From contig CAKMZV010000004.1 in NCBI GenBank assembly GCA_929200535.1, positions 40,654 to 104,653 on the forward strand: 64,000 nucleotides of DNA. Reading direction: 5' to 3'. This DNA comes from an uncultured Gammaproteobacteria bacterium. Its GTDB lineage: Bacteria > Pseudomonadota > Gammaproteobacteria > CAKMZV01. A program made the translations under genes and the position numbers. Position 1 is the first letter of the stretch, and every line of letters begins with the position of its first letter. Below, piece after piece: positions 1 through 64,000 of the stretch. The notes beneath the pieces were generated by a model that saw only the letters and a list, made by a program, of their open reading frames with translations, searched no databases and was not told where the DNA came from.

Positions 1-1840
1 GGGTAGTTAGTTTGTCTAAATCTTTTTTTAGGGTGTTTAATTGGTTTAGTTCGGGTTTTTGTTGGCTATGCGGTTTTTCGTAAAATTCAGGCGCCCCTAT
101 GATTTCTTCTATTGCTTGGATTTTCTTCTCTATTTTATCAATTTGATTGGGTAGCTTCTCTAATTCTTTTTTCATTATGTAAGATATTTTTGGCTTGTTG
201 GGCGTTTTTTGTTTTTTTTGGTCAGTTATTTTTTTCGTATTATCTTCAATATTTTTAAGTTCTTTGCCGTGGCGTAGCCAGTCGCTGTAACCACCGGGGT
301 AGGCAGTAATTTGATTGTTATTTTCAAAAACTAATGTACTGGTGACTACATTATCCAAAAATTCCCGATCGTGGCTAACCAGAATAATGGTTCCTTGATA
401 GTCGAGTAGGGTTTGTTCTAAGGCGTCCAACATTTCAATATCAAGATCATTAGTTGGTTCATCAAGAATCAAAAAATTAGTTGAGCTGGTAAATAATTTG
501 GCTAATGCAACCCGATTACGCTCCCCTCCTGATAAAGCAGAAACTTTGGTCATTGAACGATCAGGACTAAAGAGAAAATTTTTTAAATAGCCGATAACGT
601 GTATTAATTTACCGTTAAATTCCACATAATCACTCCCATCGCCAACATTGTAGGCTACTGTTTTATTTAATAATAAATCACGTTGAACTTGATCAAAATA
701 TCCCATTTGGAGGTTGGTGCCAAGTTTTACAGTGCCGCTATCTACAGGGATTTTTTTTAGTAAAATTTTCAGCAAAGTGGATTTACCAACCCCATTATTA
801 CCAATTAAACCAATCCGCTCGCCACGGAAAATACGCAGATTAAATTTATCTAAAACCACATTGTTTTGATAGCTTTTGCAGAGCTTAAATGCTTCAATAA
901 CTTTTTTCCCTGATAAGTCACCTTCTTGAATACGGATTTTTGCTTTACGTTCACGCTTAATCCTTTCAGAGGCTTGTTGCCGCATTTCTTCGAGGGCTCG
1001 CACCCGTCCTTCATTGCGTGTACGGCGTGCCTTAATGCCTTGGCGAATCCAAATCTCTTCTTGCTGAAGTTTCTTATCAAAATCTTGATTGTTTTTATCT
1101 TCAGAATGATTTGCAAGTTCTTTATTTTTTAAATACTCATTATAGTTCCCTTGCCAAGAATAGATTTTAGTTCGATCAATTTCAATGATTCGTGTTGCGA
1201 GACGTTTTAGAAAACTGCGATCATGAGTAATAAATAAAATGGCACCTTGGTAGGATTGCAAGCGTTTTTCTAACCAGTCAATGGCAGCTAAATCAAGATG
1301 GTTGGTTGGTTCATCGAGAAGTAGTAAATCAGGATTTGAGACTAAGGCTTTTGCCAGTGCTGCACGACGTTGCCAACCACCACTCAATTCGCTTAATTTT
1401 TGAGAAGCAGATAGGTTCATCTCAGTTAAGACAGAATCAATTTGTTGCTCAATATGCCAAGCACCAGCAGCATCAATTTGTGAATGGAGCTCTGAAAGCT
1501 GTTTAAACTGTTCATCAGTTGTTGCTATTTCTGAAAATTGTTGATATTGCTCAATCAGTTCTAATTGTTTGCTCAGCCCCTGATAAACTAATTCCCGCAC
1601 GGTAAGTTCTTTGTTCTTGGGTAGTTCTTGCTCTAATTTGCTAATACGCAACTCTCTTTGCGTATGTATTTCAATCGAGTCTGCCTCAATTTTTCCAGTG
1701 ATAATATTCAGTAAAGTTGATTTGCCAGCCCCATTGCGACCGATAATACATACTCGCTCTTTTTCCTCGATGGAAAATTGGCACTCTTTGAAAATGATTC
1801 TTGCTCCGTAGCGAAGATTAAGTTCGTCAATTCTTAACAT
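1..1840 (-). CDS. ABC-F family ATPase (Uup/YheS-like), truncated at window edge (start codon at 1838-1840, C-terminal coiled-coil tail runs off the 5' end)
   Basis: Reverse-strand translation gives two ABC cassettes (Walker A GRNGAGKST and GNNGVGKST; signatures LSGGWQRRAALAKAL and LSGGERNRVALAKLF). A long charged linker (ARRTRNEGRVRALEEMRQQASERIKRERKAKIRIQEGD) separates them, typical of ABC-F proteins. No stop codon before position 1. Confidence 0.85.
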   Translation of the reverse strand, partial: MLRIDELNLRYGARIIFKECQFSIEEKERVCIIGRNGAGKSTLLNIITGKIEADSIEIHTQRELRISKLEQELPKNKELTVRELVYQGLSKQLELIEQYQQFSEIATTDEQFKQLSELHSQIDAAGAWHIEQQIDSVLTEMNLSASQKLSELSGGWQRRAALAKALVSNPDLLLLDEPTNHLDLAAIDWLEKRLQSYQGAILFITHDRSFLKRLATRIIEIDRTKIYSWQGNYNEYLKNKELANHSEDKNNQDFDKKLQQEEIWIRQGIKARRTRNEGRVRALEEMRQQASERIKRERKAKIRIQEGDLSGKKVIEAFKLCKSYQNNVVLDKFNLRIFRGERIGLIGNNGVGKSTLLKILLKKIPVDSGTVKLGTNLQMGYFDQVQRDLLLNKTVAYNVGDGSDYVEFNGKLIHVIGYLKNFLFSPDRSMTKVSALSGGERNRVALAKLFTSSTNFLILDEPTNDLDIEMLDALEQTLLDYQGTIILVSHDREFLDNVVTSTLVFENNNQITAYPGGYSDWLRHGKELKNIEDNTKKITDQKKQKTPNKPKISYIMKKELEKLPNQIDKIEKKIQAIEEIIGAPEFYEKPHSQQKPELNQLNTLKKDLDKLTT

Positions 1841-2107
1841 TGAGGTGATTTTTGATTTGGTATTTATAAGAGTGTTTATGATTATCTCTTGTAAAATTGT
1901 AATATGAAAGGATACTTCTATTAAATATGACTCGTGTAAAAAAGCGAAAAACTTTCCCCAATGTCGTTGAAAAAAATGGCAATAGAATGGTTATTACTCA
2001 CTTTTTCCGTCTCATTGGGAATAATTTTTCATCTTTTTTCTATCGTCCCATATCTAATAGAAGTAGCCTAAAGTGATTTTTATAACCTTTAAATAAAAAT
2101 TAGAACA

Positions 2108-2290
2108 ATGAAAAAAATAGGGTTGAGTGTATTAGTTGTATTTTTGAGTAGTGTGTTTATTGCTTCTTGTGGAGATAAGACTTCTGCGGTTAAGGATAAT
2201 ACTCAAGAAACAAGAAAGAGAATAGACAAATCTTTTTCTGAATTAGAGAAAAGTGCGGATAAAGTGAGGAAGGAAAGTAATAGTTATTAG
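2108..2290 (+). CDS. small hypothetical lipoprotein (60 aa)
   Basis: Signal peptide with lipobox (VFIASCGD), hydrophilic remainder. No homology recognised. Confidence 0.35.
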   Translation: MKKIGLSVLVVFLSSVFIASCGDKTSAVKDNTQETRKRIDKSFSELEKSADKVRKESNSY

Positions 2291-2359
2291 GATAACTGCT
2301 TTGCCATTTTATGGCACCTATCCAAAGGAGAAGAATTTATCCATTAGGGCCGGGTAGCC

Positions 2360-3679
2360 TTAACGATTCCATTGCATTTGGAATTGATAGGTGGCTTGAT
2401 TAGGGATGATATTATGAAAGCTATCATCCGCTTCATCAAGATGATATCCTGCTCTAAAGCTGATTTTGTTAGGGAATAGGGTTTGTTGTAGAATACTTAA
2501 GGTTTCTTTTTCATAGCTTATTTTTAAGGCGACAAAATGCTCATATGATTGGTGAGTCTTTGCAATACGCCAGTTGAGTGATGTTTCGATGATTTTTTCG
2601 GCGAATCGATTTTGAAAAGTAAAGCGGTTGAAGAGTGAGTCTCGATATTTGCTATCGTGTGCTAATATGGTGAGAGTATCTTTGGGAATTCCAAATTTTC
2701 CATGCGAGTCTAATAACTGATTAAGCTCTGACCAAAATAAATCATCTGGGGCATTTTCATTATGTATGTATTCTGAAATCAGATTGAATTGTTTGTCTCC
2801 TTTCCCGTCTTCACCTCCTTGGGGATTTATTGTGAAATTAATACCAAGCAAATGTTGTTGAGAAACTTCTTGTTGCTCTTCGATTTGTATTCCTTGTTCG
2901 GCAGTGAGAGGGCGTAAATTATCGTTGGGTTTTTTGAGGGAGAATTTCCATCCACCTTCATAAAAACGATGACTGCTATGGATTTCTAAATGGTCATTGA
3001 CAATTTGACTAAAGGCAAAGGATAGTTGTTTATTATCTTGATTGGCTTGTGTTCTAAAATATCCATCCCATTGATTGCCAAAAAATTTGAATAGGTAGTC
3101 TATTGCCCAGTCCTGTTGTTTAAATGTTTGGCGGTAAGTGGTGCTTTGTTCAGGTTGGAATAGAGTGAGTTGATGTGAACCATTATCGGCATATTGTTGG
3201 AGTTGAATGTTCCAAATCCCCGTTTCTGCTTGAATTTTAAAGGGATTCCTTGATTTACGATTTAAGCGTAGAGGCTGGTAAAAATAGCTGACACCAGAGT
3301 CAAATCGTTGTCTGCCTAAACTGAGTTGATAGTCTCCAATATCCCATTTACCATAGACTTGTCGATTTTTAAACGTTACTTCTTTTTCGGAATCATCGTA
3401 ATTTCCATCAATGATATTATCTATTTTCCCGACAAGTTCACTTTCTAAAAAATAGGAGTCATTATAGGATAGGTTAAGGTTAAAGACACTGATAAACTGT
3501 TGCTCGTGTTTATTTTTGTCAGGATTTAATAAGCGGTTTGTTCTTTTGGGTTGATATTGATAGTCGGCTTTAATCTCTAAGTTATTTTGTAAGGCACTTT
3601 GATAGGATATGGCTTGTGTGCTGATTAACGGGAGAAAAAAAATAAATAACGGTAGCCTAATGAATTTTCTGTTTATCAT
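2360..3679 (-). CDS. putative outer-membrane protein (last gene of ABC exporter operon)
   Basis: N-terminal signal peptide. Aromatic-rich, beta-strand-like sequence. Follows the LolA-like gene after a 4-bp spacer on the same strand. Confidence 0.4.
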   Translation of the reverse strand: MINRKFIRLPLFIFFLPLISTQAISYQSALQNNLEIKADYQYQPKRTNRLLNPDKNKHEQQFISVFNLNLSYNDSYFLESELVGKIDNIIDGNYDDSEKEVTFKNRQVYGKWDIGDYQLSLGRQRFDSGVSYFYQPLRLNRKSRNPFKIQAETGIWNIQLQQYADNGSHQLTLFQPEQSTTYRQTFKQQDWAIDYLFKFFGNQWDGYFRTQANQDNKQLSFAFSQIVNDHLEIHSSHRFYEGGWKFSLKKPNDNLRPLTAEQGIQIEEQQEVSQQHLLGINFTINPQGGEDGKGDKQFNLISEYIHNENAPDDLFWSELNQLLDSHGKFGIPKDTLTILAHDSKYRDSLFNRFTFQNRFAEKIIETSLNWRIAKTHQSYEHFVALKISYEKETLSILQQTLFPNKISFRAGYHLDEADDSFHNIIPNQATYQFQMQWNR

Positions 3680-3683
3680 TGGT

Positions 3684-4427
3684 TTATTTTAATGTTGCAT
3701 GTGTTGATAAATAAGATGGCGTGTACCAACGGCTTGGCGTTTTTTTCTCGATAATGTTTGAGAAATTAACAAAAGTTTTTTGTTTCTTTTTAATGGCATT
3801 TTTATACTCGATTTTGCTTATTTGATAACCATCCTCGGTTTTTCTAAAAAAATAGTGTGCGTATTTAGCGACTTTGTGTTTATTAAGATGTAATTTTGCA
3901 GTGAGCGGTAGTGCGTTTTTCTTATCGAGATAGAGTAAGATTTTTTTATACGTTGGTCCACGGCGTTTTTTTTCAAGTACTAATTCGCATTGGGTTTCAT
4001 CACAAGAGTTCACGTTTCCTTGATAATCATCACTCCAGCGAATATTGGTGATGTCGCCAGTGGCAGCATCACCAAAGAGTTTTTGCTGGGGCGTTATTCG
4101 CAAACCTCTTTTACTACGGGGAAGAAACATCCAGAAATTATGCTCCTTCATTAGCACCTTTTGCCCTTTCTCTGCCTGATGATGAAAAAGTACAATGGTT
4201 TTTCGTGGATTTTTGGTATAGACTTGATACTGCCTTTCTTTTATAAGTTTTTCTTTTTCAAATATTTGCACATTCACCATTAATTCACTGTCTAATGCAT
4301 TCATATAGGTATCGGCTTTTTTTAACCACGCATCGGCACGACTACCGGGCTTGTTAGGTAGCTCGTTAGTCAGAGCAAAAGTGGGGAATAAAAACAAAAA
4401 AATGAGTGAAATATAATGTATTTTCAT
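3684..4427 (-). CDS. LolA-like outer-membrane lipoprotein-sorting protein family (periplasmic)
   Basis: Signal peptide, about 250 aa. ATGA start/stop overlap with the upstream FtsX-type permease. This gene neighbourhood is typical for LolA-like proteins. Confidence 0.45.
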   Translation of the reverse strand: MKIHYISLIFLFLFPTFALTNELPNKPGSRADAWLKKADTYMNALDSELMVNVQIFEKEKLIKERQYQVYTKNPRKTIVLFHHQAEKGQKVLMKEHNFWMFLPRSKRGLRITPQQKLFGDAATGDITNIRWSDDYQGNVNSCDETQCELVLEKKRRGPTYKKILLYLDKKNALPLTAKLHLNKHKVAKYAHYFFRKTEDGYQISKIEYKNAIKKKQKTFVNFSNIIEKKTPSRWYTPSYLSTHATLK

Positions 4428-5683
4428 AGGTGCATTAGTGATTGAGTAATAGAAAGTTTATTGATCTTAGTGCTTGCAAGAAAGGTGGATAACTGAACAA
4501 TAAAAAATGTGATCAATGCAATATATAGAATAATTTCTCCTGAAAAAATTACTTGCAGAGGGTAGCCTGTTGTTTGTCCAGGAGGGGGCGCCATCATAAT
4601 GTTAGAGAATAGCAAAGCGACGCTAACTCCGCCATAAATAATTGTTGCAAATACCATAGATATTAGACCAATTAGGGTGGATTCCAATAATAAACTCAGC
4701 ATAATTTCTTTGGGTGCAAAACCGAGAGATGCTAATACCCCAAATTCTCTGGTACGCTCCCAAATAGAAGTGCTTATCAGATTGAATACGGCAAAGAAAA
4801 TAATCACAAAGGTAATTGAACCAACAAAGTAAAAAATCGTATTATAAAGATTTTTTACTCCTTGGTAAAACACGGCTAACTCATCCCAATAGGTGACTTT
4901 TAAATCCTGAAAAGCAGAAGTGATTTTTTTGCCTGCCCTTTGTAGAAAAGAGAGCTCTTTAAGATAAATAGCCACTTGATTGACTTTGTCTGTTGATAGA
5001 AGATCCTGAGCCGTTTGATAGTGGGTAAACAAGGTTCGATTATCAATTTCTGGAATGCCTGTTTCGGAAATACCGACCACTTTAACATCAAAACCATTTA
5101 AACTATCATCAACTGTATTTGAAAGTAGCGTTAAATAATCGCCTATTTTTACCGATAAATTTTTCGCTAACCCTTTACCCAACATAACTTCTGGGTCATC
5201 TTGTGAGTTATATTTGTAGTTTATTGATGAACCCTTGATAAGGTTGATAAATGGACCTCGAACAGTGATTTCTTTAGGGTCAATGCCACGCCCTAAAAAC
5301 GTGACTGATTTATTATCATTGGCAATCAATCCCTGAAAATTAATAACGGGTAGGGCGTGCAATACATCAGAATTTTTAAATAACTCTTTTTTTACCGCAT
5401 CAAGATTTTCCAATCCGTGCTCCATCAAGCGGTTTTCTGGTTTTGCGAATTGTAAAGGATTGCTAAGTACCAAATGCCCGGTTTCTCTGGCACTTCTTTG
5501 TTCTAAAGAGACGTAGGTAAATAACCCAAAACCAGCAATGGTCATTAGCCCAGTGGTTGCGGTGGTGATGAGCAAGATATTTAACAGTGTACGCCGTAAG
5601 CGTGCCTTGAAATTGCACAACGAAAGATGGAATATTGACTGGTTCATAGAAATTTTAGTATTATGTTGTGGAAATAATTTCAC
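4424..5683 (-). CDS. ABC transporter permease, FtsX/MacB/LolCE family
   Basis: About 420 aa. N-terminal TM, large periplasmic domain, C-terminal multi-TM FtsX-like region. Overlaps the ATPase gene. Confidence 0.7.
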   Translation of the reverse strand: MKLFPQHNTKISMNQSIFHLSLCNFKARLRRTLLNILLITTATTGLMTIAGFGLFTYVSLEQRSARETGHLVLSNPLQFAKPENRLMEHGLENLDAVKKELFKNSDVLHALPVINFQGLIANDNKSVTFLGRGIDPKEITVRGPFINLIKGSSINYKYNSQDDPEVMLGKGLAKNLSVKIGDYLTLLSNTVDDSLNGFDVKVVGISETGIPEIDNRTLFTHYQTAQDLLSTDKVNQVAIYLKELSFLQRAGKKITSAFQDLKVTYWDELAVFYQGVKNLYNTIFYFVGSITFVIIFFAVFNLISTSIWERTREFGVLASLGFAPKEIMLSLLLESTLIGLISMVFATIIYGGVSVALLFSNIMMAPPPGQTTGYPLQVIFSGEIILYIALITFFIVQLSTFLASTKINKLSITQSLMHL

Positions 5684-6359
5684 CTTTTTCCAAGGTAATG
5701 ACTCGGTGCATTTGGGTTAATGCCTGTTGATCGTGGCTTGCCATTAATAAGCTGATTTGCATTGTCTCTAAAAAGGATTTAAATAATTTAAAAACGGCAT
5801 CGGCATTTTCCTTATCAAGGCTTGCTGTTGGTTCATCGGCAATGATTAGTTTAGGTTTTTTTACTAAAGCTCTGGCTATTGCGGTGCGTTGTTTTTGTCC
5901 ACCAGAAATTTGCGTAGTGAGTTTGTCAGCAATTGCCGATATTCCCAAAGCATCGATAATCTCTTGTGAGAGTTTTTTTCTTTCTTTGCGGCTGTAATTG
6001 AGTAGTCGCAATGGTAGCTCAATATTCTGTCGAACACTCATCGATTCGACTAATTGAAAGTGCTGAAAAATAAAGCCAATATCTGAACGCCTTAAATTAT
6101 TTTTTTCAATTTTTGACATTTTTTCAGTCGCTTGCTCATTGAAGGTAACCTCTCCGGCAGTAACGTTATCAATACAGCCAGCAATATTTAAAATGGTCGA
6201 TTTTCCAGACCCCGAAGGTCCAACAAGCCCAACCATCTCACTGCCTTGCAAATTAAAATCAATGTTCTTAAGAACGACCATCTCAGCAAATGTTTTACGA
6301 ACATTCTTGAAGGAAAGCATAGGCGATAATCGATTCTTTTGATTTATGTGTTTTGTCAT
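5661..6359 (-). CDS. ABC transporter ATP-binding protein (LolD/MacB-type)
   Basis: Walker A GPSGSGKST, signature ISGGQKQRTAIARAL, Walker B LIIADEPTASLD. Confidence 0.85.
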   Translation of the reverse strand: MTKHINQKNRLSPMLSFKNVRKTFAEMVVLKNIDFNLQGSEMVGLVGPSGSGKSTILNIAGCIDNVTAGEVTFNEQATEKMSKIEKNNLRRSDIGFIFQHFQLVESMSVRQNIELPLRLLNYSRKERKKLSQEIIDALGISAIADKLTTQISGGQKQRTAIARALVKKPKLIIADEPTASLDKENADAVFKLFKSFLETMQISLLMASHDQQALTQMHRVITLEKGEIISTT

Positions 6360-6964
6360 TATTTTTCTGCGTTTTCATTATTCACTTCTTCTATATACTC
6401 TTTAACGCTTGCTTGAAATTCAGGAGCTGCTTTGGGAAAGTTTGGATGATTGATGATACTTTGTAAAATGGCTTTACCCTGTGAGTGCGTTTTGAAAATT
6501 CCATCAGGCAGGCTAAGAAGAGTTTGTGCCTCAACAAACCAAATATCGAATAGAGAAAAAGTATGAAAGCCCATGGTTTCGCCCAATTTTTTTGTGATTT
6601 TCTTATCGCTTAATTTGTTATCTATTTCTTGAAAAACTTTGATTCCCTCCTCAGCGTACTTAATCTTATTCCAAGGCATCCAACTATCACGACCAATAAG
6701 TGTTAGAGAGGATGCCCAATAAGCACGCAATAATAAATCATCCGGTTTTTTATTAACAGCTTCTCGCCATAATTTTTCGTTATCCTGACTATCCTTTTTC
6801 TCATTTCGTGTTTCAAAAAATGAGCGATGCAATTCTTTATAGGATTGATAAGGTGTATTTTTAATAAGAGCTGGAATCTCTGACTGGGCATTAGCATTTA
6901 TCGCAAAAAAAGTTGTCAATAGACTAATGAAAAATAGTTTTATTATTTTTTTGAGCATTGTCAT
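6359..6964 (-). CDS. hypothetical secreted protein (first gene of ABC exporter operon)
   Basis: Signal peptide (ends AINANAQS). Stop overlaps the ATPase start codon. Confidence 0.4.
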   Translation of the reverse strand: MTMLKKIIKLFFISLLTTFFAINANAQSEIPALIKNTPYQSYKELHRSFFETRNEKKDSQDNEKLWREAVNKKPDDLLLRAYWASSLTLIGRDSWMPWNKIKYAEEGIKVFQEIDNKLSDKKITKKLGETMGFHTFSLFDIWFVEAQTLLSLPDGIFKTHSQGKAILQSIINHPNFPKAAPEFQASVKEYIEEVNNENAEK

Positions 6965-7126
6965 TGTATTATTTAAAGTTAAAAATAATTGCAGCTATAT
7001 ATAACCGCAAAAGCCTAAACAAAATTCTAATAAGGAAAATCGGTTTATTGTAAAATTAGTCGTCTATGATAATTTTTTTTCGCCAAACAATCTATTTATT
7101 CGTTTACGTATCGTGAAAAATCCTTA

Positions 7127-7951
7127 ATGAAGCAAGAAAAACGCATCCCTATTATTCTTCCAAACATAGTAATTAGCTTATTTATTACTGCGATTACGCC
7201 CTATAATTTTGAAAATCTTGTATGGTATAAAAGTTTTTTATATTGGTTTTTGGCAATACATTCGGGGTATGTATTAAATCATCTTGGCATCATCGGTTTT
7301 TCTGAATTATTTAAAAAAGCTTTTGTTGCCGAGGCTTTTGATCGTACGCAGTTATTGATTGTTTTTGCTGTGAGTGCGGTTATTGCTGCTTTCCCTTTGT
7401 CTGCCATTCTTGTTTTGCTTAATTTGTCACTTACGCCTTGGGAACTTAGCTGGTCATATCTCTATTTCCAAACACTTATATGGAACTTTTTTATGATTTT
7501 CAGTTATGGCTTATGGATACAATCAAGAGTAAATGATATGAATTTTCGAATTTCCTCTTTTTTGACTATTGTTTTTGGAATAACCAATATTCGAGAGGGT
7601 TTATTTTATGAACATAAATTGGTGAAAAATATAGAGGAAAAACAACCAGAAAAATCAATCCCCAAAGGAATTAAAATGTTACTGCCTTATAATTTACAAA
7701 AAGCGAATAAGGTATTAAGATTAAAAGCAGATGATCACTATTTATACGTACAAACCGAATTAGGTAGCGAACATATTCGCCTAAGATTAAGAGATGCGAT
7801 AGAAATGTTAGAGTCAACCATCGGAGCTCAAACCCATCGTTCTCACTGGGTAAATTTTAGCTTTGTTAAAGAAGTGAAAAATAACAGCATAATACTTGAA
7901 GATGGCACAACAATCCCTTTGAGTAAAAGTTATCAAAAATTTTTTTTGTAA
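7127..7951 (+). CDS. membrane-anchored LytTR-domain protein
   Basis: 4 to 5 predicted TM helices, then a C-terminal LytTR-like DNA-binding region (KADDHYLYVQT...HRSHWVNFSFVKEV). Confidence 0.6.
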   Translation: MKQEKRIPIILPNIVISLFITAITPYNFENLVWYKSFLYWFLAIHSGYVLNHLGIIGFSELFKKAFVAEAFDRTQLLIVFAVSAVIAAFPLSAILVLLNLSLTPWELSWSYLYFQTLIWNFFMIFSYGLWIQSRVNDMNFRISSFLTIVFGITNIREGLFYEHKLVKNIEEKQPEKSIPKGIKMLLPYNLQKANKVLRLKADDHYLYVQTELGSEHIRLRLRDAIEMLESTIGAQTHRSHWVNFSFVKEVKNNSIILEDGTTIPLSKSYQKFFL

Positions 7952-7957
7952 TAATAT

Positions 7958-8116
7958 GAGACCTTTGCATAAAAGTATGGCAAAAGAAAAAAGATAAAAA
8001 ATCGTTCTGATTGAGGCGTGAAACGCAGCTAATACGTCCGTCTTCGCAAGTTTCACAACGATAATCAGGACGTTTTTTTACTTTTTTACTTGTCGTATCT
8101 TTTGTGCAAAGGTCTC
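7958..8116. mobile_element. MITE-like palindromic repeat, copy A (inverted orientation relative to the other full copies)
   Basis: Begins GAGACCTTTGCA and ends TGCAAAGGTCTC, with about 45-bp terminal inverted repeats. Internal GTGAAAC...GTTTCAC hairpin core. The same sequence recurs at 15184, 22335, 25101 and 44136. Confidence 0.8.
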
Positions 8117-8134
8117 AATATATAAAGTAAATAT

Positions 8135-8443
8135 ATGAATGTCGGAAATTTTAATTATCGTTTTGAAGGTCCATTTGCTAATTTAACATTTATTGAGGAT
8201 TACCCGGGTGTTTATGTCGTGCTGGGTAGCCACACTCAAGAAGAATGGGATATTATCGATGTGGGTGAGGCAGAAAAAGTATATTCTGCTCTTGAAGGGC
8301 ATAGCCGTACCTCTCTTTGGGAAGAAAAAAATTATGAGTATTTAAAGTATGCGGTGTACTATTGTGAGGAAGAGAAGCGTATGGCAATTGAGAAGCAGAT
8401 TAGGGAGCATTTTAAACCTTGCTGTACACCAGAGATAGCCTAA
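8135..8443 (+). CDS. hypothetical protein (102 aa)
   Basis: ORF lying between MITE copy A and hemW. No recognisable motif. Confidence 0.3.
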   Translation: MNVGNFNYRFEGPFANLTFIEDYPGVYVVLGSHTQEEWDIIDVGEAEKVYSALEGHSRTSLWEEKNYEYLKYAVYYCEEEKRMAIEKQIREHFKPCCTPEIA

Positions 8444-8448
8444 GCTGA

Positions 8449-9675
8449 ATGGCACACATTGCTTTATACATTCATATTCCTTGGTGTATAAAAAAATGTC
8501 CTTATTGTGATTTTAATTCGCATAATGCGAGTGTTTCTCCTGATTACAATCATTATGTAAAAATCCTATTAAGAGATTTAGACCATCAATTATCTTTATT
8601 TCCTGACACACAAAAAAGAGAGTTGAGTTCTATTTTTATTGGTGGCGGTACTCCAAGCTTATGCTCAGGTGATGCGATGCGGTATTTGTTGGAAGGAGTT
8701 TTTCAGCGTTTTGTTTGTTCTTCAGACATTGAAGTGACTATTGAGGCAAATCCAGGAACCGCAGAAAGCTCTTATTTTGAGGCGTATGTGCAAGCTGGAA
8801 TCAATCGCATTTCATTAGGCTTGCAAAGTTTTAATGATACTTCCTTACAACGCTTGGGGAGAATACATTCTTCCAAAGAAAATTTTCAAGCTGTAGAAAA
8901 AGCCAAAGCAGCTGGGTTTCAGAGAATTAATATTGATGTAATGTATGCCTTGCCAGAGCAAACGTTGGCAATGGCATTATCTGATGTAAATTCCGCATTA
9001 GCTTGTGAGGTGGAACATATTTCCTACTATCAATTGACTCTCGAAGAAAATACACTTTTTTATCGGCAAGTACCTAAGGGAATACCAAGTGAAGATTTAT
9101 GTTGGGATATTGCCACTCAAGGAAGCGAGCTTTTACACGCTAATCAATTTACAAATTATGAGGTTTCAGCATGGAGTCGTGGCGAGGCAAATAATTCACA
9201 ATGTCGGCACAATGTGAATTATTGGAAGTACGGTGATTACATTGGTATTGGAGCAGGGGCACATGGCAAACTCTCTTTTCAACAAGGTGAGAATTTAAAA
9301 ATTATCCGCACTCAACAAATTAGTTCACCGACAAGCTATATCGAAGCATACAGCAAGAAAAACGATACAAAAGCAAAGCCTTTAAAGGATTTTCCACTTG
9401 GACGTAGTTATGGAGGAATGCGTACACTTGAAGTATCAAAAGATGAAATTTTATTTGAATATATGCTCAATCGTTTGCGTTTAAATTCAGCGTTTAGCAT
9501 ACAACAATGTCAACAAATGACGGGGTTAGCAAAGCAGAAAATTCAACATTCTATAGACTTCGCGATTGAAAAGGATTTTTTAAAAGAAGTTTCTTTGAAT
9601 ATGACCTATCAAAAAACCCAACTCGGAAATCAATTTTTAAATGATTTGATTTGGGGTTTTAGTGAGAATGGTTAA
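8449..9675 (+). CDS. hemW: radical SAM heme chaperone HemW (HemN-like, oxygen-independent coproporphyrinogen oxidase family)
   Basis: CxxxCxxC radical-SAM motif near the N-terminus (CIKKCPYCDF). About 400 aa, HemN-like. Confidence 0.75.
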   Translation: MAHIALYIHIPWCIKKCPYCDFNSHNASVSPDYNHYVKILLRDLDHQLSLFPDTQKRELSSIFIGGGTPSLCSGDAMRYLLEGVFQRFVCSSDIEVTIEANPGTAESSYFEAYVQAGINRISLGLQSFNDTSLQRLGRIHSSKENFQAVEKAKAAGFQRINIDVMYALPEQTLAMALSDVNSALACEVEHISYYQLTLEENTLFYRQVPKGIPSEDLCWDIATQGSELLHANQFTNYEVSAWSRGEANNSQCRHNVNYWKYGDYIGIGAGAHGKLSFQQGENLKIIRTQQISSPTSYIEAYSKKNDTKAKPLKDFPLGRSYGGMRTLEVSKDEILFEYMLNRLRLNSAFSIQQCQQMTGLAKQKIQHSIDFAIEKDFLKEVSLNMTYQKTQLGNQFLNDLIWGFSENG

Positions 9676-9769
9676 TTTTTTTGGTAAAATTAAACAAGTT
9701 GTTATTTTGAGAGATTAACCGATTTTTATGGTTAATTATCGCTTTTTAACTACCTTTAAAAATATTTAA

Positions 9770-10900
<1,131 letters not shown>

Positions 10901-10912
10901 GAGGAGAGGGCA

Positions 10913-11761
10913 ATGAAAAAATTAGAAAGCATTAAAGAATTTGATGGATATTTAGAGCGTTATAGCCATTATTCGGAGTGTTGTCAATGTGAAATGGTTT
11001 TTTCAATATATTTGCCTAAACAGGCTGTACAAGAAAAAGTACCAGCACTTTATTGGTTATCTGGATTAACCTGTAGTGATGATAATTTCAGAGTTAAAGC
11101 AGGTGCACAACGCTACGCTTCTGAACAAGGGATTGCCTTAATTATTCCGGATACCAGCCCACGTGGTGAAGGTGTTATGGATTTCCCAGAACGTTATGAT
11201 TTGGGAATAGCTGCTGGCTTTTATGTGAATGCAACGGAATCACCTTGGGATAAAAATTACCAAATGTATAGCTATATCGTGGAAGAGTTGCCTGCTTTGA
11301 TTGAGGAGCATTTTCCCGTAGTTGCTGGAGTAAAATCAATTAGTGGACATTCTATGGGTGGGCATGGTGCATTAATTTGTGCTTTGAAAAATCCATCAGC
11401 CTATTGTTCAGTATCTGCATTTTCTCCCATTTGCCATCCGACACAGGTGCCTTGGGGAAAAGATGCTTTAGGAGCATATCTTGGTAATGATATGGAAAAA
11501 TGGCAACAGTATGATGCAGTGAATTTAGTTCAGAATGGTCATAAAGTCGAAACTATTCTTGTGGATCAAGGGACAGCCGATGAGTTTTTAAGCGACCAGC
11601 TTAAGCCTGAGGCGTTAATTGAGGCTTGCGAGCAACAGAAAATAAATCTTAATTTTCGTATGCAAGAAGGGTATGACCATAGTTATCATTTTATTAGTAG
11701 TTTTATTGGTGAGCATATTGCATATCATTCAAATTTTCTTAAGAAAGAAATGGGTGATTAA
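10913..11761 (+). CDS. frmB: S-formylglutathione hydrolase (esterase D family)
   Basis: GHSMGGHGAL serine-hydrolase motif, about 280 aa, directly downstream of frmA. Confidence 0.8.
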   Translation: MKKLESIKEFDGYLERYSHYSECCQCEMVFSIYLPKQAVQEKVPALYWLSGLTCSDDNFRVKAGAQRYASEQGIALIIPDTSPRGEGVMDFPERYDLGIAAGFYVNATESPWDKNYQMYSYIVEELPALIEEHFPVVAGVKSISGHSMGGHGALICALKNPSAYCSVSAFSPICHPTQVPWGKDALGAYLGNDMEKWQQYDAVNLVQNGHKVETILVDQGTADEFLSDQLKPEALIEACEQQKINLNFRMQEGYDHSYHFISSFIGEHIAYHSNFLKKEMGD

Positions 11762-11831
11762 TTTTTGTAGGCTACCTCTATTCACTACATACAGTTGATA
11801 GAGGTAATCTCCAACTTTTAAGGAGTGTTTT

Positions 11832-13298
11832 ATGAGTATTATTAACGAAGTTTTTAAAATTGGAATTGGACCATCAAGTTCACATACGGTTGGTCCTATG
11901 AGGGCGGCTCGTTGCTATTTAAGGAGTTGTTTTAATGAAGTGGACGTCTCCTCAATTACTCGTGTGACGGTTGAATTGTATGGCTCTTTGGCACTAACTG
12001 GCTTGGGACATGCTACGGATAAAGCCGTACTCTTAGGCTTGTTAGGTGAAGGTCCAGCTACAGTAGAAATTAATAAAATTGAGCAGTATTTGAGTGATAT
12101 AAAGAAGAATAAAGAAATCACTCTTTTGGGTAAACATAAGATAGCCTTTAATATTAACAATGATTTAATTTATTATTTTAGAGAAGCATTGCCTGAGCAT
12201 GCCAATGGAATGGTACTTTCTGTATATGATTCACAAGGTGAAAAGCTCCATAGTGATACGTATTTTTCAGTTGGTGGTGGAATTATTCGAACCAAACAAG
12301 AATATCTTGAAGAGCAGGAAAAGCAAGTTTCTTCTGAACCTGTAAATAGCAATCAATCAGAAAATAAAATCATTTTTAGTGATGCAAAAACATTATTAGC
12401 TTTATGTTCAGAATATGATTGCTCAATTTCACAGTTAATGTGGGAAATGGCGATTCAATTAAAACAAGTAGATGAGGCTAAAACCTATTTATCAGATGTG
12501 TGGGACACAATGCAAATTTGTGTTGAAAATGGTATTCAATCTTCAGAGTCTATTTTACCAGGTGGGTTAAATGTTCAGCGTAGAGCACCTGCGTTATATG
12601 CTCAATTGAAAGAAAAATTGGTGAATATGCCGAATGATCCTGCTTCAATTTTTGATTGGGTAAGTTTGTTTGCAATTGCTGTTAATGAGGAGAATGCGGC
12701 AGGGCATCGAGTGGTGACTGCCCCTACCAATGGCTCAGCAGGTGTGATTCCTGCGGTAATGCATTATTTGAAAAAATTTCATAGGCAAGAATTTACACAG
12801 CAAAAAGCCTTAGATTTTTTAATGACTGCAACCGCAATTGGCTCGTTATACCAAAAAGGTGCCTCAATTTCTGCCGCGGAAATGGGTTGTCAGGGTGAGA
12901 TAGGAGTATCGTGTTCAATGGCATCAGCTGCATTGTGTGAGTTTATGGGTGGTTCGCCACAACAAGTGGCAAATGCTGCTGAAATCGGAATGGAACATCA
13001 TCTTGGGATGACCTGTGATCCCATTAATGGGTTGGTACAAATTCCATGCATTGAGCGTAATACAATGGGTGCAATTAAGGCAATTAATTCAGCTAGATTG
13101 TCTTTAACTCGTGATGAGCAGAAAATCACCTTGGATCAGGTAATTAAAACAATGTTTGAAACAGGCAAAGATATGTCTGAAAAATACAAAGAAACTGCTT
13201 TAGGAGGGTTGGCTATTCATTCACAATGTGGTTCGTATGAAGAATCAACACAAAAAACTGAGGCTTACGATATTACCCAAAATCAAGTCGCTTGTTGA
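11832..13298 (+). CDS. sdaA: L-serine dehydratase (iron-sulfur dependent, single chain)
   Basis: N-terminal [13 protein letters not shown] motif. About 490 aa. Confidence 0.8.
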
Positions 13299-13312
13299 GC
13301 TTACATATTGTA

Positions 13313-13364
13313 TTTCACGTCTCAATCAGAACGTTTTTTTCTTTTGTCTTTATACAAAGGTCTC
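13313..13364. repeat. partial MITE copy B (right-arm fragment ending ...CAAAGGTCTC)
   Basis: TTTCACGTCTCAATCAGAACGTTTTTTTC...TACAAAGGTCTC matches the right arm of the full copies. Confidence 0.55.
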
Positions 13365-13409
13365 GGAGTAATCAGTAATGCTCACTCAAAAAAAGGTTCT
13401 TGAGGTGTT

Positions 13410-15170
13410 ATGCTTCCCAACATAAAAATTTTTTCTTGGGCTTTACTCTCCTTATTATTATGTTTTTCTACTTATACTCTTGCTGAAAATTTAGAAAGCA
13501 AAGCCTCTAAATTTAGTGATTATTTTGCTTTATCAAAAAAAATAGAGTTATCAAAAAACCCTTATTGGCATTTGTTGTTGCGTTTATATTCAGGCAATCG
13601 CAGTGAAATTCAGGATGCTAATTTTTTCTTATCTGTTGATAATACTAAGAATGATTTTGTTGTTAACCCTGAAAAAGAATTAACCGCTTTTTTAAAAGCC
13701 TTGTTGAACTCGCCTTCGAATGAGGCTCATCCATTATGTAAGTTTCCTTTGCGTAGTCGCTGGATAATTAACTCCCTTGCTATTCCCTCAGATTATTTTT
13801 CTTCTGTTCAATGTGAACAATTAGAACGTTTTATGCAATCATTTAGGCACGATAAATTTTCTGTATTATTTATGGATGAACGTATCAATACTGTTATGAA
13901 TATGATGGGTCATATTGGGATTAAGCTTTATTCGACAGATTCTTCTATGCAGGATAGGGTAATAAGCTACATTACGATATTGCATTCATTTAATCCGGCA
14001 AAGATGCTTTACGATGCCTTAATTGATGGTGGAGAAGGGCAGCTTAATTTATATAATTTTTCTTATATTCGTTCTTTTTATTTACAACAAGAGAATCGCA
14101 GTATGTGGCAATATGATGCTCGTATAACCGCTTCACAAGGTGAAAAAATGCTCTGGCAATTATGGGAATTAAAAGGGCGTAAGGGACGATATACCTACCT
14201 TGCTTATAATTGTGTTAATCCCTTGATAGATTTGATGAGGGTGGCAGATGATTCCTTAAATCAAACGTTTTTAAAAAAACATAAGAATAGGGTGAAATAT
14301 TGGTACAGCCCATTGGAATATATTCAATTTTTGGCAACTGAAGGTTATTTGAAAAATGCAAATCAACCTAAAGTATATTTATCAGAAGAGGGTGAAAAAA
14401 TTGTAAATGTAACGGGTAAAAAGGTTGCTGAAAAAAAAATCAGACACATTTTGGATAAAAAAGCTACTTCTCGGTTTGCGATGGGTTTGGGTTATGAACA
14501 GGCAAAAAAAGAACAGCCATCTCATACCCTACTAACTGCTTCTTTTGATTTACACGGAAGTTTCTTGGGAGATAATCATTTAACCGAATTCACTGAATAT
14601 GAATTAAGAATATTAAGTTTTGATGCTTCTTTAAACACACAAGATAATTCAATTTCTTTTGATGAGGTTAATTTATATGCAGTGAAGTATTTGCCACAAA
14701 TCTCCTTGAATGTAGCTTCACTCTCTTGGCAAGCAAAACTTGGGGGAAATCAATTTTATAAAGGTGATAAAGGCAATAAAGCAAATAGTTTATTTGCTCC
14801 TAATGGCTTACTTGGTGTGGGATTATCTCATTATTTTCAGGGGAAGATATTGATATGGGGATTACTAAATGCACGATATATACATCCAAATAATAGTGAT
14901 AATGCCTTGCTGTGGAATAATGAGTTAGGAGTTAGTTTGCCTCACAATGTAGCAAGAGAAGAGTTTAAAAGCACATTTTATTATTGGAATTACTTGAACG
15001 ATGTTTCGTGGATATTGCCTCGCTTTCGTTGGGTGCTTAATTGGAAAATTAATACAGCTTATGAGTTAAATTTAACCACTTCTATGATGATGAATAATCG
15101 GCAAAAAAAATCAGAGGATGCTGATTTTTCTAACTTGCGGAGTGTGTTATCTTTGGCTTATTATTTTTAA
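13410..15170 (+). CDS. hypothetical secreted / outer-membrane protein (586 aa)
   Basis: Signal peptide (TLAENL). C-terminus ends in an aromatic/Phe strand (SLAYYF), typical of outer-membrane beta-barrel proteins. Confidence 0.4.
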   Translation: MLPNIKIFSWALLSLLLCFSTYTLAENLESKASKFSDYFALSKKIELSKNPYWHLLLRLYSGNRSEIQDANFFLSVDNTKNDFVVNPEKELTAFLKALLNSPSNEAHPLCKFPLRSRWIINSLAIPSDYFSSVQCEQLERFMQSFRHDKFSVLFMDERINTVMNMMGHIGIKLYSTDSSMQDRVISYITILHSFNPAKMLYDALIDGGEGQLNLYNFSYIRSFYLQQENRSMWQYDARITASQGEKMLWQLWELKGRKGRYTYLAYNCVNPLIDLMRVADDSLNQTFLKKHKNRVKYWYSPLEYIQFLATEGYLKNANQPKVYLSEEGEKIVNVTGKKVAEKKIRHILDKKATSRFAMGLGYEQAKKEQPSHTLLTASFDLHGSFLGDNHLTEFTEYELRILSFDASLNTQDNSISFDEVNLYAVKYLPQISLNVASLSWQAKLGGNQFYKGDKGNKANSLFAPNGLLGVGLSHYFQGKILIWGLLNARYIHPNNSDNALLWNNELGVSLPHNVAREEFKSTFYYWNYLNDVSWILPRFRWVLNWKINTAYELNLTTSMMMNNRQKKSEDADFSNLRSVLSLAYYF

Positions 15171-15183
15171 ATTCTTTTTTAAT

Positions 15184-15412
15184 GAGACCTTTGCACAAAA
15201 GATATGACAAGTAAAAAAAGTAAAAAATTGCCCTGATTCTCGTTGTGAAACTTGCGAAGACGGACGTATTAGCTGCGTTTCACGCCTCAATCAGAACAAT
15301 TTTTTATCTTTTTTCTTTTACCTGCAAGCAGTTCAAACACTGTTACTCTAAAGCTCGCAAGCTTGCCAAGAGTAAAAACGTTTTTTGTGCCATACTTTTA
15401 TGCAAAGGTCTC
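15184..15412. mobile_element. MITE-like repeat, copy C (left arm + hairpin module 1 + hairpin module 2 + right arm)
   Basis: Begins GAGACCTTTGCACAAAAGATATGACAAGTAAAAAAAG and ends CATACTTTTATGCAAAGGTCTC. Holds both the GTGAAAC/GTTTCAC module and the GTTACTCT/AGAGTAAC module. Confidence 0.8.
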
Positions 15413-17006
15413 AATCTATGACATTGGCTCGTAAAAACAAGATGAGTTCGGTGTTCTTCTTTTCAGTTGAACTAAATCCAACGAAACCACCACTGCCAGG
15501 GCTGTGTTGTGATTGTTTATCATCCTTATTTTGAATAAGTCCACCAATAACAGCAACTTCATTGGGTTGAATATGTAATACAGATTCCAACTCTCTTTCT
15601 CTAAGCACTGGGATTGGACTTACGATGTCGTTTTTTGCCAACTCTGGGTGCGGATCATTAACAAAATTGAAAATCCTGGAGATTGTCGGCTTGAGGTTAA
15701 TAATAAGTGAATTGTCTGGTAGGATATTGGCTGTTAAGGTAATCACTAAACCAACAGAAATAGATTTGGCTTGTGTCTCAAATGAGACACTACTGCCAGA
15801 GGTGTTTTGTAGTGTTTTTGCTTTGATTGTAAAATAAACCACATTATCAACGACCTTTAATAAAGCAGTTTGATTATTGATAAGTTTGATTTGTGGCGAG
15901 GAAAGTACCTTGGTATCACCAAATTTTTCAATTAACCTTGCACCAAAATTTAGGCTGATGCCATCTAAAACAGCGGTAATATTGGTAATAACTCTGGGGG
16001 CAGCACCAAGATTCGCCCCAATGGCTTGTTGTGATATGCTGTTATTATCCTCAAAAATACTCCAATCAATGCCCGCCTGATATTGATCATTTAATTCAAC
16101 TTCCATAATTGCCATTTCAATATGTGTTTGGCGTCGTGCTTGTTGGTTTATTTTTGTTAATATGCTTTTGACTTGTTTATGAAGAGCCTGTTTTCCATAG
16201 ACTGAAATAATCCCAGTTTCTGGATGAACCAGAATTTGCACTTCATTGTTAGTTTGTTGTGCTTGGGTGTTGTTAAGTTTTGTCGAGGACAAGGAAAGAA
16301 TGTTGTTTGTGGCTGGGATTTTTTGATAGACAGTGCTTAAGGTAGATAACATTTTTTCCAAGCGACCCCAAAAAATGTTTTTAGATTCATTGGTGATTTC
16401 AACACTTGCTCCGGTATTTTGATTATTTTGTGTTGAGCCAATATTTTGACTAAAGCGTGTTTTGCTTAAGCTACTTCGTTTTATATTGGGGTAATTGACG
16501 GCATATTCTTTCCAATAAGCTTTGTCGTAGGTAACAACAAGAGAACGTTTATTAAGGGTAAATCGAGTGTTGGTAAGTTGAGCAAGATCTTGTAAAACAT
16601 CAGACAACGGCGTTTTTAAAGCTCGATAATGTTTTACCATAATCGTTTTTGAGGTGTTGTTTCGATAGCCAAAATTATAGCTTTTACTTAACCCATCAAG
16701 AGCTTTGTTGAGACTAATTTTTTCAAAATTAAGGCTAATAATGCGTTGCCAAAATGGGTCTTTTTTATGTGATTTTGCTTTTTTAAGTGAAGAGTTCTGC
16801 TTTCTGATTGGGGTGGCTTTTAGATAGGATTGTGTGATTGATTTTGAGGCAGTTGAATTTTTTTCTGTCCATTTTGGAGCTTGCCATTCTTTAATATTAG
16901 GGCGTTCAACTGGCACACACGCAAATAATGTGAAGCAAATAAGACTTGCTTTAACCTTAAATAAGGTTGTTTTTAAAGTTCTATAGATTGAGTAAGGAGC
17001 AAGCAA
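15411..17006 (-). CDS. secretin-family lipoprotein (MshL/PilQ-like type II/IV pilus secretin)
   Basis: N-terminal lipobox (LFACV). C-terminal secretin-like motif (PVLRERELESVLHIQPNEVAVIGGLIQN...). Confidence 0.65.
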   Translation of the reverse strand: MLAPYSIYRTLKTTLFKVKASLICFTLFACVPVERPNIKEWQAPKWTEKNSTASKSITQSYLKATPIRKQNSSLKKAKSHKKDPFWQRIISLNFEKISLNKALDGLSKSYNFGYRNNTSKTIMVKHYRALKTPLSDVLQDLAQLTNTRFTLNKRSLVVTYDKAYWKEYAVNYPNIKRSSLSKTRFSQNIGSTQNNQNTGASVEITNESKNIFWGRLEKMLSTLSTVYQKIPATNNILSLSSTKLNNTQAQQTNNEVQILVHPETGIISVYGKQALHKQVKSILTKINQQARRQTHIEMAIMEVELNDQYQAGIDWSIFEDNNSISQQAIGANLGAAPRVITNITAVLDGISLNFGARLIEKFGDTKVLSSPQIKLINNQTALLKVVDNVVYFTIKAKTLQNTSGSSVSFETQAKSISVGLVITLTANILPDNSLIINLKPTISRIFNFVNDPHPELAKNDIVSPIPVLRERELESVLHIQPNEVAVIGGLIQNKDDKQSQHSPGSGGFVGFSSTEKKNTELILFLRANVID

Positions 17007-17016
17007 GACATTGTAA

Positions 17017-17511
17017 CTACGTTCTTAAAGAAAGAGGGGTATCGCTTATGATTATCCCATCTTCATCAGCGTAGAGATAGTCGCCTTCTTTTATTGTGGC
17101 ATTAGCAAAGTTAAGATTGATGCCACTTTGCCCTTCATTACGCTTGACACTTTTGATAGGGATATTATTGATTGCTTTAATTCCTATGGGTAGGGTGGTT
17201 AGTATTTTAACATCACGAACACAGCCATAAATCACAATTCCATTCCATTGATTGTCCACCGCAAGCTGTGCGATATTATCCCCCAGTAAAGCACAACGCA
17301 AAGACCCACCACCATCCACTACCAAAACTTTACCTTTTCCAGAGAGGCTTAAGGTTTGTCGTACTAAGGTATTATCTTCAAACAGCTTAAGAGTAATAAT
17401 TTCTCCACAAAACTGTTTTATGGCTCCATACTCTTTAAATATAGGGGAGAGAACTTGTATATTAGCTCCATAGGCATCATATAAATCAGCTGTTGAGACA
17501 TTGGCTGGCAT
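17017..17511 (-). CDS. rraA: ribonuclease E activity regulator RraA (MenG/RraA family)
   Basis: 164 aa with RraA-like core (KVLVVDGGGSLRCALLGDNIAQLA...GIVIYGCVRD). Confidence 0.8.
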   Translation of the reverse strand: MPANVSTADLYDAYGANIQVLSPIFKEYGAIKQFCGEIITLKLFEDNTLVRQTLSLSGKGKVLVVDGGGSLRCALLGDNIAQLAVDNQWNGIVIYGCVRDVKILTTLPIGIKAINNIPIKSVKRNEGQSGINLNFANATIKEGDYLYADEDGIIISDTPLSLRT

Positions 17512-17530
17512 TGGCTTACTCTCTATATTA

Positions 17531-18130
17531 TCAATTATCAGCCTTTATGCCTTCTTCGGTAAAAATAACACCTTCAGCATCTCTAAGGAGGTTTTGTGTT
17601 TTCTTTTTAAGCCTTTCTTGTTCTTCATGAGCTCGTTGTTTTTCAAGGTTCAAATCACTTATAGGATTAAGTTCTTCAAAGTAGCGAGCAATAGAATTAA
17701 TCTGTTCGTCATTTAAGAATAAGGTTTGGCGACTCATCAGCAATGCCCTGCCAGTGAGTAAAATACTGTAAGATTCTGCATCACGATAATAGATTAGACG
17801 ATCAACGATTTGTTGTCCGGTTAAGCCTAAAATTCGAGGTGCCTCTACACGACTTAGATAGCTTACGCCAATAGGACCATGGCAAGTTTGGCAGTTATTT
17901 TTGTAGATTCTACTTCCATAGGAAACTTCGCCCTTTATAGAACTATATTGAAAACTAGGGACTTTTTTTACTTCTTCGCTCAAATCAGAATAAACTGTTT
18001 TTTTAGCAAGGGTATTTGTTACAAAAAAAAGCCCCAATAATCCGATTACTGTTGCTACTGATTTTATGGGGCTAGGGTTTTGGTGAAGATTGTTTATTCG
18101 ATTATTCATAATCCCGAGTGTGTGATTCAA
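17531..18130 (-). CDS. membrane-anchored c-type cytochrome
   Basis: Single N-terminal TM/signal segment and a CQTCHG heme-binding motif. Confidence 0.6.
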   Translation of the reverse strand: MNHTLGIMNNRINNLHQNPSPIKSVATVIGLLGLFFVTNTLAKKTVYSDLSEEVKKVPSFQYSSIKGEVSYGSRIYKNNCQTCHGPIGVSYLSRVEAPRILGLTGQQIVDRLIYYRDAESYSILLTGRALLMSRQTLFLNDEQINSIARYFEELNPISDLNLEKQRAHEEQERLKKKTQNLLRDAEGVIFTEEGIKADN

Positions 18131-18340
18131 AATGATTGAGATAATAGAAATGTTTTTATCCAGTGAAATAACCGTTTTGCTTTCATTATTAAAAAACCAA
18201 TCTAATTTTACTTACTTGTTTATATCAAAATTTTAGGTACAAAGCTATCACAATATAATTGTAACACCGCACCTTAAATTTTATCATTTTTCGGTCATTT
18301 TTTTATATCTATAGGTTTGAACACGTAATATAGTGACAAT

Positions 18341-19897
18341 ATGCAAAAAATTTTAAATTCAAATAAATATCTAAACTACTCACTTATACTACTGCTTATT
18401 AGCGTGGGGTTGCGCTTTGGGGTGGCGTATGATTTGCCACTAACGGCGGATGAGGCACATTATGCACTCTATGCACTTCATCTTGATTGGAGTTATTTTG
18501 ATCATCCTCCTATGGTGGGCTGGTTGCAATCCATCGTACTTTCTATAGGTATAGGGTCTTCTGAATTTGTTTTAAGGATTGTACCGAATGTTTTACACTT
18601 TTTAATAGGTGTGGCACTATATTTTCTGTCCTTACGTATATACCCTAAACATCCTTTAGTGGGATTTTTTGCGGTTATTCTATTTGCGTTTTCCTTAATG
18701 TTCCAGTTAATGGGTATCGTTATGCTACCAGATACTCCCTTATTACTTTTTACCATCTTAAGTATTTTTTCTTTTGAGAGGGCGTGTAATACAAACCAAT
18801 GGCATTCTTGGTTGTTATATGGCATCTTTTTAGGGTTAATGGGGCTTTCAAAATATACTGCCATTCTTATTGCCTTAGGTTATTTTCTTTGGATTTTATT
18901 TAATCAGCCCAAGCTTTTTTTAAATATTAAGTTATGGTTTTCGGCAATTCTTGCAGTAATTATTATTAGTCCAGTGATTTTTTGGAATATTGAAAATGAA
19001 TGGGCTTCTTTTCTATATCAAATCGAGCATAGTAATGTGGAGGGTAGTCAATGGTCTTGGCTATCATTCTTTCGAGCGCAAATGATAAATGTATTGTCAT
19101 ACGGTTTCTTCTTGTTTGTTGGTCTATGGCTTTTTATTGTCATTACAATTAAGAAGTTTATAAAAGTAGTGTGTACGAAATATAAAATAAAAAAAGAGCT
19201 AAATAATAGCACTCATAAAAACCTGACACCGTGTGATGTACAAAATCTTATTAAGTTTGTTGTTTTAATTTATTTTTTTGTTTTTGTGTACTCCAGTGCC
19301 CAAGGTGGGCATTATTTGCCCCATTGGGTCTCTCTTCCTTTTATCTTATTAATGCCTTGGCTTGCAGGAAAAATTATTGGTGGGCAATGGCAATATAAGT
19401 TTGAGGGAAGTAAAAAGAGCGTATTGGCAATTGGAAGCATTATTATTTTACTCATACCCTTTGTGCTTGCGGCAACCTTATTAGCGGGGAAATTAGGAAC
19501 TCAAGCAACTTATGAAGCATGGAGGGGAGTTATTGGCTGGCAAGAAAGCACACTTCGTGCTAAACAAATTATTGAGGAAGATAGTTCGCTACCGCCAAAT
19601 ACACCAATCTATGTTGCCAATTGGTCAGAAGCCAGTCGGGTTGCTTGGTATGCACATCCAACTCCGGTACTTCCTATTGATAACCGAACTGATCAATTTG
19701 ATTTTTGGTTTAACTCAGCTAATTTAGAATCCCAAGGGGTAAATTTCATTCAAAGAGGCATTCTCTTAGCACCACTAAATCATGATGAACTAAAACAAGC
19801 AATGAACACATTTAAGAAATGTAATTTATTACAAAAAATAAATTATTCTAAATTCTCTCAAAACTTCTCTTTTGGATTATGGGATTGTTTGCCGTAA
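18341..19897 (+). CDS. ArnT/PMT-like glycosyltransferase (GT39/GT83 family), probable lipid A or glycan modifier
   Basis: About 11 TM segments. N-terminal loop motif (DEAHYALYALHLDWSYFDHPPMVGWLQ), typical of this family. Confidence 0.65.
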   Translation: MQKILNSNKYLNYSLILLLISVGLRFGVAYDLPLTADEAHYALYALHLDWSYFDHPPMVGWLQSIVLSIGIGSSEFVLRIVPNVLHFLIGVALYFLSLRIYPKHPLVGFFAVILFAFSLMFQLMGIVMLPDTPLLLFTILSIFSFERACNTNQWHSWLLYGIFLGLMGLSKYTAILIALGYFLWILFNQPKLFLNIKLWFSAILAVIIISPVIFWNIENEWASFLYQIEHSNVEGSQWSWLSFFRAQMINVLSYGFFLFVGLWLFIVITIKKFIKVVCTKYKIKKELNNSTHKNLTPCDVQNLIKFVVLIYFFVFVYSSAQGGHYLPHWVSLPFILLMPWLAGKIIGGQWQYKFEGSKKSVLAIGSIIILLIPFVLAATLLAGKLGTQATYEAWRGVIGWQESTLRAKQIIEEDSSLPPNTPIYVANWSEASRVAWYAHPTPVLPIDNRTDQFDFWFNSANLESQGVNFIQRGILLAPLNHDELKQAMNTFKKCNLLQKINYSKFSQNFSFGLWDCLP

Positions 19898-20165
19898 ATT
19901 CACACTATTGCTATTCAAATAAAAGCACAGTGTATTTTTTCACTATTTGCACTGACTGTGTGTCTTGTAAAAATGGTCTAACAAATGACCTAAAATACAT
20001 ATTTTTTTAATTATTTGTTGAAAAACATTTTGTTTTGGGTTTATAATAGTTTCTGTAGTATGTACTATGGTAAACAAATAAGCGACTATTAGGTCGCCTT
20101 GTTATATAAGTTTTTCATAAACATTTTTTTAAAAACTATTTTTAAATTTAATTTAAACAGGAGTT

Positions 20166-21341
20166 ATGATGAAATTAGACATAAAAAAAACAGGCCTAAT
20201 AATTGTCGCATCAAGCGCGTTTATGGTCGCAAATGCCCAAGCAGCTGAAGATGGGTTTAGTGTATATGGTAATGTTGGAATAGAGCTCCACCAAATCAGT
20301 AGTAAAGCTAAAAAAGACGCCAAATCGGTCGGTGGGTTAACTACTGTAGATGGTGGTAACCGTTTTGGGTTTAAAGGTTCTAGATCATATGATGGTGGTG
20401 CAGTTGCCAGCGTTAGTGGAAATCTTGAGGTCGGAGTAGCTTTGAATGGCAATGATGTTGGTACAGACGAAGGTAAATCAACCTCGTTTGTTGGTCGTCA
20501 AGCTAATGTGCAGGTTGCTCTAAGAAATGGCGGAACATTAGGTCTTGGTCAGCAAAACAACCTTCGCGTTGGATCTGGCTGGATGGCAAATAGCTGGTGG
20601 GATTATGCTGCAGCACTTCCAAGAGCTGTTAATACTGCTCGTTACACAGGTATTAAATATGTTCACGGCTTTGGAATTGGTTCTGTTGGTATTATGCTTG
20701 GTATGGATGGTATTGATAATGGTGCTGACGAAACTTTACCAAAAGTTACAACATCGGAAACGTCATTTCAGGACGAAGCCGCTACTAGCACCCCTACTTA
20801 TGATAAAAAGGCAGGAGTACCAGCTAAAGCTAATAACGCTATTGATAAATTAACTGTGTTGCTAAGTCTTAACCCAACTAAAGCATTAGGCATTCAAGTT
20901 GGCTATGACAGTGCAAAAGGTGATAACACAGAAGATCCAATGGAAGAGACTGATACGGCTCTTGCGGTTTCTTATGGTGCCGGTCCAGTTAAGGCTCACT
21001 TGGGTTATGCAATGTATTCAAAATCACAAGGTAAACTTGCGGAAGACAAAACTTCTATTAGTTTGAATGCTACTTTTAATGCTGGTTCTGTGTCTCCTTT
21101 TGTTGGCTATAGACAATCAGAGCATTCTAATAAAGATGCGAAAGGTGAAAAAGAAGATGACTTAAAAGTTGAGACTGGTATTAGTGTTGGTGTTAATCTA
21201 AGTAAAATCCTTGGTGGTTCAGGTTTCGTAGGATATGATGCTTGGGCTAACAAAGGTGGAACAGAAGGAAATGATGAAACAGCGATTAAGTTTGGTCTTT
21301 TCTATACCTTTGCTACAGCTAACATCGGTATGAGAAACTAA
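20166..21341 (+). CDS. outer-membrane porin
   Basis: Signal peptide (ANAQAAEDG). Gly/Ser/Asn-rich alternating sequence. Strong Rho-independent terminator immediately downstream. Confidence 0.6.
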   Translation: MMKLDIKKTGLIIVASSAFMVANAQAAEDGFSVYGNVGIELHQISSKAKKDAKSVGGLTTVDGGNRFGFKGSRSYDGGAVASVSGNLEVGVALNGNDVGTDEGKSTSFVGRQANVQVALRNGGTLGLGQQNNLRVGSGWMANSWWDYAAALPRAVNTARYTGIKYVHGFGIGSVGIMLGMDGIDNGADETLPKVTTSETSFQDEAATSTPTYDKKAGVPAKANNAIDKLTVLLSLNPTKALGIQVGYDSAKGDNTEDPMEETDTALAVSYGAGPVKAHLGYAMYSKSQGKLAEDKTSISLNATFNAGSVSPFVGYRQSEHSNKDAKGEKEDDLKVETGISVGVNLSKILGGSGFVGYDAWANKGGTEGNDETAIKFGLFYTFATANIGMRN

Positions 21342-21364
21342 AAAAATCCATAGTACTTGAAAAA

Positions 21365-21390
21365 GGGAGACTTCGGTCTCCCTTTTTTTT
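21365..21390 (+). terminator. Rho-independent terminator of porin gene
   Basis: GGGAGAC-TTCG-GTCTCCC perfect 7-bp GC-rich stem followed by TTTTTTTT. Confidence 0.85.
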
Positions 21391-21659
21391 GCAAACAAAT
21401 GCTAAGGTTGCAAGCAGAGATATTTTGTTTCAATCTCTCTACGAGTCATATTTAATATAGGTAGTCTATAGTAATAACACTCTACCAAATTTAACTTAAG
21501 AATTATTATATGTTGTTACCCTAAGCCCTCGTCCTTGTCATGCAGTATTCTCCTTCTTTGTCATCCTGAATTTATTTCAGGCTCTAACCAATCTTCAGTT
21601 ACCCTATGTGTTAAACGTAGAAAATTTAGTTGGAACCGTGTATGTTATAATTATTCTTT

Positions 21660-22220
21660 ATGGAACAAGATACTTTAAATAAACCATCTAAATCTCGAAA
21701 AAAAACAACATTCACCGTTACAGAAGATAAGGTGATTGATTTGTTAATGCACGTTGCTACCAGAGATGAAGTCAATAGTTCTCGCAACGAATTAAGGGCG
21801 GAAATTGCTGAAGTACGCATTGAACTAAAGGCAGATATAGCCAATTTAGATTCTAAAATTGAAGCTGTTCGGATTGAATTAAAAACAGAGATTGCTGAAG
21901 TACGCACTGAACTAAAGGCAGATATAGCCAATTTAGATTCTAAAATTGAAGCTGTTCGGATTGAATTAAAAACAGAGATTACTGAAGTACGTACTGAACT
22001 AAAAGCAGAGATTGATGCTTTACGCACTGAACTAAAAGCAGATATAGCAAGCTTAGATTCTAAAATTGAGGGTGTACGCACAGAACTAAAAGCAGAGATT
22101 GATGCTTTACGTGAAATGTTCCAAGAACTTAACGGACGTCTTGTGACGATCGGTATTGCACTATTTGTGTTATCTTTGGGTTCTTTTTTAATGCCTCTTG
22201 CTCTTAAGTTGTTTTTTTAA
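21660..22220 (+). CDS. tail-anchored coiled-coil protein with 11/18-residue (29-aa) tandem repeats
   Basis: EVRIELKADIANLDSKIEAVRIELKTEI repeated in tandem. C-terminal hydrophobic anchor (LVTIGIALFVLSLGSFLMPLALKLFF). Confidence 0.6.
   Translation: MEQDTLNKPSKSRKKTTFTVTEDKVIDLLMHVATRDEVNSSRNELRAEIAEVRIELKADIANLDSKIEAVRIELKTEIAEVRTELKADIANLDSKIEAVRIELKTEITEVRTELKAEIDALRTELKADIASLDSKIEGVRTELKAEIDALREMFQELNGRLVTIGIALFVLSLGSFLMPLALKLFF
21805..22110 (+). repeat. 87-bp tandem repeats (two near-identical units plus degenerate third) inside coiled-coil CDS
   Basis: ATTGCTGAAGTACGCATTGAACTAAAGGCAGATATAGCCAATTTAGATTCTAAAATTGAAGCTGTTCGGATTGAATTAAAAACAGAG recurs with one or two substitutions. Confidence 0.8.
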
Positions 22221-22334
22221 TTTTGTTTTTTTCTTGCTTTTTTACACGGCTCATATTTAATAGAGGTAGTTTAAAAACCACTATTCTAAGGCTTAAATTG
22301 ATAAATTTTTTGGAATATGATTTTTATATTTATT

Positions 22335-22492
22335 GAGACCTTTGCACAAAAGATATGACAAGTAAAAAAGCAAAAAATTGCCCTGATTTTCGTTGTGAAA
22401 CTTGCGAAGACGGACGTATTGGCTACGTTTCACGCCTCAATCAGAACAATTTTTTATCTTTTTTCTTTTGCCATACTTTTATGCAAAGGTCT
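22335..22492. mobile_element. MITE-like repeat, copy D
   Basis: Same left arm, GTGAAAC...GTTTCAC core and right arm as copy C, without hairpin module 2. The track ORF 22355-22588 is just a translation of this repeat. Confidence 0.8.
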
Positions 22493-22590
22493 CTTATTAA
22501 TTTTTTAACTTACTTGCCCGTGTTTTCTTTATCAATCAAGCCCTATCCTCGTGAGGATTATTTTTTGAATAATTTAGTATTTATTTAACT

Positions 22591-23760
22591 GTGCTCAAGC
22601 GATTATTTATTTTAGTAGTGACTCTGCTATCAATGTTTAGTTTACCGTTGGTAGCTGAATATCGATTGCCACCAGCTCCGTCAATTAAGGCGAATTCGTA
22701 TATCTTAATAGATTATGATACAGGAAAAGTTATGTTAGAAAAGGATGTGACTTTGCCACAGGATCCTGCAAGTATTACTAAGGTGATGACAGCCTATGTG
22801 GTATTTAAGGAAATAATGGATAATCCTGAGCTTTTAGATAGTGAAGTGCGTATTTCTGAAAAAGCATATAAGGTTGAAGGCTCAAGGACCTTTTTGGAAA
22901 TTAATAGTTCAGTGCCTCTAAAGGAGGTACTTCTTGGGTTAATTGTGCAATCTGGGAATGATGCGGCTATTGCCCTTGCTGAGCATATTGATGGTAGCGA
23001 GGAGGCGTTTGCTGATAAAATGAATTTTTATGCACATCGTTTGGGTATGAACACTACTCAGTTTATTAATTCGACTGGGTTGCCTAATCCTGAGCATTAT
23101 TCAAGTGCTGAGGATGTTGCTAAGTTAGCGATTGCATTGATTAGAGAGTTTCCTGAAAAATACAAGTGGTTTGCTCAAAAAAAGATGACTTATAACGATA
23201 TTAAACAGTTTAATCGTAATCGTTTATTATGGCGTGATCCTACTGTTGACGGCATTAAAACTGGATATACCTCAAAAGCAGGTTATACGTTATTGGCATC
23301 TGCTAAGCGAGAGAATATGCGATTAATTTCTGTTGTTTTTGGAACAAAATCCGATAAAAGCCGATTGATACAATCGCAATTATTGTTAAATTATGGGTTT
23401 AGATATTTTAGAAATGCAACAATTCAAAAGGCTGGCGATACTGTTCTTAGCAAGCGAATTTGGTTTGGTGAGAATGAGCAGTTGAATATGGGCTTTCAGA
23501 AAGACTGGGTGGTTGCTGTACCTAAACGAATAGTCGATAAATTAACTTTTGATTATCAGATGGATGCTGAACGTCTTGAAGCACCAATCAAAAAACATCA
23601 AAAAATTGGCTTAGCTAAAGTTGTTTATGAGGGTGAGATACTCGATTCACGTCCAATATATGCCCTTGAGGATGTGCCCAAAAGCGGGATTTTTAGCCAA
23701 ATATTAGATTATATCGAGTATTTCACTGATAAGTTTTTATTATCACTGTTTGGTTCTTGA
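22591..23760 (+). CDS. dacA: D-alanyl-D-alanine carboxypeptidase (PBP5/6 family)
   Basis: Signal peptide. SITK active-site motif (DPASITKVMTAYVV), SGN motif (VQSGNDAAIALAEH), KTG motif (GIKTGYT). Confidence 0.8.
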   Translation: MLKRLFILVVTLLSMFSLPLVAEYRLPPAPSIKANSYILIDYDTGKVMLEKDVTLPQDPASITKVMTAYVVFKEIMDNPELLDSEVRISEKAYKVEGSRTFLEINSSVPLKEVLLGLIVQSGNDAAIALAEHIDGSEEAFADKMNFYAHRLGMNTTQFINSTGLPNPEHYSSAEDVAKLAIALIREFPEKYKWFAQKKMTYNDIKQFNRNRLLWRDPTVDGIKTGYTSKAGYTLLASAKRENMRLISVVFGTKSDKSRLIQSQLLLNYGFRYFRNATIQKAGDTVLSKRIWFGENEQLNMGFQKDWVVAVPKRIVDKLTFDYQMDAERLEAPIKKHQKIGLAKVVYEGEILDSRPIYALEDVPKSGIFSQILDYIEYFTDKFLLSLFGS

Positions 23761-23825
23761 AAGTGGTTTTTTTGAGTATTTTATATTGATGATGCTGCAT
23801 TCTTTAAAACAGTTACTTTGTTGGT

Positions 23826-24686
23826 ATGCCTGTTAGCCCAATTTTTCTTAATGGGGAGTGGATGCCTTTAGAACAGGCAAGCATATCGCCTTTGGATCGA
23901 GGTTTTCTTTTTGGTGATGGATGCTATGAGATTATCCCGGTTTACAGACAAAAAATTTTCCGTTTACAAAACCATTTGGATCGTTTGGCGTATTCTATGA
24001 ATGCTATTGGTATTGAAAGTGATTATACCGATAAAGATTGGACTCAAATATTTAAGCGATTGGCAAGTCAGGCTGCTCCAGATAATTTTAAATCTTACAT
24101 TTATTTACAAATCACTCGTGGTGTGGGGAAAAATAGAGACCATACCATTAGTGAAAAATTTTCTTCCACAGTTTTTGGTTATTTGGAGCTTACGGAATTT
24201 CCTTCCAACTCTCTGCTACCCAAACCGATAAATGTGTGTTTATTGGAGGATTTTCGCTGGCAACGTGGGGATATTAAGGCAATTGCATTATTGGGTTCGG
24301 TTTTAGCAAGAAAAAAAGCAATGGAGGAGGGTTTTGATGATTGTATTTTTTATCGGGATAATGAAATTGTCGAAACTTCAGCAAGCAACCTTTTTATTGT
24401 TGAGGATGGGGTGGTTAAAACGCCACCAATCTCCCCTTTATTATTAAGTGGGATTACTCGTTTAATCTTATTAGAATTGTTTGAAAAATACCGCATTCCA
24501 TTTTCTGTTGAAAAACTGAGTGTAGAGCAACTAAAAGGTGCCTCTGAAGTATGGTTAAGTAGCTCAATAAAAGAATTGGTGCCGATTATTTCAGTTGATG
24601 GTGAAAAAATAGCCGATGGAAAAATTGGCGAAATTTTACCGCAAATTTGGTTGCATTGGCAACACTATATTATGGAGAGTATATGA
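23826..24686 (+). CDS. class IV (D-amino-acid / branched-chain) aminotransferase
   Basis: Fold-type IV aminotransferase N-terminus (GFLFGDGCYEIIPVY). About 286 aa. Confidence 0.6.
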   Translation: MPVSPIFLNGEWMPLEQASISPLDRGFLFGDGCYEIIPVYRQKIFRLQNHLDRLAYSMNAIGIESDYTDKDWTQIFKRLASQAAPDNFKSYIYLQITRGVGKNRDHTISEKFSSTVFGYLELTEFPSNSLLPKPINVCLLEDFRWQRGDIKAIALLGSVLARKKAMEEGFDDCIFYRDNEIVETSASNLFIVEDGVVKTPPISPLLLSGITRLILLELFEKYRIPFSVEKLSVEQLKGASEVWLSSSIKELVPIISVDGEKIADGKIGEILPQIWLHWQHYIMESI

Positions 24687-24901
24687 AGGTTAATATTGTA
24701 ATTGAGAAGGATAATTCTGGTTATTATGCTTTTTGTCCAGAAATGAAGGGATGTCAGTCCCAAGGCAATTCACTTGATGAAGTTTTATCAAATATTAAGG
24801 AGGCGGTAGAACTTTATCTTGAAACATTATCAGTTAAGGAAAAAGAAGTTTGTCTTAGTAAAGAAATTTTAACAACTTCTTTTGAGGTGTCGGTTGCCTA
24901 A
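24683..24901 (+). CDS. hicB: type II antitoxin HicB family
   Basis: MKVNIVIEKDNSGYYAFCPEMKGCQSQGNSLDEVLSNIKEAVELYLE matches the HicB N-terminal fold. ATG overlaps the TGA of the upstream gene. Confidence 0.6.
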   Translation: MKVNIVIEKDNSGYYAFCPEMKGCQSQGNSLDEVLSNIKEAVELYLETLSVKEKEVCLSKEILTTSFEVSVA

Positions 24902-25094
24902 ACTTCCAAGATTAACAGCAGAACAAGCAGAGAAAATGCTTCTGAAAGCAGGTTTTGAACATAGTAGAAGTAAGGGTAGCCATCGTATTTATATAAGAGA
25001 CACAGAAAGATTTGTTCTTCCATTCCATAGCGGTAAAACACTACATCCTAAAATTGTAAAAAATTTAGTTGAAATTATTAAATATGACACCTAA
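24882..25094 (+). CDS. hicA: type II toxin HicA family mRNA interferase
   Basis: About 65 aa with KMLLKAGF...SKGSHRIY motif. Overlaps the hicB stop. Probably uses a TTG/GTG alternative start. Confidence 0.6.
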   Translation: MRCRLPKLPRLTAEQAEKMLLKAGFEHSRSKGSHRIYIRDTERFVLPFHSGKTLHPKIVKNLVEIIKYDT

Positions 25095-25100
25095 TAAAGT

Positions 25101-25249
25101 GAGACCTTTGCACAAAAGATATGACAAGTAAAAAAGTAAAAAACGTCCTGATTTTTATCCGCAAGCAGTTCAAACACTGTTACTCTAAGGCTCGCAAATT
25201 CACCAAGAGTAAAAACGCTTTTTGTGCCATACTTTTATGCAAAGGTCTC
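25101..25249. mobile_element. MITE-like repeat, copy E (left arm + hairpin module 2 + right arm)
   Basis: GAGACCTTTGCACAAAAGATATGACAAGTAAAAAAG ... GCAAGCAGTTCAAACACTGTTACTCTAAGGCTCGCAAATTCACCAAGAGTAAAAACG ... CATACTTTTATGCAAAGGTCTC. Confidence 0.8.
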
Positions 25250-25260
25250 AATAAGTAGAA

Positions 25261-25542
25261 ATGAGTGAAACTGAATTTTCATCACCCAAAGAAACCTTGG
25301 TTTCTTTTCCGTGTCTTTTTACTTTTAAAGCAATGCTTAAGAATGAGCCTAACGCAGAAAAAGAGGTTGAAAAAGTTGTATCTGAATATGCGAATATTGT
25401 TGCTGATGGGACATCCTCAAGGGTTAGTAAAAAAATGACTTATGTCTCTGTAAGTTGTACGGCGCATTTACAGAATGAGAGCCAGTTAAAAAATATTTAT
25501 CAGGCATTAAAAGAGCATTCAATGGTTATTATGACTTTGTAG
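25261..25542 (+). CDS. ybeD: YbeD/UPF0250 (DUF493) family protein
   Basis: [11 protein letters not shown] motif. 93 aa. Typical dacA-ybeD neighbourhood. Confidence 0.65.
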
Positions 25543-25543
25543 T

Positions 25544-28500
25544 ATGGTGGAAGCTCTTACCTTTCAAGAAATTATCACACGTTTAAATTACTTTTGGCAA
25601 CAAAAGGGATGCGTGCTGATTCAGCCCTTGGATATGGAGGTTGGGGCAGGTACTTTTCATCCGGCGACTTTTTTGCGTGCGATTGGTCCTGAGCCATGGC
25701 GTTGTGCCTATGCTCAACCTTCGCGTCGTCCTACGGATGGTCGCTTTGGAGATAATCCTAATCGATTACAGCATTATTATCAATATCAAGTCTTACTAAA
25801 GCCAGCCCCAGATAATTTGCAGGCGTTATATTTACAATCTTTGCAGGTAGTGGGCATAGATTTATCGAAAAATGATGTTCGTTTTGTTGAGGACAATTGG
25901 GAATCGCCAACCTTAGGGGCTTGGGGTTTAGGCTGGGAGGTATGGCTTAATGGTATGGAGGTAACACAATTTACTTATTTCCAACAAGTTGGTGGTTTGG
26001 AGTGTAAACCGGTGAGTGGTGAATTAACGTATGGTTTGGAACGTCTTGCAATGGCTTTGCAGGGGGTTGATAATGTGTATGACTTAGTATGGACTACCTA
26101 TGATAATACGACTATTTCGTATCATCAGGTATATCATCAAAATGAAGTTGAGCAATCACAATATAACTTTGAACTTGCTGATGTTGAAAATCTTTTTCAG
26201 CAATTTGAAAAATGCTATCAAATTTGTGGTGAATTGGTTAAAAAAGAACTCCCCTTGCCAGCGTATGAGCAAGTGATGAAGGCTTCTCATTTTTTCAACT
26301 TATTAGATGCGCGCAAGGCAATTAGCGTGACTGAAAGACAACGCTATATTTTTAGAGTGCGAGAATTGGCGTATCAAGTTGCCAAGAGTTATTCACAAAA
26401 ACGTGAGCAATTGGATTACCCATTAGGGATGATAGAAACCACTCATAAAAAGAATGATAGGGAAGTAGCACCTAATAAGTTGCTTGATATAAAAACAGGT
26501 GATTTTGTATTGGAATTAGGATGTGAAGAATTGCCTATGGATTCAGTATTGCCTCTTGGTAAAGGATTAAAAGATGGGTTTAAGAATGTTTTAACAGAAG
26601 TAGGGTTGTTTTTTGAAGACATTGTAATGTATGCAACTCCAAGGCGTTTGGCAGTGAAAATTTCAGGTCTAAATGCGATGCAAGAGGGGAGTCGGAATAA
26701 ACGCAAAGGTCCTCGTTGCGATGCTCCTGAAAAAGCACGAGAGGGTTTTGCACGCAGTTGTGGAGTATCAATCAATGATTTACGTACTGAAACAATATCT
26801 AATGTAGATTATTTAGTTTATGATGAGGTCGTTGAAGGTAGGCATTTTAGTGCATTACTCCCAGAATTATTAGAATCAATTATCAGTAGATTACCATTGA
26901 AGAAAACAATGCGATGGGAAGAAAATGAGTATCAATTTGTCCGCCCTGTGCGTTGGATAGTGGCACTTTTCAATGACTGCGTTATGCCTGTTGTGTTTTT
27001 TGGTTTGAAGGCAGATCAATATACCTATGGTCATCGTATGGACCCGCTTGCTAGTAATCAAGAGGGGGTGAAAATTGAGTTAGGAAATGCTGCGGACTAT
27101 GAGGCAACGCTTAAACAACATTCGGTAATCGCAAGCTTTACCGAACGAAGAGCAATTATTTTACAGCAATTAGAAGAACAGGCAAGTCAAAATTCAGCTA
27201 AAGTGAATATGGATGAAAATTTGCTTAATCAAGTAACTGCCTTAAATGAATTCCCAACGGTAATAACTGGTGCTTTTCCAAATCGGTTTTTATCTTTACC
27301 CAAAGAATGTTTAATTACGACCTTACAAACGCATCAAAAATATTTCACCCTCAGTGATCAATTAGGTCAATTACTTCCAATGTTTTTAACCGTTTCAAAT
27401 TTACCGAGTGAAGATTTGAGTTTAGTTAGAAAGGGGAATGAACGAGTTGTTATTCCTCGGCTTGAGGATGCTGAGTTTTTTTGGCAACAAGATAAGAAAC
27501 GTCCGTTGCAAGATTATTTTGAAAAATTAGATTCTGTGGTATTTGTTGAAGGTTTAGGAACAATGCAGCAAAAAGCCCAACGGATTGAAAAATTGGCTCT
27601 TTGGATGGCACAATTTTTACAACAAGATTCTGATAAAATTCAGCGAATTTGCAAGTTGATAAAATGCGATTTGGTAACTGATATGGTGAATGAATTTCCT
27701 GAATTGCAAGGCATTATGGGGCAACACTATGCACTTGAAAATGGTGAATTACCAGAGGTTGCAGAAGCTATCGCAGAGCATTATTTACCAAAACAAGCAC
27801 AAGGGGAACTACCATCCTCTATGCTTAGTGCGATTGTTGCTATTGCCGATAAAGTGGATACCATTGTAGGCATTCATATTGTCCAAAAAGAACCAAGTGG
27901 TAGTAGTGATCCTTTTGGACTAAGGCGTGCGGCTCTTGGGGTAATGCAAATTATTGTAGATCAAAAAATACATTTAAATTTACAAGAACTGTTAACAAAA
28001 TCAATTGACAACTGGCAAAATCAATTGCAGGAAGAAAAGCAATTAGAGGTGTTATCTAAGGTTGAGACTTTTATGTGGGGGCGTTTATATGCTTTATACA
28101 CCAAAGAGAAGCAAGTGCCGGCACCACTCTATCAAGCTGTGATGGCGGTTAAACCATTAAATCCTTATGAGTTTGAGCTTCGTCTTATTGCAGTGCAAAA
28201 ATTTGTCAAACTACCAGAAGCAAAATCATTGAGTGAAACGAATACACGCATTAAAAATATTTTGCAAAAGAATCCTAATGATCAGGGTGCTTTGGTTGAT
28301 GAGGGCTTGTTACATATTGAAGAAGAAAAAGAGCTGTATGTTTGTTTGCAAAAGGTAGAGGAAAAAATCCAACATATTACGAACGATTATTTTACTATTC
28401 TTGAAGCATTAAGTGAGCTGGCTGAGCCTGTGGAGCAGTTTTTTTCCAATGTAATGGTGATGGATGAAGATCTTGCAAAACGCAAAAATCGCCTTGCGTT

Positions 28501-28561
28501 ATTATCTCAATTACGTCAATGTTTTATGCCAGTAGCTGATATATCATTATTGCAATTATAA
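25544..28561 (+). CDS. glyQS: glycine--tRNA ligase, fused alpha (GlyQ) and beta (GlyS) subunits
   Basis: N-terminal 300 aa is GlyQ-like ([34 protein letters not shown]). The remainder is GlyS-like. Single 1005-aa ORF. Confidence 0.85.
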
Positions 28562-28565
28562 AAAA

Positions 28566-29378
28566 ATGAGCAGGCAGAATAAACAAAATAGACCACTCTC
28601 TTTACGGGTAATTATTTCTTCCTTTTTTGTTTATGCAGTAGGTGTGGTTCTTACCATTCTTTTTGGAGGTTTTATCGGTTTATTATCCCCATTTAGATAT
28701 CCTGCGGTATTTGCATTAGCATCCAAAATTGTTTATTGGTGGGCAAAAATAAATTTTTTGGTATTACGTTTTGTTTGTGGTTTAACTCATCAAGTTTATG
28801 GTCAAGAGAATATACATAAGGCAATCCAAAGCAGAGAAGGTTTTGTTATTGTTAGCAATCATCAGTCTGCATGGGATATTCCTGCTTTTATTGCACTTTT
28901 CAATCGAGTGACGTTTTTGACAAAAAAAAGTTTGTTGCGAGTGCCATTTTTTGGTTGGGGGTTAGCAATGCTCAAGCCTATTGCTATTGATCGTAAAAAG
29001 AAAACTAGTGCAATGCGTTCCTTATTAAACCAAGGCACACAAAGATTACAAGAAAAGTATGGTGTAATTACCTTTCCAGAAGGAACACGCAAGCCGATGA
29101 ATACTATTGGGACCTATAATATGGGAAGCGTGATATTAGCACAGAAAGCGAACGTAAAAATTCTACCTGTGGTACACAATGCAGGTTCTTTTTGGGCAAG
29201 GAAAAGCCCTTGGCGTTTTCCGGGAACAATACAAGTTGTTGTTGGCGAGTCGATTGAAGTTAATCAACACGATCCTCGCAAATTAACTAAGGCGATTGAA
29301 GATTGGAGCCGAAAGCAATTAGAGCTTATTCAACAAAATGCATCTCCCAATCCTAATCTTGAAATTAAAATAAATTGA
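28566..29378 (+). CDS. plsC: 1-acyl-sn-glycerol-3-phosphate acyltransferase family
   Basis: NHQSAWD (HX4D) and FPEGTR motifs. Confidence 0.75.
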   Translation: MSRQNKQNRPLSLRVIISSFFVYAVGVVLTILFGGFIGLLSPFRYPAVFALASKIVYWWAKINFLVLRFVCGLTHQVYGQENIHKAIQSREGFVIVSNHQSAWDIPAFIALFNRVTFLTKKSLLRVPFFGWGLAMLKPIAIDRKKKTSAMRSLLNQGTQRLQEKYGVITFPEGTRKPMNTIGTYNMGSVILAQKANVKILPVVHNAGSFWARKSPWRFPGTIQVVVGESIEVNQHDPRKLTKAIEDWSRKQLELIQQNASPNPNLEIKIN

Positions 29379-29396
29379 GACTACATCTATTTAAAT

Positions 29397-30668
29397 ATGA
29401 CTGATAACCTATTTGCAAATATCTTCTTTGTTGTTTTACTTGCTGATTTATTTTGGCAGCTATATCTTTCTTGGAGACAAGAGAAATCAGTGCTTACTCA
29501 TCAAGAGAAAGTACCACCAGCTTTTAGCGATAATATCAGCCTTGAGGAACATCAAAAAGCTGCCTCTTATACGGTAACCAAACAGCGTTTTGGGCGTTTG
29601 GAGCTTGTACTTTCTATTTTAGTGGTTTATTTATGGACCTTGCAAGGTGGTTTAGCTTGGTTAGGCAATGTGGTAAATGATTGGGGATTGGCAGGCTTTG
29701 TTGCCGATCTTGCATTATTGGGATTGTTTTTTATTATCTCCACAATAGTGAGTTTACCATTTTCGCTATACAGCACCTTTGTTATCGAAGAAAAATTTGG
29801 TTTTAATCGTAGTTCGGTTCGCTTGTTTGTGATTGATTTATTGCGTTCATTTATTGTTAGTGCGGTGATTGCCATTCCGCTTTTATGGGTGATTTTATGG
29901 TTTATGGATAATTTTTTAGATAATCTTTGGTGGCTTTGGGTTGGTTCAATCGTGCTCGGTTTTCAATTTATTATGATGTGGGTATATCCCAAATGGATAT
30001 CCCCTTTATTTAATAAATTTACCCCCTTAGAGGATGAAGACTTAAAAAGTAAAATCCAACACTTGGCACAAAAGTGTGGCTTTGAAGCAACCGATATTCA
30101 AGTAATGGATGGCTCTAAACGAAGTGCTCATGGAAACGCTTATTTCACTGGCTTTGGTAAATCAAAACAAATTGTTTTTTTTGATACACTATTAGAAAAA
30201 TTAAGCCATTCAGAGGTAGAAGCCGTTCTTGCTCATGAGTTGGGGCACTATGCTCTTAAGCATATTTTTAAAAAATTATTGCCAATGGTACTAATGACCT
30301 TTGGTATGTTGTACGGCTTGGACTTACTCATAAAAAGTGATTGGTTCTACCAAGCTTTCGGTATTCAAACCCCGACAAACCTTATTGCTTTACTGTTATT
30401 TAGCTTAGTGTTGCCGCCTTTTACGGGTATTATTTCTCCACTATTCTCTTATTCCAGTCGTAAGCATGAGTTTGAAGCGGATGCCTTTGCTGCAAAAAAT
30501 GCCAGTGCAAACGATTTAATTAGTGCTTTATTGGCTCTTTATCGAGATAATGCGGCTACACTAACGCCAGATAAAATCTACTCAATGTGGCATGATTCAC
30601 ATCCCCCTGCGAGCGAGCGTATTAGTGCTTTAGAGAAATTGAGACATTTACAAAAGGTCTCAAATTGA
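29397..30668 (+). CDS. M48 family zinc metalloprotease (Ste24-like, multi-TM)
   Basis: HELGHYALKH zinc motif. Several TM helices. 423 aa. Confidence 0.7.
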   Translation: MTDNLFANIFFVVLLADLFWQLYLSWRQEKSVLTHQEKVPPAFSDNISLEEHQKAASYTVTKQRFGRLELVLSILVVYLWTLQGGLAWLGNVVNDWGLAGFVADLALLGLFFIISTIVSLPFSLYSTFVIEEKFGFNRSSVRLFVIDLLRSFIVSAVIAIPLLWVILWFMDNFLDNLWWLWVGSIVLGFQFIMMWVYPKWISPLFNKFTPLEDEDLKSKIQHLAQKCGFEATDIQVMDGSKRSAHGNAYFTGFGKSKQIVFFDTLLEKLSHSEVEAVLAHELGHYALKHIFKKLLPMVLMTFGMLYGLDLLIKSDWFYQAFGIQTPTNLIALLLFSLVLPPFTGIISPLFSYSSRKHEFEADAFAAKNASANDLISALLALYRDNAATLTPDKIYSMWHDSHPPASERISALEKLRHLQKVSN

Positions 30669-30689
30669 AATAGATAGCAGTTCTTAGAA

Positions 30690-31022
30690 ATGGTGGAAAA
30701 GTTGCTATTAGCTGAAAAGGCATATGTAAATCCAAAAAAACTAAGCATTCAGGAAATTCAATCTTACGCAAAATTCATCCCTTGTTGGGAAATTATTGGT
30801 AATAACCTAAGTTTAAAAAGTACATTATCAAAAAAGAACTACCAAGAAGTTATTGCTACAGTAAATAAGATAGCACAACTATCCGAGCAATTAAACCATC
30901 ATCCTAAGATTTCCTTTGGATATCAGAAAATTACTATTGAAATAACTACCCATAGTGTGGGTGGCTTATCAATAAATGACTTTATTTTGGCATATCAAAT
31001 TGACTTATGCAAAAAGAGTTAA
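30690..31022 (+). CDS. phhB: 4a-hydroxytetrahydrobiopterin (pterin-4-alpha-carbinolamine) dehydratase
   Basis: About 110 aa with the NHHP motif of the PCD/DCoH family. Confidence 0.6.
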   Translation: MVEKLLLAEKAYVNPKKLSIQEIQSYAKFIPCWEIIGNNLSLKSTLSKKNYQEVIATVNKIAQLSEQLNHHPKISFGYQKITIEITTHSVGGLSINDFILAYQIDLCKKS

Positions 31023-31903
31023 TTCACGTTGAAGTATTAGCAAACTTTGGCTTCGAGGTCGAGGTTGTTGATGAGAGCAAAAGACAATATCGCTGCTTAG
31101 TAAAAAAATCCTTAGCACGCCTTGTTGTAGGGGATAAAGTACAAGCTCAACGACATAACGAGGAATTAGAATTACTCAAGCGATTACCGCGAAAAAACTT
31201 ACTCACAAGGCAGGTTGGTAAAACACGCAATACTCAATTATTTATTGCGAGTAATTTAGATTGCATTTTCATAGTATGTAGTCCGATACCAGCAATGGGA
31301 AATCGCTTTATTGATGCCATTATTATTGCTGCTGAACAACAAAAAATAAAACCTATTTTACTGCTTAATAAGAGCGATTTGGAAGAGTTTACTGTGTGGC
31401 AGAAAGAGATATATGAATATTATCAAAACACCACTTTGCCGTTTTTTTCTGTCTCTGCTCTAAATCCAGATACTCTTACTGATATTAAAGAGGAAATAAA
31501 CGGAAAAAAAAGCCTTTTTATTGGAGCGTCTGGTGTAGGTAAATCAACCCTACTAAATACTCTTATAGGAAAAAAATACGCTAAAACTCAAGAATTGTCT
31601 TCTCATTCTCAACAAGGTAAACACACGACCAGCAATAGTATTTGCTACCAGTTAGATGAGATAACTCAAATTATTGATATGCCAGGGATAAGAACCTTTA
31701 ATTTGGGTTCCTACGACAATATTGAAGCTGGATACCCTGATTTATCAGGATATTGGGAGAAATGCCAATTCCGTAATTGCCAACATAATCAAGAGCCCAA
31801 CTGTGCTCTACAAGACGCTGTAAAAAAAGGTGAAATAGTAGAGCAACGGTTACTAAGCTATGTGGATTTTAAATTATTATCTGAACACTCAAAAGGATAT
31901 TAG
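31007..31903 (+). CDS. rsgA: ribosome small-subunit-dependent GTPase A
   Basis: Circularly permuted GTPase (NKSDL before GASGVGKSTLLN). C-terminal zinc-finger cysteines (CQFRNCQHNQEPNCAL). Confidence 0.85.
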   Translation: MQKELIHVEVLANFGFEVEVVDESKRQYRCLVKKSLARLVVGDKVQAQRHNEELELLKRLPRKNLLTRQVGKTRNTQLFIASNLDCIFIVCSPIPAMGNRFIDAIIIAAEQQKIKPILLLNKSDLEEFTVWQKEIYEYYQNTTLPFFSVSALNPDTLTDIKEEINGKKSLFIGASGVGKSTLLNTLIGKKYAKTQELSSHSQQGKHTTSNSICYQLDEITQIIDMPGIRTFNLGSYDNIEAGYPDLSGYWEKCQFRNCQHNQEPNCALQDAVKKGEIVEQRLLSYVDFKLLSEHSKGY

Positions 31904-32002
31904 ACTTATTGGTTTAGTAGGCGAAATTCCCTTTTTTTATTGTGGTAAAATGTGTATTTCAGATTGGTTTTTTATTTTTATTATATTTATTAGAGAAAAT
32001 TC

Positions 32003-32407
32003 ATGAAAAAAACTATTATATACAGTGCTGTGCTTTTAATGTTATCGATATTTCAACATACCTATGCTGCTGAGGTAAAAGTATTGGCTAAAAGAACTTC
32101 AAGTTGGAATGGGGCAACTTTGCCTGATTATCCTCGAGGCACCCCAGAAGTGACTATATTAAGAATTACAGTTGCTCCTGGTGAAAAATTGCCTATGCAT
32201 AACCATCCGGTAATCAATGCGGGTGTTTTACTTACAGGTGAATTAATTGTCACTACCAAGAGCGGAAAACGTTTAGAACTTAAAGCAGGGGACTCAATTG
32301 TGGAAGTAGTCGAAACTTGGCACTACGGTCAAAACCCTGGTGATCAGCCTGCCGATATAATTGTTTTTTATGCTGGTATTAAAGATAAACCAGTTACCGT
32401 AAAATAA
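32003..32407 (+). CDS. secreted cupin-domain protein
   Basis: Signal peptide, then a cupin-like His-containing motif (MHNHPVINAGVLLTGEL). Confidence 0.5.
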   Translation: MKKTIIYSAVLLMLSIFQHTYAAEVKVLAKRTSSWNGATLPDYPRGTPEVTILRITVAPGEKLPMHNHPVINAGVLLTGELIVTTKSGKRLELKAGDSIVEVVETWHYGQNPGDQPADIIVFYAGIKDKPVTVK

Positions 32408-32422
32408 ACTACATTAATTCAA

Positions 32423-33286
32423 GTGAAACTTAAATTATCTTCTCAAGAACCAATTGATGCTTGTATTCGTAAAGCTGTAGCTCCAGTAATATGCTATCCT
32501 CCCAATAAGAGCATAGCTGCCCCAATGGATGATTACAATCTATGGCGGCAGTCAATAGAGCTTATTGATGAAATAATTGTGCCTCCAAGAGAAGCAAAAA
32601 TTTTCACAGTTGATGCAGGATATTTTTTTCGCATTTCCTGTGTGGATGGACCACAAGTTGGGGATTTAAATTTATGGTCAAAAAATAACTTAAATGAGCA
32701 TTTCTATAGCGGAAAAACGCGCGCTTTATACGGCACACATTTAAGTATTGGAGACCGTTTATTTAGTTGTTTTCCTTATTTGCGTCCATTAGCCACCATT
32801 ACCTACGATACATTAGATTGGTATGGTTATGATGCAGATGGAGGCAGTGTGCATGATGTTATTGGCACTCGCTGTGATCCCTATACGCATTTTTTACTTT
32901 CAGCTGATGAGTATCATCATTGTTGCCATTCTAATCTAACTCGAGCTTTGCAAAAATATACGGCATTATCTATGGAAGAGGCAGAAGAAAAAATACACGA
33001 TGTACTGAATGTTTTTATGTGTACTGGTTTTACTAAAGATACTCATCAATACTTTATGAAAGCAAGCCCTGTTCGTCAAGGTGATTTTTTAGAGTTTTTT
33101 GCTGAAATTGACTTAATAGGAGGATTATCAGCTTGCCCTGGTGGAGATTGTGGAAGCGAGCATTCAAGTGATGTGGCATTATGTTATCCATTAAAAGTCG
33201 AAATTTATAAACCTATGCAATCTCTTGTAAACTGGCAATCTCCAGCACCTTCATCTTATTCTCGCAATCACAGGCAACAATGTTAA
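32423..33286 (+). CDS. DUF1989-like (urea-carboxylase-associated family) protein, tentative
   Basis: Cys/His-rich conserved blocks (GTRCDPYTHF, HHCCHSNL). GTG start in track. Real start may be the downstream ATG near 32525. Confidence 0.35.
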   Translation: MKLKLSSQEPIDACIRKAVAPVICYPPNKSIAAPMDDYNLWRQSIELIDEIIVPPREAKIFTVDAGYFFRISCVDGPQVGDLNLWSKNNLNEHFYSGKTRALYGTHLSIGDRLFSCFPYLRPLATITYDTLDWYGYDADGGSVHDVIGTRCDPYTHFLLSADEYHHCCHSNLTRALQKYTALSMEEAEEKIHDVLNVFMCTGFTKDTHQYFMKASPVRQGDFLEFFAEIDLIGGLSACPGGDCGSEHSSDVALCYPLKVEIYKPMQSLVNWQSPAPSSYSRNHRQQC

Positions 33287-33834
33287 AACGACTTCCGATT
33301 TATATTACTTGGTTTAGGGTATTTTTAATTCCTCTTCTACTCTATGCTTTTTTTTCAGATTGGGAATCCGCTAATTGGATTGGTTTTTATATTTTTTTAA
33401 TTGCTGGTTTGTCAGATGGTTTAGATGGTTGGCTTGCAAGAGTCTTTGATGGAAGCTCTGAATTTGGTGCTTTCTTTGATCCTGTTGCAGATAAACTAAT
33501 GGTGAGTGTTGCAATGATATTACTTTGCCTGCAATATCAAAGTGTGTGGATAACCGTGGCATGTGCAGTGATTATAGGTAGAGAGATTGTTATATCTGCA
33601 TTGCGAGAGTGGAATGCAAAACGAGGATTATCGGAGCAAAGCTCTGTTTCTATTTGGGGAAAATTAAAAACGCTTGCCCAATTTTTTGCGATTAGCTTTT
33701 TACTAATTGGCGAACAAGTTGGGTTTATCAATACAGTGCTAATTGGAAATATACTATTATCAATTGCTGTTTTTTTAACGCTGTTTTCTATGGTACATTA
33801 TTTCTTTCTCACTTTACAAAAAACAAAAAAATAG
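33280..33834 (+). CDS. pgsA: CDP-diacylglycerol--glycerol-3-phosphate 3-phosphatidyltransferase
   Basis: CDP-alcohol phosphatidyltransferase motif (DGLDGWLAR...GAFFDPVADK). Multi-TM. 184 aa. Confidence 0.8.
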   Translation: MLKRLPIYITWFRVFLIPLLLYAFFSDWESANWIGFYIFLIAGLSDGLDGWLARVFDGSSEFGAFFDPVADKLMVSVAMILLCLQYQSVWITVACAVIIGREIVISALREWNAKRGLSEQSSVSIWGKLKTLAQFFAISFLLIGEQVGFINTVLIGNILLSIAVFLTLFSMVHYFFLTLQKTKK

Positions 33835-33875
33835 ACTCAAAACATTTATTGTTTATCTATTCATTGTAAAGGTCT

Positions 33876-33898
33876 CATACTTTAAGAGTATGCTTTTT
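33876..33898 (+). terminator. weak candidate terminator after pgsA
   Basis: CATACT-TTAAG-AGTATG hairpin followed by CTTTTT. AT-rich 6-bp stem. Overlaps a short MITE-end-like fragment (TGTAAAGGTCTCA). Confidence 0.3.
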
Positions 33899-34170
33899 AG
33901 ATGATAAATTGATCATTTTTGATACCCACATATTTTTGTTTATACAGTAATTTATTTATACAGTAGCATTATAATTTAGTTATATTTTAAAAAAATTATT
34001 GACTGTTAGTTATCTATTTTTCTAAAAATAACCTTGTATATCACCTCTGCTACATTATATTGATTTTAAAACAGAGCTCAAACTAAAGTGTGTTTGTGTT
34101 TTGTGTAGTGTTTAAGTCAATAAATTGGTGCTGGTTGGGCAAAATGATACACAATAAATTGAGTTTCTAA

Positions 34171-34199
34171 CTTTTGCCATACTTTTATGCAAAGGTCTC
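34171..34199. repeat. partial MITE right-arm fragment (copy G)
   Basis: CTTTTGCCATACTTTTATGCAAAGGTCTC is identical to the 3' arm of the full copies. Confidence 0.6.
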
Positions 34200-34241
34200 A
34201 GTATCTCAAAAATGATAAAAATAGTAAGATAATTAAATATA

Positions 34242-34904
34242 ATGAGAACTAAAGTTGTTGCCGGATTGTTATTTTGGATTCCCGTTGGGGGGACTGTTCT
34301 AATCATCAATTTTCTTTTTGATTTATTTGATGGATTGTGGATTTTAGTGCCTTATGAGTATCAACCAGAGCAGCTTTTGGGTTATCAAGTTCCCGGTTTG
34401 AGTTTTTTCTTGTCTGTTATCGTTATTTATCTTACAGGGCATTTGGTTTCTAATTATTTCGGCAATCAATTTATTTCTCTGTGGGATAAATTGCTCAATA
34501 AAATTCCGGGTATTCGTCTTTTTTATCGTAGCATTAAACAAATGACGGAGGCTATTTTTGTTTCGGGGGAAACCAGTTTTCAGAAAGTTTTTCTTGTTGA
34601 ATACCCTCGTAAAGGCTTATGGACTGTGGCGTTTGAAACGAGTAGCTTGCAGGGTGAACCTCATGGTCATATTATGAATAAAGAGGGGGAGAGTGTATCA
34701 AAGGATAAGAACAATCCAGCTTATGTAAATTTATTTGTTCCGACTACTCCTAATCCTACTTCGGGTTACTTTGTGGTTACACATCGTTCGAGTTTGGTGG
34801 AGTTACAAATGAGTGTTGATGATGCACTTAAAATGATTGTTTCAGGTGGAATATTTGTTCCCAAAACTCCTAACCAAGAGATACCAAATAGCGGTAGTCA
34901 TTAG
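34242..34904 (+). CDS. DUF502 family membrane protein
   Basis: N-terminal FWIPVGGT motif and two TM helices, typical of DUF502. Confidence 0.55.
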   Translation: MRTKVVAGLLFWIPVGGTVLIINFLFDLFDGLWILVPYEYQPEQLLGYQVPGLSFFLSVIVIYLTGHLVSNYFGNQFISLWDKLLNKIPGIRLFYRSIKQMTEAIFVSGETSFQKVFLVEYPRKGLWTVAFETSSLQGEPHGHIMNKEGESVSKDKNNPAYVNLFVPTTPNPTSGYFVVTHRSSLVELQMSVDDALKMIVSGGIFVPKTPNQEIPNSGSH

Positions 34905-34925
34905 GATTTATAGTAAAAAAAATTT

Positions 34926-36689
34926 ATGCGTACAAATTATTGCGGAGAAGTAAACTCAACATTTATTTCTAAAAAAATTCAGCTATGTGGCTGGGCATCA
35001 ACCTGTCGAGATCATGGTGGGGTTATTTTTATTGATTTACGAGATAGTAAAGGGATTTGCCAAGTGGTTGTTGATCCAGATACGGCAGAGATTTTTGCTA
35101 TTGCAGAGCGTCTGCGGACAGAATCAGTATTGTGGATTGAGGGGGTAGTGCGTGAACGTCCAGAAGGAACCATTAATAGCGATCTTGAATCAGGAGAAAT
35201 TGAAGTATTAGCAAAAGATTTAAAATTGCTTAACCTTGCGGATGCTTTACCTTTTCAGCTAACAGATGCAGTGAATGAGGATGTTCGCTTGCGTTATCGC
35301 TATTTGGATTTGCGTAGAGAGCAAATGCAACGCAATATTATATTGCGTAGTCAAGTCATTCAACAGATGAGGCAATTTTTACAAAATAAAGAATTTCTTG
35401 AAATTGAAACGCCTTTTCTTACCCGTTCAACCCCAGAAGGGGCAAGAGATTATGTTGTGCCAAGTCGTGTTCATAGTGGACAATTTTTTGCACTTCCTCA
35501 ATCGCCACAATTGTTTAAACAGCTACTGATGGTTGGCGGTATGGAAAAATATTTTCAGGTTGTACGTTGCTTTCGTGATGAGGATTTACGAGCTGATCGC
35601 CAACCAGAATTTACCCAGTTAGACATTGAGGTTTCCTTTTTTACGCAGGATGATTTTATGTGTTTGATGGAGGGAATGGTGCGCGAGGTTTTTGCTAGCG
35701 TACTTTCGATTGACTTGCCTAAAAAATTACCAGTAATCTCTTATGCAGAGAGTATGCGACGTTTTGGTACAGATCGTCCGGATTTACGAATTCCGCTTGA
35801 GTTAGTTGATGTGGGTGATTTATTTGTAGAAACTGATTTTAAGGTTTTTGCTAATGTAGCTAAAGACCCTAAAGGTCGTATTGCAGCAATGAATGTCCCT
35901 CAAGGTGGAAAAATTTCTCGTAAGGAAATCGATGATTACACCAACTTTGTGGGTAAGTATGGAGCTAAAGGATTAGCCTATATCAAGATAAATAATTTAT
36001 CACAAGGGCTTGAGGGTTTGCAATCACCAATTATTAAATTTTTTCCTGACGTTGCTCTATCTATTGTTGAGCGAGTTGGGGGAAAAGATGGGGATTTGAT
36101 TTTCTTTGGTGCTGCCCATCATCAAATTGTTAATAATTCCCTTGGAGCATTGAGGGTACAGATTGGCAAAGATTTATCACTAATGACTACTGATTGGGAA
36201 GTTTTATGGGTGAATGATTTTCCAATGTTTGAAGTGGATGATAAAACAGGAGAGTATTCTGCTCTTCATCATCCCTTTACAGCACCTGCTGGAGGGGTTG
36301 AAGAATTGAATGATAATCCCCAAATACTTTCACAGGCGTATGATATGGTAATTAATGGCTATGAAGTGGGAGGTGGTTCAGTGCGTATTCATCAGCCACA
36401 AATGCAATTTGCTGTATTAGAAAAGCTGGGTATTAACAGTGAGTTGGCACAAGAGCAATTTGGTTTTTTAATTGATGCCTTGCGATATGGGGCACCCCCT
36501 CATTGTGGTATGGCATTTGGTATTGATCGGTTGCTTATGTTGCTTGCTGGAGCAGAAAGTATAAGAGATGTGATTGCCTTCCCTAAAACGCAATCAGCTA
36601 ATTGCCTTCTAACAAATGCACCAGCTACAATTGAAGATAAGCAATTATTAGATTTGCATATTGCAACAACAGTTGAACGTGATATTTAG
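34926..36689 (+). CDS. aspS: aspartate--tRNA ligase
   Basis: Class II aaRS motifs (FRDEDLRADRQPEFTQLD; GAPPHCGMAFGIDRLLMLL). 587 aa. Confidence 0.9.
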   Translation: MRTNYCGEVNSTFISKKIQLCGWASTCRDHGGVIFIDLRDSKGICQVVVDPDTAEIFAIAERLRTESVLWIEGVVRERPEGTINSDLESGEIEVLAKDLKLLNLADALPFQLTDAVNEDVRLRYRYLDLRREQMQRNIILRSQVIQQMRQFLQNKEFLEIETPFLTRSTPEGARDYVVPSRVHSGQFFALPQSPQLFKQLLMVGGMEKYFQVVRCFRDEDLRADRQPEFTQLDIEVSFFTQDDFMCLMEGMVREVFASVLSIDLPKKLPVISYAESMRRFGTDRPDLRIPLELVDVGDLFVETDFKVFANVAKDPKGRIAAMNVPQGGKISRKEIDDYTNFVGKYGAKGLAYIKINNLSQGLEGLQSPIIKFFPDVALSIVERVGGKDGDLIFFGAAHHQIVNNSLGALRVQIGKDLSLMTTDWEVLWVNDFPMFEVDDKTGEYSALHHPFTAPAGGVEELNDNPQILSQAYDMVINGYEVGGGSVRIHQPQMQFAVLEKLGINSELAQEQFGFLIDALRYGAPPHCGMAFGIDRLLMLLAGAESIRDVIAFPKTQSANCLLTNAPATIEDKQLLDLHIATTVERDI

Positions 36690-36784
36690 ATTTTTGTAGA
36701 GTTTGATTGTTTTCACTCTTCTATATAGGAACGAGAAGGTGAGTTAACAATTATTAAACATAAAAACATAAAAGGAGTATTATT

Positions 36785-37687
36785 ATGATGTTAAGAAGAA
36801 TTGGTTTTTTTATAGTAGTGAATTTGGCTATTCTTGTCATATTGAGCCTTTCACTGACGGTATTGCAGTCTTTAGGAATTGATACGACTCTTACGGGTGG
36901 TTATAGCGATAGCTACCATACTGTTGGTTTGATTAGTGCTTTGTTATTTGGTATGGGTGGTGCTTTTATTTCATTATGGATGTCCAAATGGATAGCTAAG
37001 CGAATGATGGGCGTGCAAGTATTCGATGCTAGCGTTAGTGATGCTAAAGCAAAGTGGATTTATAATACCGTTGCTAAGCAAGCGAAAGAAGCACATATAA
37101 AAATGCCAGAAGTAGGTATTTTTCAAAATCATTCACCAAATGCTTTTGCGACTGGTTCATCCAGAAATAACTCCCTTGTTGCGGTAAGTTCTGGTTTGCT
37201 TGATACGATGAGTGATCATGAAGTAGAGGCAGTGTTAGCCCATGAAGTAGCTCACGTAGCGAATGGTGATATGGTAACAATGGCATTAATTCAAGGAATT
37301 ATCAATACCTTTGTGATTATCCTGGCTCGTGTTGCGGGTACGTTTATCGATCGTGTCATTTTCAAGAATGAGAACGGTATTGGAATGGGGTACTATATTG
37401 GCTATATTATTTCTTCAATTGTATTAACTATTATGGCAACTCCAATTGTGATGTGGTTTTCTCGTAAGCGTGAATTTAAAGCCGATGCTGGTGCGGCTTA
37501 CTTAGTTGGTAAGGATAAAATGATTGCCGCTTTAGAGCGTTTAAGAACGGCGATAGAACAAGATCGTGTAGAAGCCTTGCCTGATGAAATGGCAGCTTTT
37601 GGTATTGCTAACAAAGGAGCTTGGTCTCGCTTGTTTAGCTCCCATCCTCCAATTGAAGAGAGAATTGAGGCACTGAGAAAACTATAA
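36785..37687 (+). CDS. htpX: protease HtpX (M48 family)
   Basis: HEVAHVANGD zinc motif. Four TM segments. About 300 aa. Confidence 0.85.
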   Translation: MMLRRIGFFIVVNLAILVILSLSLTVLQSLGIDTTLTGGYSDSYHTVGLISALLFGMGGAFISLWMSKWIAKRMMGVQVFDASVSDAKAKWIYNTVAKQAKEAHIKMPEVGIFQNHSPNAFATGSSRNNSLVAVSSGLLDTMSDHEVEAVLAHEVAHVANGDMVTMALIQGIINTFVIILARVAGTFIDRVIFKNENGIGMGYYIGYIISSIVLTIMATPIVMWFSRKREFKADAGAAYLVGKDKMIAALERLRTAIEQDRVEALPDEMAAFGIANKGAWSRLFSSHPPIEERIEALRKL

Positions 37688-37712
37688 GCAACAATTCATA
37701 ACTTCAACAAGA

Positions 37713-38696
37713 ATGGTTTTTGAGCAGTTTGCTCAGCGAGCAGTTTATTTTAGCAAGCATTTTGGGCAGTTGCCCAGAGTACTCGTTTTATATGGAGGAG
37801 AGACCAATGAAAGAGAAGTTTCCATTCAAAGTGGTAAAGCCGTAGTAAAAGGTTTAAAAGAAGGAAAAGCTGAGGTTATAGAATATGAAGTAAGCAGTTG
37901 GGAAGAGTTGCTTGCAGAGCTTCCCAAACTCAAGTATGATGTGGATGTAGTCTTTAACTTGATTCACGGTGGCAAGGGTGAAGATGGCTCTTTACACGCC
38001 TTATTAGATATGCTAAAAATCCCCTATGTTGGTAGCAATCAAGTGGCTTCAGCTTTGGCAATGCACAAAGAGTACTGTAAATTTATTTGGAGTGCTCTTG
38101 GTTTGAATATTCCAAGCTATTGTTTAGTTAGTTCGGATAGAGATAAGTGCAAACCCAAAAAAGAGGATTATCCTCTTATCGTTAAGCCAGCAAATGAAGG
38201 CTCAAGCAATGGCATTACTAAGGTAACGAATGAAGCACAGCTTAATCAAGCCGTTATAAAAGCTCTTCGTTTTAGCGATAAAGTATTGATTGAACAGTTT
38301 ATTGAAGGGAGGGAAATAACCGTTTCGATAATTGATGGTGAGGCTTTTACGCCTATTGAAATTATTCCAGTAAACGAGGTTTATGATTATCATGCAAAAT
38401 ATGTTGCAAATGATACACAGTTCTTTTGCCCTCCAAAAAATATTCCTGAAAATCAATTTTCAATACTTTATGAGCAAGCAAAATTAGCGTATAGTTCAAT
38501 AGGTGCAAGGCATTGGGGCAGGGTGGATTTCATAGTTGATAGTCAAGGAATACCTTGGATTCTTGAAGTTAATCTTATACCGGGTATGACCTCTCATAGT
38601 TTGGTGCCGCAGGCAGCAGCCGAACAAGGAATGACTTTTTCACAATTGGTTTGTGGCTTGGTATCTTTAGCAAATTATAAATTAGAATACAAATGA
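37713..38696 (+). CDS. ddl: D-alanine--D-alanine ligase
   Basis: ATP-grasp layout (LIHGGKGEDGSLHALLDMLKIPYVGS; C-terminal EVNLIPGMTSHSLVP). Confidence 0.85.
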   Translation: MVFEQFAQRAVYFSKHFGQLPRVLVLYGGETNEREVSIQSGKAVVKGLKEGKAEVIEYEVSSWEELLAELPKLKYDVDVVFNLIHGGKGEDGSLHALLDMLKIPYVGSNQVASALAMHKEYCKFIWSALGLNIPSYCLVSSDRDKCKPKKEDYPLIVKPANEGSSNGITKVTNEAQLNQAVIKALRFSDKVLIEQFIEGREITVSIIDGEAFTPIEIIPVNEVYDYHAKYVANDTQFFCPPKNIPENQFSILYEQAKLAYSSIGARHWGRVDFIVDSQGIPWILEVNLIPGMTSHSLVPQAAAEQGMTFSQLVCGLVSLANYKLEYK

Positions 38697-39145
38697 AAGC
38701 TCTTTTTGGTGCAGGTTGTTTTTGGGGAGTGCAAGAGAAGTTTCAAAATCTTGAGGGTGTTATGGATACTCAAGTAGGTTATGCTGGTGGAAACACAGAA
38801 AACCCAACTTATCAAGAAGTGTGTACAGGAGCAACGAATCATGCTGAAGTGTGTTTGGTTGAGTTTGATGAAAATAAAATATCATACGATCAACTACTTG
38901 CCTATTTTTTTCAAATACACAATCCAACCACCTTGAATCAGCAAGGTTATGATATTGGCTCGCAGTATCGTTCTGTCATTTATTATGTTGATGAAACACA
39001 GCACCAAAGTGCTTTACAAACAAAAGAAAATTTAATTAAGCAAGGCACTCAAGTGGTTACCGAAATTTCACCGTTACCCTATTTTTGGAAGGCAGAATTG
39101 TATCATCAACATTATATTAAAAAATCAAGAGGGAATTACACTTGA
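38693..39145 (+). CDS. msrA: peptide methionine sulfoxide reductase MsrA
   Basis: GCFWG active-site motif at the N-terminus. 150 aa. Confidence 0.9.
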   Translation: MKALFGAGCFWGVQEKFQNLEGVMDTQVGYAGGNTENPTYQEVCTGATNHAEVCLVEFDENKISYDQLLAYFFQIHNPTTLNQQGYDIGSQYRSVIYYVDETQHQSALQTKENLIKQGTQVVTEISPLPYFWKAELYHQHYIKKSRGNYT

Positions 39146-39267
39146 TTTTTTAATATGAGGGCATAGATTTACTTTCAGGTAAGCATCATCCATTTTATTT
39201 TTTAATAGAGGTAGCCTTATAACTATGAGCGGCTCTTTTTAATTGATTACAACAGGAGATTTTTAAT

Positions 39268-40233
39268 ATGATTGAAGTTAGTGGTTTAGTGCGTACATAT
39301 GGCGATTTTATTGCTGTTGATGGCGTGAATTTTTCCATTCAAGCGGGGGAAATCGTTGGACTATTGGGGCATAATGGGGCTGGCAAAAGCACAGTGATGA
39401 AAATGCTTAGTGGTCATCTTGAGGCAACTGAGGGGAGTATTTTGGTTGATGGTGAGGATATTGCTACACAGCGTCAGTCAGTGCAGAAAAAAATTGGTTA
39501 TTTGCCAGAGAATCTTCCTTTATACTCCGAACTTTCAGTGATTGATTATTTGCATTATGTGGGTCGCTTACGCTCGCTTAGCGGTAATGAGTTATATGAA
39601 AACATCAGTAATGCTGTTGAGGCAACTGATTTAAGTGAGAAATTAGAGGCAGGTATTCATACGCTTTCTCGCGGTTTTAAACAGCGTGTTGCTGTTGCCC
39701 AAGCTATTTTGGGTAATCCCAAGGTGCTTATTTTGGATGAACCGACTAATGGCTTAGATCCAACACAAACGCAACATATGCGCAACCTAATTACCAGATT
39801 ATCAAATAATACAACCATTATTCTTTCTACGCATATTATGCAAGAAGTTGATGCTATTTGTGATCGTGCGTTGATTATGACTCAAGGTCAGGTTGCATTA
39901 GATTCTAATTTACAAGATTTACAACAAGGAAACCAATTGACTTTGCACACCACTATGGATGAAAAACAAGTTAAAAAAATGGTGAGTGAAATTGGGGAAA
40001 TTACCAATATGGATTTATTATCTCATCAAGAGAAATCATCATCATATCAATATAAATTAACGCTTAAAGATAAGGGGTCGAGTGCTGACGCATGTGCCAA
40101 AGTTGCCAAGTCAGTGATTGATGGAGGCTTTGCTCTTTACCAGTTACATATTGAAAAACAAGATTTAGAAACAATTTTTAGGCAAGTTAATTCAAGTCAA
40201 CACGCTACCAAGGAGGTTAAAAATGTTGCTTAG
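39268..40233 (+). CDS. ABC transporter ATP-binding protein (GldA/ABC-2 type)
   Basis: Walker A GHNGAGKST, signature LSRGFKQRVAVAQAI, Walker B LILDEPTNGLD. Confidence 0.8.
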   Translation: MIEVSGLVRTYGDFIAVDGVNFSIQAGEIVGLLGHNGAGKSTVMKMLSGHLEATEGSILVDGEDIATQRQSVQKKIGYLPENLPLYSELSVIDYLHYVGRLRSLSGNELYENISNAVEATDLSEKLEAGIHTLSRGFKQRVAVAQAILGNPKVLILDEPTNGLDPTQTQHMRNLITRLSNNTTIILSTHIMQEVDAICDRALIMTQGQVALDSNLQDLQQGNQLTLHTTMDEKQVKKMVSEIGEITNMDLLSHQEKSSSYQYKLTLKDKGSSADACAKVAKSVIDGGFALYQLHIEKQDLETIFRQVNSSQHATKEVKNVA

Positions 40234-43066
40234 TGCAGATATTCGTCGTATTATAGCAAAAGAATTGACTATATTCTTTTCCTCGCCGATGGCATATATA
40301 TTTTTGGCAGCTTTTGCTGCTATCACTCTTTTTGTTTTTTTCTGGGTAGAATCATTTTTTTCTCGCAATATTTCTGATGTTCGTCCGTTATTTGAATGGA
40401 TGCCCATTCTTCTTATTTTCTTAAGTGCAACATTGACGATGCGTTTATGGAGTGAGGAAAAACGTATTGGAACAGTAGAGCATGTACTGACTCAACCAGT
40501 CGGCATTTGGAGTTTTGTAATCGGTAAGTTTATTGCCTGTGTTGTGCTGTTATTGATTGCCTTGTTAATTTCTCTTCCGATTCCTATTTCGGTTGCATTT
40601 ATTGGAGATTTAGATTGGGGTCCTGTGTGGAGTGGCTATCTTGCGACCTTTTTACTTGGATCTGCTTATATTAGCATTGGCTTGTTTGTGTCTGCACGTA
40701 GCGATAATCAAATTGTTAGTTTAATTTCAAGCGTGTTGGTATGTGGGGCGTTTTATCTTATTGGCTCATCTGTAATTACTGGATTATTTGATAGTATTAT
40801 TGGAGAGGTGCTACGCTCTATCGGCACTGGTTCTCGCTTTGATTCAATTACTCGTGGCATTATTGACATACGAGATTTTTATTATTACATCAGTTTAATC
40901 GGTGTTGGTTTGGCTCTTAACGTTTACGTTTTAGAAAAATCACGTTGGTCGAAAAAAACGAACGCAGATAAGCATCGTTCTTGGCACATAGCAACGGTAT
41001 TGATTGTGGTCAATATTTTATTTGCCAATGTTTGGCTTTCACAAGTTAATCAGTTGCGTTATGATACGACTGAAGGAAAAATTTACTCTATTTCAAAGTC
41101 CACTTCAAATGTGCTAAGACAGTTACAAGAGCCGTTACTTATTCGTGGCTATTTTAGTGCACAAACGCACCCCTTATTAGCGCCATTAGTACCACAAATA
41201 TTGGATTTGGTAAGAGAGTATGAGGTGGCAGGTAAAGGCTTGGTTAAAGTTGAAATTGTTGATCCAGCGGATGATCCAGCTTTAGAGGATGAGGCTAATA
41301 ATAAATATAGCATTCGCCCAACACCTTTTCAGGTGGCTGATCGTTACCAAACTTCTGTGGTCAACTCCTATTTTGATATTTTGTTGCAATACGGCAATGA
41401 ATTTAAAAATCTCAGCTTTAGAGATCTTATTGAAGTTCGTCAGAAAAAAGAAACAGAAATAGACGTTTTATTAAGAAATCCTGAATACGATTTAACCAAT
41501 GCTATTAACAAAATTCTTCAAGCATACCAATCTGCGGGAAGCATTTTTGATCGTACCAAAGGATTGAAGTTTATGGCATATATTTCAGAAGATGATAAAT
41601 TGCCAGACGAGCTCAAGAAATTTAAAGGCACAGTTTTAGAGCAAATACAAGCTTTAGAGCAAGAATCAAACGGGAAATTAACTTCTGAGGTGATTGCTCC
41701 AGAGACCAATGGCGGTGCTGTTGCCGAACAAATTGCTCGTGATTATGGTTTTAAACCAATGGTAGTGAGCCTTGCAGATACGCGCCAGTTCTTCTTTTAT
41801 ATGTTATTGATTGAAGGGAGCAAGGCTGTTGTGGTTCCAATCGGCGACTTACAGGCTGGAAGTTTTGAAAAAGGAATGCGTTCGGCTATTAAAAGATTGT
41901 CTTCTGGTTATACACGAACAGTTGGATTATATGCCCAACCTCCAGCTCTTATTCCTAACCAGTCCCCACTCAATACACCACGTAGTGATTATCAAATTGT
42001 GTCAGAAGCTCTTAGAACAGATTTAAATGTGACAGATGTTGATTTGAACCAAGGTGCTATTGGCTCTGAAGTGGATTTATTAGTCTTGCTTGGGGCGAAT
42101 GAATTATCAGAAAAACAATTATTTGCTGTGGATCAATATTTAATGCGTGGAGGTACTATTATTGCCTCCGCCTCTCCTTATACGGCATCACTCTCAAATC
42201 GCTCTATTTCTATGAAAAGAAATAAAGGGAACTTTATTCAATGGATAGAAAAATTAGGATTAACCTTTGACGAGGGTATTGTGATGGATGAGCGTAGTGC
42301 GCCCTTTCCAATTCCTGTGGTTAGGAAAGTAGGGGGCTTTGAATTTCAACAAATTAAGTTATTACAATACCCTTATTTCAGTGAAATTCGTGAAGATGGA
42401 CTAAACTCAGCTGATAATATCACCAATTCTTTAAAAAAAGTGGTGATGGCATGGGCAAGCCCGGTTATGATTGACGAGCAATCGACCACTCATCAGGTAG
42501 TATCACTATTAAAAAGCTCTCAACGTGCTTGGCTATCTAATAATACTAACGTTGTTCCCAAACTTAAGCAGGATGGTACAAGTGGTTTTGAACAACCCAC
42601 ACAAGTCCAGCAATACCATTTGGGAGCAAGCATAAAAGGGCGTTTTGATTCTTGGTTTGCTGGAAAAGCATCGCCTTTATCTGCAGGTTCAACGGACGGT
42701 CTATCATTTAACAATGTTATTGAGCGTTCTCCAGAATCGGCTAAAATAGTATTATTTTCTTCAAGCGAGTTTCTTAAAGATCGCGTGATGCAACTCATTG
42801 GTTCAGCGAATCGCACAGACTTTAAAGAAAACATTACATTGCTTAAAAATGCAGTCGATGTATCGTTAGAAAGTGAGGGCTTACAAGATATTCGTGCACG
42901 TAGCAACTTCAATCGTACCTTGCCACGGACAGAAGTATCAGAGCAACAAATAGTAGAATATGGAAATTACATAGTTGCGTTACTATTATTAACATTAATT
43001 GGAATAGGACGAAAAATTGCCTACAGGCGTCGTCTTAAAGCGTATATTGTCGCTACTAAAGCATAG
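40223..43066 (+). CDS. ABC-2 permease fused to GldG-like auxiliary domain (947 aa)
   Basis: N-terminal about 250 aa with 6 TM (ABC-2/GldF-like). Large extracytoplasmic domain. C-terminal TM anchor. Overlaps the ATPase stop. Confidence 0.6.
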   Translation: MLLSADIRRIIAKELTIFFSSPMAYIFLAAFAAITLFVFFWVESFFSRNISDVRPLFEWMPILLIFLSATLTMRLWSEEKRIGTVEHVLTQPVGIWSFVIGKFIACVVLLLIALLISLPIPISVAFIGDLDWGPVWSGYLATFLLGSAYISIGLFVSARSDNQIVSLISSVLVCGAFYLIGSSVITGLFDSIIGEVLRSIGTGSRFDSITRGIIDIRDFYYYISLIGVGLALNVYVLEKSRWSKKTNADKHRSWHIATVLIVVNILFANVWLSQVNQLRYDTTEGKIYSISKSTSNVLRQLQEPLLIRGYFSAQTHPLLAPLVPQILDLVREYEVAGKGLVKVEIVDPADDPALEDEANNKYSIRPTPFQVADRYQTSVVNSYFDILLQYGNEFKNLSFRDLIEVRQKKETEIDVLLRNPEYDLTNAINKILQAYQSAGSIFDRTKGLKFMAYISEDDKLPDELKKFKGTVLEQIQALEQESNGKLTSEVIAPETNGGAVAEQIARDYGFKPMVVSLADTRQFFFYMLLIEGSKAVVVPIGDLQAGSFEKGMRSAIKRLSSGYTRTVGLYAQPPALIPNQSPLNTPRSDYQIVSEALRTDLNVTDVDLNQGAIGSEVDLLVLLGANELSEKQLFAVDQYLMRGGTIIASASPYTASLSNRSISMKRNKGNFIQWIEKLGLTFDEGIVMDERSAPFPIPVVRKVGGFEFQQIKLLQYPYFSEIREDGLNSADNITNSLKKVVMAWASPVMIDEQSTTHQVVSLLKSSQRAWLSNNTNVVPKLKQDGTSGFEQPTQVQQYHLGASIKGRFDSWFAGKASPLSAGSTDGLSFNNVIERSPESAKIVLFSSSEFLKDRVMQLIGSANRTDFKENITLLKNAVDVSLESEGLQDIRARSNFNRTLPRTEVSEQQIVEYGNYIVALLLLTLIGIGRKIAYRRRLKAYIVATKA

Positions 43067-43081
43067 GAGGTAAAAAATATA

Positions 43082-44008
43082 ATGAATAAGAAAAATCTAA
43101 TTTTATGGGTCGTTTTAGGACTACAAGTTGTATTAGCTAGTGTTTTTGTATTTCAAGAATCAGGATTATCAAAAAAAGATAAAGGAGGTTTTGTATTTGC
43201 TAATAATGCAGATGCGACTCTTGCTGATGAGATAACAATTGTTTCATTAGATCAAAAAGATAAACCACTCACTCTGAAAAAAGAGGGTAACCAGTGGAAT
43301 ATTAGCGAGCTTATCAAAGCTAGTAATTCTAAGGTGACTGAAGCTTTAAATAAAATACGCGACATCAAACCCTCTTGGGCAGTGGCAACAACAAAAGAAA
43401 GTCATAAACGCTTTGAAGTTTCCAAAGAGAAATTTCAACGCCAAATTACTTTGGCTATTGATGGAGAAAAATATACATTCTTTCTTGGAACTTCGCCAGG
43501 CTATCGACAAGCTCATGCACGTATGGCTGGTTCTGATAACGTTTATGCTGTGCAACTTAATGTTTTTGAGTTTTCCACCGCTCAAGATGATTGGTTGGAT
43601 ACAGAGCAGCTACAGATAAAAGAAGAAATAACCTCAATTCAAGTAACTGACTATGAATTTACATTAACCGATGGTAAGTGGACAGTAAATGATTTAAGGG
43701 GTTCAAATTCATCTCAAAATCAAGAGACGCCTTCGACTACCAGCACACAAACAAAGCAAGTTGTGGCTGAACGAGCTAATGATATAGCTGATGCATTAAA
43801 AAATTTACAATTGATTAGCGTTAGTGAACGCACAAACATTGATAAGCCAAGCGAGAAACTGGTTATAAAAACCAAAAAATCAGAAATTGTTTTGTTGCTT
43901 TTAGCGACTGATGAAGGATATAAGCAGATTCAACGAAAAGGCGATTCTATAGTGTATGGCGTGACTCAAGATACTTACAATAGCCTCTTGCCTGTACCAA
44001 AAAAATAA
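43082..44008 (+). CDS. DUF4340-like protein (GldG-associated)
   Basis: N-terminal TM/signal, about 300 aa, immediately downstream of the GldG-like gene. This neighbourhood is typical for DUF4340. Confidence 0.45.
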   Translation: MNKKNLILWVVLGLQVVLASVFVFQESGLSKKDKGGFVFANNADATLADEITIVSLDQKDKPLTLKKEGNQWNISELIKASNSKVTEALNKIRDIKPSWAVATTKESHKRFEVSKEKFQRQITLAIDGEKYTFFLGTSPGYRQAHARMAGSDNVYAVQLNVFEFSTAQDDWLDTEQLQIKEEITSIQVTDYEFTLTDGKWTVNDLRGSNSSQNQETPSTTSTQTKQVVAERANDIADALKNLQLISVSERTNIDKPSEKLVIKTKKSEIVLLLLATDEGYKQIQRKGDSIVYGVTQDTYNSLLPVPKK

Positions 44009-44135
44009 CCTTTTTTGTTATAACACATATATTATTTTCGTCGTTGCGAGGGAGTAGGGTTGCCACGTTTTTCTCGTACTAACGTGATATTTTCAGAGTT
44101 CTTTTATTTGCTTCCAGAATCGTGGGAACAATCTG

Positions 44136-44431
44136 AAACCTTTGCACAAAAGATATGATAAGTAAAAAAGTAAAAAATCGCCCTGATTTTTATTCGCAAG
44201 CGCTTCAAACGCTGTTACTCTAAGGTTCGTAAACTCACCAAGAGTAAAAACGCTTTTTGTGTTGTGAAACTTGCGAAGACGGACGTATTAGCTTCATTTC
44301 ACGCCTCAATCAGAATAATTTTTTATCTTTTTTCTTTTACCTGCAAGCAGTTCAAACACTGTTACTCTAAGGCTCGCAAGCTCGCCAAGAGTAAAAACGT
44401 TTTTTGTGCCATACTTTTATGCAAAGGTCTC
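44136..44431. mobile_element. composite MITE-like repeat, copy H (left arm + module 2 + module 1 + module 2 + right arm)
   Basis: About 296 bp. Begins (GA)AACCTTTGCACAAAAGATATGATAAG and ends CATACTTTTATGCAAAGGTCTC. Carries two copies of the GTTACTCT/AGAGTAAC module flanking one GTGAAAC/GTTTCAC module. Confidence 0.8.
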
Positions 44432-44537
44432 AATCTGTGAAATAAATATTATTTTTTCGGTGGTTTTCGTCTTATCTTATAACAATATTAAAAGCCATTT
44501 TTCCTAAATTGTTTAACAAATATTATTTTTTACCATT

Positions 44538-45656
44538 ATGCACACATTTCAATTATTTTTTCGTATTATCTCGATTGTCAGAGTAACGGTCATTTTTACT
44601 CTATCATTTTTAGTGATAAGCTGTGGGAGTTCATCAAGTTCTGGGTCTGGGGAAACAACAACCCTTATGCCTTCAGTGGGTTATTGGAATGGAAAAGCGA
44701 CTATAAACTTTTCAGAAAATAAAGATATTCATGCGGGCGTTTTTAAGAGTGAAGGGGAATATTATTTGGCTATAATGGATGAGGCATCAACGATCAGAAG
44801 TTCTTTGAGTTTGTTGAATTTGAGAGGTAGTGAATTGTCGAGTTCAGCTTGTAGTTCACAGTCGGAAGATATGGCCTCTTGTTCAGTCAAAACAGCCCTT
44901 GCTTCCAGCAATAATATGATTGGCACCTATACATACACCCTGATAGGAGGCACCCAAAAGATTGTTCAACTGAATATCAGCAAGAAAAATGACACGGTAA
45001 ATAATATGTCCTTGCCAGTGCAAAAAAGCGTTTTTGTTGATGTTCAGAATGAAACGACGATGAGTATTACTAAGGATAGTAGCTTTAGTATTACCTTTGG
45101 TGGAGAAATCTTTGAGAGTACAGCAATAAAAATTTCTGATAATATTTTGCAGATTACTGAGGCTAAGGTTGACTCAAACTCTTCCACAGAAGTTGATTTT
45201 TTTATGGCATCATTGGATCATTTAAGTGGGGATAGCTCTAAGCTAATTTTTATTAGCTTGTTTAATATAGGGAATTTATCAAAACATGGGGAGGCTGCAG
45301 GATGGGACTTTAATATTGCAACCAATACGATTGTTGCCGCTTACAATGCAGGAAAAAAATGGTATGAAGATGGAATAGTTTCTGTTGCTGGTTCAAGAAA
45401 TTGCTCTAGTTGCCATGGTATTACTGGGGGTGGTGGTAGCGGCCCTGCTCTTAAAGGTAATTCAAAAGCTCAATCAGATCTTGCTATAAATGCTATTTTA
45501 ACTGGTCCAGGTTCAATGGCAGCATTTAGCAACCAATCAAATAAGGTTATTTCAGAGCTTGCAACGTATTTGCGTCATGCGTGGGGAAACTCACCTACTG
45601 CTGCTACAAATTATGTTGCTACTGAGTCTGAGGTTCAAGATAAAAGAGCACCGTAG
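44538..45656 (+). CDS. lipoprotein with C-terminal class I cytochrome c domain
   Basis: Lipobox (LVISCGSSSSSG). Ser-rich N-terminal domain of unknown type. C-terminal CSSCHG heme-binding motif with downstream Met (PGSMAAFS). Confidence 0.55.
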   Translation: MHTFQLFFRIISIVRVTVIFTLSFLVISCGSSSSSGSGETTTLMPSVGYWNGKATINFSENKDIHAGVFKSEGEYYLAIMDEASTIRSSLSLLNLRGSELSSSACSSQSEDMASCSVKTALASSNNMIGTYTYTLIGGTQKIVQLNISKKNDTVNNMSLPVQKSVFVDVQNETTMSITKDSSFSITFGGEIFESTAIKISDNILQITEAKVDSNSSTEVDFFMASLDHLSGDSSKLIFISLFNIGNLSKHGEAAGWDFNIATNTIVAAYNAGKKWYEDGIVSVAGSRNCSSCHGITGGGGSGPALKGNSKAQSDLAINAILTGPGSMAAFSNQSNKVISELATYLRHAWGNSPTAATNYVATESEVQDKRAP

Positions 45657-45700
45657 CCATAGTTCGGTTTAATTTTTAGTATAAAGGGGGATTTATTTTT

Positions 45701-45847
45701 ATGAAAAAATATTTTTTATCTTTTATGCTCGCTTTTACGACCTTCGTATTAGCTTCTTGTGGTGGTTATGAGAAAAAAACTGAAGCAACCAAAAACGAAA
45801 TCGAAGAAAAAAAGAAAAGCCAAGATAGTAGTTTAGGCGGTTATTAA
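45701..45847 (+). CDS. small lipoprotein (48 aa), not in the supplied ORF track
   Basis: AAAGGGGGA Shine-Dalgarno 7 bp upstream of the ATG. MKKYFLSFMLAFTTFVLASCGG lipoprotein signal. Lys/Glu-rich tail. Confidence 0.45.
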   Translation: MKKYFLSFMLAFTTFVLASCGGYEKKTEATKNEIEEKKKSQDSSLGGY

Positions 45848-45916
45848 ATCTGCGATTTTATCGATGGTATATCTCTACCACCGTAAGGTAATGCGAGATG
45901 CATTGCAATATTCATT

Positions 45917-47629
45917 TTATCCGCTTAGGTATTTGATAAGTGGAAATAAAGTTTGCGGAGTAAGTGCTTGCTCAGTAGTGAACTTAACTTGTTTTTGAAA
46001 TGTTGGTGGGAGCTCCTCATTTAAGCCAACTCCAATAATATCAATAGGGGATTTTTGTAGGATAGACAACACAGAATTTAGGTGATCCGATAAAAAGGTG
46101 GGGCGATTGCGAAGCATTGTTTCGCTATCCATTGGATGTCCATCAGATAGCACAAGAAGGGCGTTTTTATGTGCATTATTTGCCTGAATTTTTTTTTGTA
46201 TGCGTGAACTTGCCCATAAAATAGCCTCTCCATCAATCCCTTCTTTAAAAAGATCAGCCTTGAGTAAGCCCATTAAATTTAACTGCGTTTGTCGCCAACT
46301 ATGGTGATGTTCTTTGAAAATAATATGGCTGATTTCATTAAGCCTGCCGGGTTCTTCAGGGGTGCCTTGTTGTTGCCATTTTTTGGTGGCTCTGCCACCG
46401 TTCCAAGTGCCAGTGGTGAAACCGAGTATTTCAGTTTTGATATTGGCTTTTTCAGCACAAGGAATAAGCAGGCTTATCCAATCAAGAATCCAAGGTATGT
46501 GCGTTTTCATTGAACCAGAGCAGTCAATAAGGAGGGTGAGTTGTCCCTGAGAATGTGGGCTAAGCTGATAGTCGAAGAATGATTTTTCTTGTTGGTTAGA
46601 AAGCACAATGGGGACTAATTTTGTCGCATCAATATAACCAGCAGGATGATGTTGGTGTAGCTGATTTTGCGGGCTTAAGAAGGCTTGTGATAGTTGTTTG
46701 GTTAACCAATTGGGGTTTGTGTTAATGCGGGTTGATTTTTGCTGTCGTTGTTCTTGTTGGAGTTTGAGAAGCAATTTATGACGTACTAATTGATTGATAG
46801 GGGTGATCGTGTCAAACTCTGTGGTGAAAATAGGGTACTCTATGCTTTTGAGGGTAGGGGTGTTTTTAGCGTTGGTATGAGTATATTCTATGGTGTCATT
46901 ATAAAGTTGGCGTTCTTGTTCGGTGCTAAAGGCTAACCAGCGGTTAATATCTTGTTGTTTGGCACTTTTATTTCTGTTATCGCTATCTTCAAAAGCATTT
47001 TCTTTTTGTATTAGTACCGTTAATATATCGATTAACTCTCGGCTGATTTGGGCGTAATTTTCTTGGGTTTTGCAATTTTTTTTCATTTCGGCAATAGGCT
47101 TGCCAATTAACGGAGAAATTCCTGCACGAGTTTCTTCTAATACACCCTCAACCAACTCAACAATCGTTTGATTATTAATTCTTGCCCATACCATTTGTCC
47201 AACAGTGAAAATCAGCAACATAAGTTGTTGCTCTAAAAGTCCACTATGAAAAAAATGATAAGTCCATTGTTGAAATCGAATAAGAAGATTGTATTTGCTT
47301 CCCTTCATACTTTCGGGGCAGATGGATTCTACACGCAGTTGCTCAAACCATTCAAAAAATAGTTTTTCAAGGTTGTTTGTTGGGCAATATTTCTGATAAA
47401 GAAGCGGGCAAGAATACATATTACGCAAGGCAATAGCATCCATTTTTGCACGTTCAGTAGCGAGTTGCTCCTCAATATCAATAGCCGTAAATTCTTTTAA
47501 GTGTGGCGAAATTATTGGGCTATAGGGTGGTTTGTGAGTGTGATTGAAAATTAAATTTTCATAGACCGCAAGCCCCTTAATTCCGGTATAACCTCTAAGG
47601 GTGCAGCTGTGAAGATTAGCGTTAGTCAT
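45917..47629 (-). CDS. CobT-like von Willebrand factor A domain protein
   Basis: About 570 aa. VWA MIDAS motif near the C-terminus (LLIDCSGSM). Overlaps the CobS-like gene. Confidence 0.6.
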   Translation of the reverse strand: MTNANLHSCTLRGYTGIKGLAVYENLIFNHTHKPPYSPIISPHLKEFTAIDIEEQLATERAKMDAIALRNMYSCPLLYQKYCPTNNLEKLFFEWFEQLRVESICPESMKGSKYNLLIRFQQWTYHFFHSGLLEQQLMLLIFTVGQMVWARINNQTIVELVEGVLEETRAGISPLIGKPIAEMKKNCKTQENYAQISRELIDILTVLIQKENAFEDSDNRNKSAKQQDINRWLAFSTEQERQLYNDTIEYTHTNAKNTPTLKSIEYPIFTTEFDTITPINQLVRHKLLLKLQQEQRQQKSTRINTNPNWLTKQLSQAFLSPQNQLHQHHPAGYIDATKLVPIVLSNQQEKSFFDYQLSPHSQGQLTLLIDCSGSMKTHIPWILDWISLLIPCAEKANIKTEILGFTTGTWNGGRATKKWQQQGTPEEPGRLNEISHIIFKEHHHSWRQTQLNLMGLLKADLFKEGIDGEAILWASSRIQKKIQANNAHKNALLVLSDGHPMDSETMLRNRPTFLSDHLNSVLSILQKSPIDIIGVGLNEELPPTFQKQVKFTTEQALTPQTLFPLIKYLSG

Positions 47630-48572
47630 TGCTCAACTCTATATTGAAAATGCGCTGAAAATATTCTGCGATAATTGGGCGTTCTGAATCATCAACGCGG
47701 TTATGAAAAGAAAGTTTAAAGGAGGTGCTTATATCGTTAAAAATACTGTAGTTATATGCCCAGTTAATGACTGTGCGAGGGGACATTAGGGTTGTTAAAT
47801 CACGAGTTCGCATTCCATTTCGTGTCATATTTGCCAGTTCAATCATTTGTTGGAGTGTTTTTTGATGCTCAGTTTCTTGCATCATTGGTACTTTACTACT
47901 GACGATTTGGTATTCTGCCTCAGCACTTAAATAATTAAGTTGAACAATAACATTCCAGCGATCTAATTGAGCATGATTTAACAAGTTTGTTCCGTAATAC
48001 ATATCGTGGGAATCTCCTTGCCCAAGCGTGTTAGCCGTGGCAAAAATTCGGAAATAGGGGTGTGGTTCAATCACTTCATTGCGATCAAGAAGCATAAATC
48101 TTCCTTCCTCTTCAAGCAAATGCTGGATGATAAACAAGACTTCGGGGCGCCCAGCATCATATTCATCAATAATTAATGCCATAGGTTGCTGCATTGCCCA
48201 AGGGATGATACCTTGTTGAAATTCTGTAATTTGCTTGCCCTCTTTAATTTTCAGGGTATCTTTACCGACTAAATCTAAACGATTGATATTGCCATCAAGA
48301 TTGATGCGAACACACGGCCAATTAAGGCGTGCGGCGACTTGTTGAATATGCGTTGATTTGCCAGTGCCGTGCAATCCTTGAATAAGCACTCGACGGTTAT
48401 GCTCAAACCCACTGAGAATAGCTTGTGTTGTCTGTGGGTGAAAATAATAATCATTATCAATTTTAGGCACGTATGGGGTTGGATCTGCAAAAGCATTAGC
48501 CTTTAGAGGACTATTGATGTTAAATAGAGATTTTACAGACTTTTTGATGGTTGGTTGAATATTTTCTGACAT
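47622..48572 (-). CDS. CobS-like AAA+ ATPase
   Basis: Walker A GLHGTGKST and Walker B IIDEYDAGRP. Overall resemblance to aerobic cobaltochelatase CobS (AARLNWPCVRINLD). Confidence 0.65.
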   Translation of the reverse strand: MSENIQPTIKKSVKSLFNINSPLKANAFADPTPYVPKIDNDYYFHPQTTQAILSGFEHNRRVLIQGLHGTGKSTHIQQVAARLNWPCVRINLDGNINRLDLVGKDTLKIKEGKQITEFQQGIIPWAMQQPMALIIDEYDAGRPEVLFIIQHLLEEEGRFMLLDRNEVIEPHPYFRIFATANTLGQGDSHDMYYGTNLLNHAQLDRWNVIVQLNYLSAEAEYQIVSSKVPMMQETEHQKTLQQMIELANMTRNGMRTRDLTTLMSPRTVINWAYNYSIFNDISTSFKLSFHNRVDDSERPIIAEYFQRIFNIELSND

Positions 48573-48601
48573 TGAAGTGTTTATGAATTGTGGGTTATAA
48601 G

Positions 48602-49594
48602 TTATAAAGTTTGAGAGGCAGTGATAATTGCGAGATTGATAATATCATCTACTGAGCATCCTCTGGAGAGGTCATTGGCTGGTTTTTTTAATCCTTGTAA
48701 TATTGGACCGATGGCAGCGAAATCGCCGAGGCGTTGAGTGATTTTATAGCCGATATTGCCAGCACTAAGGTTGGGAAAAATAAATATATTGGCGTTGCCT
48801 TGAGTTTGCGAGTTAGAATATTTTTGAGTGCAAATTTCAGGAACAATAGCTGCATCAAATTGAATTTCGCCATCGATACATTCATCGGGCAAACGTTTTT
48901 TGAGTAGCATTGTTGCCTCACTTACCTTTTGTGCTTCGGGGTGTTGAGCACTTCCTTGGGTAGAGAAGGAAAGCATCGCAGTTCTAATTGGTTGTTGCAA
49001 TAGTTGCTTGGCATTTTTGATTGTGTCATAAGCAATGTAGCTTAGTTGCTCAGCAGTAGGCTCAACAACTAAGGCACAGTCGGCAAAGAGGTAGGTTTTG
49101 GGGTTTTGATTGGTGGTAGAAGACATAATAAAAAAACTTGAAACAATTTCACTATCAGAATGTAAGCCAATAATTTGAATTGCTTTTTTTACAACTTCTC
49201 CGGTAGTGGTAATTGCTCCATTTACTGTGCCATCAGCCAAATTATTATCAAGCATTAGATAAGCAAAAACCAATGGTTTTTTAACTTCTTGAGCGGCTTG
49301 TTGTTTGTCCATTCCTTTTAATTTGCGTTTTTCGTATAACTGCTCGGAGAACATAGGCAAGTGTGAAGAGGTGTTAGGATCGATAATTTCAATGGGCAAT
49401 TCAGCCCCTTTGGTTAAGGTTTTGATTTTTGCAGTAAGTTCTTCTGGATTGCCAAGCAAAATGGGAGTTACTAATTTATGCTGACATAAATGTACGCAAG
49501 CTTTTAATATTCTTGGGTCTTCGCTTTCGGAAAAGATAATTTTTTTTTGTGATTGCGTTTGTATTTTTTTTATTATTTCTTCAATGAGTTGCAT
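48602..49594 (-). CDS. pta: phosphate acetyltransferase (short form)
   Basis: About 330 aa phosphotransacetylase fold, with a SRGCS-type motif near the C-terminus (PANDLSRGCSVDDII). Confidence 0.7.
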   Translation of the reverse strand: MQLIEEIIKKIQTQSQKKIIFSESEDPRILKACVHLCQHKLVTPILLGNPEELTAKIKTLTKGAELPIEIIDPNTSSHLPMFSEQLYEKRKLKGMDKQQAAQEVKKPLVFAYLMLDNNLADGTVNGAITTTGEVVKKAIQIIGLHSDSEIVSSFFIMSSTTNQNPKTYLFADCALVVEPTAEQLSYIAYDTIKNAKQLLQQPIRTAMLSFSTQGSAQHPEAQKVSEATMLLKKRLPDECIDGEIQFDAAIVPEICTQKYSNSQTQGNANIFIFPNLSAGNIGYKITQRLGDFAAIGPILQGLKKPANDLSRGCSVDDIINLAIITASQTL

Positions 49595-49616
49595 CTATAG
49601 GTAGTTTTCAATTCAG

Positions 49617-50966
49617 TTACTGGACGAGATTGAGATCAATCATTTTATTTTCAAAAGGAAAATGGGTAAGGTTTTCATAGCCATTGTCAGTTATTAATAC
49701 TTGGTCTTCTAATTTTACCCCTTCAGTCCCTCCTTCACAGCCAATATATGCCTCAACGCAGATAACCATTCCACTTTCAAGCGGATATTCAAAAGCCCCT
49801 TCACGATAATCTTGAGGGTAGAGGATACTCGGCCATTCATCGCATAATCCTACTCCGTGCATCTTAACGCAATAACGATTTTCTTGGTAAATTTTGGGTA
49901 ATGGTCTGCCACCAAAGGATAATTCTTTCATCGATACTCCAGCTTTTAGCATTTTGCAGTTTTCAGTGATGTGCAAATAAGCCTCGGTATAAAGTTCTTT
50001 TTGTTGTTGGGTTGGTTCGTTATCACCAATAAGCCAAGTGCGTGATATATCAGAGCACATTCCATAGCAACCAACAAGGTCAGTATCAAAAGCAAGCAAT
50101 TCCCCTTCCTGCATTATGCGCGGACCACATTCTTGAAACCACGGATTGGTTCGTGGTCCTGATGCCATAAGTCTGGCTTCAATCCACTCGCCGCCACGCT
50201 TAATATTTTCAGAGTGAAGAATTGCCCAAATGTCATTTTCAGTTATCCCACTTTGAAGATTTTTTTTCATCTCATGCATTGCTTGTTCAGTTGCATATAG
50301 GGAACAACGCATCGCTTTAATTTCTTCTGATTGCTTAATGGAACGAACTTTTTCCATCAATTCTTCACCATCTTGAAGTTCAAACCCTATTTTCTCTAAT
50401 GCCTTATATCCGTCAGGCATAATTTTATCAACGGCAAGGCGTTTGTTTGTTTCACTGTGTTCACGCACAATACTCTCAATTTCACTGACAAAGCGCTTGG
50501 CATCTTTCTTTTTAAAATCACCACTGGCAAAATAAAAAAAACTAGCTCCAGAGCGAGTTTCTCTTATGAGTGGATTAAAGGCAGTGAGTAAATTATTTTT
50601 AAAATCCCACACAATCATATAGCCATCGGCAGAAACAAAGCAGGCACGATATAAATTATGCGTGTTCCATAATTGCATATTTGTAGAGTCGGAAGCATAG
50701 CGGATATTTAAAGGGTCAAACAAAAGAATGCCGGCAAGCTCTCGTTGTTTAATATATTTGCTAAGGCGAGTTAGCCGTTGTTTGCGCATTGTGGGAAGAT
50801 TGGGTATTTCAAGTCCAGCCTTTTGCCATTCTGTAAAAGCTAATTGAGTTGGTCCTATTTCAACTCTATTATTATCATCCGGTGTGAAATCTGGTTTTAA
50901 TTTTTGCGTACTCACTCTATTTGATGGGTCAATTTTCCGTTGTGAAGAATAATGTGAGTTATCCAT
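49617..50966 (-). CDS. M24 family metallopeptidase homolog (creatinase/prolidase N-domain + M24; DddP/ectoine-hydrolase-like)
   Basis: Creatinase-like N-terminal region (LLFDPLNIRYASDS) and a C-terminal M24 fold with Asp/His/Glu metal ligands. Confidence 0.55.
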   Translation of the reverse strand: MDNSHYSSQRKIDPSNRVSTQKLKPDFTPDDNNRVEIGPTQLAFTEWQKAGLEIPNLPTMRKQRLTRLSKYIKQRELAGILLFDPLNIRYASDSTNMQLWNTHNLYRACFVSADGYMIVWDFKNNLLTAFNPLIRETRSGASFFYFASGDFKKKDAKRFVSEIESIVREHSETNKRLAVDKIMPDGYKALEKIGFELQDGEELMEKVRSIKQSEEIKAMRCSLYATEQAMHEMKKNLQSGITENDIWAILHSENIKRGGEWIEARLMASGPRTNPWFQECGPRIMQEGELLAFDTDLVGCYGMCSDISRTWLIGDNEPTQQQKELYTEAYLHITENCKMLKAGVSMKELSFGGRPLPKIYQENRYCVKMHGVGLCDEWPSILYPQDYREGAFEYPLESGMVICVEAYIGCEGGTEGVKLEDQVLITDNGYENLTHFPFENKMIDLNLVQ

Positions 50967-51225
50967 TCTAATTCTCTTAATATTTAAAAAAACAGATGAT
51001 AAAATGCTTTAAAATTTTAATCTACCATCCCTATAATATAATAGTCTATTATATTATCAGGGTGTAATTTATATAAAAAAACTTGCCTTTTAAAAGCAAT
51101 CGGGTTACACTTTTCCAATAGGTTTATTTCTACTTGTTTAGAGTAGATTCTCCTAATATTAGTTTGGCAATACTCTCTGTTGCGTATTGTTGTTTTTATA
51201 ATATATAAAATCAAGGAGTTAGATT

Positions 51226-52212
51226 ATGATGAAGTTTTTTAAATATATAGCCGTACCTTTAGGCTTGATGGTAAGTGCTAATGCTTTTGCTTTAAAAGAG
51301 CTTAATGTGGCATATTTTTTGGAATGGCCGAGTGCTAACCAGGTAGCTCAGGTAGAAAAAACTTATGATGAGCGTATGGGGCTGAAAGTGAACTGGAAGT
51401 CATTTGATAATGGTAATCAGATGGTGCAAGCTATTGCTGCTGGTGATATTGATATTGCGTATTCTAATGGTTTTGTGCCGCAGGTTTTGGGTTATACCAA
51501 AGGAGTGAAAATTAAGGTTGTTGGAGTAGCCATGACTTATGCTGAAAATGACAACTGCGTTGTACATAAAGATGCTGGTATCACCAAGAAGAACGCCAAG
51601 AAATTAGAAGGGAAAAAAGTTGCTTCCCCAATCGGTAATGTAACTCACTTTAAATTGTTAAGAACCCTAAAACACCTTGGTGTTGATGCAAAAAAAGTGA
51701 AAATATTACCATCTTCTAACGCTGATGCTTCTTCAGCTCTTGCCAGAGGTGATGTTGCAATGGCTTGTGGTTTCGGTGGTTCATTGGTACGTATGAAACA
51801 ATATGGTAAAGTGTTAATGACTGGTGCAGAACAAGAAGCTATTGGTCTGAAAGTATTTGATGTTGTTACTGTTGGTAGTAAATTTCTTAAAAAACATCGT
51901 AAAGTAGTCACGCAATTTATGCAAATTACTGAAGATGCGAATTTAGCTTATAACCGCTATCCAGCACGTTTTTATAAAACTTTGTCTAAAGCTTCGGGTA
52001 TGAAAATGGCTGGAACAATTGACACATTAAATAAATTCACATTTTTGACTCGTGCTGAACAGCTAACCAACGATTGGATGCTTGGTGGCATACAAAAATT
52101 TGCGAAAGAGGTTGCGGATTTTTATGTTGAGCAAGGAGAAATACCGAAAGCACTATCAAAAGCGAAGTATAAAAAAATGGTTGATGCTTCAATCCTTGGA
52201 GAAGTTAAGTAA
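51226..52212 (+). CDS. ABC transporter substrate-binding protein, NitT/TauT (taurine/sulfonate) family
   Basis: Signal peptide, about 330 aa. Followed by a TauB-like ATPase and a TauC-like permease. Confidence 0.6.
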   Translation: MMKFFKYIAVPLGLMVSANAFALKELNVAYFLEWPSANQVAQVEKTYDERMGLKVNWKSFDNGNQMVQAIAAGDIDIAYSNGFVPQVLGYTKGVKIKVVGVAMTYAENDNCVVHKDAGITKKNAKKLEGKKVASPIGNVTHFKLLRTLKHLGVDAKKVKILPSSNADASSALARGDVAMACGFGGSLVRMKQYGKVLMTGAEQEAIGLKVFDVVTVGSKFLKKHRKVVTQFMQITEDANLAYNRYPARFYKTLSKASGMKMAGTIDTLNKFTFLTRAEQLTNDWMLGGIQKFAKEVADFYVEQGEIPKALSKAKYKKMVDASILGEVK

Positions 52213-52247
52213 GTTTATCATTTTTTTACTAACATCTTAAATTTAAA

Positions 52248-52277
52248 GGGCAAGAAACTAAATTTCTTGCCCTTTTT
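52248..52277 (+). terminator. intra-operon Rho-independent terminator/attenuator between SBP and ATPase genes
   Basis: GGGCAAGAAA-CTAAA-TTTCTTGCCC 10-bp perfect stem followed by TTTTT. Confidence 0.75.
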
Positions 52278-52312
52278 AGTTGGGGAACTTTCAAAAAATA
52301 AAAAATACAATT

Positions 52313-53122
52313 ATGTCTGGACTTAGCGTACGTGATGTGTCAATGATTTATAATTTGCCAAATGGTGAGGATGTTGAGGCACTAAAGCATTTATCATTTG
52401 AATTAGAACCCGGTGAACTTCTTACTGTTTTAGGTCCTTCTGGGTGCGGTAAAACAACTTTATTGAATATTCTTGCAGGTTTTCTTGCTCCGAGTAGTGG
52501 GAAAATTGATTTTGATGGGAAAGAGGTGCTATCTCCAGATCCACAACGTGGAATGGTATTTCAGCAAGGAGCTCTATTTGAATGGCTAAGTGTTGAACAA
52601 AATGTTGGTTTTGGACCTAAAATGATGGGTCGTAAGCCAAATGAGATAAAAGCAATTGTGGATAAATGGTTATCTATTGTTGGCTTGGCGGATTTTGGGA
52701 AAAAAGCTATTTATGAACTTTCTGGTGGAATGCAACAACGTGTCGCTCTTGCTCGTTGCTTAGCCAACGAACCTGATTTGATTTTGATGGATGAACCGCT
52801 TGGTGCCTTAGATGCACTAACGCGTGAAAAAATGCAAGGACTTATCTTAAAACTGTGGAAGGAAACTGGCAAAACGATTGCATTAATCACGCATAGTGTA
52901 GAAGAGGCTCTGATTTTGGGTAATCGAGTATTTATTATGGCACCGAGGCCAGGGCGTTTAATCAAAGAATATTCTCTCCCTTTTGCCGAACAAGGTTTGG
53001 AAAAAAATACCAGAGAGATTAAAAAACAACCTGACTTTATTGAAGTGAGAGAAGAGATTCTTACAATGATTTGGGATATGGAAGAAGAAATTATGGGAAG
53101 ACAGGAGGGAAATAATGCGTAA
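52313..53122 (+). CDS. ABC transporter ATP-binding protein, NitT/TauT family
   Basis: Walker A GPSGCGKTT, signature LSGGMQQRVALARCL, Walker B ILMDEPLGALD. ATG at 52313 preferred over the track's upstream alternative start, which lies inside the terminator. Confidence 0.8.
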   Translation: MSGLSVRDVSMIYNLPNGEDVEALKHLSFELEPGELLTVLGPSGCGKTTLLNILAGFLAPSSGKIDFDGKEVLSPDPQRGMVFQQGALFEWLSVEQNVGFGPKMMGRKPNEIKAIVDKWLSIVGLADFGKKAIYELSGGMQQRVALARCLANEPDLILMDEPLGALDALTREKMQGLILKLWKETGKTIALITHSVEEALILGNRVFIMAPRPGRLIKEYSLPFAEQGLEKNTREIKKQPDFIEVREEILTMIWDMEEEIMGRQEGNNA

Positions 53123-53966
53123 GATTCTTGATAAATTAGGGTTTACTAATACCAATACAGAACGTAAAACCGTCACTTTTGGGGACGCCTCTGTTGTTTC
53201 AGCACCAGGTGGTCGTGGATGGACTTGGCTATCGGTTGGATTTTTTATTATTCTATGGTGTTTAGCCAGCATTTTTGAATGGATTAATCCTATTTTTTGG
53301 CCTCCTATAGGTGCTGTATGGGAGCAATTTGTTTTTATCTTTACAGAAGGCTATAGAAACTTTACCTTACTGGAACATATTGGCTTAAGTTTATACCGTG
53401 TATTAATGGGGTTTTTTATTGGTTGTCTCGTTGGCATTCCTTTAGGATTTGCTTTGGCTCTTTCACGGGTTATGAATCGCCTCTTTGATCCGATTGTGGA
53501 ATTTTTTAGACCAATGCCACCACTTGCACTAATTCCTCTTGTTATATTATGGCTTGGAATTGGTGAAAGTGCGAAAATTTTTCTTCTTTTTCTTGCGGCT
53601 GTGTGGATTATGGCATTGGCAACACGCTCAGGAGCTTTAGCGACTAAAATCTCAAAAATTCATGCCGCTTACACCTTAAATGCTAATAAAAAGCAAATTT
53701 TATTTCGGGTTATTCTTCCTAATGCTTTACCTGAAATTTTCACTGGTATGCGAGTTTGTATGGGAGTTTGTTGGGGTACCGTGGTGGCAGCTGAATTAGT
53801 TGCTGCTGAAGCTGGTGTTGGTATGATGATTATGGTTGCCAGTAAATTCCTCTCCACCGATATTGTGGTGCTTGGGATTATTTTAATCGGTGTTGTTGCC
53901 TATGCTATTGATGTGGTAATGCGCTATTTAGAAGCTAAATTAATTCCTTGGCGCGGTAAATCATAA
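53115..53966 (+). CDS. ABC transporter permease, NitT/TauT family
   Basis: Six TM segments with the EAA-like loop of BPD-type permeases. Overlaps the ATPase stop. Confidence 0.7.
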   Translation: MRKILDKLGFTNTNTERKTVTFGDASVVSAPGGRGWTWLSVGFFIILWCLASIFEWINPIFWPPIGAVWEQFVFIFTEGYRNFTLLEHIGLSLYRVLMGFFIGCLVGIPLGFALALSRVMNRLFDPIVEFFRPMPPLALIPLVILWLGIGESAKIFLLFLAAVWIMALATRSGALATKISKIHAAYTLNANKKQILFRVILPNALPEIFTGMRVCMGVCWGTVVAAELVAAEAGVGMMIMVASKFLSTDIVVLGIILIGVVAYAIDVVMRYLEAKLIPWRGKS

Positions 53967-53987
53967 ATTGATTCTAAGCTCCCTTTA

Positions 53988-54527
53988 TTAAATGTGGGGT
54001 GATGTTTTAGGTCTAAAGGCTTTGCAAAAACTATCGTTAGTTTTTATAATAGGACCTTCCATGAGTTCAATGCAATAAGGAATAGCAGGGAAAATAGCCT
54101 CTAAAGATTCTCCAATTGCTTTGGGACTTCCTGGTAAGTTTACAATAAGAGTTTTTTCACAAATGCCAGCCGTTTGGCGTGAAAGAATTGCCGTTGGAAC
54201 GTATTGAAGTGAATGTGCTCTCATTAGTTCACCAAAACCCGGCATTAGTTTTTCGCATACTTTCTCTGTCACTTCTGGCGTAACATCTCTTTTTGCAGGT
54301 CCTGTGCCTCCTGTGGTGAAAATGAGGCTACATTCGTCTTTTATTAGTGAACGTAGCGTTTTTTCAATCACCTCTTTATCATCAGCTATGAGGCGATAAT
54401 CATCTATCCATGGTGTTTGAATTGCATTATTTAACCAACTTTTTAACGCAGGACCACTAAGATCTTCATAAATTCCTTGAGAAGCCCGATCTGAAATGGT
54501 AACAATGCCAACCTTACAGCGAATCAT
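53988..54527 (-). CDS. mogA: molybdopterin adenylyltransferase MogA (MoaB/MogA family)
   Basis: VGIVTISDRAS...TTGGTGPAKRDVTPE..., aligning along its length with the MoaB/MogA family. Confidence 0.8.
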   Translation of the reverse strand: MIRCKVGIVTISDRASQGIYEDLSGPALKSWLNNAIQTPWIDDYRLIADDKEVIEKTLRSLIKDECSLIFTTGGTGPAKRDVTPEVTEKVCEKLMPGFGELMRAHSLQYVPTAILSRQTAGICEKTLIVNLPGSPKAIGESLEAIFPAIPYCIELMEGPIIKTNDSFCKAFRPKTSPHI

Positions 54528-55744
54528 TAAATTTTCAAATGTGCTAATAAGTCTGTATTAGGATAACCATCCGGAATGAGGTTATGTTCAAGTTGATAGC
54601 GAATAATCGCTTTCCTAGTTTGTTTCCCTATAATGCCATCGGGTTTTCCTGCTTCATAATTTAGAAGATTAAGTTTGGTTTGTAATTTTCTAATTTGCGT
54701 TCTATTAGGATGATTTTGATTCCAATCACGTAAAGATAAATCCGAGATGGAATAGCGATTGATTATTAAATCAGAAAGAATACCTACTGAAAGGGCATAT
54801 TTGATAGAGTTATTCCATCTCATAATCACATGAAAATTATCAAAAACCATAAAAGCTGGACCATTATGCCCCATCGGGGTCACAATAGAAGCCTTATGTT
54901 GAAAACGATTTGAAGGAGTAATGCCATCACTAAACTCAACGCCTTGTTTTACCCATTCAGCAACAGGGAGAGTCCATTCTAAACCAATTTTTCGCCAGTC
55001 TAATGTTGATGGTAAAATGACTTGTTTGCCCCAAATTTGACTTTCATTCCAAGTGAGTTTATTAAGATAATTTCCCATTGAAAAAAAGACATCGTTTAGA
55101 TTATTCCATAAATCAATTTTTCCATCCTTATTACCATCTACGGCATAATTGATAAATGTTGAGGGCATAAATTGTGGATGTCCCATAGCACCAGCCCAAG
55201 AACCTAAAAATGATTGGTGTTTGATATGTGGATTTTGATGTAGAATTTTTAGGGCAAAATAAAGCTGTTCAGTAAATAGTTTTTCTCGTCTACCATCATA
55301 GGCAAGGGTAGATAATGAACGAAGAATATTTTTATTTCCAATATAGTTGCCATGATTAGTTTCTAATGACCAAAAAGAAATGATTATTTGGGGTGGTATG
55401 CCATAGCTTTCTTGGGTTTTTTGAAGTAGTTTTTGGTGAGTTTTAAAGTATTTTTTTCCTTGGTTTATTCTTTTTTTGTTTAATCTTTGAGAAAGATATT
55501 CTCCTAATGAAAATATAGCTTCAGGTTGATTATTGTCGAGTCTAATTATTTCTGGATCTAAAGTAATAGCAGTAAGTTTCTCTTTTAGAAATTGCTTCGG
55601 GATGTCCCCGTGTTGATGAAATTTTTGGATGGTATTTTCTTTCCATTGAGCAAAAGTTATTTTGTTAGCGGTCACTGATGTACTCGCAATCATAAGAATG
55701 ATTAAACAACTTCTGAGGGAGAAAAAATGGTGTAAAACTAACAT
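54527..55744 (-). CDS. mltB: lytic murein transglycosylase B family with C-terminal peptidoglycan-binding domain
   Basis: MltB-like catalytic region, plus a C-terminal PG_binding_1 motif (DGIIGKQTRKAIIRYQLEHNLIPDG). Confidence 0.7.
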   Translation of the reverse strand: MLVLHHFFSLRSCLIILMIASTSVTANKITFAQWKENTIQKFHQHGDIPKQFLKEKLTAITLDPEIIRLDNNQPEAIFSLGEYLSQRLNKKRINQGKKYFKTHQKLLQKTQESYGIPPQIIISFWSLETNHGNYIGNKNILRSLSTLAYDGRREKLFTEQLYFALKILHQNPHIKHQSFLGSWAGAMGHPQFMPSTFINYAVDGNKDGKIDLWNNLNDVFFSMGNYLNKLTWNESQIWGKQVILPSTLDWRKIGLEWTLPVAEWVKQGVEFSDGITPSNRFQHKASIVTPMGHNGPAFMVFDNFHVIMRWNNSIKYALSVGILSDLIINRYSISDLSLRDWNQNHPNRTQIRKLQTKLNLLNYEAGKPDGIIGKQTRKAIIRYQLEHNLIPDGYPNTDLLAHLKI

Positions 55745-55816
55745 TATTTACTATTTCGAATTATCTAAAATTCAGGGAATCAATTATAGTGAAATTTTAT
55801 AGACAGATTCAATGGG

Positions 55817-56149
55817 CTATTGAATTGGTGCTTGTGAGGCATAGAAAGCAGCCAAATCTTTAATATCTTGCTCGCTAAGTGCTGCAGCCATTGGCTGCAT
55901 AGTTGGAGCTTTTCGATCACCATTTTTATAAGCTTTTAATGCGATTTCTAAGTAAAGAGCGTGTTGTCCAGCTAAGTTGGGGAAATTTGGTATAAGACTA
56001 TTACCACTAACTCCATGACAGGCTACACAAGTACTTGATTTAGCTTTGCCTCTGATTGGATCTCCTTTTTCCACAGAAAATGTAGGATTTGCAAAAAGTA
56101 GCAATGCGATACACCCAATAAATTGAAGGTTTGAATTTTTTTGTTTCAT
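55817..56149 (-). CDS. periplasmic cytochrome c (class I, c552-like)
   Basis: Signal peptide. CVACHG heme motif with downstream Met ligand (APTMQPM). Confidence 0.7.
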   Translation of the reverse strand: MKQKNSNLQFIGCIALLLFANPTFSVEKGDPIRGKAKSSTCVACHGVSGNSLIPNFPNLAGQHALYLEIALKAYKNGDRKAPTMQPMAAALSEQDIKDLAAFYASQAPIQ

Positions 56150-56317
56150 ATATTTTCGCTATGAATAGTTTAAAATTGTTTGAGAGTGCTGTATAAAGAG
56201 ATAGTAATAGGAAAACGATAATTTTTTTATATTGCCAATGTTTCAGTTTATAAATATCTCCCTAACTAAAGTAATTCTACCTCAAATTTTTGTTTAAATA
56301 GCCATACCAAAAGTAAA

Positions 56318-57322
56318 ATGAATAATAAAACGCTAACCTTTGATGAAGTCTATAGTCTCGCTTATGACACTTTACATTCGTATAATTGCAATCAAAAGCA
56401 TGCCGAAGCGGTTGCTCGAACAATTGTTTTGGCGGAACAAAATGGTAGCCACTCGCATGGATTATTTCGCTTGCCCGGTTACGTTGCGACATTAAAAAGC
56501 CTAAAAGTAAAAGGGGCTGCAAACCCAACAACCAAGGCACTTACTCCTTGTATAGTGCAGGTGAATGGTGATAATTGCTTTGCACCGTACGCACTTGAGG
56601 CTTCAAGAGAACAATTTATTGAAGCGACAAAAACCTGCGGAATTGCCGCTCTTTCTTTAACTAAAGTGCATCATTTTTCCTCATTATGGATTGAAATTGA
56701 AGCACTAACCCAACATAATTTATGTGCGATGGCATTTACCGCATATATGCCGAGTGTGGCACCTGCAGGCAGTAGCAAACCTTTTTTTGGTACTAACCCG
56801 ATGGCTTTTGGGTGGCCGCGCAAAGATAAGCCCCCTATGATTTTTGATCAGGCAACGGCAACAATGGCAAGAGGTGATGTAATGATTGCTGCTCGTGATG
56901 GAAAAACATTGCCACTGGGAGTTGGAGTTGATGCCAATGGTAATGACACCACAGACCCCAATGAAATTTTAAATGGTGGTTGCTTATTACCCTTTGGAGG
57001 TTACAAAGGCTCCAATATTGGATTAATGATTGAATTACTTGTTGGTCCTTTATTAGGTGAGCGCGCGAGTGTAGAAGCTGCAAAATTGGATAATAAAGAC
57101 GGTGGACCTCCACAGGGGGGAGAGTTAATCATTGCAATTGATCCCACTAAATTTGGCAGTGCTGAAGATCCCTTTGCTCATGCTGAAAGATTATTTTCTG
57201 AATTGCTCTCTCATGATGGCGTTCATCTCCCTGGTATGCGTCGTTACAAGCATCGTAACGATAGTGCTAACAGCACCCTCTCTATTCCTGAAGAGAGGTA
57301 TCAACAGCTTATTAATTTATAA
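56318..57322 (+). CDS. Ldh_2 family (malate/L-sulfolactate dehydrogenase-like) NAD(P)H oxidoreductase
   Basis: About 334 aa with HSHGLFRLPGY and other conserved Ldh_2-family blocks. Confidence 0.6.
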   Translation: MNNKTLTFDEVYSLAYDTLHSYNCNQKHAEAVARTIVLAEQNGSHSHGLFRLPGYVATLKSLKVKGAANPTTKALTPCIVQVNGDNCFAPYALEASREQFIEATKTCGIAALSLTKVHHFSSLWIEIEALTQHNLCAMAFTAYMPSVAPAGSSKPFFGTNPMAFGWPRKDKPPMIFDQATATMARGDVMIAARDGKTLPLGVGVDANGNDTTDPNEILNGGCLLPFGGYKGSNIGLMIELLVGPLLGERASVEAAKLDNKDGGPPQGGELIIAIDPTKFGSAEDPFAHAERLFSELLSHDGVHLPGMRRYKHRNDSANSTLSIPEERYQQLINL

Positions 57323-57341
57323 GCAACGCAAACCTTTTTCT

Positions 57342-57971
57342 TTAGTAGGTAACACTAATCCCAAGCAAGATAAAAGTTGTTCCAGTGAGTATTTGTTGGG
57401 TTTTTCTAAAGGTTGCATTGTGTTTGATAAGGGTTCCTATTTTGCCTGCAAATAAGGCAACAAAGGTATAGACTATCACAGCGGCAAGGCTTTGTATTGT
57501 TCCCAGAATCAATAATTGTAATTCGGAGTTTTTTAGTGAGGTATCAATAAATTGTGGGATAAAGGAAATATAGTATAAACCTGCTTTGGGGTTGAGCATC
57601 GTAGTGATAAAGCCTTGTCTATAGGCTTTCATTTTTTTTATTGAGCTTTTTTGAGTATCATTTTTAGTAAAAGATTTAGCGTAATTTTTATCTAAAAAAA
57701 CCGCAATGCCGAGATAGATTAAATAACTTGCCCCAAGGTATTTAATAATGGAGAAGGCAAGTTCTGAAGTGGCTAATAAGGCGGATACACCAAGTACGGC
57801 ACACAGAGTATAGATAAGACCGCCCGAGCCAATCCCTAAAGTGGTGATAATACCATTTTGTGTGCCGTAAATAATTGAGCGTGAGAGCACAAAAATAAAA
57901 TTAGGACCAGGGCTTGCACCGAAAAGAAAGGCAATGCCCGTAAAAAGAAGAAGTGTTTCCGTGCTAGGCAA
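57342..57971 (-). CDS. LysE/RhtB family amino-acid efflux protein
   Basis: About 209 aa, 6 TM. N-terminal motif (FLFGASPGPNFIFVL), typical of the LysE superfamily. Confidence 0.7.
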   Translation of the reverse strand: MPSTETLLLFTGIAFLFGASPGPNFIFVLSRSIIYGTQNGIITTLGIGSGGLIYTLCAVLGVSALLATSELAFSIIKYLGASYLIYLGIAVFLDKNYAKSFTKNDTQKSSIKKMKAYRQGFITTMLNPKAGLYYISFIPQFIDTSLKNSELQLLILGTIQSLAAVIVYTFVALFAGKIGTLIKHNATFRKTQQILTGTTFILLGISVTY

Positions 57972-57979
57972 TAGATAGA

Positions 57980-59059
57980 CTATTTCTTGATTAGGTCAGA
58001 TAAAAAGCTACGTATTCTTTTTTTGATGTCATTGCAATATATTTTTGTACTTTGACAATCAGCCCATAAGTTATGTCCAATTCCACCCAGTAGATGTGTT
58101 TTTGTTAATACCCCTGATGTTAAGGCTTTTTCAAAAATTTCCTCCGATCCGTAAGTGACTAAATATCCTGATTCTTCTATTATCCCTTTACCAATAGGAA
58201 CAGTGGTGTCAGAATCTCCAGAAATATTATAAATTGGAGGTATCCCAGCCTTAATAATATCTAAATCGCCAACAGCACCGGCAATATTTACAATCCCTTT
58301 AATTTTATTAATGGTAGTATAAGTTTTGTTACCATCATTATCTCCCTCGATTGTGCCTCGAGCAGTAATATAATTGCTAACAAAATCAGCAGGAATAGAT
58401 AAGTGAGTAGTAGGACTACTCACAATATTAGATTGTGAATTACTGGTAGAATTAGTTATTCCAGTATTCAGTGCGGTAAAAGCTCCTGCTGAATAACCTG
58501 CTACGAAGATGTTATCTACATCAATTTTATAAGTGTTTGCGTTATCGTTATCTGCCAAAAAATAACGAATAGCGGCACGCATATCACTCATTGCATCAAT
58601 TGCGGCAATCACAGAAAGCGATGCTGTAGTAACTTGAGTGGAATTAGGCAAATGTAAGCGATTAGCGAAATCTAAGTTGGTACGTGCGTCGGGAATAAGT
58701 CGGTAATTTATGGAGGCTAATACATAACCTGATTTAGCGAAAAATTCACCTATTCCATTGTTAGAACTATCTGCTTCGTCTTTGTCGCCAAATACAAAAA
58801 AACCGCCATGGGCATAAATGATAAGCGGACGGGCAGATCGACTATCTTCACTTGGAGGTTGGTAAATATCCATCGCATAAGTTTGAGTGGTGCCATCTAT
58901 AGTGAGGCTCTTGCCATAATTAACTGTTGTTGTGGTGTATGTGTTGAAAGCAAAGTCATTGTTTGTTGTTGGTGTAGAGTCATTACTACTGCTACCACAA
59001 GCATTTAAAAACAACAGCATTAAAAAATATACAATAATTTTATAGTTTCTCTTTAGCAT
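57980..59059 (-). CDS. alpha/beta-hydrolase lipoprotein (esterase/lipase)
   Basis: Lipobox (LFLNACGSS), oxyanion HGGFF motif, nucleophile elbow GYSAGA. Confidence 0.65.
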   Translation of the reverse strand: MLKRNYKIIVYFLMLLFLNACGSSSNDSTPTTNNDFAFNTYTTTTVNYGKSLTIDGTTQTYAMDIYQPPSEDSRSARPLIIYAHGGFFVFGDKDEADSSNNGIGEFFAKSGYVLASINYRLIPDARTNLDFANRLHLPNSTQVTTASLSVIAAIDAMSDMRAAIRYFLADNDNANTYKIDVDNIFVAGYSAGAFTALNTGITNSTSNSQSNIVSSPTTHLSIPADFVSNYITARGTIEGDNDGNKTYTTINKIKGIVNIAGAVGDLDIIKAGIPPIYNISGDSDTTVPIGKGIIEESGYLVTYGSEEIFEKALTSGVLTKTHLLGGIGHNLWADCQSTKIYCNDIKKRIRSFLSDLIKK

Positions 59060-59075
59060 TTTAATTTCCTATTTT

Positions 59076-59960
59076 TTAGAGTTTCAATTTGCTTCTATCT
59101 ATTGATTGATAGAAATTATCTCGAGCTTCTTTTGATTGGAGAAATAACTCTTCTATTGTACCACTTCTTTTTTCTTGTACGAGACTTTTTAATTTTTGTA
59201 GGTCGTTGATATAGTCATCCAAGGCGTTGGTAATTTCTGTGGGGTTTGTTAGGCAAATATCGTGCCACATTTTTGGGTTGCTTGAGGCGATTCGGGTGAA
59301 ATCCTTAAAGCCACCAGCTGACCACTGAAAACAAGAGTCTCCATCACGTTCGTATTGTCCAGCAACAAGAGCAAAAGAAAGAAGATGGGGGAGGTGACTG
59401 ACTTTGCTGAGAATAGCATCATGCTTACAAGCAGTCATCGTATAGATTTTTGCGTTACACATTTGCCAAAGTTTGCTGGCGTAGTTAATTTTTTCTACAC
59501 AAGTTTCTTCGTCTGGAGTAATAATAACCCGTTTATTTTCAAATAAATGAGGGTCAGCAACTTCAGGACCTGTACGTTCTAAGCCAGCGATAGGGTGGCA
59601 TGGCACAAAATAAGTGGCGTTTTCTTTCCAAGATTTTTTGGCAACTTGTAGCACAAAATTTTTGACGCTACCGGCATCAATAATCAACTGATCTTTATGT
59701 GGGGGAGGGCTGTTTTGGATTATTTTTTCCATCACAAGTAAAGGCGTTGCCAGAAGAATAACATCGGCAACTTGAAAAATTTCTTCAAGTGAAGCAGTTT
59801 CATCAATGTGTCCAAGCTCTTTTGCTTTTTCCGAACTTTTTCCTGCACTATAGCCAAGAATGCGTGAAAATTCGTGTGGATGATTTTGCCTAAGAGCAGC
59901 TGCGAATGAACAACCGATCATTCCAGTACCAACAATAGCTAAGGTTTTTGGAGTAGTCAT
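59076..59960 (-). CDS. tyrA: prephenate/arogenate dehydrogenase
   Basis: N-terminal Rossmann motif (IVGTGMIGCSFA). About 294 aa. Sits in the serC-pheA-hisC-tyrA cluster. Confidence 0.75.
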   Translation of the reverse strand: MTTPKTLAIVGTGMIGCSFAAALRQNHPHEFSRILGYSAGKSSEKAKELGHIDETASLEEIFQVADVILLATPLLVMEKIIQNSPPPHKDQLIIDAGSVKNFVLQVAKKSWKENATYFVPCHPIAGLERTGPEVADPHLFENKRVIITPDEETCVEKINYASKLWQMCNAKIYTMTACKHDAILSKVSHLPHLLSFALVAGQYERDGDSCFQWSAGGFKDFTRIASSNPKMWHDICLTNPTEITNALDDYINDLQKLKSLVQEKRSGTIEELFLQSKEARDNFYQSIDRSKLKL

Positions 59961-59974
59961 AGAGTATTCGTTTA

Positions 59975-61144
59975 TTAGAGTAATTGTTCTAAGATTTTTA
60001 ACAAACGTTTATTGTCACGTTCTTGCCCAACGGTGATTCGTAGATGATTGGGAAGTTCATAACCTCCTATGGGGCGAACGAGAATGCCGTGTTCACTGAG
60101 TTTTTGGTGGATATAGGGTGCATCTGCAAATTCAGTGCATAGGAAATTTCCCAATGAAGGAATATAGCGGATATTGAGTTTGTTAAATTCACTTTCAAGG
60201 CGTGTTTTTTGTATTAGGGTTTGAGTGGCAACCTCTTGAATAAAGTCTTGCTCTTGCAGGGCAATAACCCCACATTCTTGAGCGATTGTGTTGGTATTAA
60301 ATGGAGGTCTGACTCGGTTAAATAAATCACTCAAATCAGGATGAGATAGGGCATATCCTAAGCGTAAGGAGGCTAATCCATAGATTTTCGAGAGGGTGCG
60401 TACGATAATTAGATTGGCAAATTCTTCCAACCAAGCGATGCTATCTTCTTGCTCTTTCTTTGGTAGGTAGTCATAATATGCTTCATCCAATACCACCAAA
60501 ATATGTTTGGGAACCGCCTTTAAAAAATCCTTAATTTGTTCGTAGGGAATAAAGGTGCCGGTGGGGTTGTTGGGGTTGGCAATAAAAATAATTTTTGTCT
60601 CTTTTTCAATGGCTTGTAACATTGCCGTTAAGTTATGCCCATAATTACTTGCCGGGACTTTGATTCCTCGTGCTTGTTGAGTAAGCGTGACAAGATGATA
60701 GACGATAAAAGAATGTTGTGCATAGATGGCACTGGTGTTAGGGCACAAAAAAGCCCGTGCGATAAGTTCTAAAATATCATTAGAGCCGTTGCCTAAGGTG
60801 ATATGCTGGGGTGAAATATTATGTAATTTAGCAATGGTCTGCTTGAGTTCAAAGCCGTTACCGTCAGGATAGGAGTGAATATTTTGAATGTTGGATAGGT
60901 GGTGTTTTATGGCTGGTGCTGCCTCCCACAGGCTTTCGTTTGAATTGAGCTTGACGATTTGTTGAGTGCTTAGATTTAACTCACGAATTAGTTGAGATTC
61001 TGGTTTTCCGGGTTCATAGGGTTGGATATTGGAAAGTGAGGGGTTGGCATAGTTCAGCCAAGTATTCTGTTTTTTTTTACCAATCATAGTTGAGGTTGAT
61101 AGTGGCAATTTTTTAAATTGAGGGTGAGATAGGATAAGAGCCAA
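59975..61144 (-). CDS. hisC: histidinol-phosphate / aromatic aminotransferase (class I/II)
   Basis: PLP-aminotransferase fold with a conserved lysine region (SKIYGLASLRLGY). True start is probably an internal Met (MIGKK...), which removes the 32-bp overlap with pheA. Confidence 0.7.
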   Translation of the reverse strand: MALILSHPQFKKLPLSTSTMIGKKKQNTWLNYANPSLSNIQPYEPGKPESQLIRELNLSTQQIVKLNSNESLWEAAPAIKHHLSNIQNIHSYPDGNGFELKQTIAKLHNISPQHITLGNGSNDILELIARAFLCPNTSAIYAQHSFIVYHLVTLTQQARGIKVPASNYGHNLTAMLQAIEKETKIIFIANPNNPTGTFIPYEQIKDFLKAVPKHILVVLDEAYYDYLPKKEQEDSIAWLEEFANLIIVRTLSKIYGLASLRLGYALSHPDLSDLFNRVRPPFNTNTIAQECGVIALQEQDFIQEVATQTLIQKTRLESEFNKLNIRYIPSLGNFLCTEFADAPYIHQKLSEHGILVRPIGGYELPNHLRITVGQERDNKRLLKILEQLL

Positions 61145-62240
61145 GGATTTTTAGCATAGGGACAGCTTTTTTAAGTTGTTTAAGTCCTTCTGCAAGGTGA
61201 GGGTCTTTTTTATGCCCACTAAGATCAATTAAAAAAAGATATTCCCAATTGGTTGAGCGGGCAGGGCGAGAGATGATTTGGGTCATATTGATATTTTGTT
61301 CAGCGAGAATGTTCAGTGCTTTATTCAGTGCTCCAGGCTCGTTATTTAGTGCGAAAACACAGGTGGTGGTATCACAGCCTGTTGGATCTACAGTATGATT
61401 TCCAATAATAAGAAAACGAGTTGTGTTTGTATTATGATTTTGGATATTCTCTATCAAGGTGTTTAGCTCGTATTTTTCTCCAGCTTGCTTGGCAGCAATA
61501 GCAGCAGAATTTGGGGTTTGGCTGGCTAATTGCGCGGCAAGTCCATTACTTTGGACTAGTTCAATTTTCCATTGTTTATTGTTTTTTTGAATCCAATTTG
61601 AGCATTGTGCATAGGTTTGTTCGTGGGTAAATAGCGTATTGATGGCCTCAACGCTCTCCTCCTTACTGAGAAGAAAATGATTTATTTGCATTTTTATTTC
61701 AGCACAAATTGAATCTTCACCCATAGCAATAAGTTCGTCAATACTGCCAGAGACAGGACCTTCGTAGGAGTTTTCAATGGGGAGAACCCCGTAGGTTATA
61801 CGTCCTGTTGAGACCTCTGCAAAAATATCACATAAGTTTTTTTGGGGAATATAATCAATATTTTCGGCATTTCCAAAATAGACTTTGGCAACGATTTCAC
61901 TATAGGTTCCCTCCGGACCAAGGTAGGTAATTTGAATTTTTTTTTCTAATGCACGAAAAGCTGAAATAATTTCTCGATAAATGGCTTGGAGATCTTTGTC
62001 ACGTATTGGTGTTGGGTTTTTTCTTGCAAGCTCTCGGAGCATTTTCGCTTCACGATCATGGCGTGTATAGACAGGGTTTTTATCCTTAGATTTAAGCTCT
62101 CCTACTTGCTGAACAATTTTTGCACGGCGGTTAAAAATTTCAAGAATTTCTTCATCAATATTATCGATTTGTTTACGAAAATTTTCTAAAGGATTAAGTT
62201 TATTTTCCATATTTTTTGGCAAAGTTTTGCATAAATTCAA
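61113..62240 (-). CDS. pheA: bifunctional chorismate mutase / prephenate dehydratase (P-protein)
   Basis: N-terminal chorismate mutase helix (LENFRKQIDNIDEEILEIFNRR). PDT domain (TRF...ESRP-like ISRPAR). C-terminal ACT domain. Confidence 0.8.
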   Translation of the reverse strand: MNLCKTLPKNMENKLNPLENFRKQIDNIDEEILEIFNRRAKIVQQVGELKSKDKNPVYTRHDREAKMLRELARKNPTPIRDKDLQAIYREIISAFRALEKKIQITYLGPEGTYSEIVAKVYFGNAENIDYIPQKNLCDIFAEVSTGRITYGVLPIENSYEGPVSGSIDELIAMGEDSICAEIKMQINHFLLSKEESVEAINTLFTHEQTYAQCSNWIQKNNKQWKIELVQSNGLAAQLASQTPNSAAIAAKQAGEKYELNTLIENIQNHNTNTTRFLIIGNHTVDPTGCDTTTCVFALNNEPGALNKALNILAEQNINMTQIISRPARSTNWEYLFLIDLSGHKKDPHLAEGLKQLKKAVPMLKILGSYPISPSI

Positions 62241-63291
62241 TAAGTGTCATAATACCTTCAAGAGGCATACTGTTATACATACTAGCTCGCATTCCGCCAA
62301 CGGTTGCGTGTCCTTTCAAGTTGGTTAAATTAGCCTGCTTAGCTTGTTCGAGAAAGAGGACATCTAATTCACTGTTTTTTAAGGTGAATGGTATATTCAT
62401 TTGTGAGCGATGAGCAGTATCTGAAACGGTACTGTGATAAAAATCAGATTGATCAATACACTGGTAAAGCAGTTCGGCATTTTTACGATTCTTTTTCTCA
62501 ATGACAGATACTCCCCCCAACTCTTTAAGCCATTCTAAAGAGCAAAGTAAAACATACCAAGCAAAAGTAGGCATTGTATTTGATAAAGAATTTGTGTCAG
62601 ATAGATGCTGCCATTCAAGTAAGCTCGGGGTGTGTGCTTGATGTTGATTTAATAAATCTTCTCGTACGATGATTACCGCTAAGCCCGCAATACCAATGTT
62701 TTTTTGTGCACAAGCGTATAACACATCAAATTTCTCTACCTCCATAGGTTTGGAAAGAATATTAGATGATACATCAGCGATTAGAGGAGTATTGCCAGTA
62801 TCGGGGATATAGGGAAACTCTAATCCTAAAATAGTTTCATTTGGTGTGTAATGGACATAGCTGGCATCGCTATCAATGAGTAATTCTTCTTGTGTAGGAA
62901 TACGGTATTCATTCATTGTATTCGCAATAATTTTCGTTTGCGAAAATCGGCGTGCTTCTTTTTCAGCCTTTAATCCCCACTGTCCCGTGATAATATAATT
63001 TGCTATTTTTTGAGGTGATGAGAGATTCAAAGGCAGAGCGGAAAACTGCATACTTGCGCCACCATGAGAAAATAAAATATGATAATTATTTGGAATATTG
63101 AGCAGTTCTCTCAACAACTGTTTAGATTTATTGATAACGTGTGAAAACTCATTACTACGATGGCTAATTTCCATCACCGACATTCCGCTACCATTCCAAT
63201 CTAATAATTCATTTTGTAGTCGTTTAATCACAGGCGCGGGTAACATTGAAGGTCCTGGGCTAAAGTTGAAGGCTCTGTTTATTTTCGTCAT
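62200..63291 (-). CDS. serC: phosphoserine aminotransferase
   Basis: FNFSPGPSMLP N-terminal motif and a PLP-lysine region. 363 aa. Confidence 0.85.
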   Translation of the reverse strand: MTKINRAFNFSPGPSMLPAPVIKRLQNELLDWNGSGMSVMEISHRSNEFSHVINKSKQLLRELLNIPNNYHILFSHGGASMQFSALPLNLSSPQKIANYIITGQWGLKAEKEARRFSQTKIIANTMNEYRIPTQEELLIDSDASYVHYTPNETILGLEFPYIPDTGNTPLIADVSSNILSKPMEVEKFDVLYACAQKNIGIAGLAVIIVREDLLNQHQAHTPSLLEWQHLSDTNSLSNTMPTFAWYVLLCSLEWLKELGGVSVIEKKNRKNAELLYQCIDQSDFYHSTVSDTAHRSQMNIPFTLKNSELDVLFLEQAKQANLTNLKGHATVGGMRASMYNSMPLEGIMTLIEFMQNFAKKYGK

Positions 63292-63430
63292 TGGATTATT
63301 ATGCGTGTGCTTTTTTCAATTAAAAGATAAAAATTTTCTTATATTCTTAGGGGAGATTATTGATGTTTTTTTATCTTTTTATGCCTTTTAGGGGGTTTTA
63401 TATCAAGCTCTTACTATAATTATATTTTTA

Positions 63431-63901
63431 TTGTTGTTTTTTTATCCAATTAATTTTTATTTTATGTCTATTCGTTATTACTCATCTTTAATTATAGGAA
63501 CCTTTTTTTTCATATCTATTTGTGTCGCTTATGCGGATAAAGATAAGATTGAAGTTAAAAATGCTTGGGTTAGAAGCATTCCATCGCAGGCTGTCGTCAC
63601 TGCTTTATATATGGATTTACATAATAAAGGTGAAGCGATAGAACTGCTCTCTGTTGAAAGTGATTTTTTTTCAGAAATTCAATTTCATCAGATGAAAAAA
63701 GAAGATGGTATGATGAGTATGCAACAACTATCTACTATTAACCTGCCCTCTAAACAAATGACAAAGCTAATCCCCGGAGGAACTCATATAATGCTTTTTT
63801 CTCCTAAAGACGCGCTGTCTGTTGACCAAAAAATTTCTTTTGAATTGGTTTTTTCAGATGAGACATCACAGTTTATTGAAGCATCAGTTAAGAAACAATA
63901 A
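63431..63901 (+). CDS. copper chaperone PCu(A)C (DUF461)
   Basis: H(M)X10MX21HXM-type motif (FHQMKKEDGMMSMQ...GGTHIML). The real start is probably the internal ATG near 63464. Confidence 0.6.
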   Translation: MLFFYPINFYFMSIRYYSSLIIGTFFFISICVAYADKDKIEVKNAWVRSIPSQAVVTALYMDLHNKGEAIELLSVESDFFSEIQFHQMKKEDGMMSMQQLSTINLPSKQMTKLIPGGTHIMLFSPKDALSVDQKISFELVFSDETSQFIEASVKKQ

Positions 63902-63913
63902 GGTGAGTCTAAG

Positions 63914-64000
63914 ATGAAAAAACTTTTTTATCTTATCGGTGTTGTTGTCTTTTTTGTCACAATTATTATTTTTTGGAAAAATAATACAACACTCACTTCA
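63914..64000 (+). CDS. 5' end of a membrane-anchored protein (truncated by window end; possibly SCO1/SenC-like given PCuAC neighbour)
   Basis: MKKLFYLIGVVVFFVTIIIFW is an N-terminal TM anchor. The ORF continues past the window end. Confidence 0.3.
   Translation, partial: MKKLFYLIGVVVFFVTIIIFWKNNTTLTS

Follow-up and report, generated by a model that had tools for sequence, protein, structure and literature searches.

The 64-kb window, the whole stretch of DNA analysed here, carries a dispersed family of short repeats that are recognized by their terminal 12-mer, GAGACCTTTGCA. With at most one mismatch allowed, the window contains 14 occurrences of this 12-mer where 0.21 are expected, and none of 100 shuffles reaches 14. 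It bounds five full elements of 159, 229, 159, 149 and 297 bp, and there are remnants besides, so the modular palindromic family described in the original prediction is real. The ends of the unit form a perfect 12-bp inverted repeat, GAGACCTTTGCA...TGCAAAGGTCTC, inside which lie about 30 nt of left (L) and right (R) arm that are conserved yet non-identical. With the terminus included, the arms measure about 43–45 nt and L and R are 74–76% complementary, which agrees with the imperfect terminal inverted repeats (TIRs) of roughly 45 bp proposed before. Two more copies are located directly to the left of the window, and full copies number 7 per ~74 kb, dispersed, with dissimilar flanks and at a density of about one copy per 10–12 kb. 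The insertion sites are unrelated, lie between genes and are often only a few bases from a stop codon; apart from 2 nt at one stop codon, the elements do not overlap any ORF of 100 aa or more. The family is one of ~159-bp non-coding MITEs that has not been described previously, and its host is an uncultured Gram-negative bacterium.

Element A (7958..8116, minus strand, 159 bp) has the order L arm, M1 core, R arm. Its L arm is at the high coordinate and hence its better-folding strand is the plus strand, with a predicted RNA fold of -71.3 against -53.1 kcal/mol. It is placed 6 bp past the stop of a LytTR gene and 18 bp ahead of the next ATG, with the 5-bp direct repeat AATAT on either side (7953-7957 and 8117-8121). 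Element B (15184..15412, plus strand, 229 bp, L-M1-M2-R) is located between convergent genes and has no 5-bp duplication (TTAAT vs AATCT); its final two bases belong to the TGA stop of a minus-strand secretin ORF (15411-15413), a proviso to the claim, otherwise upheld, that all copies are intergenic. Element C (22335..22493, plus strand, 159 bp, L-M1-R) is flanked by the target-site duplication (TSD) TTATT at 22330-22334 and 22494-22498, its predicted RNA fold is -72.8 kcal/mol (z -12.3) on the minus strand and -57.4 on the plus strand, and contigs of two other assemblies begin within it. Element D (25101..25249, plus strand, 149 bp, L-M2-R) is without M1 and without a 5-bp duplication, and according to gene calls mapped from a related assembly it lies 6 bp past the stop of a HicA-like gene and ~11 bp ahead of a DUF493 start. 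Element E (44135..44431, plus strand, 297 bp, L-M2-M1-M2-R) has its left terminus mutated to GAAACC and is flanked by the TSD AATCT at 44130-44134 and 44432-44436. The coordinates first given for A, B and D are unchanged, while C ends at 22493 rather than 22492 and E starts at 44135 rather than 44136. Two of the three right-arm remnants first listed are likewise retained: 13313..13364 (plus strand) contains the 3' part of the M1 core and a degenerate R arm ending in TACAAAGGTCTC, and 34171..34199 (plus strand) is a solo right terminus of 29–30 nt identical to the R arm, of which 30 nt are 100% complementary to the end of element A, with no element sequence upstream. The third (33865..33876, plus strand) is weak, a possible degenerate right terminus that consists of the 12-mer with one mismatch, TGTAAAGGTCTC, and weak similarity upstream.

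The length variants consist of the basic unit with M2 added once or twice; M2 is a 74-nt accessory hairpin located at 15316..15389 (plus strand) in element B and at 25153-25226, 44188-44261 and 44335-44408 inside D and E. M2 matches these four places only, with 90–100% identity, and none was seen outside elements in any locus examined. Within the predicted element folds it forms a side hairpin of its own, and it is found at either of two insertion points, one following CCTGATTTT and the other following CTTTT in the R arm. Recombination between the two M2 copies of an E-like element would leave a structure such as that of element D. M2 was also considered as a nested MITE, which is ruled out by its lack of inverted termini and of a clear duplication.

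A sister element, assigned to family 2, is located at 1910..2068 (plus strand). It is exactly 159 bp long and its arms and core are homologous to those of the main family (nhmmer E=6.5e-8 against the family profile), while its termini differ (GGATACTTCTATTAAATATGAC... / ...CATATCTAATAGAAGTAGCC). Its predicted RNA fold is -63.3 kcal/mol on the minus strand and -39.9 on the plus strand, the same strand asymmetry as in the main family. Family 2 is further represented by a solo arm (22230..22273, plus strand), a second fragment (21441-21468) and possibly a 64-bp mini-hairpin of two family 2 termini (11758-11821). The original prediction did not include the sister element, the 5-bp duplications at the flanks of the elements or the two copies to the left of the window.

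Target duplication was assessed in 35 elements taken from the window, a Thiotrichaceae MAG and metagenomes. A perfect 5-bp flanking direct repeat is found in 14 of the 35, against 0.35 expected (binomial p=2e-19), and 23 of the 35 have a 5-bp repeat with at most one mismatch, compared with a control rate of 7.7%. Other lengths are rare (0/35 at 4 bp and 2/35 at 6 bp), and the duplicated targets are AT-rich and vary in sequence. Homologous elements of 157–160 bp are present in loci L037 and L085-L119, and the Thiotrichaceae MAG and ~30 metagenome contigs contain relatives with the same arms and the same length and a different core. The exact TIR-plus-arm pattern gave no match in genome contigs and none in metagenome contigs, while a degenerate form of the pattern retrieved 35 metagenome loci; in viral contigs the degenerate pattern gave nothing, or chance matches within genes only. 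No match was obtained by plasmid BLAST with element E, and a literature search for the arm sequences found none. Rfam gave no match in the window at the gathering score, and at a permissive threshold only a chance-level one on element E (E=0.63). The MITEs of Thiomargarita are different elements from this family.

As the window derives from a metagenome scaffold, a segmental duplication or an artefact of metagenome assembly had to be considered as the source of the repeats. Either is extremely improbable. When the elements were compared with the window by BLAST, the matches were elements only and the flanks were unrelated, and this self-comparison, which shows dispersed short elements with no long flanking identity, excludes segmental duplication. 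The copies diverge from each other by 3–10%, and the same copies occur at the same sites in independent assemblies of four samples and in an NCBI MAG. The strains compared are ~98.9% identical and share all insertion sites, and no clean empty site was seen among them; in their complement of copies they differ only at locus L125, where a variable island has a truncated additional copy at its edge. Contigs of other assemblies break inside the repeats. With regard to the host, synteny with marine Gammaproteobacteria is weak and only suggestive, and the fused GlyQS protein finds its best full-length match among GTDB representatives at 47% (Xenorhabdus-type glyQ-glyS), with no close relative.

The terminus of the family, GAGACC(T/A)TTGCA, is of the ISNme1 / IS1106 / ISPg1 type. 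IS5 proper makes a 4-bp duplication, and because the IS5 family is described with varying TSD lengths, a 5-bp TSD is neutral on the assignment. The ISPg elements are described with a duplication of 2–9 bp (PMC4596501), and the 12-bp terminus is identical to that of ISNme1 and BrickBuilt_4 and has one mismatch to ISPg1 (PMC4596501 Table 2). No transposase domain is found among the window ORFs that reach 100 aa and gave a Pfam result, in agreement with the absence of a transposase gene that the original prediction had stated for the 64 kb, nor among the ORFs with Pfam results in the ~30 kb of contig beyond; the window ORFs outside this Pfam evidence are those at 2360-3679, 6359-6964 and 8135-8443 (no hit) and at 17531-18130 (unscanned). 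No autonomous IS with the same ends is present in the ~92 kb of the genome read, lone termini and distant TIR pairs across all related loci revealed no parent IS, and the last 10 kb of the extra contig contains no further copies. The proposed IS5-family partner is read from the 12-bp terminus and the literature, since no IS with such ends was found in the sequences searched. The TIRs, the lack of coding capacity, the dispersed copies, the 5-bp duplications and the IS5-type terminus bear out the earlier description of the repeats as non-autonomous, MITE-like and modular, and very probably the elements are MITEs, non-autonomous DNA transposons whose basic unit here measures 159 bp. At 149–297 bp the full elements are within the size range of bacterial MITEs, about 50–800 bp.

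Ends of the form GAGAC...TTGCA are also found in Neisseria ATR, a proposed ISNme1 derivative, and in BrickBuilt / MITEPgRS of Porphyromonas gingivalis, which have ISPg1-type ends; their 12-bp terminus is identical to the present one or one base off (PMC4596501). These elements are non-coding, intergenic and multi-copy like those described here, the comparison being made at the 12-bp terminus only, and MITEPgRS shares the modular build as well, its internal repeat units varying in number (PMC2575886). Their hosts, Neisseria and Bacteroidota, are unrelated to this one. BrickBuilt has flanking repeats of irregular length (2, 4 and 5 bp), in contrast to the sharp 5 bp of the present family, and unlike ATR and BrickBuilt the present unit is in its entirety a single long hairpin with a constant length of 159 bp. 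In the ATR and BrickBuilt species a partner IS is known, whereas none was seen in the sequence read here.

Other intergenic repeat systems resemble the family in part. BOX of Streptococcus pneumoniae and the enterobacterial BIMEs are modular mosaics with a varying number of internal modules, intergenic location and predicted RNA folds, as here; they are not known, however, to have such TIRs with target duplication, whereas the extra module M2 sits within a classical TIR-bounded unit. BIMEs are built of 35-bp REPs and linked to RAYT enzymes, and the present family is set apart from REPs and BIMEs by its 159-nt units, its GAGACC terminus and the absence of a Y1/HUH domain among the ORFs with Pfam results. 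The density of the family is high, as had been claimed, but not unprecedented, since Neisseria Correia elements occur at roughly one per 10 kb. Correia elements (NEMIS/CREE), with which the original prediction drew its analogy, are similar in being ~100–155 bp long and intergenic, and their hairpins in transcripts are cleaved by RNase III (PMC2229807). They have 24-bp TIRs of their own and a TA duplication (PMC2229807 Table 1), in contrast to the IS5-type terminus and variable 5-bp duplication found here, and with both terminus and duplication different the present family does not belong to them. ERIC/IRU elements are likewise long imperfect palindromes, with orientation-dependent effects on transcripts (PMC2229807), but they have 7-bp TIRs with TA at the termini (PMC2229807 Table 1) and no sequence relation to the present family.

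The whole unit is predicted to fold as one long hairpin with a stem of ~65 pairs, a conserved bulge ~19 nt from the end, and a core hairpin with an A run on one side and a T run on the other. In the pairing alignment 28 of the 60 pairs show double changes, and 93.6% of the cells are paired as compared with 84.1% in shuffled alignments, none of 500 of which is as high (alignment A1); controls with slid alignments are 39–54% paired. G.U cells outnumber A.C cells by 142 to 22, cell counts that exceed the number of independent events because the 21 aligned copies are related; columns with at least three such cells are 19 for G.U and 2 for A.C. In all 26 of the elements folded, the bottom strand is the more stable one, its mean advantage being 21.3 kcal/mol under RNA and 6.6 under DNA parameters, and the consensus-fold energy is -60.5 for the bottom strand against -17.2 for the other. 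This asymmetry spans three sub-families with different cores, one of which has different termini. In DNA palindromes, template switching can generate compensatory changes neutrally (PMC8794818), so that covariation alone is no proof of selection. The hairpin unit is kept by compensatory changes, with G.U-tolerant pairing on one strand only, and except for this long hairpin preserved on one strand only the family is ordinary for MITEs.

The family allows variants that have spread to be separated from those that arose after insertion. Variants shared between loci comprise 20 G.U, 2 A.C and 3 other changes, while private variants comprise 17 G.U, 11 A.C and 22 others (Fisher p=0.0002 for G.U vs non-G.U and p=0.023 for G.U vs A.C). 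This comparison bears on whether the elements are host-selected structured RNA modules, such as SPRITE- or ERIC-like hairpins that resemble terminators or are processed by RNase, with a function in neighbouring transcripts and a mobility that is historical only. Terminator-like repeats of the SPRITE type have a G+C-rich hairpin with a T run directly after it and are biased towards the 3' ends of genes. The strong RNA-type covariation and G.U bias, and an asymmetry that is threefold greater when RNA energy parameters are used in place of DNA ones, would suit such modules, as would the A and T runs around the core hairpin, which resemble a bidirectional terminator, the many copies at most 7 bp from stop codons or between convergent genes, and the conservation of all copies between strains. 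Modules of this host-selected kind are nevertheless unlikely, because the G.U bias is confined to the shared variants and does not extend to private, post-insertion changes, and because the stable strand is in sense with the gene reading into the element in 9 cases and antisense in 9 (p=1), with equal stability in both orientations. In addition, a scan for consensus-type terminators does not call the elements, Rfam provides no match, and a canonical terminator is present elsewhere in the window (~21364-21390), so the host does not depend on the elements for termination. Inspection by eye for an internal sigma-70 promoter and a promoter/terminator scan gave nothing convincing, and the promoter, terminator and RNase-processing roles put forward in the original prediction are conjectural.

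Strand specificity also raises the question whether the elements are single-stranded DNA hairpins moved by an HUH/Y1 enzyme (REP/RAYT or IS200/IS605-type PATEs) or attC-like one-strand recombination sites, rather than DDE-type MITEs. The strand-specific hairpin with its conserved bulge and the tolerance of proliferating lineages for G.T and not A.C are in keeping with such an origin, which is nonetheless highly improbable given the long TIRs of DDE (IS5-family) type and the variable 5-bp target duplications. IS200/IS605, REP and attC elements are not known to make such target duplications. No RAYT, TnpA-Y1 or integrase domain occurs among the ORFs with Pfam results, and the copies are found in both orientations and are not arrayed. 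REPs are described as 20–40-bp palindromes with a GTAG or CGTC tag and a RAYT gene (PMC3733652), whereas the present unit is 159 nt long, not 20–40 nt, and is without either tag. Readings of the repeats as CRISPR, attC or REP are ruled out by the architecture.

For DDE-type MITEs, the G.U bias in shared and not in private variants points to selection on proliferation and not at each locus, with G.U being ten times commoner than A.C among spreading variants and 1.5 to 1 among private ones. The copies that multiply would be those whose bottom strand can still fold, and if so, a folded single strand, either ssDNA or RNA, would therefore matter for proliferation. It is conceivable, as a tentative proposal, that proliferation needs a folded single strand of one polarity (ssDNA at replication, or RNA) beyond the duplex ends bound by transposase. 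Such a folded strand might unite the ends of a unit whose duplex DNA is not long enough to form a loop. From the standpoint of the host, they may be mostly tolerated passengers in short intergenic spacers; transcription in the stable orientation would yield a long dsRNA hairpin with flanking A and U runs, which could terminate transcription or be processed.

The repeats have consequences for the organism and its study. They fragment the assemblies of this uncultured organism, with breaks in three independent assemblies, and one repeat copy marks the edge of a strain-variable island. Because the elements lie so close to stop codons, only a few bases away, and in some cases provide the stop itself, they can affect gene ends and operon transcripts. 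If the need for a folded single strand is true, a strand-specific structural step would be added to the standard picture of DDE-mobilised MITEs, and it could explain how a 159-bp unit, about one DNA persistence length, unites its ends. The family is a natural experiment in which the contrast between shared and private variants indicates that a change is passed on only if it leaves one strand paired, and with it the need of short MITEs for a folded single strand becomes directly testable.

The five complete units in the window, read directly from the sequence, have the ends GAGACCTTTGCA...TGCAAAGGTCTC, and the coordinates of the original prediction were correct to within one base. With up to one mismatch allowed, the 12-mer GAGACCTTTGCA has 14 matches in the 64 kb where 0.21 are expected, a count that none of 100 shuffles approached. 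The left arm (L) of each unit is GAGACCTTTGCACAAAAGATATGACAAGTAAAAAAGTAAAAAA and the right arm (R) ends ...TTTTTTATCTTTTTTCTTTTGCCATACTTTTATGCAAAGGTCTC. Units A (7958-8116) and C (22335-22493), both 159 bp, are L-M1-R, where M1 is a core hairpin GTGAAAC...GTTTCAC nested in CTGATT...AATCAG. Unit B (15184-15412, 229 bp) is L-M1-M2-R, unit E (44135-44431, 297 bp, first terminus mutated to GAAACC) is L-M2-M1-M2-R, and the core of unit D (25101-25249, 149 bp) consists of M2 only; these combinations bear out the modular structure proposed earlier. M2 is a 74-nt sequence forming its own hairpin, placed either after CCTGATTTT or after the CTTTT of the right arm, and its four copies all lie inside units, with none elsewhere among the sequences fetched. 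Since M2 lacks inverted termini, a nested transposon was rejected and it is treated as an accessory hairpin module; we infer that D is the product expected from M2 x M2 recombination in an E-like unit. Remnants are located at 13313-13364, at 33865-33876 (a weak 12-mer) and at 34171-34199 (a solo right end of 29-30 nt). When the units were used as BLAST queries against the window, they matched the units and these three remnants and never the flanks. The flanks are unrelated, which excludes a segmental duplication and agrees with the dispersal originally described.

A second, sister family is present in the window. Its unit at 1910-2068 is exactly 159 bp, with arms and core homologous to the main family and different termini (GGATACTTCTATTA...; GGATACTTCTATTAAATATGAC), and no 5-bp duplication is visible around it. 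Fragments, including solo arms, lie at 21441-21468 and 22230-22273, and the 64 bp at 11758-11821 are possibly a mini-hairpin built from two sister-family termini. Copies cluster between 2 and 45 kb, and neither family is present in the last 19 kb (45000-64000) despite its intergenic spacers.

Related units elsewhere provide the evidence for transposition. A search with a degenerate pattern covering the terminus and arm start matched 35 metagenome contigs, and a Thiotrichaceae MAG contig with related units (L037) was a chance find. Together they hold about 30 related units, mostly 157-160 bp as in A and C, with arms homologous to the window family, a different core (...TAATAGC.NGGCTATTG...) and deletion forms of 63-86 bp. 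L037 also has a TIR-bounded composite of 399 bp (127-525), a 159-type unit plus ~245 nt of other palindromic sequence, which is possibly a nested element. A perfect 5-bp duplication flanks 14 of 35 distinct units, where mismatched flank pairs predict 0.35 (p=2e-19), and 5-bp flanks with at most one mismatch are found in 23 of the 35, against a control rate of 7.7%. A 4-bp repeat occurs in none of these units and a 6-bp repeat in only 2. In the window, the duplication is found at A (AATAT), C (TTATT) and E (AATCT) and is absent at B and D. A duplication of this kind, sharply 5 bp long, AT-rich and differing in sequence from site to site, is what a staggered-cut transposase leaves behind. No transposase was found among ORFs of at least 100 aa having a Pfam result, and within this scope the earlier statement that the 64 kb has none holds; the Pfam scan, which covered these ORFs except 17531-18130, gave no hit for a few. 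With the TIRs, the target duplications and the dispersed copies, this upholds the non-autonomous nature first suggested, and the family very probably consists of MITEs. Readings as REP/RAYT, IS200/IS605-type or attC elements are contradicted by the TIRs and the target duplication, and no enzyme of these kinds turned up among the ORFs with Pfam results.

The GAGACCTTTGCA-type 12-bp terminus matches that of ISNme1 at every base and differs from that of ISPg1 at one, both being IS5-family members (PMC4596501 Table 2), and recurs in MITEs attributed to these IS, the Neisseria ATR and the P. gingivalis BrickBuilt/MITEPgRS (PMC4596501 Table 2; PMC2575886). These are the closest known elements by a comparison confined to the terminus, and MITEPgRS is likewise modular (PMC2575886). 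Because no full-length IS with these ends was found in any sequence within reach, the partner transposase can only be inferred; a DDE enzyme of the IS5-family type would mobilise the units in trans. The proposed analogy with Correia and ERIC elements stands for the manner of working, as it does for RUP, but the family belongs to none of the three, since termini and duplication length differ (PMC2229807 Table 1). No Rfam family matches the repeats in the window and the arm sequences were not found in the literature searched.

The window belongs to a 108-kb scaffold from a metagenome (ENA ERZ23492265). Its host is Gram-negative (secretin, porin), has a G+C content of ~36% and showed no close relative when compared with species-representative genomes. 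Housekeeping genes lie across the window, among them a glycyl-tRNA synthetase (25544-28561) whose alpha and beta subunits form a single 1005-aa fusion; the proteobacterial matches retrieved are mostly separate, adjacent genes. Within a coiled-coil ORF (21660-22220), an 87-bp stretch (29 codons) occurs four times in tandem (21780-22106), and GC skew is positive throughout the window. The yidC gene (L127 18700-20708; PF14849, PF02096), ~29-31 kb beyond the left end of the window, directly follows apparent rpmH and rnpA genes read from the raw sequence; if this reading is correct, the scaffold would lie close to the replication origin.

All units are intergenic, as first reported, often in very short spacers. 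A stop codon lies 6 bp before A and the next start 18 bp after it; a HicA-like stop lies 6 bp before D and DUF493 ~11 bp after it. Convergent genes flank B, whose final two bases belong to the TGA of the secretin gene. Two further copies, ~6-8 kb outside the left edge of the window (L082 17444-17602 and 18941-19098), are inverted relative to each other around one aminotransferase gene, like a composite transposon, and the latter contributes the GA of this upstream gene's TGA stop. Their outer flanks have no common 5-bp repeat and they thus look like independent insertions. The HicB/HicA toxin-antitoxin pair directly upstream of D (~24683-25094) was called in the near-identical L120, and a PhdYeFM antitoxin adjoins another remnant left of the window. 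The density, ~1 full copy per 12 kb over ~92 kb of this genome, is high, as had been noted, but comparable with that of Correia elements in Neisseria. In independent assemblies, strains with ~98.9% identity have these copies at unchanged positions, which excludes an assembly artefact; contigs of those assemblies begin or terminate inside repeats. An additional, truncated copy in one strain borders a replaced island. This strain-variable island left of the window (L125 7440-10389 vs L124 10624-15102) encodes a pair of large unknown proteins (580 and 566 aa) in one strain and FitA-like, HNH and 406-aa proteins in another; in the latter the repeat copy, truncated at its 3' end, lies 77 bp within the breakpoint.

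The fold of each unit spans its full length and forms a single stem of ~65 pairs; for C, z = -12.3. Aligning 21 units from separate loci gives a consensus stem of 60 pairs, 28 of them with compensatory double changes, in which 93.6% of cells are paired, against 84.1% with shuffled partners (0/500 shuffles as high) and 39-54% with partners slid 1-3 columns. Template switching within palindromes can give covariation neutrally (PMC8794818), and the covariation of the stem alone could have arisen in this way.

The two strands are not equivalent. In 26 of 26 full-size units the more stable fold is that of the bottom strand, defined as the one starting GAGACCTTTGCAT[AG]AAAGTATGGC; its mean advantage over the complement is 21.3 kcal/mol under RNA parameters and 6.6 under DNA parameters. 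Consensus-fold energies are -60.5 and -17.2 kcal/mol, and the sister unit is similarly asymmetric (-63.3 vs -39.9 kcal/mol). The same pairs contain 142 G.U and 22 A.C cells, an A.C cell on the bottom strand being a G.U pair on the opposite one. At least three G.U cells occur in 19 columns and at least three A.C cells in 2, and the unpaired columns of the alignment are purine-purine loops or bulges without hidden A.C pairs. Among 18 metagenome-type units, each at a different locus, private pair variants (17 G.U, 11 A.C, 22 other) are close to the expectation for undirected decay; those shared by at least two units are 20 G.U, 2 A.C and 3 other (Fisher, shared vs private: G.U vs rest p=0.0002, G.U vs A.C p=0.023). 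The bias therefore belongs to the lineages that made new copies.

Selection by the host for an RNA role only, as terminator or processing site, is improbable. Genes reading into an element meet the stable strand 9 times and the opposite one 9 times, with no difference in stability between the two orientations, so that the asymmetry is not explained by host transcription. The G.U bias is missing from private changes, and a simple terminator scan does not call the units. Apart from the repeats, ordinary terminators also exist in this host, such as the textbook intrinsic one past the porin gene at ~21364-21390 (GGGAGACTTCGGTCTCCC then TTTTTTTT). Units in the stable orientation would nevertheless put a ~65-pair stem flanked by A/U runs into transcripts, which makes local effects plausible.

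A strand-specific G.U bias limited to propagated variants cannot come from template switching, and this suggests, tentatively, that foldability of one strand matters for proliferation, a reading less doubtful than the host-selected RNA role. The acting form may be single-stranded DNA or RNA; the asymmetry is larger with RNA parameters, but G.T is the most tolerated mismatch in DNA. A strand-specific hairpin tied to proliferation would be the single feature of specialist interest in this family, and it is directly testable.

What the first reader, a model, noticed from the sequence alone, without database searches (positions are those of the whole stretch)
21441..22290. Tail-anchored coiled-coil protein built from hendecad (11/18-residue) repeats, flanked by about 24-bp direct repeats
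The 186-aa ORF carries E[VA]R[IT]ELK[AT][ED]I blocks at alternating 11- and 18-residue spacing. Two units come from perfect 87-bp DNA tandem repeats. It ends in a single C-terminal transmembrane anchor. Hendecad periodicity is typical of lipid-surface amphipathic helices such as apolipoproteins, perilipins, synuclein and LEA proteins. The gene sits after a strong terminator in a 320-bp non-coding stretch. It is bracketed by direct repeats TCATATTTAATA(T/G)AGGTAGT(C/T)TA at 21447-21472 and 22251-22276, and MITE copy D follows. Tandem-repeat number could vary between strains, giving a phase- or antigen-variable surface or membrane protein.
Basis: partly seen in the sequence, partly recalled or inferred. 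Interest (0 to 1): 0.65.

Follow-up and report, generated by a model that had tools for sequence, protein, structure and literature searches.

The report
Tail-anchored DUF1640/CCDC90-like coiled-coil membrane protein
The repeat-rich 186-residue gene is real, but it is an ordinary, divergent member of the known DUF1640/CCDC90-like (Bdr-like) family of membrane-anchored coiled-coil stalk proteins, not a lipid-coating or variable surface protein.

Summary
ORF 21660-22220 (+, 186 aa) has R[IT]ELK[AT][ED]I blocks spaced 18/11/18/11/11/18 residues. It has two 87-bp tandem units identical at 86 of 87 positions and one C-terminal transmembrane helix. It is flanked by 23-28-bp direct repeats, with a MITE downstream.

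The interpretation needs revising. The protein belongs to the DUF1640/CCDC90-like family (Pfam PF07798), integral membrane proteins of prokaryotes and mitochondria. It carries the family's beta-layer motif (VATRDE, residues 32-37) at the start of the stalk. A profile built with its homologues hits the solved family members 6H9L (E 1.2e-8) and 6H9M (CCDC90B, E 4e-4). It also matches a Borrelia Bdr protein (hhalign 98.6%) and phage DUF1640 proteins.

Hydrophobic periodicity is 3.625 residues per turn. The seam is narrow (about 100 degrees), with positive charge on one flank and negative on the other. That fits a coiled-coil core, not an apolipoprotein-type lipid face.

With no signal peptide and a tail anchor, the stalk should face the cytoplasm, so surface antigenic variation is unlikely. 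The 87-bp unit is in frame, so copy changes alter stalk length, not expression. Such 7/11-residue length steps occur among close homologues elsewhere, but every contig retrieved by the exact-sequence look-up, spanning two strain backgrounds, carries the same allele.

The direct repeats are real but unexplained. Biochemical function is unknown family-wide.

The parts
21359..21390 (+). Intrinsic terminator hairpin plus T-run ending the upstream porin gene (20166-21341)
   Evidence: RNA fold -20.3 kcal/mol, z = -4.77, 0 of 200 shuffles as stable. Porin_4 Pfam hit for the upstream ORF.
21441..21468 (+). Direct repeat copy 1 (core 21446-21468)
   Evidence: only two copies in 64 kb, none in shuffles. 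Weak gapped similarity continues for about 100 nt.
21643..21651 (+). Candidate extended -10 promoter TGTTATAAT, 8 nt before the ATG. There is no Shine-Dalgarno, which suggests a leaderless mRNA (inferred).
   Evidence: One of only 2 TGNTATAAT sites in the window, against 5.35 expected. No SD motif upstream. The subfamily relative in L052 has TATAAT 7 nt before its ATG.
21660..22220 (+). CDS for a 186-aa DUF1640/CCDC90-like tail-anchored coiled-coil protein
21660..21749 (+). N-terminal region: disordered basic tail (residues 1-21, net charge +3) and a short head helix (residues 22-30). The head is truncated relative to the family consensus FDTxK..L..AGF..QAEA.
   Evidence: AF2 pLDDT below 50 for residues 1-17, helix at 22-30. 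Alignment A1. Conserved in relatives P0245 and P0262.
21753..21770 (+). Beta-layer motif VATRDE (residues 32-37) at the start of the stalk
   Evidence: A33 and T34 are invariant in alignment A1. The motif [ILVMF]AT[KR]x[DE] is present in about half of the top 120 homologues. Family consensus [aliphatic]-A-T-K-[polar]-[DE] is given in PMC4786415. AF2 shows a helix break at residues 31-34.
21771..22148 (+). Coiled-coil stalk (residues 38-163) of 11- and 18-residue units, roughly 19 nm if fully helical
   Evidence: Periodicity peak at 3.625 residues per turn (power 90, against 4 at 3.5). Hydrophobic spacing runs 4-3-4-3, with no Pro. AF2 gives a single helix 35-185 with pLDDT about 98.
21804..21977 (+). 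Two 87-bp (29-codon) tandem units, 86/87 identical. The TRF array of 2.4 copies runs to 22009.
22149..22205 (+). C-terminal transmembrane anchor (residues 164-182), followed by a 4-residue tail
   Evidence: Mean Kyte-Doolittle 2.27 over 19 residues. The same C-terminal anchor is present in homologues.
22246..22273 (+). Direct repeat copy 2 (core 22251-22273)
22335..22493 (.). MITE copy with 43-nt terminal inverted repeats. It is not part of the gene. The 77-aa ORF inside it is probably spurious.
   Evidence: Codon score 0.12. In strain contigs L002/L004 an rve-type IS begins at the same position.

Best explanation
The ORF encodes a divergent, head-truncated member of the DUF1640/CCDC90-like family. 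This is the family of mitochondrial MCUR1/CCDC90B, of their prokaryotic homologues, and (by profile comparison) of a Borrelia Bdr protein and DUF1640-annotated prophage genes.

Shown here:
- Homology to the family.
- The beta-layer motif VATRDE.
- A continuous helical stalk of about 125 residues with a 3.625-residue hydrophobic periodicity, built from hendecads and 18-residue (11+7) units.
- A C-terminal transmembrane anchor.
- A recent in-frame 87-bp duplication that lengthened the stalk by 29 residues.

Inferred:
- The protein inserts as a tail-anchored inner-membrane protein.
- It forms a parallel trimer, like other beta-layer-capped coiled coils.
- It projects a rigid stalk of about 19 nm into the cytoplasm. 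The tip is a small conserved head helix plus a basic disordered tail, and would be the partner-binding end.
- It therefore acts as a membrane-tethered scaffold or spacer. Its reach is tuned by gaining or losing 7- and 11-residue units through recombination between DNA repeats.
- It is probably transcribed on its own from an extended -10 promoter that abuts the start codon, giving a leaderless mRNA.

The binding partner and physiological role are unknown, as they are for the bacterial family as a whole.
For: Family membership:
- Pfam PF07798 scores 32.0 bits (E 1.4e-7).
- Most of the 120 listed homologues carry PF07798 in the precomputed annotation; best E 8e-26.
- About half of the top 120 have [ILVMF]AT[KR]x[DE] plus a C-terminal TM with a tail of 0-12 residues.
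- In alignment A1, A33 and T34 are invariant, and all 22 members hit PF07798 (best E 2.6e-19).
- The A1 profile hits PDB 6H9L at E 1.2e-8 and 6H9M (CCDC90B) at E 4e-4. Both rank above every apolipoprotein.
- PMC4786415 defines DUF1640 as integral membrane proteins of prokaryotes and mitochondria with this motif at the start of the stalk.
- hhalign of A1 against a Bdr protein gives probability 98.6%, E 8.5e-16, across head, motif, repeats and TM.
- phrog_9415 hits at E 4e-21. APSE-1 P47 and Liberibacter SC1/SC2 proteins are annotated DUF1640.

Structure and sequence features:
- AF2 (mean pLDDT 87): disordered 1-21, helix 22-30, break 31-34, helix 35-185.
- Periodicity and charge-segregated narrow seam.
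- Codon score 0.394, above the gene mean of 0.254.

Subfamily relatives:
- P0245 (124 aa) shares the sequence TEDKVIDLLMHxATRxEVN and the C-terminal ending, but has a much shorter stalk.
- Stalk-length steps of 7 and 11 aa occur within one close clade.

Promoter:
-.

Topology by analogy:
- The yeast homologues are matrix-facing (PMC7519068).
- Bdr proteins associate with the inner membrane (PMC10016077).
Against: - The Pfam score is 1.5 bits below the gathering threshold.
- The query alone hits 6H9L only at E 0.4.
- Much of the similarity lies in low-complexity coiled-coil repeats, which inflate scores. Hits include proteins with N-terminal TMs and giant repeat proteins.
- The canonical first head helix (FDTxK..L..AG) is missing.
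- Oligomeric state, topology, expression and the leaderless start are all untested.
- The monomer AF2 model gives no useful fold match.
- Homologues share no conserved gene neighbourhood that would support any specific function.
Confidence: 0.85

Rival explanations
1. First reader's model. The hendecad repeats form a lipid-surface amphipathic helix (apolipoprotein, perilipin, synuclein or LEA type) that lies on a membrane or lipid surface, anchored by the C-terminal helix.
For: - 11-residue periodicity.
- Sub-threshold Apolipoprotein Pfam hit (32 bits, E 1.2e-7).
- Apolipoprotein A-IV, A-I and E are the top single-sequence PDB hits (E 0.003-0.02).
Against: - The Apolipoprotein score is far below the cut-off (32 versus 90).
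- With the family profile, 6H9L and 6H9M outrank all apolipoproteins.
- There is no proline punctuation: 0 Pro in 129 stalk residues.
- Strongly hydrophobic residues fill only an arc of about 100 degrees (3 of 11 positions).
- Charges are split, with R/K on one flank and E/D on the other. Class A helices instead have basic residues at both interfaces.
- The beta-layer motif at the stalk start marks trimeric coiled coils.
Confidence: 0.05
2. A phase- or antigen-variable surface protein, whose tandem-repeat copy number changes to switch expression or evade recognition.
For: - Near-perfect 87-bp tandem duplication.
- Repeat-number polymorphism in related Bdr genes (PMC3303823) and in a close metagenomic clade.
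Against: - The unit is 29 codons, so copy changes keep the reading frame. There is no on/off switching.
- No signal peptide or lipobox. A tail anchor with a 4-residue tail predicts a cytoplasmic stalk in a porin-bearing diderm.
- The identical protein is present in all 6 contigs read, and there are no nucleotide differences in the ORF between two strains that differ at 8 sites in the adjacent 190 bp. This retrieval was by exact sequence, so length variants could not have been seen.
- Simulated -1, +1 and +2 unit variants are absent from the protein collection. This is a weak test, because the reference allele is absent too.
Confidence: 0.04
3. The gene is a horizontally acquired cassette, possibly of prophage origin. 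It was inserted between the porin gene and dacA, and the 23-28-bp direct repeats are the insertion scars.
For: - Direct repeats bracket the gene plus its 190-bp upstream region.
- Homologues sit in temperate phages of symbionts (APSE-1, phiSG1, Liberibacter SC1/SC2) and on Borrelia cp32 prophages.
- Mobile elements (a MITE or an IS) lie immediately downstream.
- Gene order is not conserved in the relative with 66%-identical DacA (L046) or around the subfamily relative (L052).
Against: - No integrase, phage or plasmid genes lie nearby.
- GC content is 35.3% against 36.7% for the window, and codon usage is typical of the host.
- No empty site is available for comparison.
- The repeats are absent around the relative in L052.
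- The repeats could be duplicated intergenic or regulatory sequence. Weak similarity runs for about 100 nt.
Confidence: 0.12
4. A spurious ORF over a non-coding tandem repeat.
For: - No Shine-Dalgarno motif.
- A long ORF also runs on the opposite strand.
- No precomputed Pfam annotation on the public gene call.
Against: - Hundreds of homologues share the same head, motif, stalk and anchor architecture.
- The non-repetitive N- and C-termini are conserved in P0245.
- Codon score is above the gene average.
- Only about 13 of 35 window genes have an SD motif, so its absence means little.
Confidence: 0.02

Closest known systems
DUF1640 / CCDC90-like family (Pfam PF07798): human MCUR1 and CCDC90B, yeast Put6/Put7, and prokaryotic homologues (PDB 6H9L, 6H9M)
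   Same: Beta-layer motif ([aliphatic]-A-T-K/R-polar-D/E) at the start of a long coiled-coil stalk. Single C-terminal transmembrane helix. Size of 150-220 aa in bacteria. Hendecad-rich stalk.
   Different: The first head helix (FDTxK..L..AGF) is replaced by a basic disordered tail. K is replaced by R in the motif. The Pfam score is 1.5 bits under threshold. The stalk alternates 11- and 18-residue units. There is no mitochondrial context (MCU, proline metabolism).
Borrelia Bdr (Borrelia direct repeat) proteins
   Same: Profile match of 98.6% probability across head, motif position, repeats and C-terminal anchor. The 18-residue unit is nearly shared (ELKADIRDLDNKIEKIEA versus ELKADIANLDSKIEAVRI). 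Bdr proteins are inner-membrane associated, vary in repeat number between strains, and have unknown function.
   Different: Bdr genes form multi-copy paralogous families on cp32 prophage plasmids of spirochaetes. This gene is single-copy within the 64-kb window, in a chromosomal-looking context in a gammaproteobacterium. Identity is only 35%, and the motif position in Bdr reads LTHKDI.
Prophage DUF1640 proteins (Hamiltonella phage APSE-1 P47, Sodalis phiSG1 gp49, Liberibacter SC1/SC2 gp27; phrog_9415)
   Same: The full-length matches, APSE-1 P47 and phiSG1 gp49, cover 80-83% of the query including its C-terminal anchor. P47 read directly has a head, a VATKAD motif, tandem 33-bp repeats encoding hendecads, and the C-terminal ending FLMPAL (here FLMPLAL). 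The Liberibacter hits cover only 51-62% of the query, within the stalk.
   Different: These are phage-borne and sit next to replication genes (DNA polymerase or primase). No phage genes surround the window gene. Identity is 31-48%.
Exchangeable apolipoproteins (A-I, A-IV, E) and other 11-mer amphipathic lipid-binding helices
   Same: 11/22-residue sequence periodicity and high E/K/R/A/L content. There are weak sequence hits.
   Different: The window protein has no proline punctuation, a narrow hydrophobic seam, charges segregated to opposite flanks, a membrane anchor and a beta-layer motif. Scores are far below family thresholds.
E. coli tail-anchored inner-membrane proteins ElaB/YqjD/YgaM (DUF883). 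This is a recollection and was not tested here.
   Same: Small cytoplasm-facing helical proteins held in the inner membrane by a C-terminal helix.
   Different: No DUF883 hit appears among the listed Pfam matches. The repeat architecture differs. No ribosome-binding evidence exists here.

Membership tests
DUF1640 / CCDC90-like (PF07798) | Score at or above the Pfam gathering threshold for PF07798 | tested here: inconclusive
   32.0 bits against a cut-off of 33.5 (E 1.4e-7). All 22 members of alignment A1 match PF07798 at E <= 1e-3, best 2.6e-19.
DUF1640 / CCDC90-like (PF07798) | Beta-layer motif [aliphatic]-A-T-K-[polar]-[D/E] at the start of the stalk (PMC4786415) | tested here: met
   VATRDE at residues 32-37, with a conservative K to R change. 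A33 and T34 are invariant in A1. AF2 shows a helix break at 31-34.
DUF1640 / CCDC90-like (PF07798) | Single C-terminal transmembrane helix with a very short tail | tested here: met
   Residues 164-182, Kyte-Doolittle 2.27, 4-residue tail. Homologues have tails of 0-12 residues.
DUF1640 / CCDC90-like (PF07798) | Long coiled-coil stalk between head and anchor | tested here: met
   Periodicity 3.625, hydrophobic spacing 4-3-4-3. Single helix 35-185 at pLDDT about 98.
DUF1640 / CCDC90-like (PF07798) | Full N-terminal head (consensus FDTxK..L..AGF..QAEA) | tested here: not met
   Only the second-helix equivalent is present (TFTVTEDKVIDLLMH). The first helix is replaced by MEQDTLNKPSKSRKK. The same truncated head is seen in P0245 and P0262.
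DUF1640 / CCDC90-like (PF07798) | Sequence relationship to the solved family members 6H9L and 6H9M | tested here: met
   The profile containing the query gives 6H9L E 1.2e-8 and 6H9M E 4e-4. The query alone gives only E 0.4.
DUF1640 / CCDC90-like (PF07798) | Parallel trimeric assembly | not testable with these tools
   Only monomer prediction is available. The solved relatives have 3 chains per entry, and beta-layer constructs were trimeric.
Borrelia Bdr family | Homologous head, repeat and anchor architecture | tested here: met
   hhalign probability 98.6%, E 8.5e-16. BLASTP 35% identity, E 5e-17.
Borrelia Bdr family | Multi-copy paralogues on Borrelia cp32 and linear plasmids | tested here: not met
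   Single copy in the 64-kb window, in a gammaproteobacterial chromosomal context. No plasmid match.
Apolipoprotein A1/A4/E (PF01442) and class A amphipathic helices | Pfam threshold, proline-punctuated 22-mers, a wide hydrophobic face and basic residues at both interfaces | tested here: not met
   32 bits against a cut-off of 90. 0 Pro in the stalk. Hydrophobic arc of about 100 degrees, with R/K and E/D on opposite flanks.
Phase-variable contingency locus | Repeat-unit changes shift the reading frame or promoter spacing | tested here: not met
   The unit is 87 bp, or 29 codons, and lies inside the CDS.

The most novel reading that the evidence does not exclude
The head-truncated DUF1640 subfamily (this protein, P0245 and P0262) is a distinct class of leaderless-mRNA-encoded, cytoplasm-facing membrane 'rulers'. 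Its basic disordered tip would tether a nucleic-acid or replication/translation complex to the inner membrane. This idea comes from the recurrent placement of phage and plasmid homologues beside replication genes. In this genome the gene would have arrived as a small cassette bounded by direct repeats.
Probability: 0.08. Interest if true: 0.55.

Novelty: new member of a known kind. Interest (0 to 1): 0.25.

Why it matters
The result corrects an attractive but wrong analogy. Hendecad periodicity here marks a near-straight coiled-coil stalk, not a lipid-coating helix.

It places an unannotated gene in the DUF1640/CCDC90-like family; the public gene call carries no Pfam hit. It also shows by profile comparison that a Borrelia Bdr protein (P0115) and DUF1640-annotated symbiont-phage proteins share this architecture.

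The bacterial function of the family is still unknown. A compact, head-truncated member with a naturally duplicated stalk unit could be a convenient model for asking whether stalk length matters. Otherwise the locus is ordinary.

Tried and rejected
- Genome scan with the neighbouring DacA, looking for syntenic relatives or an empty site: only one distant Bacillota hit. The closest DacA relatives (66% identity) sit on contigs of 2 kb or less. The one examined (L046) has a tRNA upstream, and its upstream DNA shows no significant similarity.
- Exact look-up of simulated repeat-number variants (-1, +1, +2 units): none found. The reference allele is also absent from that collection, so the test is weak.
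- Foldseek of the monomer model against the PDB: uninformative, as expected for a single long helix.
- Rfam at gathering and permissive thresholds, and folding of both flanking non-coding stretches: nothing beyond chance.
- Conserved gene neighbourhood among homologues: none.
- Plasmid database searches with the locus and with the upstream element: no match.
- Direct repeats as a conserved promoter: no convincing shared -10/-35, and the repeats are not found near the L052 relative.
- Adlakha et al. 2019 (Structure 27:464) and the primary Bdr papers could not be read in the held library.
Full report
**Observation**

The region reads as the first-stage reader described.
- ORF 21660-22220 (+) encodes 186 residues.
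- The block R[IT]ELK[AT][ED]I recurs at residues 53, 71, 82, 100, 111, 122 and 140. The spacings are 18, 11, 18, 11, 11 and 18.
- Tandem Repeats Finder reports a period-87 array of 2.4 copies at 21804-22009.
- The two full units differ at one base (21820 T/C, Ile/Thr). They are near-perfect rather than perfect.
- Residues 164-182 are strongly hydrophobic (mean Kyte-Doolittle 2.27) and are followed by only four residues.
- The upstream porin gene (Porin_4) ends in a strong hairpin plus T-run (-20.3 kcal/mol, z = -4.8).
- A 318-bp gap follows the porin gene.
- A 23-nt direct repeat (21/23 identical, extendable to 28 nt) lies at 21446-21468 and 22251-22273. It occurs nowhere else in the window, and 0 of 100 shuffles gave a match.
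- A MITE with 43-nt inverted ends sits at 22335-22493, and further copies lie elsewhere in the window.

**Is the gene real?**

Yes.
- Codon usage scores 0.394 against 0.254 +/- 0.048 for 35 long window genes. The antisense ORF scores 0.197.
- There are 1073 database proteins with E <= 1e-3, the best at 8e-26. An exhaustive search of 1.84 billion representatives finds 2248 (151 at E <= 1e-10).
- Conservation extends to the non-repetitive ends. P0245 (124 aa) shares ...T(I/V)TEDKVIDLLMHxATR(D/E)EVN... and the C-terminal ...P..LK.FF, but has a much shorter stalk.
- The exact protein is encoded on contigs from at least five metagenome samples. The window is 100% identical to one of them.

**What it is**
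- Pfam's CCDC90-like model (PF07798, formerly DUF1640) scores 32.0 bits. This is 1.5 bits below its cut-off, and level with the compositional hit to Apolipoprotein, whose cut-off is 90.
- Most homologues carry PF07798 in the precomputed annotation.
- About half of the top 120 have the motif [ILVMF]AT[KR]x[DE] at residues 35-100 plus a C-terminal hydrophobic helix with a tail of 0-12 residues.
- In an alignment with 21 such homologues (A1), A33 and T34 of the query are invariant. Its VATRDE (residues 32-37) aligns with the family's VATKxD. All 22 members match PF07798.
- Hartmann et al. (eLife 2016, PMC4786415) describe DUF1640 as integral membrane proteins of prokaryotes and mitochondria. These carry the beta-layer motif [aliphatic]-A-T-K-[polar]-[DE] at the beginning of their stalk.
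- The A1 profile finds the solved family members 6H9L (E 1.2e-8, with the motif aligned) and 6H9M (CCDC90B, E 4e-4). Both rank ahead of every apolipoprotein.
- AlphaFold2 (mean pLDDT 87) gives a disordered N-terminus (1-21), a short helix (22-30), a break at 31-34, and one helix from 35 to 185.
- The canonical first head helix (FDTxK..L..AGF) is missing. A basic tail, MEQDTLNKPSKSRKK, takes its place. This is therefore a head-truncated subfamily, shared with P0245 and P0262.

**Coiled coil, not lipid face**
- Within the alpha-helical range, the hydrophobicity spectrum of residues 38-161 peaks at 3.625 residues per turn (29/8). Power there is 90, against 4 at 3.5. The scan's overall maximum was at about 2.23 residues, which I took to be a harmonic of the 11-residue repeat.
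- Strongly hydrophobic residues follow an unbroken 4-3-4-3 spacing.
- On a 29/8 wheel, all Leu and Val and most Ile lie between -37 and +62 degrees.
- Arg and Lys lie on one flank (+62 to +124 degrees). Glu and Asp lie on the other (-37 to -124 degrees). Ala, Thr and Ser lie opposite the seam.
- The stalk contains no proline.
- A narrow seam with oppositely charged flanks is what a parallel homo-oligomeric bundle needs. From general knowledge, class A lipid-binding helices have a wide non-polar face, basic residues at both interfaces and proline punctuation.
- 11 + 7 = 18 residues over five turns is an established coiled-coil periodicity.

**Relatives and variation**
- A Borrelia miyamotoi Bdr protein aligns at 35% identity. 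It matches the A1 profile at 98.6% probability over head, motif position, repeats and anchor.
- Bdr proteins are inner-membrane associated and of unknown function (PMC10016077). bdrT has about 9 versus about 6 repeats in 99.4% identical strains (PMC3303823).
- Phage homologues exist: phrog_9415 (E 4e-21), APSE-1 P47, Sodalis phiSG1 gp49 and Liberibacter SC1/SC2 gp27. The examined ones lie beside DNA polymerase or primase genes.
- APSE-1 P47 carries tandem 33-bp repeats and ends in FLMPAL.
- Within one metagenomic clade, the N-terminal 45 and C-terminal 35 residues are 94-100% identical while lengths are 155, 162, 169, 180, 191, 198 and 209 aa. These are steps of 7 and 11 residues.
- Stalk length is therefore evolutionarily labile in this family. 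The 87-bp duplication here is a recent example.
- In this organism no variation was seen, but the retrieval was by exact sequence, so only the reference allele could be found. Two strain backgrounds are 99.4% identical over 2.3 kb and carry identical ORFs. Their differences (8 of 11) cluster at 21398-21588 in the upstream spacer.
- Simulated copy-number variants were not found. That is a weak test.

**Topology and the variable-surface idea**
- There is no signal peptide or lipobox.
- A highly charged 160-residue N-terminal part with a C-terminal anchor and a 4-residue tail predicts a cytoplasmic stalk. This is an inference.
- The eukaryotic homologues are matrix-facing, which is the equivalent side.
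- The repeat unit is 29 codons, so slippage cannot switch the gene off.
- The 'phase- or antigen-variable surface protein' reading is therefore unlikely.

**Expression signals (inferred)**
- No Shine-Dalgarno motif precedes the ATG, but only about 13 of 35 window genes have one.
- TGTTATAAT, a perfect extended -10, lies at 21643-21651, 8 nt before the ATG. It is one of only two TGNTATAAT sites in 64 kb, against 5.35 expected.
- The subfamily relative in L052 has TATAAT 7 nt before its ATG.
- This suggests a leaderless transcript.

**Flanking direct repeats**
- They are real but unexplained.
- Gapped similarity continues weakly for about 100 nt. The score is 65-75 against 48.5 +/- 6.9 in shuffles (shuffle maximum 72), and most of it comes from the core.
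- No close genome was available for an empty-site test.
- The nearest DacA relative has a different upstream gene and no similar DNA.
- The L052 relative lacks the repeat.
- Insertion scar, duplicated intergenic sequence and regulatory site all remain possible.

**Context**
- The organism is a low-GC (36.7%) gammaproteobacterium without close sequenced relatives. The best named DacA matches are about 50% identical (Thiosocius, Chromatiaceae, Sedimenticolaceae).
- Neighbourhoods of homologues are not conserved.

**Verdict**

This is a genuine gene. It is a new, head-truncated member of the known DUF1640/CCDC90-like (Bdr-like) family. The most likely form is a tail-anchored, cytoplasm-facing, probably trimeric coiled-coil stalk of about 19 nm, whose length evolves by repeat gain and loss. 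Interest is low to moderate.

Noticed in passing
window 22335-22493; also about 7957-8117, 15184-15414, 25101-25251, 34172-34210, 44135-44432; L002 10676-11787: A MITE family with ends GAGACCTTTGCACAAAAG.../...CTTTTATGCAAAGGTCTC. In a 99.4%-identical strain (L002, L004) an rve-type IS with a 326-aa transposase starts at exactly the MITE's left end at this locus. The IS shares only GAGACCTTT with the MITE. Either this is a hot insertion site, or the IS is the MITE's autonomous partner.
   Followed up: partly
window 22355-22588: A 77-aa ORF called as a gene in public assemblies lies wholly inside the MITE. It has a low codon score (0.12) and no Pfam hit, so it is probably spurious.
   Followed up: partly
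window 21643-21651; L052 5985-6001: An extended -10 (TGTTATAAT) lies 8 nt before the ATG, and TATAAT lies 7 nt before the ATG of the subfamily relative. Neither gene has an SD motif. Both are candidate leaderless mRNAs.
   Followed up: partly
window 21398-21588: 8 of the 11 differences between the two strain backgrounds (substitutions and indels) cluster in this 190-bp non-coding stretch upstream of the gene. None fall in the 561-bp ORF or in the 120 bp after it. Two independent assemblies (L003, L005) have contig ends at window 21411, next to the variant sites.
   Followed up: partly
L050 3884-4456 (APSE-1 P47) and 3889-4230 (P48, opposite strand): In phage APSE-1 the DUF1640 gene P47 has five perfect 33-bp tandem repeats. 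Its antisense mirror ORF is annotated as 'putative tail fibre protein' (P48). This is likely the same mirror artefact as the window's antisense ORF.
   Followed up: no
L050, L051; Borrelia cp32 (PMC10016077): Phage and plasmid DUF1640/Bdr genes recur next to replication functions: DNA polymerase in APSE-1, primase in Liberibacter SC2, and the replication locus on cp32. This may be a functional hint for the family.
   Followed up: no
L049 4001-6935: One homologue locus carries three CCDC90-like genes (184, 83 and 105 aa) interspersed with two N_methyl (type IV pilin-like) genes, downstream of a PilS-like kinase, a response regulator and a sigma-54 activator.
   Followed up: no
window 24683-25095 and 25544-28561: A HicB/HicA toxin-antitoxin pair lies next to another MITE copy. 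A fused glycyl-tRNA synthetase (alpha plus beta, 1005 aa) lies downstream. The HicAB pair is replaced by a 327-aa gene without Pfam hits in contig L003.
   Followed up: no
window 21535-21600: A short hairpin-containing stretch (TGTCATCCTGAATTTATTTCAGGCTC) whose translation reads CHPEFISGS. It reminded me of a widespread short repeat seen as spurious ORFs in many bacteria. There is only one copy in the window and no plasmid-database match, so the resemblance is unverified.
   Followed up: partly

What the first reader, a model, noticed from the sequence alone, without database searches (positions are those of the whole stretch)
44136..44431. Composite 296-bp copy shows the repeat family is built from shuffled hairpin modules
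Copy H is arranged left arm, hairpin module 2, hairpin module 1, a second hairpin module 2, right arm. Module 2 is GCAAGC...GTTACTCTAAGG...CAAGAGTAAAAACG. Module 1 is GTGAAACTTGCGAAGACGGACGTATTAGC..TTTCACGCCTCAATCAGAA. Copy D has only module 1, copy E only module 2, and copy C has 1 followed by 2. In copy H the two module-2 units differ by several substitutions (GCGCTTCAAACGCTG vs GCAGTTCAAACACTG). This points to old recombination or iterated insertion rather than recent duplication. The architecture resembles BOX/RUP mosaic repeats.
Basis: seen in the sequence. Interest (0 to 1): 0.6.

Follow-up and report, generated by a model that had tools for sequence, protein, structure and literature searches.

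The report
Composite copy of a miniature transposon
The 297-bp repeat is a composite copy of a small non-autonomous transposon (a MITE with IS5-type ends) that carries the family's normal core plus two old, diverged copies of an extra 70-bp segment; this is a tidy but ordinary example of how such elements diversify.

Summary
Window 44135-44431 (297 bp, one base longer than reported) reads left arm, module 2, module 1, module 2, right arm. It is flanked by a perfect 5-bp duplication, AATCT.

The family is a MITE. Its inverted tips (GAGACCTTTGCA...) are those of IS5-family insertion sequences. Across 41 copies, 16 have perfect 5-bp target-site duplications, against 1 of 820 in controls.

"Module 1" is not a shuffled module. 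It is the core of a canonical 159-bp element that aligns over its whole length with copies in Thiotrichaceae, Thiomicrorhabdus and Cocleimonas genomes. Only module 2 is optional. It sits at two fixed internal sites and was never seen alone.

A second copy with the same architecture and the same four junctions lies at an unlinked locus in a sibling assembly and is 96% identical to H. The composite is therefore a propagated subfamily. Within one element the two module-2 units differ at 10-13 of 75 positions. Between elements, units at the same site differ at only 1-2, so the doubling is old.

Neither module folds better than shuffled sequence, so "hairpin module" overstates them. The likeness to BOX/RUP is generic only.

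Verdict: a new member of a known kind, of modest interest.

The parts
44130..44134 (+). Left target-site duplication, AATCT
   Evidence: Identical 5-mer at 44432-44436.
44135..44188 (+). Left arm of copy H: the IS5-type tip GAAACCTTTGCACAAAAG followed by the subterminal arm ending CCCTGATT
   Evidence: Aligns with the left arm of copies B, C, D, E, I, J and K. The tip matches IS5-family ends.
44189..44261 (+). Module 2, left-site unit (M2a)
   Evidence: 1 difference from the K left-site unit and 7 from E. 12 differences from the right-site unit of the same element.
44262..44307 (+). Module 1: the core of the canonical 159-bp element
   Evidence: Colinear with canonical copies B, D, I and J, and with elements in other genera.
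44308..44338 (+). Right subterminal arm (AATCAGAATAATTTTTTATCTTTTTTCTTTT), the inverted partner of the inner part of the left arm
   Evidence: Inverted repeats I8, I14 and I15; alignment.
44339..44407 (+). Module 2, right-site unit (M2b)
   Evidence: 2 differences from the right-site units of C and K. Same junctions as in C and K.
44408..44431 (+). Right tip, GCCATACTTTTATGCAAAGGTCTC
   Evidence: Identical in copies B, C, D, E and H and in the solo end at 34176-34199.
44432..44436 (+). Right target-site duplication, AATCT
7958..8116 (-). Copy B, canonical 159-bp element (module 1 only), TSD AATAT
15184..15412 (+). Copy C, 229 bp: canonical element plus M2b (15320-15388). No TSD. Its terminal TCA supplies the TGA stop of the secretin gene on the minus strand
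22335..22493 (+). Copy D, canonical 159-bp element, TSD TTATT
25101..25249 (+). Copy E, 149 bp: left arm, module 2 (25154-25225), right tip. It lacks the core and the right subterminal arm
13313..13364 (+). 5'-truncated copy: end of the core plus the right arm
34171..34199 (+). Solo right tip

Best explanation
Copy H is a composite member of a MITE family, a non-autonomous DNA transposon with IS5-family tips.

**The canonical element.** Inference: an IS5-type DDE transposase supplied in trans recognises the GAGACCTTTGCA tips and inserts the element with a 5-bp target-site duplication.

**The extra segment.** In this organism's lineage an unrelated 70-75-nt segment ('module 2') became fixed inside the element at two positions. 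One lies just after the left arm (after CCCTGATT). The other lies between the right subterminal arm and the right tip (between CTTTT and GCCATAC).

**Origin of the architectures.** This step is also inferred. Illegitimate recombination or template switching between subfamilies probably produced four forms:
- core only (B, D, I, J)
- core plus right module 2 (C)
- module 2 only (E)
- module 2, core, module 2 (H, K)

**Spread.** The tips stay intact, so the composite remained mobile and spread as a unit. That explains why H and K sit at unlinked loci with identical junctions. The element is most likely selfish DNA with only incidental effects on neighbouring genes.
For: **MITE anatomy.**
- The tips occur 10 times in the window and never in shuffles.
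- 16 of 41 copies across the window and related genomes have perfect 5-bp flanking duplications, and 20 have at most one mismatch. The offset control gave 1 of 820. H has AATCT on both sides.
- The element ORFs hit no Pfam family, and the window has no Rfam hit.

**IS5 link.**
- The same 12-15-nt tips are listed for ISPg1, ISNme1 and the MITEs BrickBuilt and ATR in PMC4596501.
- A 1249-bp 'IS5-like element ISAba23 family' copy on Moraxella osloensis plasmid NZ_CP024444.1 has the tips GAGACCTTTGCACGAA. It encodes a DUF772 + DDE_Tnp_1 transposase.

**Module 1 is the canonical core.**
- Four 158-159-bp copies in this genome have only module 1.
- 159-bp copies in Thiotrichaceae, Thiomicrorhabdus and Cocleimonas MAGs align colinearly with them, at 76% mean column identity.

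**Fixed junctions.** E, H and K share the left junction. C, H and K share the two right-site junctions. E shares the module 2 / right tip junction.

**The composite was propagated.**
- K (L069:9958-10256, also L070) is 288/299 identical to H at a different locus.
- Module-2 units at the same site differ by 1-4 of 75. Left-site and right-site units differ by 10-15.

**Related genomes show the same behaviour.** Other internal inserts of 52, 64 and 129 nt define subfamilies. The subfamilies with the 52-nt and 64-nt inserts have several copies at different loci, some with their own TSDs. One element is nested inside another.
Against: - No autonomous IS with these tips was found in this organism or in the 54 related loci.
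- TSDs of the ISAba23-like copies were inconclusive: 2 of 11 were perfect 5-mers.
- K, C and E lack perfect TSDs.
- No empty site or presence/absence polymorphism of any copy was seen among strains. Copies B, C and H are fixed in assemblies that are 99.5-99.7% identical.
- How module 2 entered is unknown. It has no TSD, no inverted ends and no detectable source.
- All sequence comes from short-read metagenome assemblies, and contigs often break inside these repeats. SNP-level detail could therefore be mixed between copies.
Confidence: 0.78

Rival explanations
1. Module 2 is itself a tiny independent mobile element, a second nested mini-MITE, that inserted twice into the host MITE. On this view H is a nest, not a recombinant.
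For: - Nesting does occur in this family. At L012:871-1257 one 159-bp element sits inside another, right after CCCTGATT, with a TATTC duplication.
- In the M17 Thiotrichaceae MAG a 63-64-nt insert is flanked by a duplicated TA. This is my reading of the sequences.
Against: - Module 2 has no terminal inverted repeats and no TSD beyond 1 nt at either site (and inspection).
- The four window units are homologous over all 75 nt, including the T-rich edges.
- It was never found outside the MITE in about 92 kb of this genome. It was absent from the metagenome contig collection.
- The left-site and right-site units form two distinct lineages, not a set of near-identical recent insertions.
Confidence: 0.12
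2. This is a BOX-like mosaic repeat: independent hairpin modules assembled in variable order and number, with a structural RNA or DNA role such as a terminator, mRNA stabiliser or protein-binding site.
For: - Copy number and order of module 2 vary among copies.
- The whole element folds better than shuffles: z -3.5 on the + strand and -6.8 on the - strand.
- One base pair in module 2 shows a compensatory change.
Against: - Individual modules fold no better than shuffles.
- The consensus structure of six module-2 units is weak, at -9 kcal/mol with a covariation term of -0.36 and some broken pairs.
- No terminator-like site lies in the region, and the three promoter-like sites all lie outside H.
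- No Rfam family matched.
- Module 1 is never absent except in E and never duplicated.
- The two module-2 units in H and K are not tandem.
- TSDs and IS5-type tips show transposition.
Confidence: 0.05
3. The composite encodes a real small protein. The open frame through module 2, module 1 and module 2 was annotated as a 120-aa gene at locus K.
For: - One frame is open through 85 codons of H.
- The same 58-aa ORF is present in C and H.
- A 120-aa ORF is called at K in two assemblies.
Against: - No Pfam match.
- Only one homologue cluster was found among 5.8 billion proteins, and it is the K copy.
- Differences between the two module-2 units are mostly non-synonymous in that frame. This is my codon-by-codon reading.
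- The start codon is uncertain, and the K ORF runs out of the element and overlaps the next gene.
Confidence: 0.03
4. The composite is an artefact of short-read metagenome assembly through a repeat family.
For: - Contigs from several samples end inside these elements (L058, L059, L062, L068).
- The same GCTGCG/GCTTCA dimorphism appears at both the H and K loci in different assemblies. This could be read cross-talk.
Against: - H has the same architecture in two independent assemblies that differ by 25 SNPs in 7.1 kb.
- K has it in two further assemblies.
- The unique flanks are continuous on both sides, and H has a perfect TSD.
Confidence: 0.03

Closest known systems
ATR (AT-rich repeat) MITE of Neisseria meningitidis and its proposed parent ISNme1 (IS5 family)
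   Same: - The same terminal inverted repeat: GAGACCTTTGCAAAA for ISNme1, GAGACCTTTGCA[C/T]AAAAG here (PMC4596501).
- Small, AT-rich, intergenic and non-coding, with a similar order of copy number.
   Different: The host is a different class of bacteria.
- No module-2-like optional segment is reported for ATR in the text I read.
- The size and TSD of ATR were not checked here.
BrickBuilt and MITEPgRS/MITE464 of Porphyromonas gingivalis
   Same: - IS5-type tips identical or within one base (GAGACCTTTGCA / TGCAAAGGTCTC).
- A MITE whose interior carries an extra variable repeated segment.
- No transposase remnant (PMC4596501).
   Different: - Their variable part is a tandem minisatellite of 23-nt or 41-nt units between distinct leader and tail segments.
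- Here the extra part is a single 70-nt unit at two separate sites around a conserved core.
- Their TSDs are irregular. Here they are 5 bp.
ISAba23-like IS5-family insertion sequence (example on Moraxella osloensis plasmid NZ_CP024444.1)
   Same: 16-nt tips GA[G/A]ACCTTTGCACGAA, identical to the tips of many copies in related genomes and sharing the first 13 bases with the window copies.
   Different: - It is autonomous: 1249 bp with a 330-aa DUF772 + DDE_Tnp_1 transposase.
- Only the tips are shared, not the subterminal arms.
- Its TSD length was not established.
- It was not found in this organism.
BOX and RUP repeats of Streptococcus pneumoniae
   Same: Small intergenic repeat elements, with subfamilies that differ by presence and number of internal segments. 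RUP is a MITE.
   Different: - BOX is boxA, a variable number of tandem boxB units, then boxC. Here the repeated unit is not tandem and the core is constant.
- RUP has IS630-like ends and a TA duplication. Here the ends are IS5-type and the duplication is 5 bp.
ERIC/IRU elements with internal insertions, and long/short Correia elements (from my own knowledge)
   Same: A palindromic canonical unit of fixed length, with longer variants made by insertion of about 70 bp at specific internal sites and shorter variants made by internal deletion.
   Different: Unrelated sequence and hosts. Neither was compared here.

Membership tests
MITE (miniature inverted-repeat transposable element) | Terminal inverted repeats | tested here: met
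   The tips pair over 22 nt in all copies. In canonical copies the inverted arms extend to about 54 nt.
MITE (miniature inverted-repeat transposable element) | Target-site duplication of fixed length | tested here: met
   16 of 41 copies have a perfect 5-bp duplication, against 1 of 820 in the control. H has AATCT on both sides. C, E and K lack a perfect TSD.
MITE (miniature inverted-repeat transposable element) | Small size with no transposase gene | tested here: met
   Copies are 76-387 bp. ORFs through H and K have no Pfam hit.
MITE (miniature inverted-repeat transposable element) | Multiple dispersed copies at unlinked loci | tested here: met
   In about 92 kb of this genome: 8 full copies (B, C, D, E, H, I, J, K), one copy cut off by a contig end, and at least 2 fragments.
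MITE (miniature inverted-repeat transposable element) | An autonomous element with the same ends in the same genome or lineage | tested here: inconclusive
   None was found next to solo tips in 54 related loci. The whole genome could not be searched.
MITE (miniature inverted-repeat transposable element) | Insertion polymorphism (filled versus empty sites) between strains | tested here: inconclusive
   B, C and H are present in all assemblies that span them. More divergent strains have contig breaks at the elements.
IS5-family-derived element | Tips identical to those of IS5-family insertion sequences | tested here: met
   Published tips of ISPg1 and ISNme1. An annotated ISAba23-like IS5 element has GAGACCTTTGCACGAA tips and a DDE_Tnp_1 transposase.
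IS5-family-derived element | Same TSD length as the autonomous relative | tested here: inconclusive
   Only 2 of 11 distinct ISAba23-like copies show a perfect 5-bp duplication.
BOX element | Constant end modules with a variable number of tandem middle modules | tested here: not met
   The two module-2 units of H and K are separated by the core, and no tandem arrays were seen. Sequence similarity to BOX was not tested.
RUP element | TA target duplication and IS630-type ends (from my own knowledge) | tested here: not met
   5-bp duplications and GAGACC... tips.
REP/BIME (RAYT-associated palindromes) | Short palindromes without target-site duplication (from my own knowledge) | tested here: not met
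   TSDs are present. No RAYT search was done.
Any curated RNA family (Rfam 15) | Match at the gathering threshold | tested here: not met
   No match anywhere in the 64-kb window.

The most novel reading that the evidence does not exclude
Module 2 could be a functional cassette that the MITE captured and now distributes, for example a portable regulatory or protein-binding segment. Two points are compatible with this. Both module 2 / core / module 2 copies (H and K) lie in the same orientation, 106 and 103 nt upstream of lipoprotein genes. The canonical element is exactly 53 codons long and keeps one frame open in all four canonical copies of this genome. These may mean the family is shaped by selection for tolerated or useful insertion rather than being purely selfish.
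Probability: 0.06. Interest if true: 0.6.

Novelty: new member of a known kind. Interest (0 to 1): 0.3.

Why it matters
**What it adds.**
- It documents a MITE family I could not find described in the searchable literature.
- The family has IS5-type ends and a strikingly constant 159-bp unit.
- It is shared by uncultured sulfur-oxidiser-like Gammaproteobacteria (Thiotrichaceae, Thiomicrorhabdus, Cocleimonas relatives). A variant with the same tips occurs in a Desulfobacterales genome.
- It shows that composite variants with extra internal segments stay mobile.

**Practical consequences.**
- These elements break metagenome assemblies.
- They create spurious ORF calls of 58-120 aa.
- They can supply stop codons to neighbouring genes.

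**What it does not do.** It does not open a new mechanism.

Tried and rejected
- **Module 2 outside this organism.** An exact-pattern scan of the metagenome contig collection found nothing.
- **Module 2 as a diverged or inverted copy of the canonical interior.** Local alignments were no better than shuffles: 43-143 of 500 shuffles scored as well.
- **Modules as stable hairpins.** Rejected by folding against shuffles on both strands and by the weak consensus structure.
- **A parent IS next to solo tips in 54 genome loci.** Only ordinary genes were there. Many single hits were chance matches inside coding sequence.
- **The IS481-like element beside copy D in sample 3300034734 as the parent.** Rejected. 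Its tips (TGTAAAGGTTAG...) differ, and it is simply inserted into the MITE tip with a CCTTT duplication.
- **An empty site for H in relatives.** The downstream gene has no homologue outside this population. Divergent-strain contigs start inside the element.
- **Conserved open reading frames as evidence of coding.** About half of the copies in other genomes have some open frame, but not a consistent one.
- **Organism identity.** Accession searches in the literature found nothing. Cluster names carried no organism. The best named homologues of the secretin are Thiomicrospira and Thiomicrorhabdus at about 35% identity.
- **TSD length of ISAba23-like copies.** Inconclusive.

Full report
**What is at the coordinates.** Window 44135-44431 sits in a 530-bp gap between two plus-strand genes. 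Upstream is a DUF4340 protein gene ending at 44008. Downstream is a cytochrome-c-domain lipoprotein gene starting at 44538.
- left arm, 44135-44188
- module 2 (M2a), 44189-44261
- module 1 core, 44262-44307, with the right subterminal arm, 44308-44338
- second module 2 (M2b), 44339-44407
- right tip, 44408-44431

By comparison with other copies the element starts one base earlier than reported, making it 297 bp. It is bracketed by a perfect direct repeat, AATCT. All three diagnostic motifs recur in the window far beyond chance, with none in any shuffle. There is also a minus-strand canonical copy B (7958-8116) and two fragments (13313-13364 and 34171-34199).

**What kind of element it is.** The ends are inverted repeats beginning GAGACCTTTGCA. 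A scan of one genome per species found the same tips. They occur paired at short distance in MAGs labelled Thiotrichaceae, Thiomicrorhabdus, Cocleimonas, Piscirickettsiaceae and Desulfobacterales.

Across 41 paired-end copies, 16 have a perfect 5-bp duplication immediately outside the tips and 20 have at most one mismatch. An offset control gave 1 of 820. The Desulfobacterales copies show 6-bp duplications instead.

The family therefore has inverted ends, a fixed-length target duplication, small size, no coding capacity and dispersed copies. That is the anatomy of a MITE.

The tips are those of IS5-family elements:
- A published table lists GAGACCATTGCA for ISPg1 and GAGACCTTTGCAAAA for ISNme1. 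ISNme1 is the proposed parent of the Neisseria ATR MITE. The same table gives near-identical tips for the P. gingivalis MITEs BrickBuilt and MITEPgRS (PMC4596501).
- A weak DNA hit on a Moraxella osloensis plasmid turned out to be the end of an annotated "IS5-like element ISAba23 family" copy. It is 1249 bp, has tips GAGACCTTTGCACGAA, and encodes a DUF772 + DDE_Tnp_1 transposase.

I did not find such an IS in this organism or next to solo tips in the related loci. The TSD length of the ISAba23-like copies was not clear, with 2 of 11 perfect. Mobilisation in trans by an IS5-type transposase is therefore inferred, not shown.

**Module 1 is the canonical core, not a shuffled unit.**
- Four copies in this genome (B and D, plus I and J just outside the window on the same scaffold) are 158-159 bp and contain only module 1 between two roughly 54-nt inverted arms.
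- 159 bp is also the modal length in the other genera.
- Those copies align colinearly with the window's canonical copies over the full length, at 76% mean column identity.

**Module 2 is the only optional part.**
- Its four units in the window align without gaps over 75 nt.
- It occupies just two sites, and the junctions are identical wherever they occur. The junction left arm | module 2 is in E, H and K. Module 2 | core is in H and K. Right subterminal arm | module 2 is in C, H and K. Module 2 | right tip is in C, E, H and K.
- It has no inverted ends and no flanking duplication beyond one ambiguous base.
- It has no significant similarity to the canonical interior.
- It was never found alone in about 92 kb of this genome or in the metagenome contig collection.

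**The composite is a propagated subfamily.** I translated the open frame that runs through H and searched the protein collection. This found a single relative, a 120-aa ORF call. Its contig, from sibling MAG GCA_929200605.1, carries a 299-bp element, K. K lies between a peptidase M29 gene and a Kelch-repeat lipoprotein gene.
- K has the same arrangement, left arm, module 2, core, module 2, right tip. It is 288/299 identical to H.
- The same locus is present in an ENA assembly from sample SAMEA3913370. A contig 99.7% identical to the window region next to H was assembled from that same sample.
- Units at the same site are nearly identical across copies: H1-K1 differ by 1; H2-K2 by 2; H2-C by 2.
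- Left-site and right-site units differ by 10-15 of 75.

The doubling of module 2 therefore predates the spread of the composite. E's unit is intermediate, 7 differences from each type. That fits either an ancestral state or an E-type origin by deletion between the two direct units. Nine copies cannot decide the order of events.

Related genomes behave the same way. Other inserts of 52, 64 and 129 nt define subfamilies. The 52-nt and 64-nt ones have several copies at different loci, some with their own TSDs. One element is nested inside another just after CCCTGATT.

**Are the modules hairpins?** Only weakly.
- Each contains short dyads: TTACTCT/AGAGTAA and CAGT/ACTG in module 2, GTGAAAC/GTTTCAC in module 1.
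- Folding energies on either strand are within the shuffle distribution (z from -1.8 to +0.2).
- The consensus fold of six module-2 units is -9 kcal/mol. It has one compensatory pair and some broken pairs.
- The whole element folds better than shuffles (z -3.5 and -6.8). This is expected from its inverted arms.
- Simple scans found no terminator-like site in the region, and the only three promoter-like sites lie outside H. There is no Rfam match.

**Robustness.**
- H has the same architecture in an independent assembly from another sample that differs by 25 SNPs over 7.1 kb. Five of those SNPs fall inside the 297-bp element.
- B and C are unchanged in a JGI assembly that is 99.5% identical.
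- Contigs from other samples frequently end inside these elements. All data are short-read metagenome assemblies, so SNP-level statements about individual copies carry some risk of cross-copy mixing.
- The same GCTGCG/GCTTCA dimorphism in the core appears at both H and K in different assemblies. It may reflect gene conversion or that artefact.

**Organism.** The window is part of ENA scaffold COST21-1_SAMEA3913368_METAG-scaffold_4, which is 108 kb. GC content is about 36-37%. Its MshL-type secretin has one 58%-identical relative. After that the best matches, at about 35%, are Thiomicrospira, Thiomicrorhabdus and Hydrogenovibrio proteins. This points to an uncultured, rather isolated gammaproteobacterium. 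I could not name it.

**Verdict.**
It is a real composite of old, diverged units with fixed junctions. But it is a composite subfamily of an IS5-type MITE with one optional segment, not a family assembled from freely shuffled hairpin modules. Its likeness to BOX/RUP is only generic.
- I found no paper describing MITEs in these bacterial groups.
- It is a new member of a known kind.

Noticed in passing
L061:55-1103 (JGI 3300034734), corresponding to window 22335-22347: In another sample a 1049-bp IS sits inside the left tip of copy D. It encodes a 326-aa rve-domain transposase, has tips TGTAAAGGTTAG[G/C]TAATTCGCTGACAG, and is flanked by a CCTTT duplication. It is absent from the window, so it is a polymorphic and probably active IS. 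Its tip resembles the MITE tip read inwards (TGCAAAGGTCTC).
   Followed up: partly
window 1913-2065; solo ends near 21463 and 22268: A second repeat family, 153 bp long. Its interior aligns colinearly with the canonical 159-bp element, but its outermost ~18 nt differ (TACTTCTATTAAATATGA...). This looks like a swap of tips between families. It keeps the central AATAG...TATT dyad seen in other genera, which the window's canonical copies lack.
   Followed up: partly
window 15407-15413: The TGA stop codon of the MshL-type secretin gene (minus strand, 15411-17006) is formed by the last bases of MITE copy C plus one flanking base (TGAGACC). The insertion therefore defines the gene's present C-terminus.
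   Followed up: no
window 15413-15424 and 44432-44443: Copies C and H share 9 of 11 bases beyond their right ends (AATCT[A/G]TGA[C/A]A). In H, AATCT is its own target duplication, while C has no TSD. This suggests recombination or conversion between the two loci that ran past the element end.
   Followed up: no
window 7958-8116 and 22335-22493; L064:17444-17602 and 18941-19098: The canonical copies are 158-159 bp (159 bp = 53 codons), and all four in this genome keep the same frame free of stop codons. In other genomes about half the copies have some open frame, but not a consistent one. Annotators call ORFs of 62 and 120 aa in such copies.
   Followed up: partly
L058, L059 and L068 (start at about window 44379-44382); L062 (ends at window 15404 and 22402): Contigs from several samples and a deposited MAG begin or end inside these MITEs. 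The family is therefore a systematic assembly breakpoint in this organism.
   Followed up: no
window 44294-44296 and L069/L070:10118-10120: The same two-base dimorphism in the core (GCTGCG versus GCTTCA) separates assemblies at both composite loci H and K. It is also seen between other copies. The cause is either gene conversion among copies or read cross-talk in assembly.
   Followed up: no
window 21780-22106: 87-bp tandem repeats lie inside the 186-aa ORF 21660-22220. A more divergent strain (L062) carries about 100 bp of extra sequence there.
   Followed up: no
L002, L016 and L037 (Desulfobacterales MAG OY759308.1): A variant family with the same tips (GAGACCTTTGCACATAAT...) occurs many times in a 2.1-Mb Desulfobacterales chromosome. 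Its target duplications are 6 bp rather than 5 bp.
   Followed up: no
window 44431-44538 and L069:10256-10360: Both module 2 / core / module 2 copies lie in the same orientation, 106 and 103 nt upstream of genes whose products have lipoprotein signal peptides (VISC|G and IVAC|G). With only two cases this may be coincidence.
   Followed up: no
window 25544-28561: The glycine-tRNA ligase is a single fused alpha-beta protein of 1005 aa. Its best match is NCBIfam NF011499, at 1056 bits against a cut-off of 1244.
   Followed up: no
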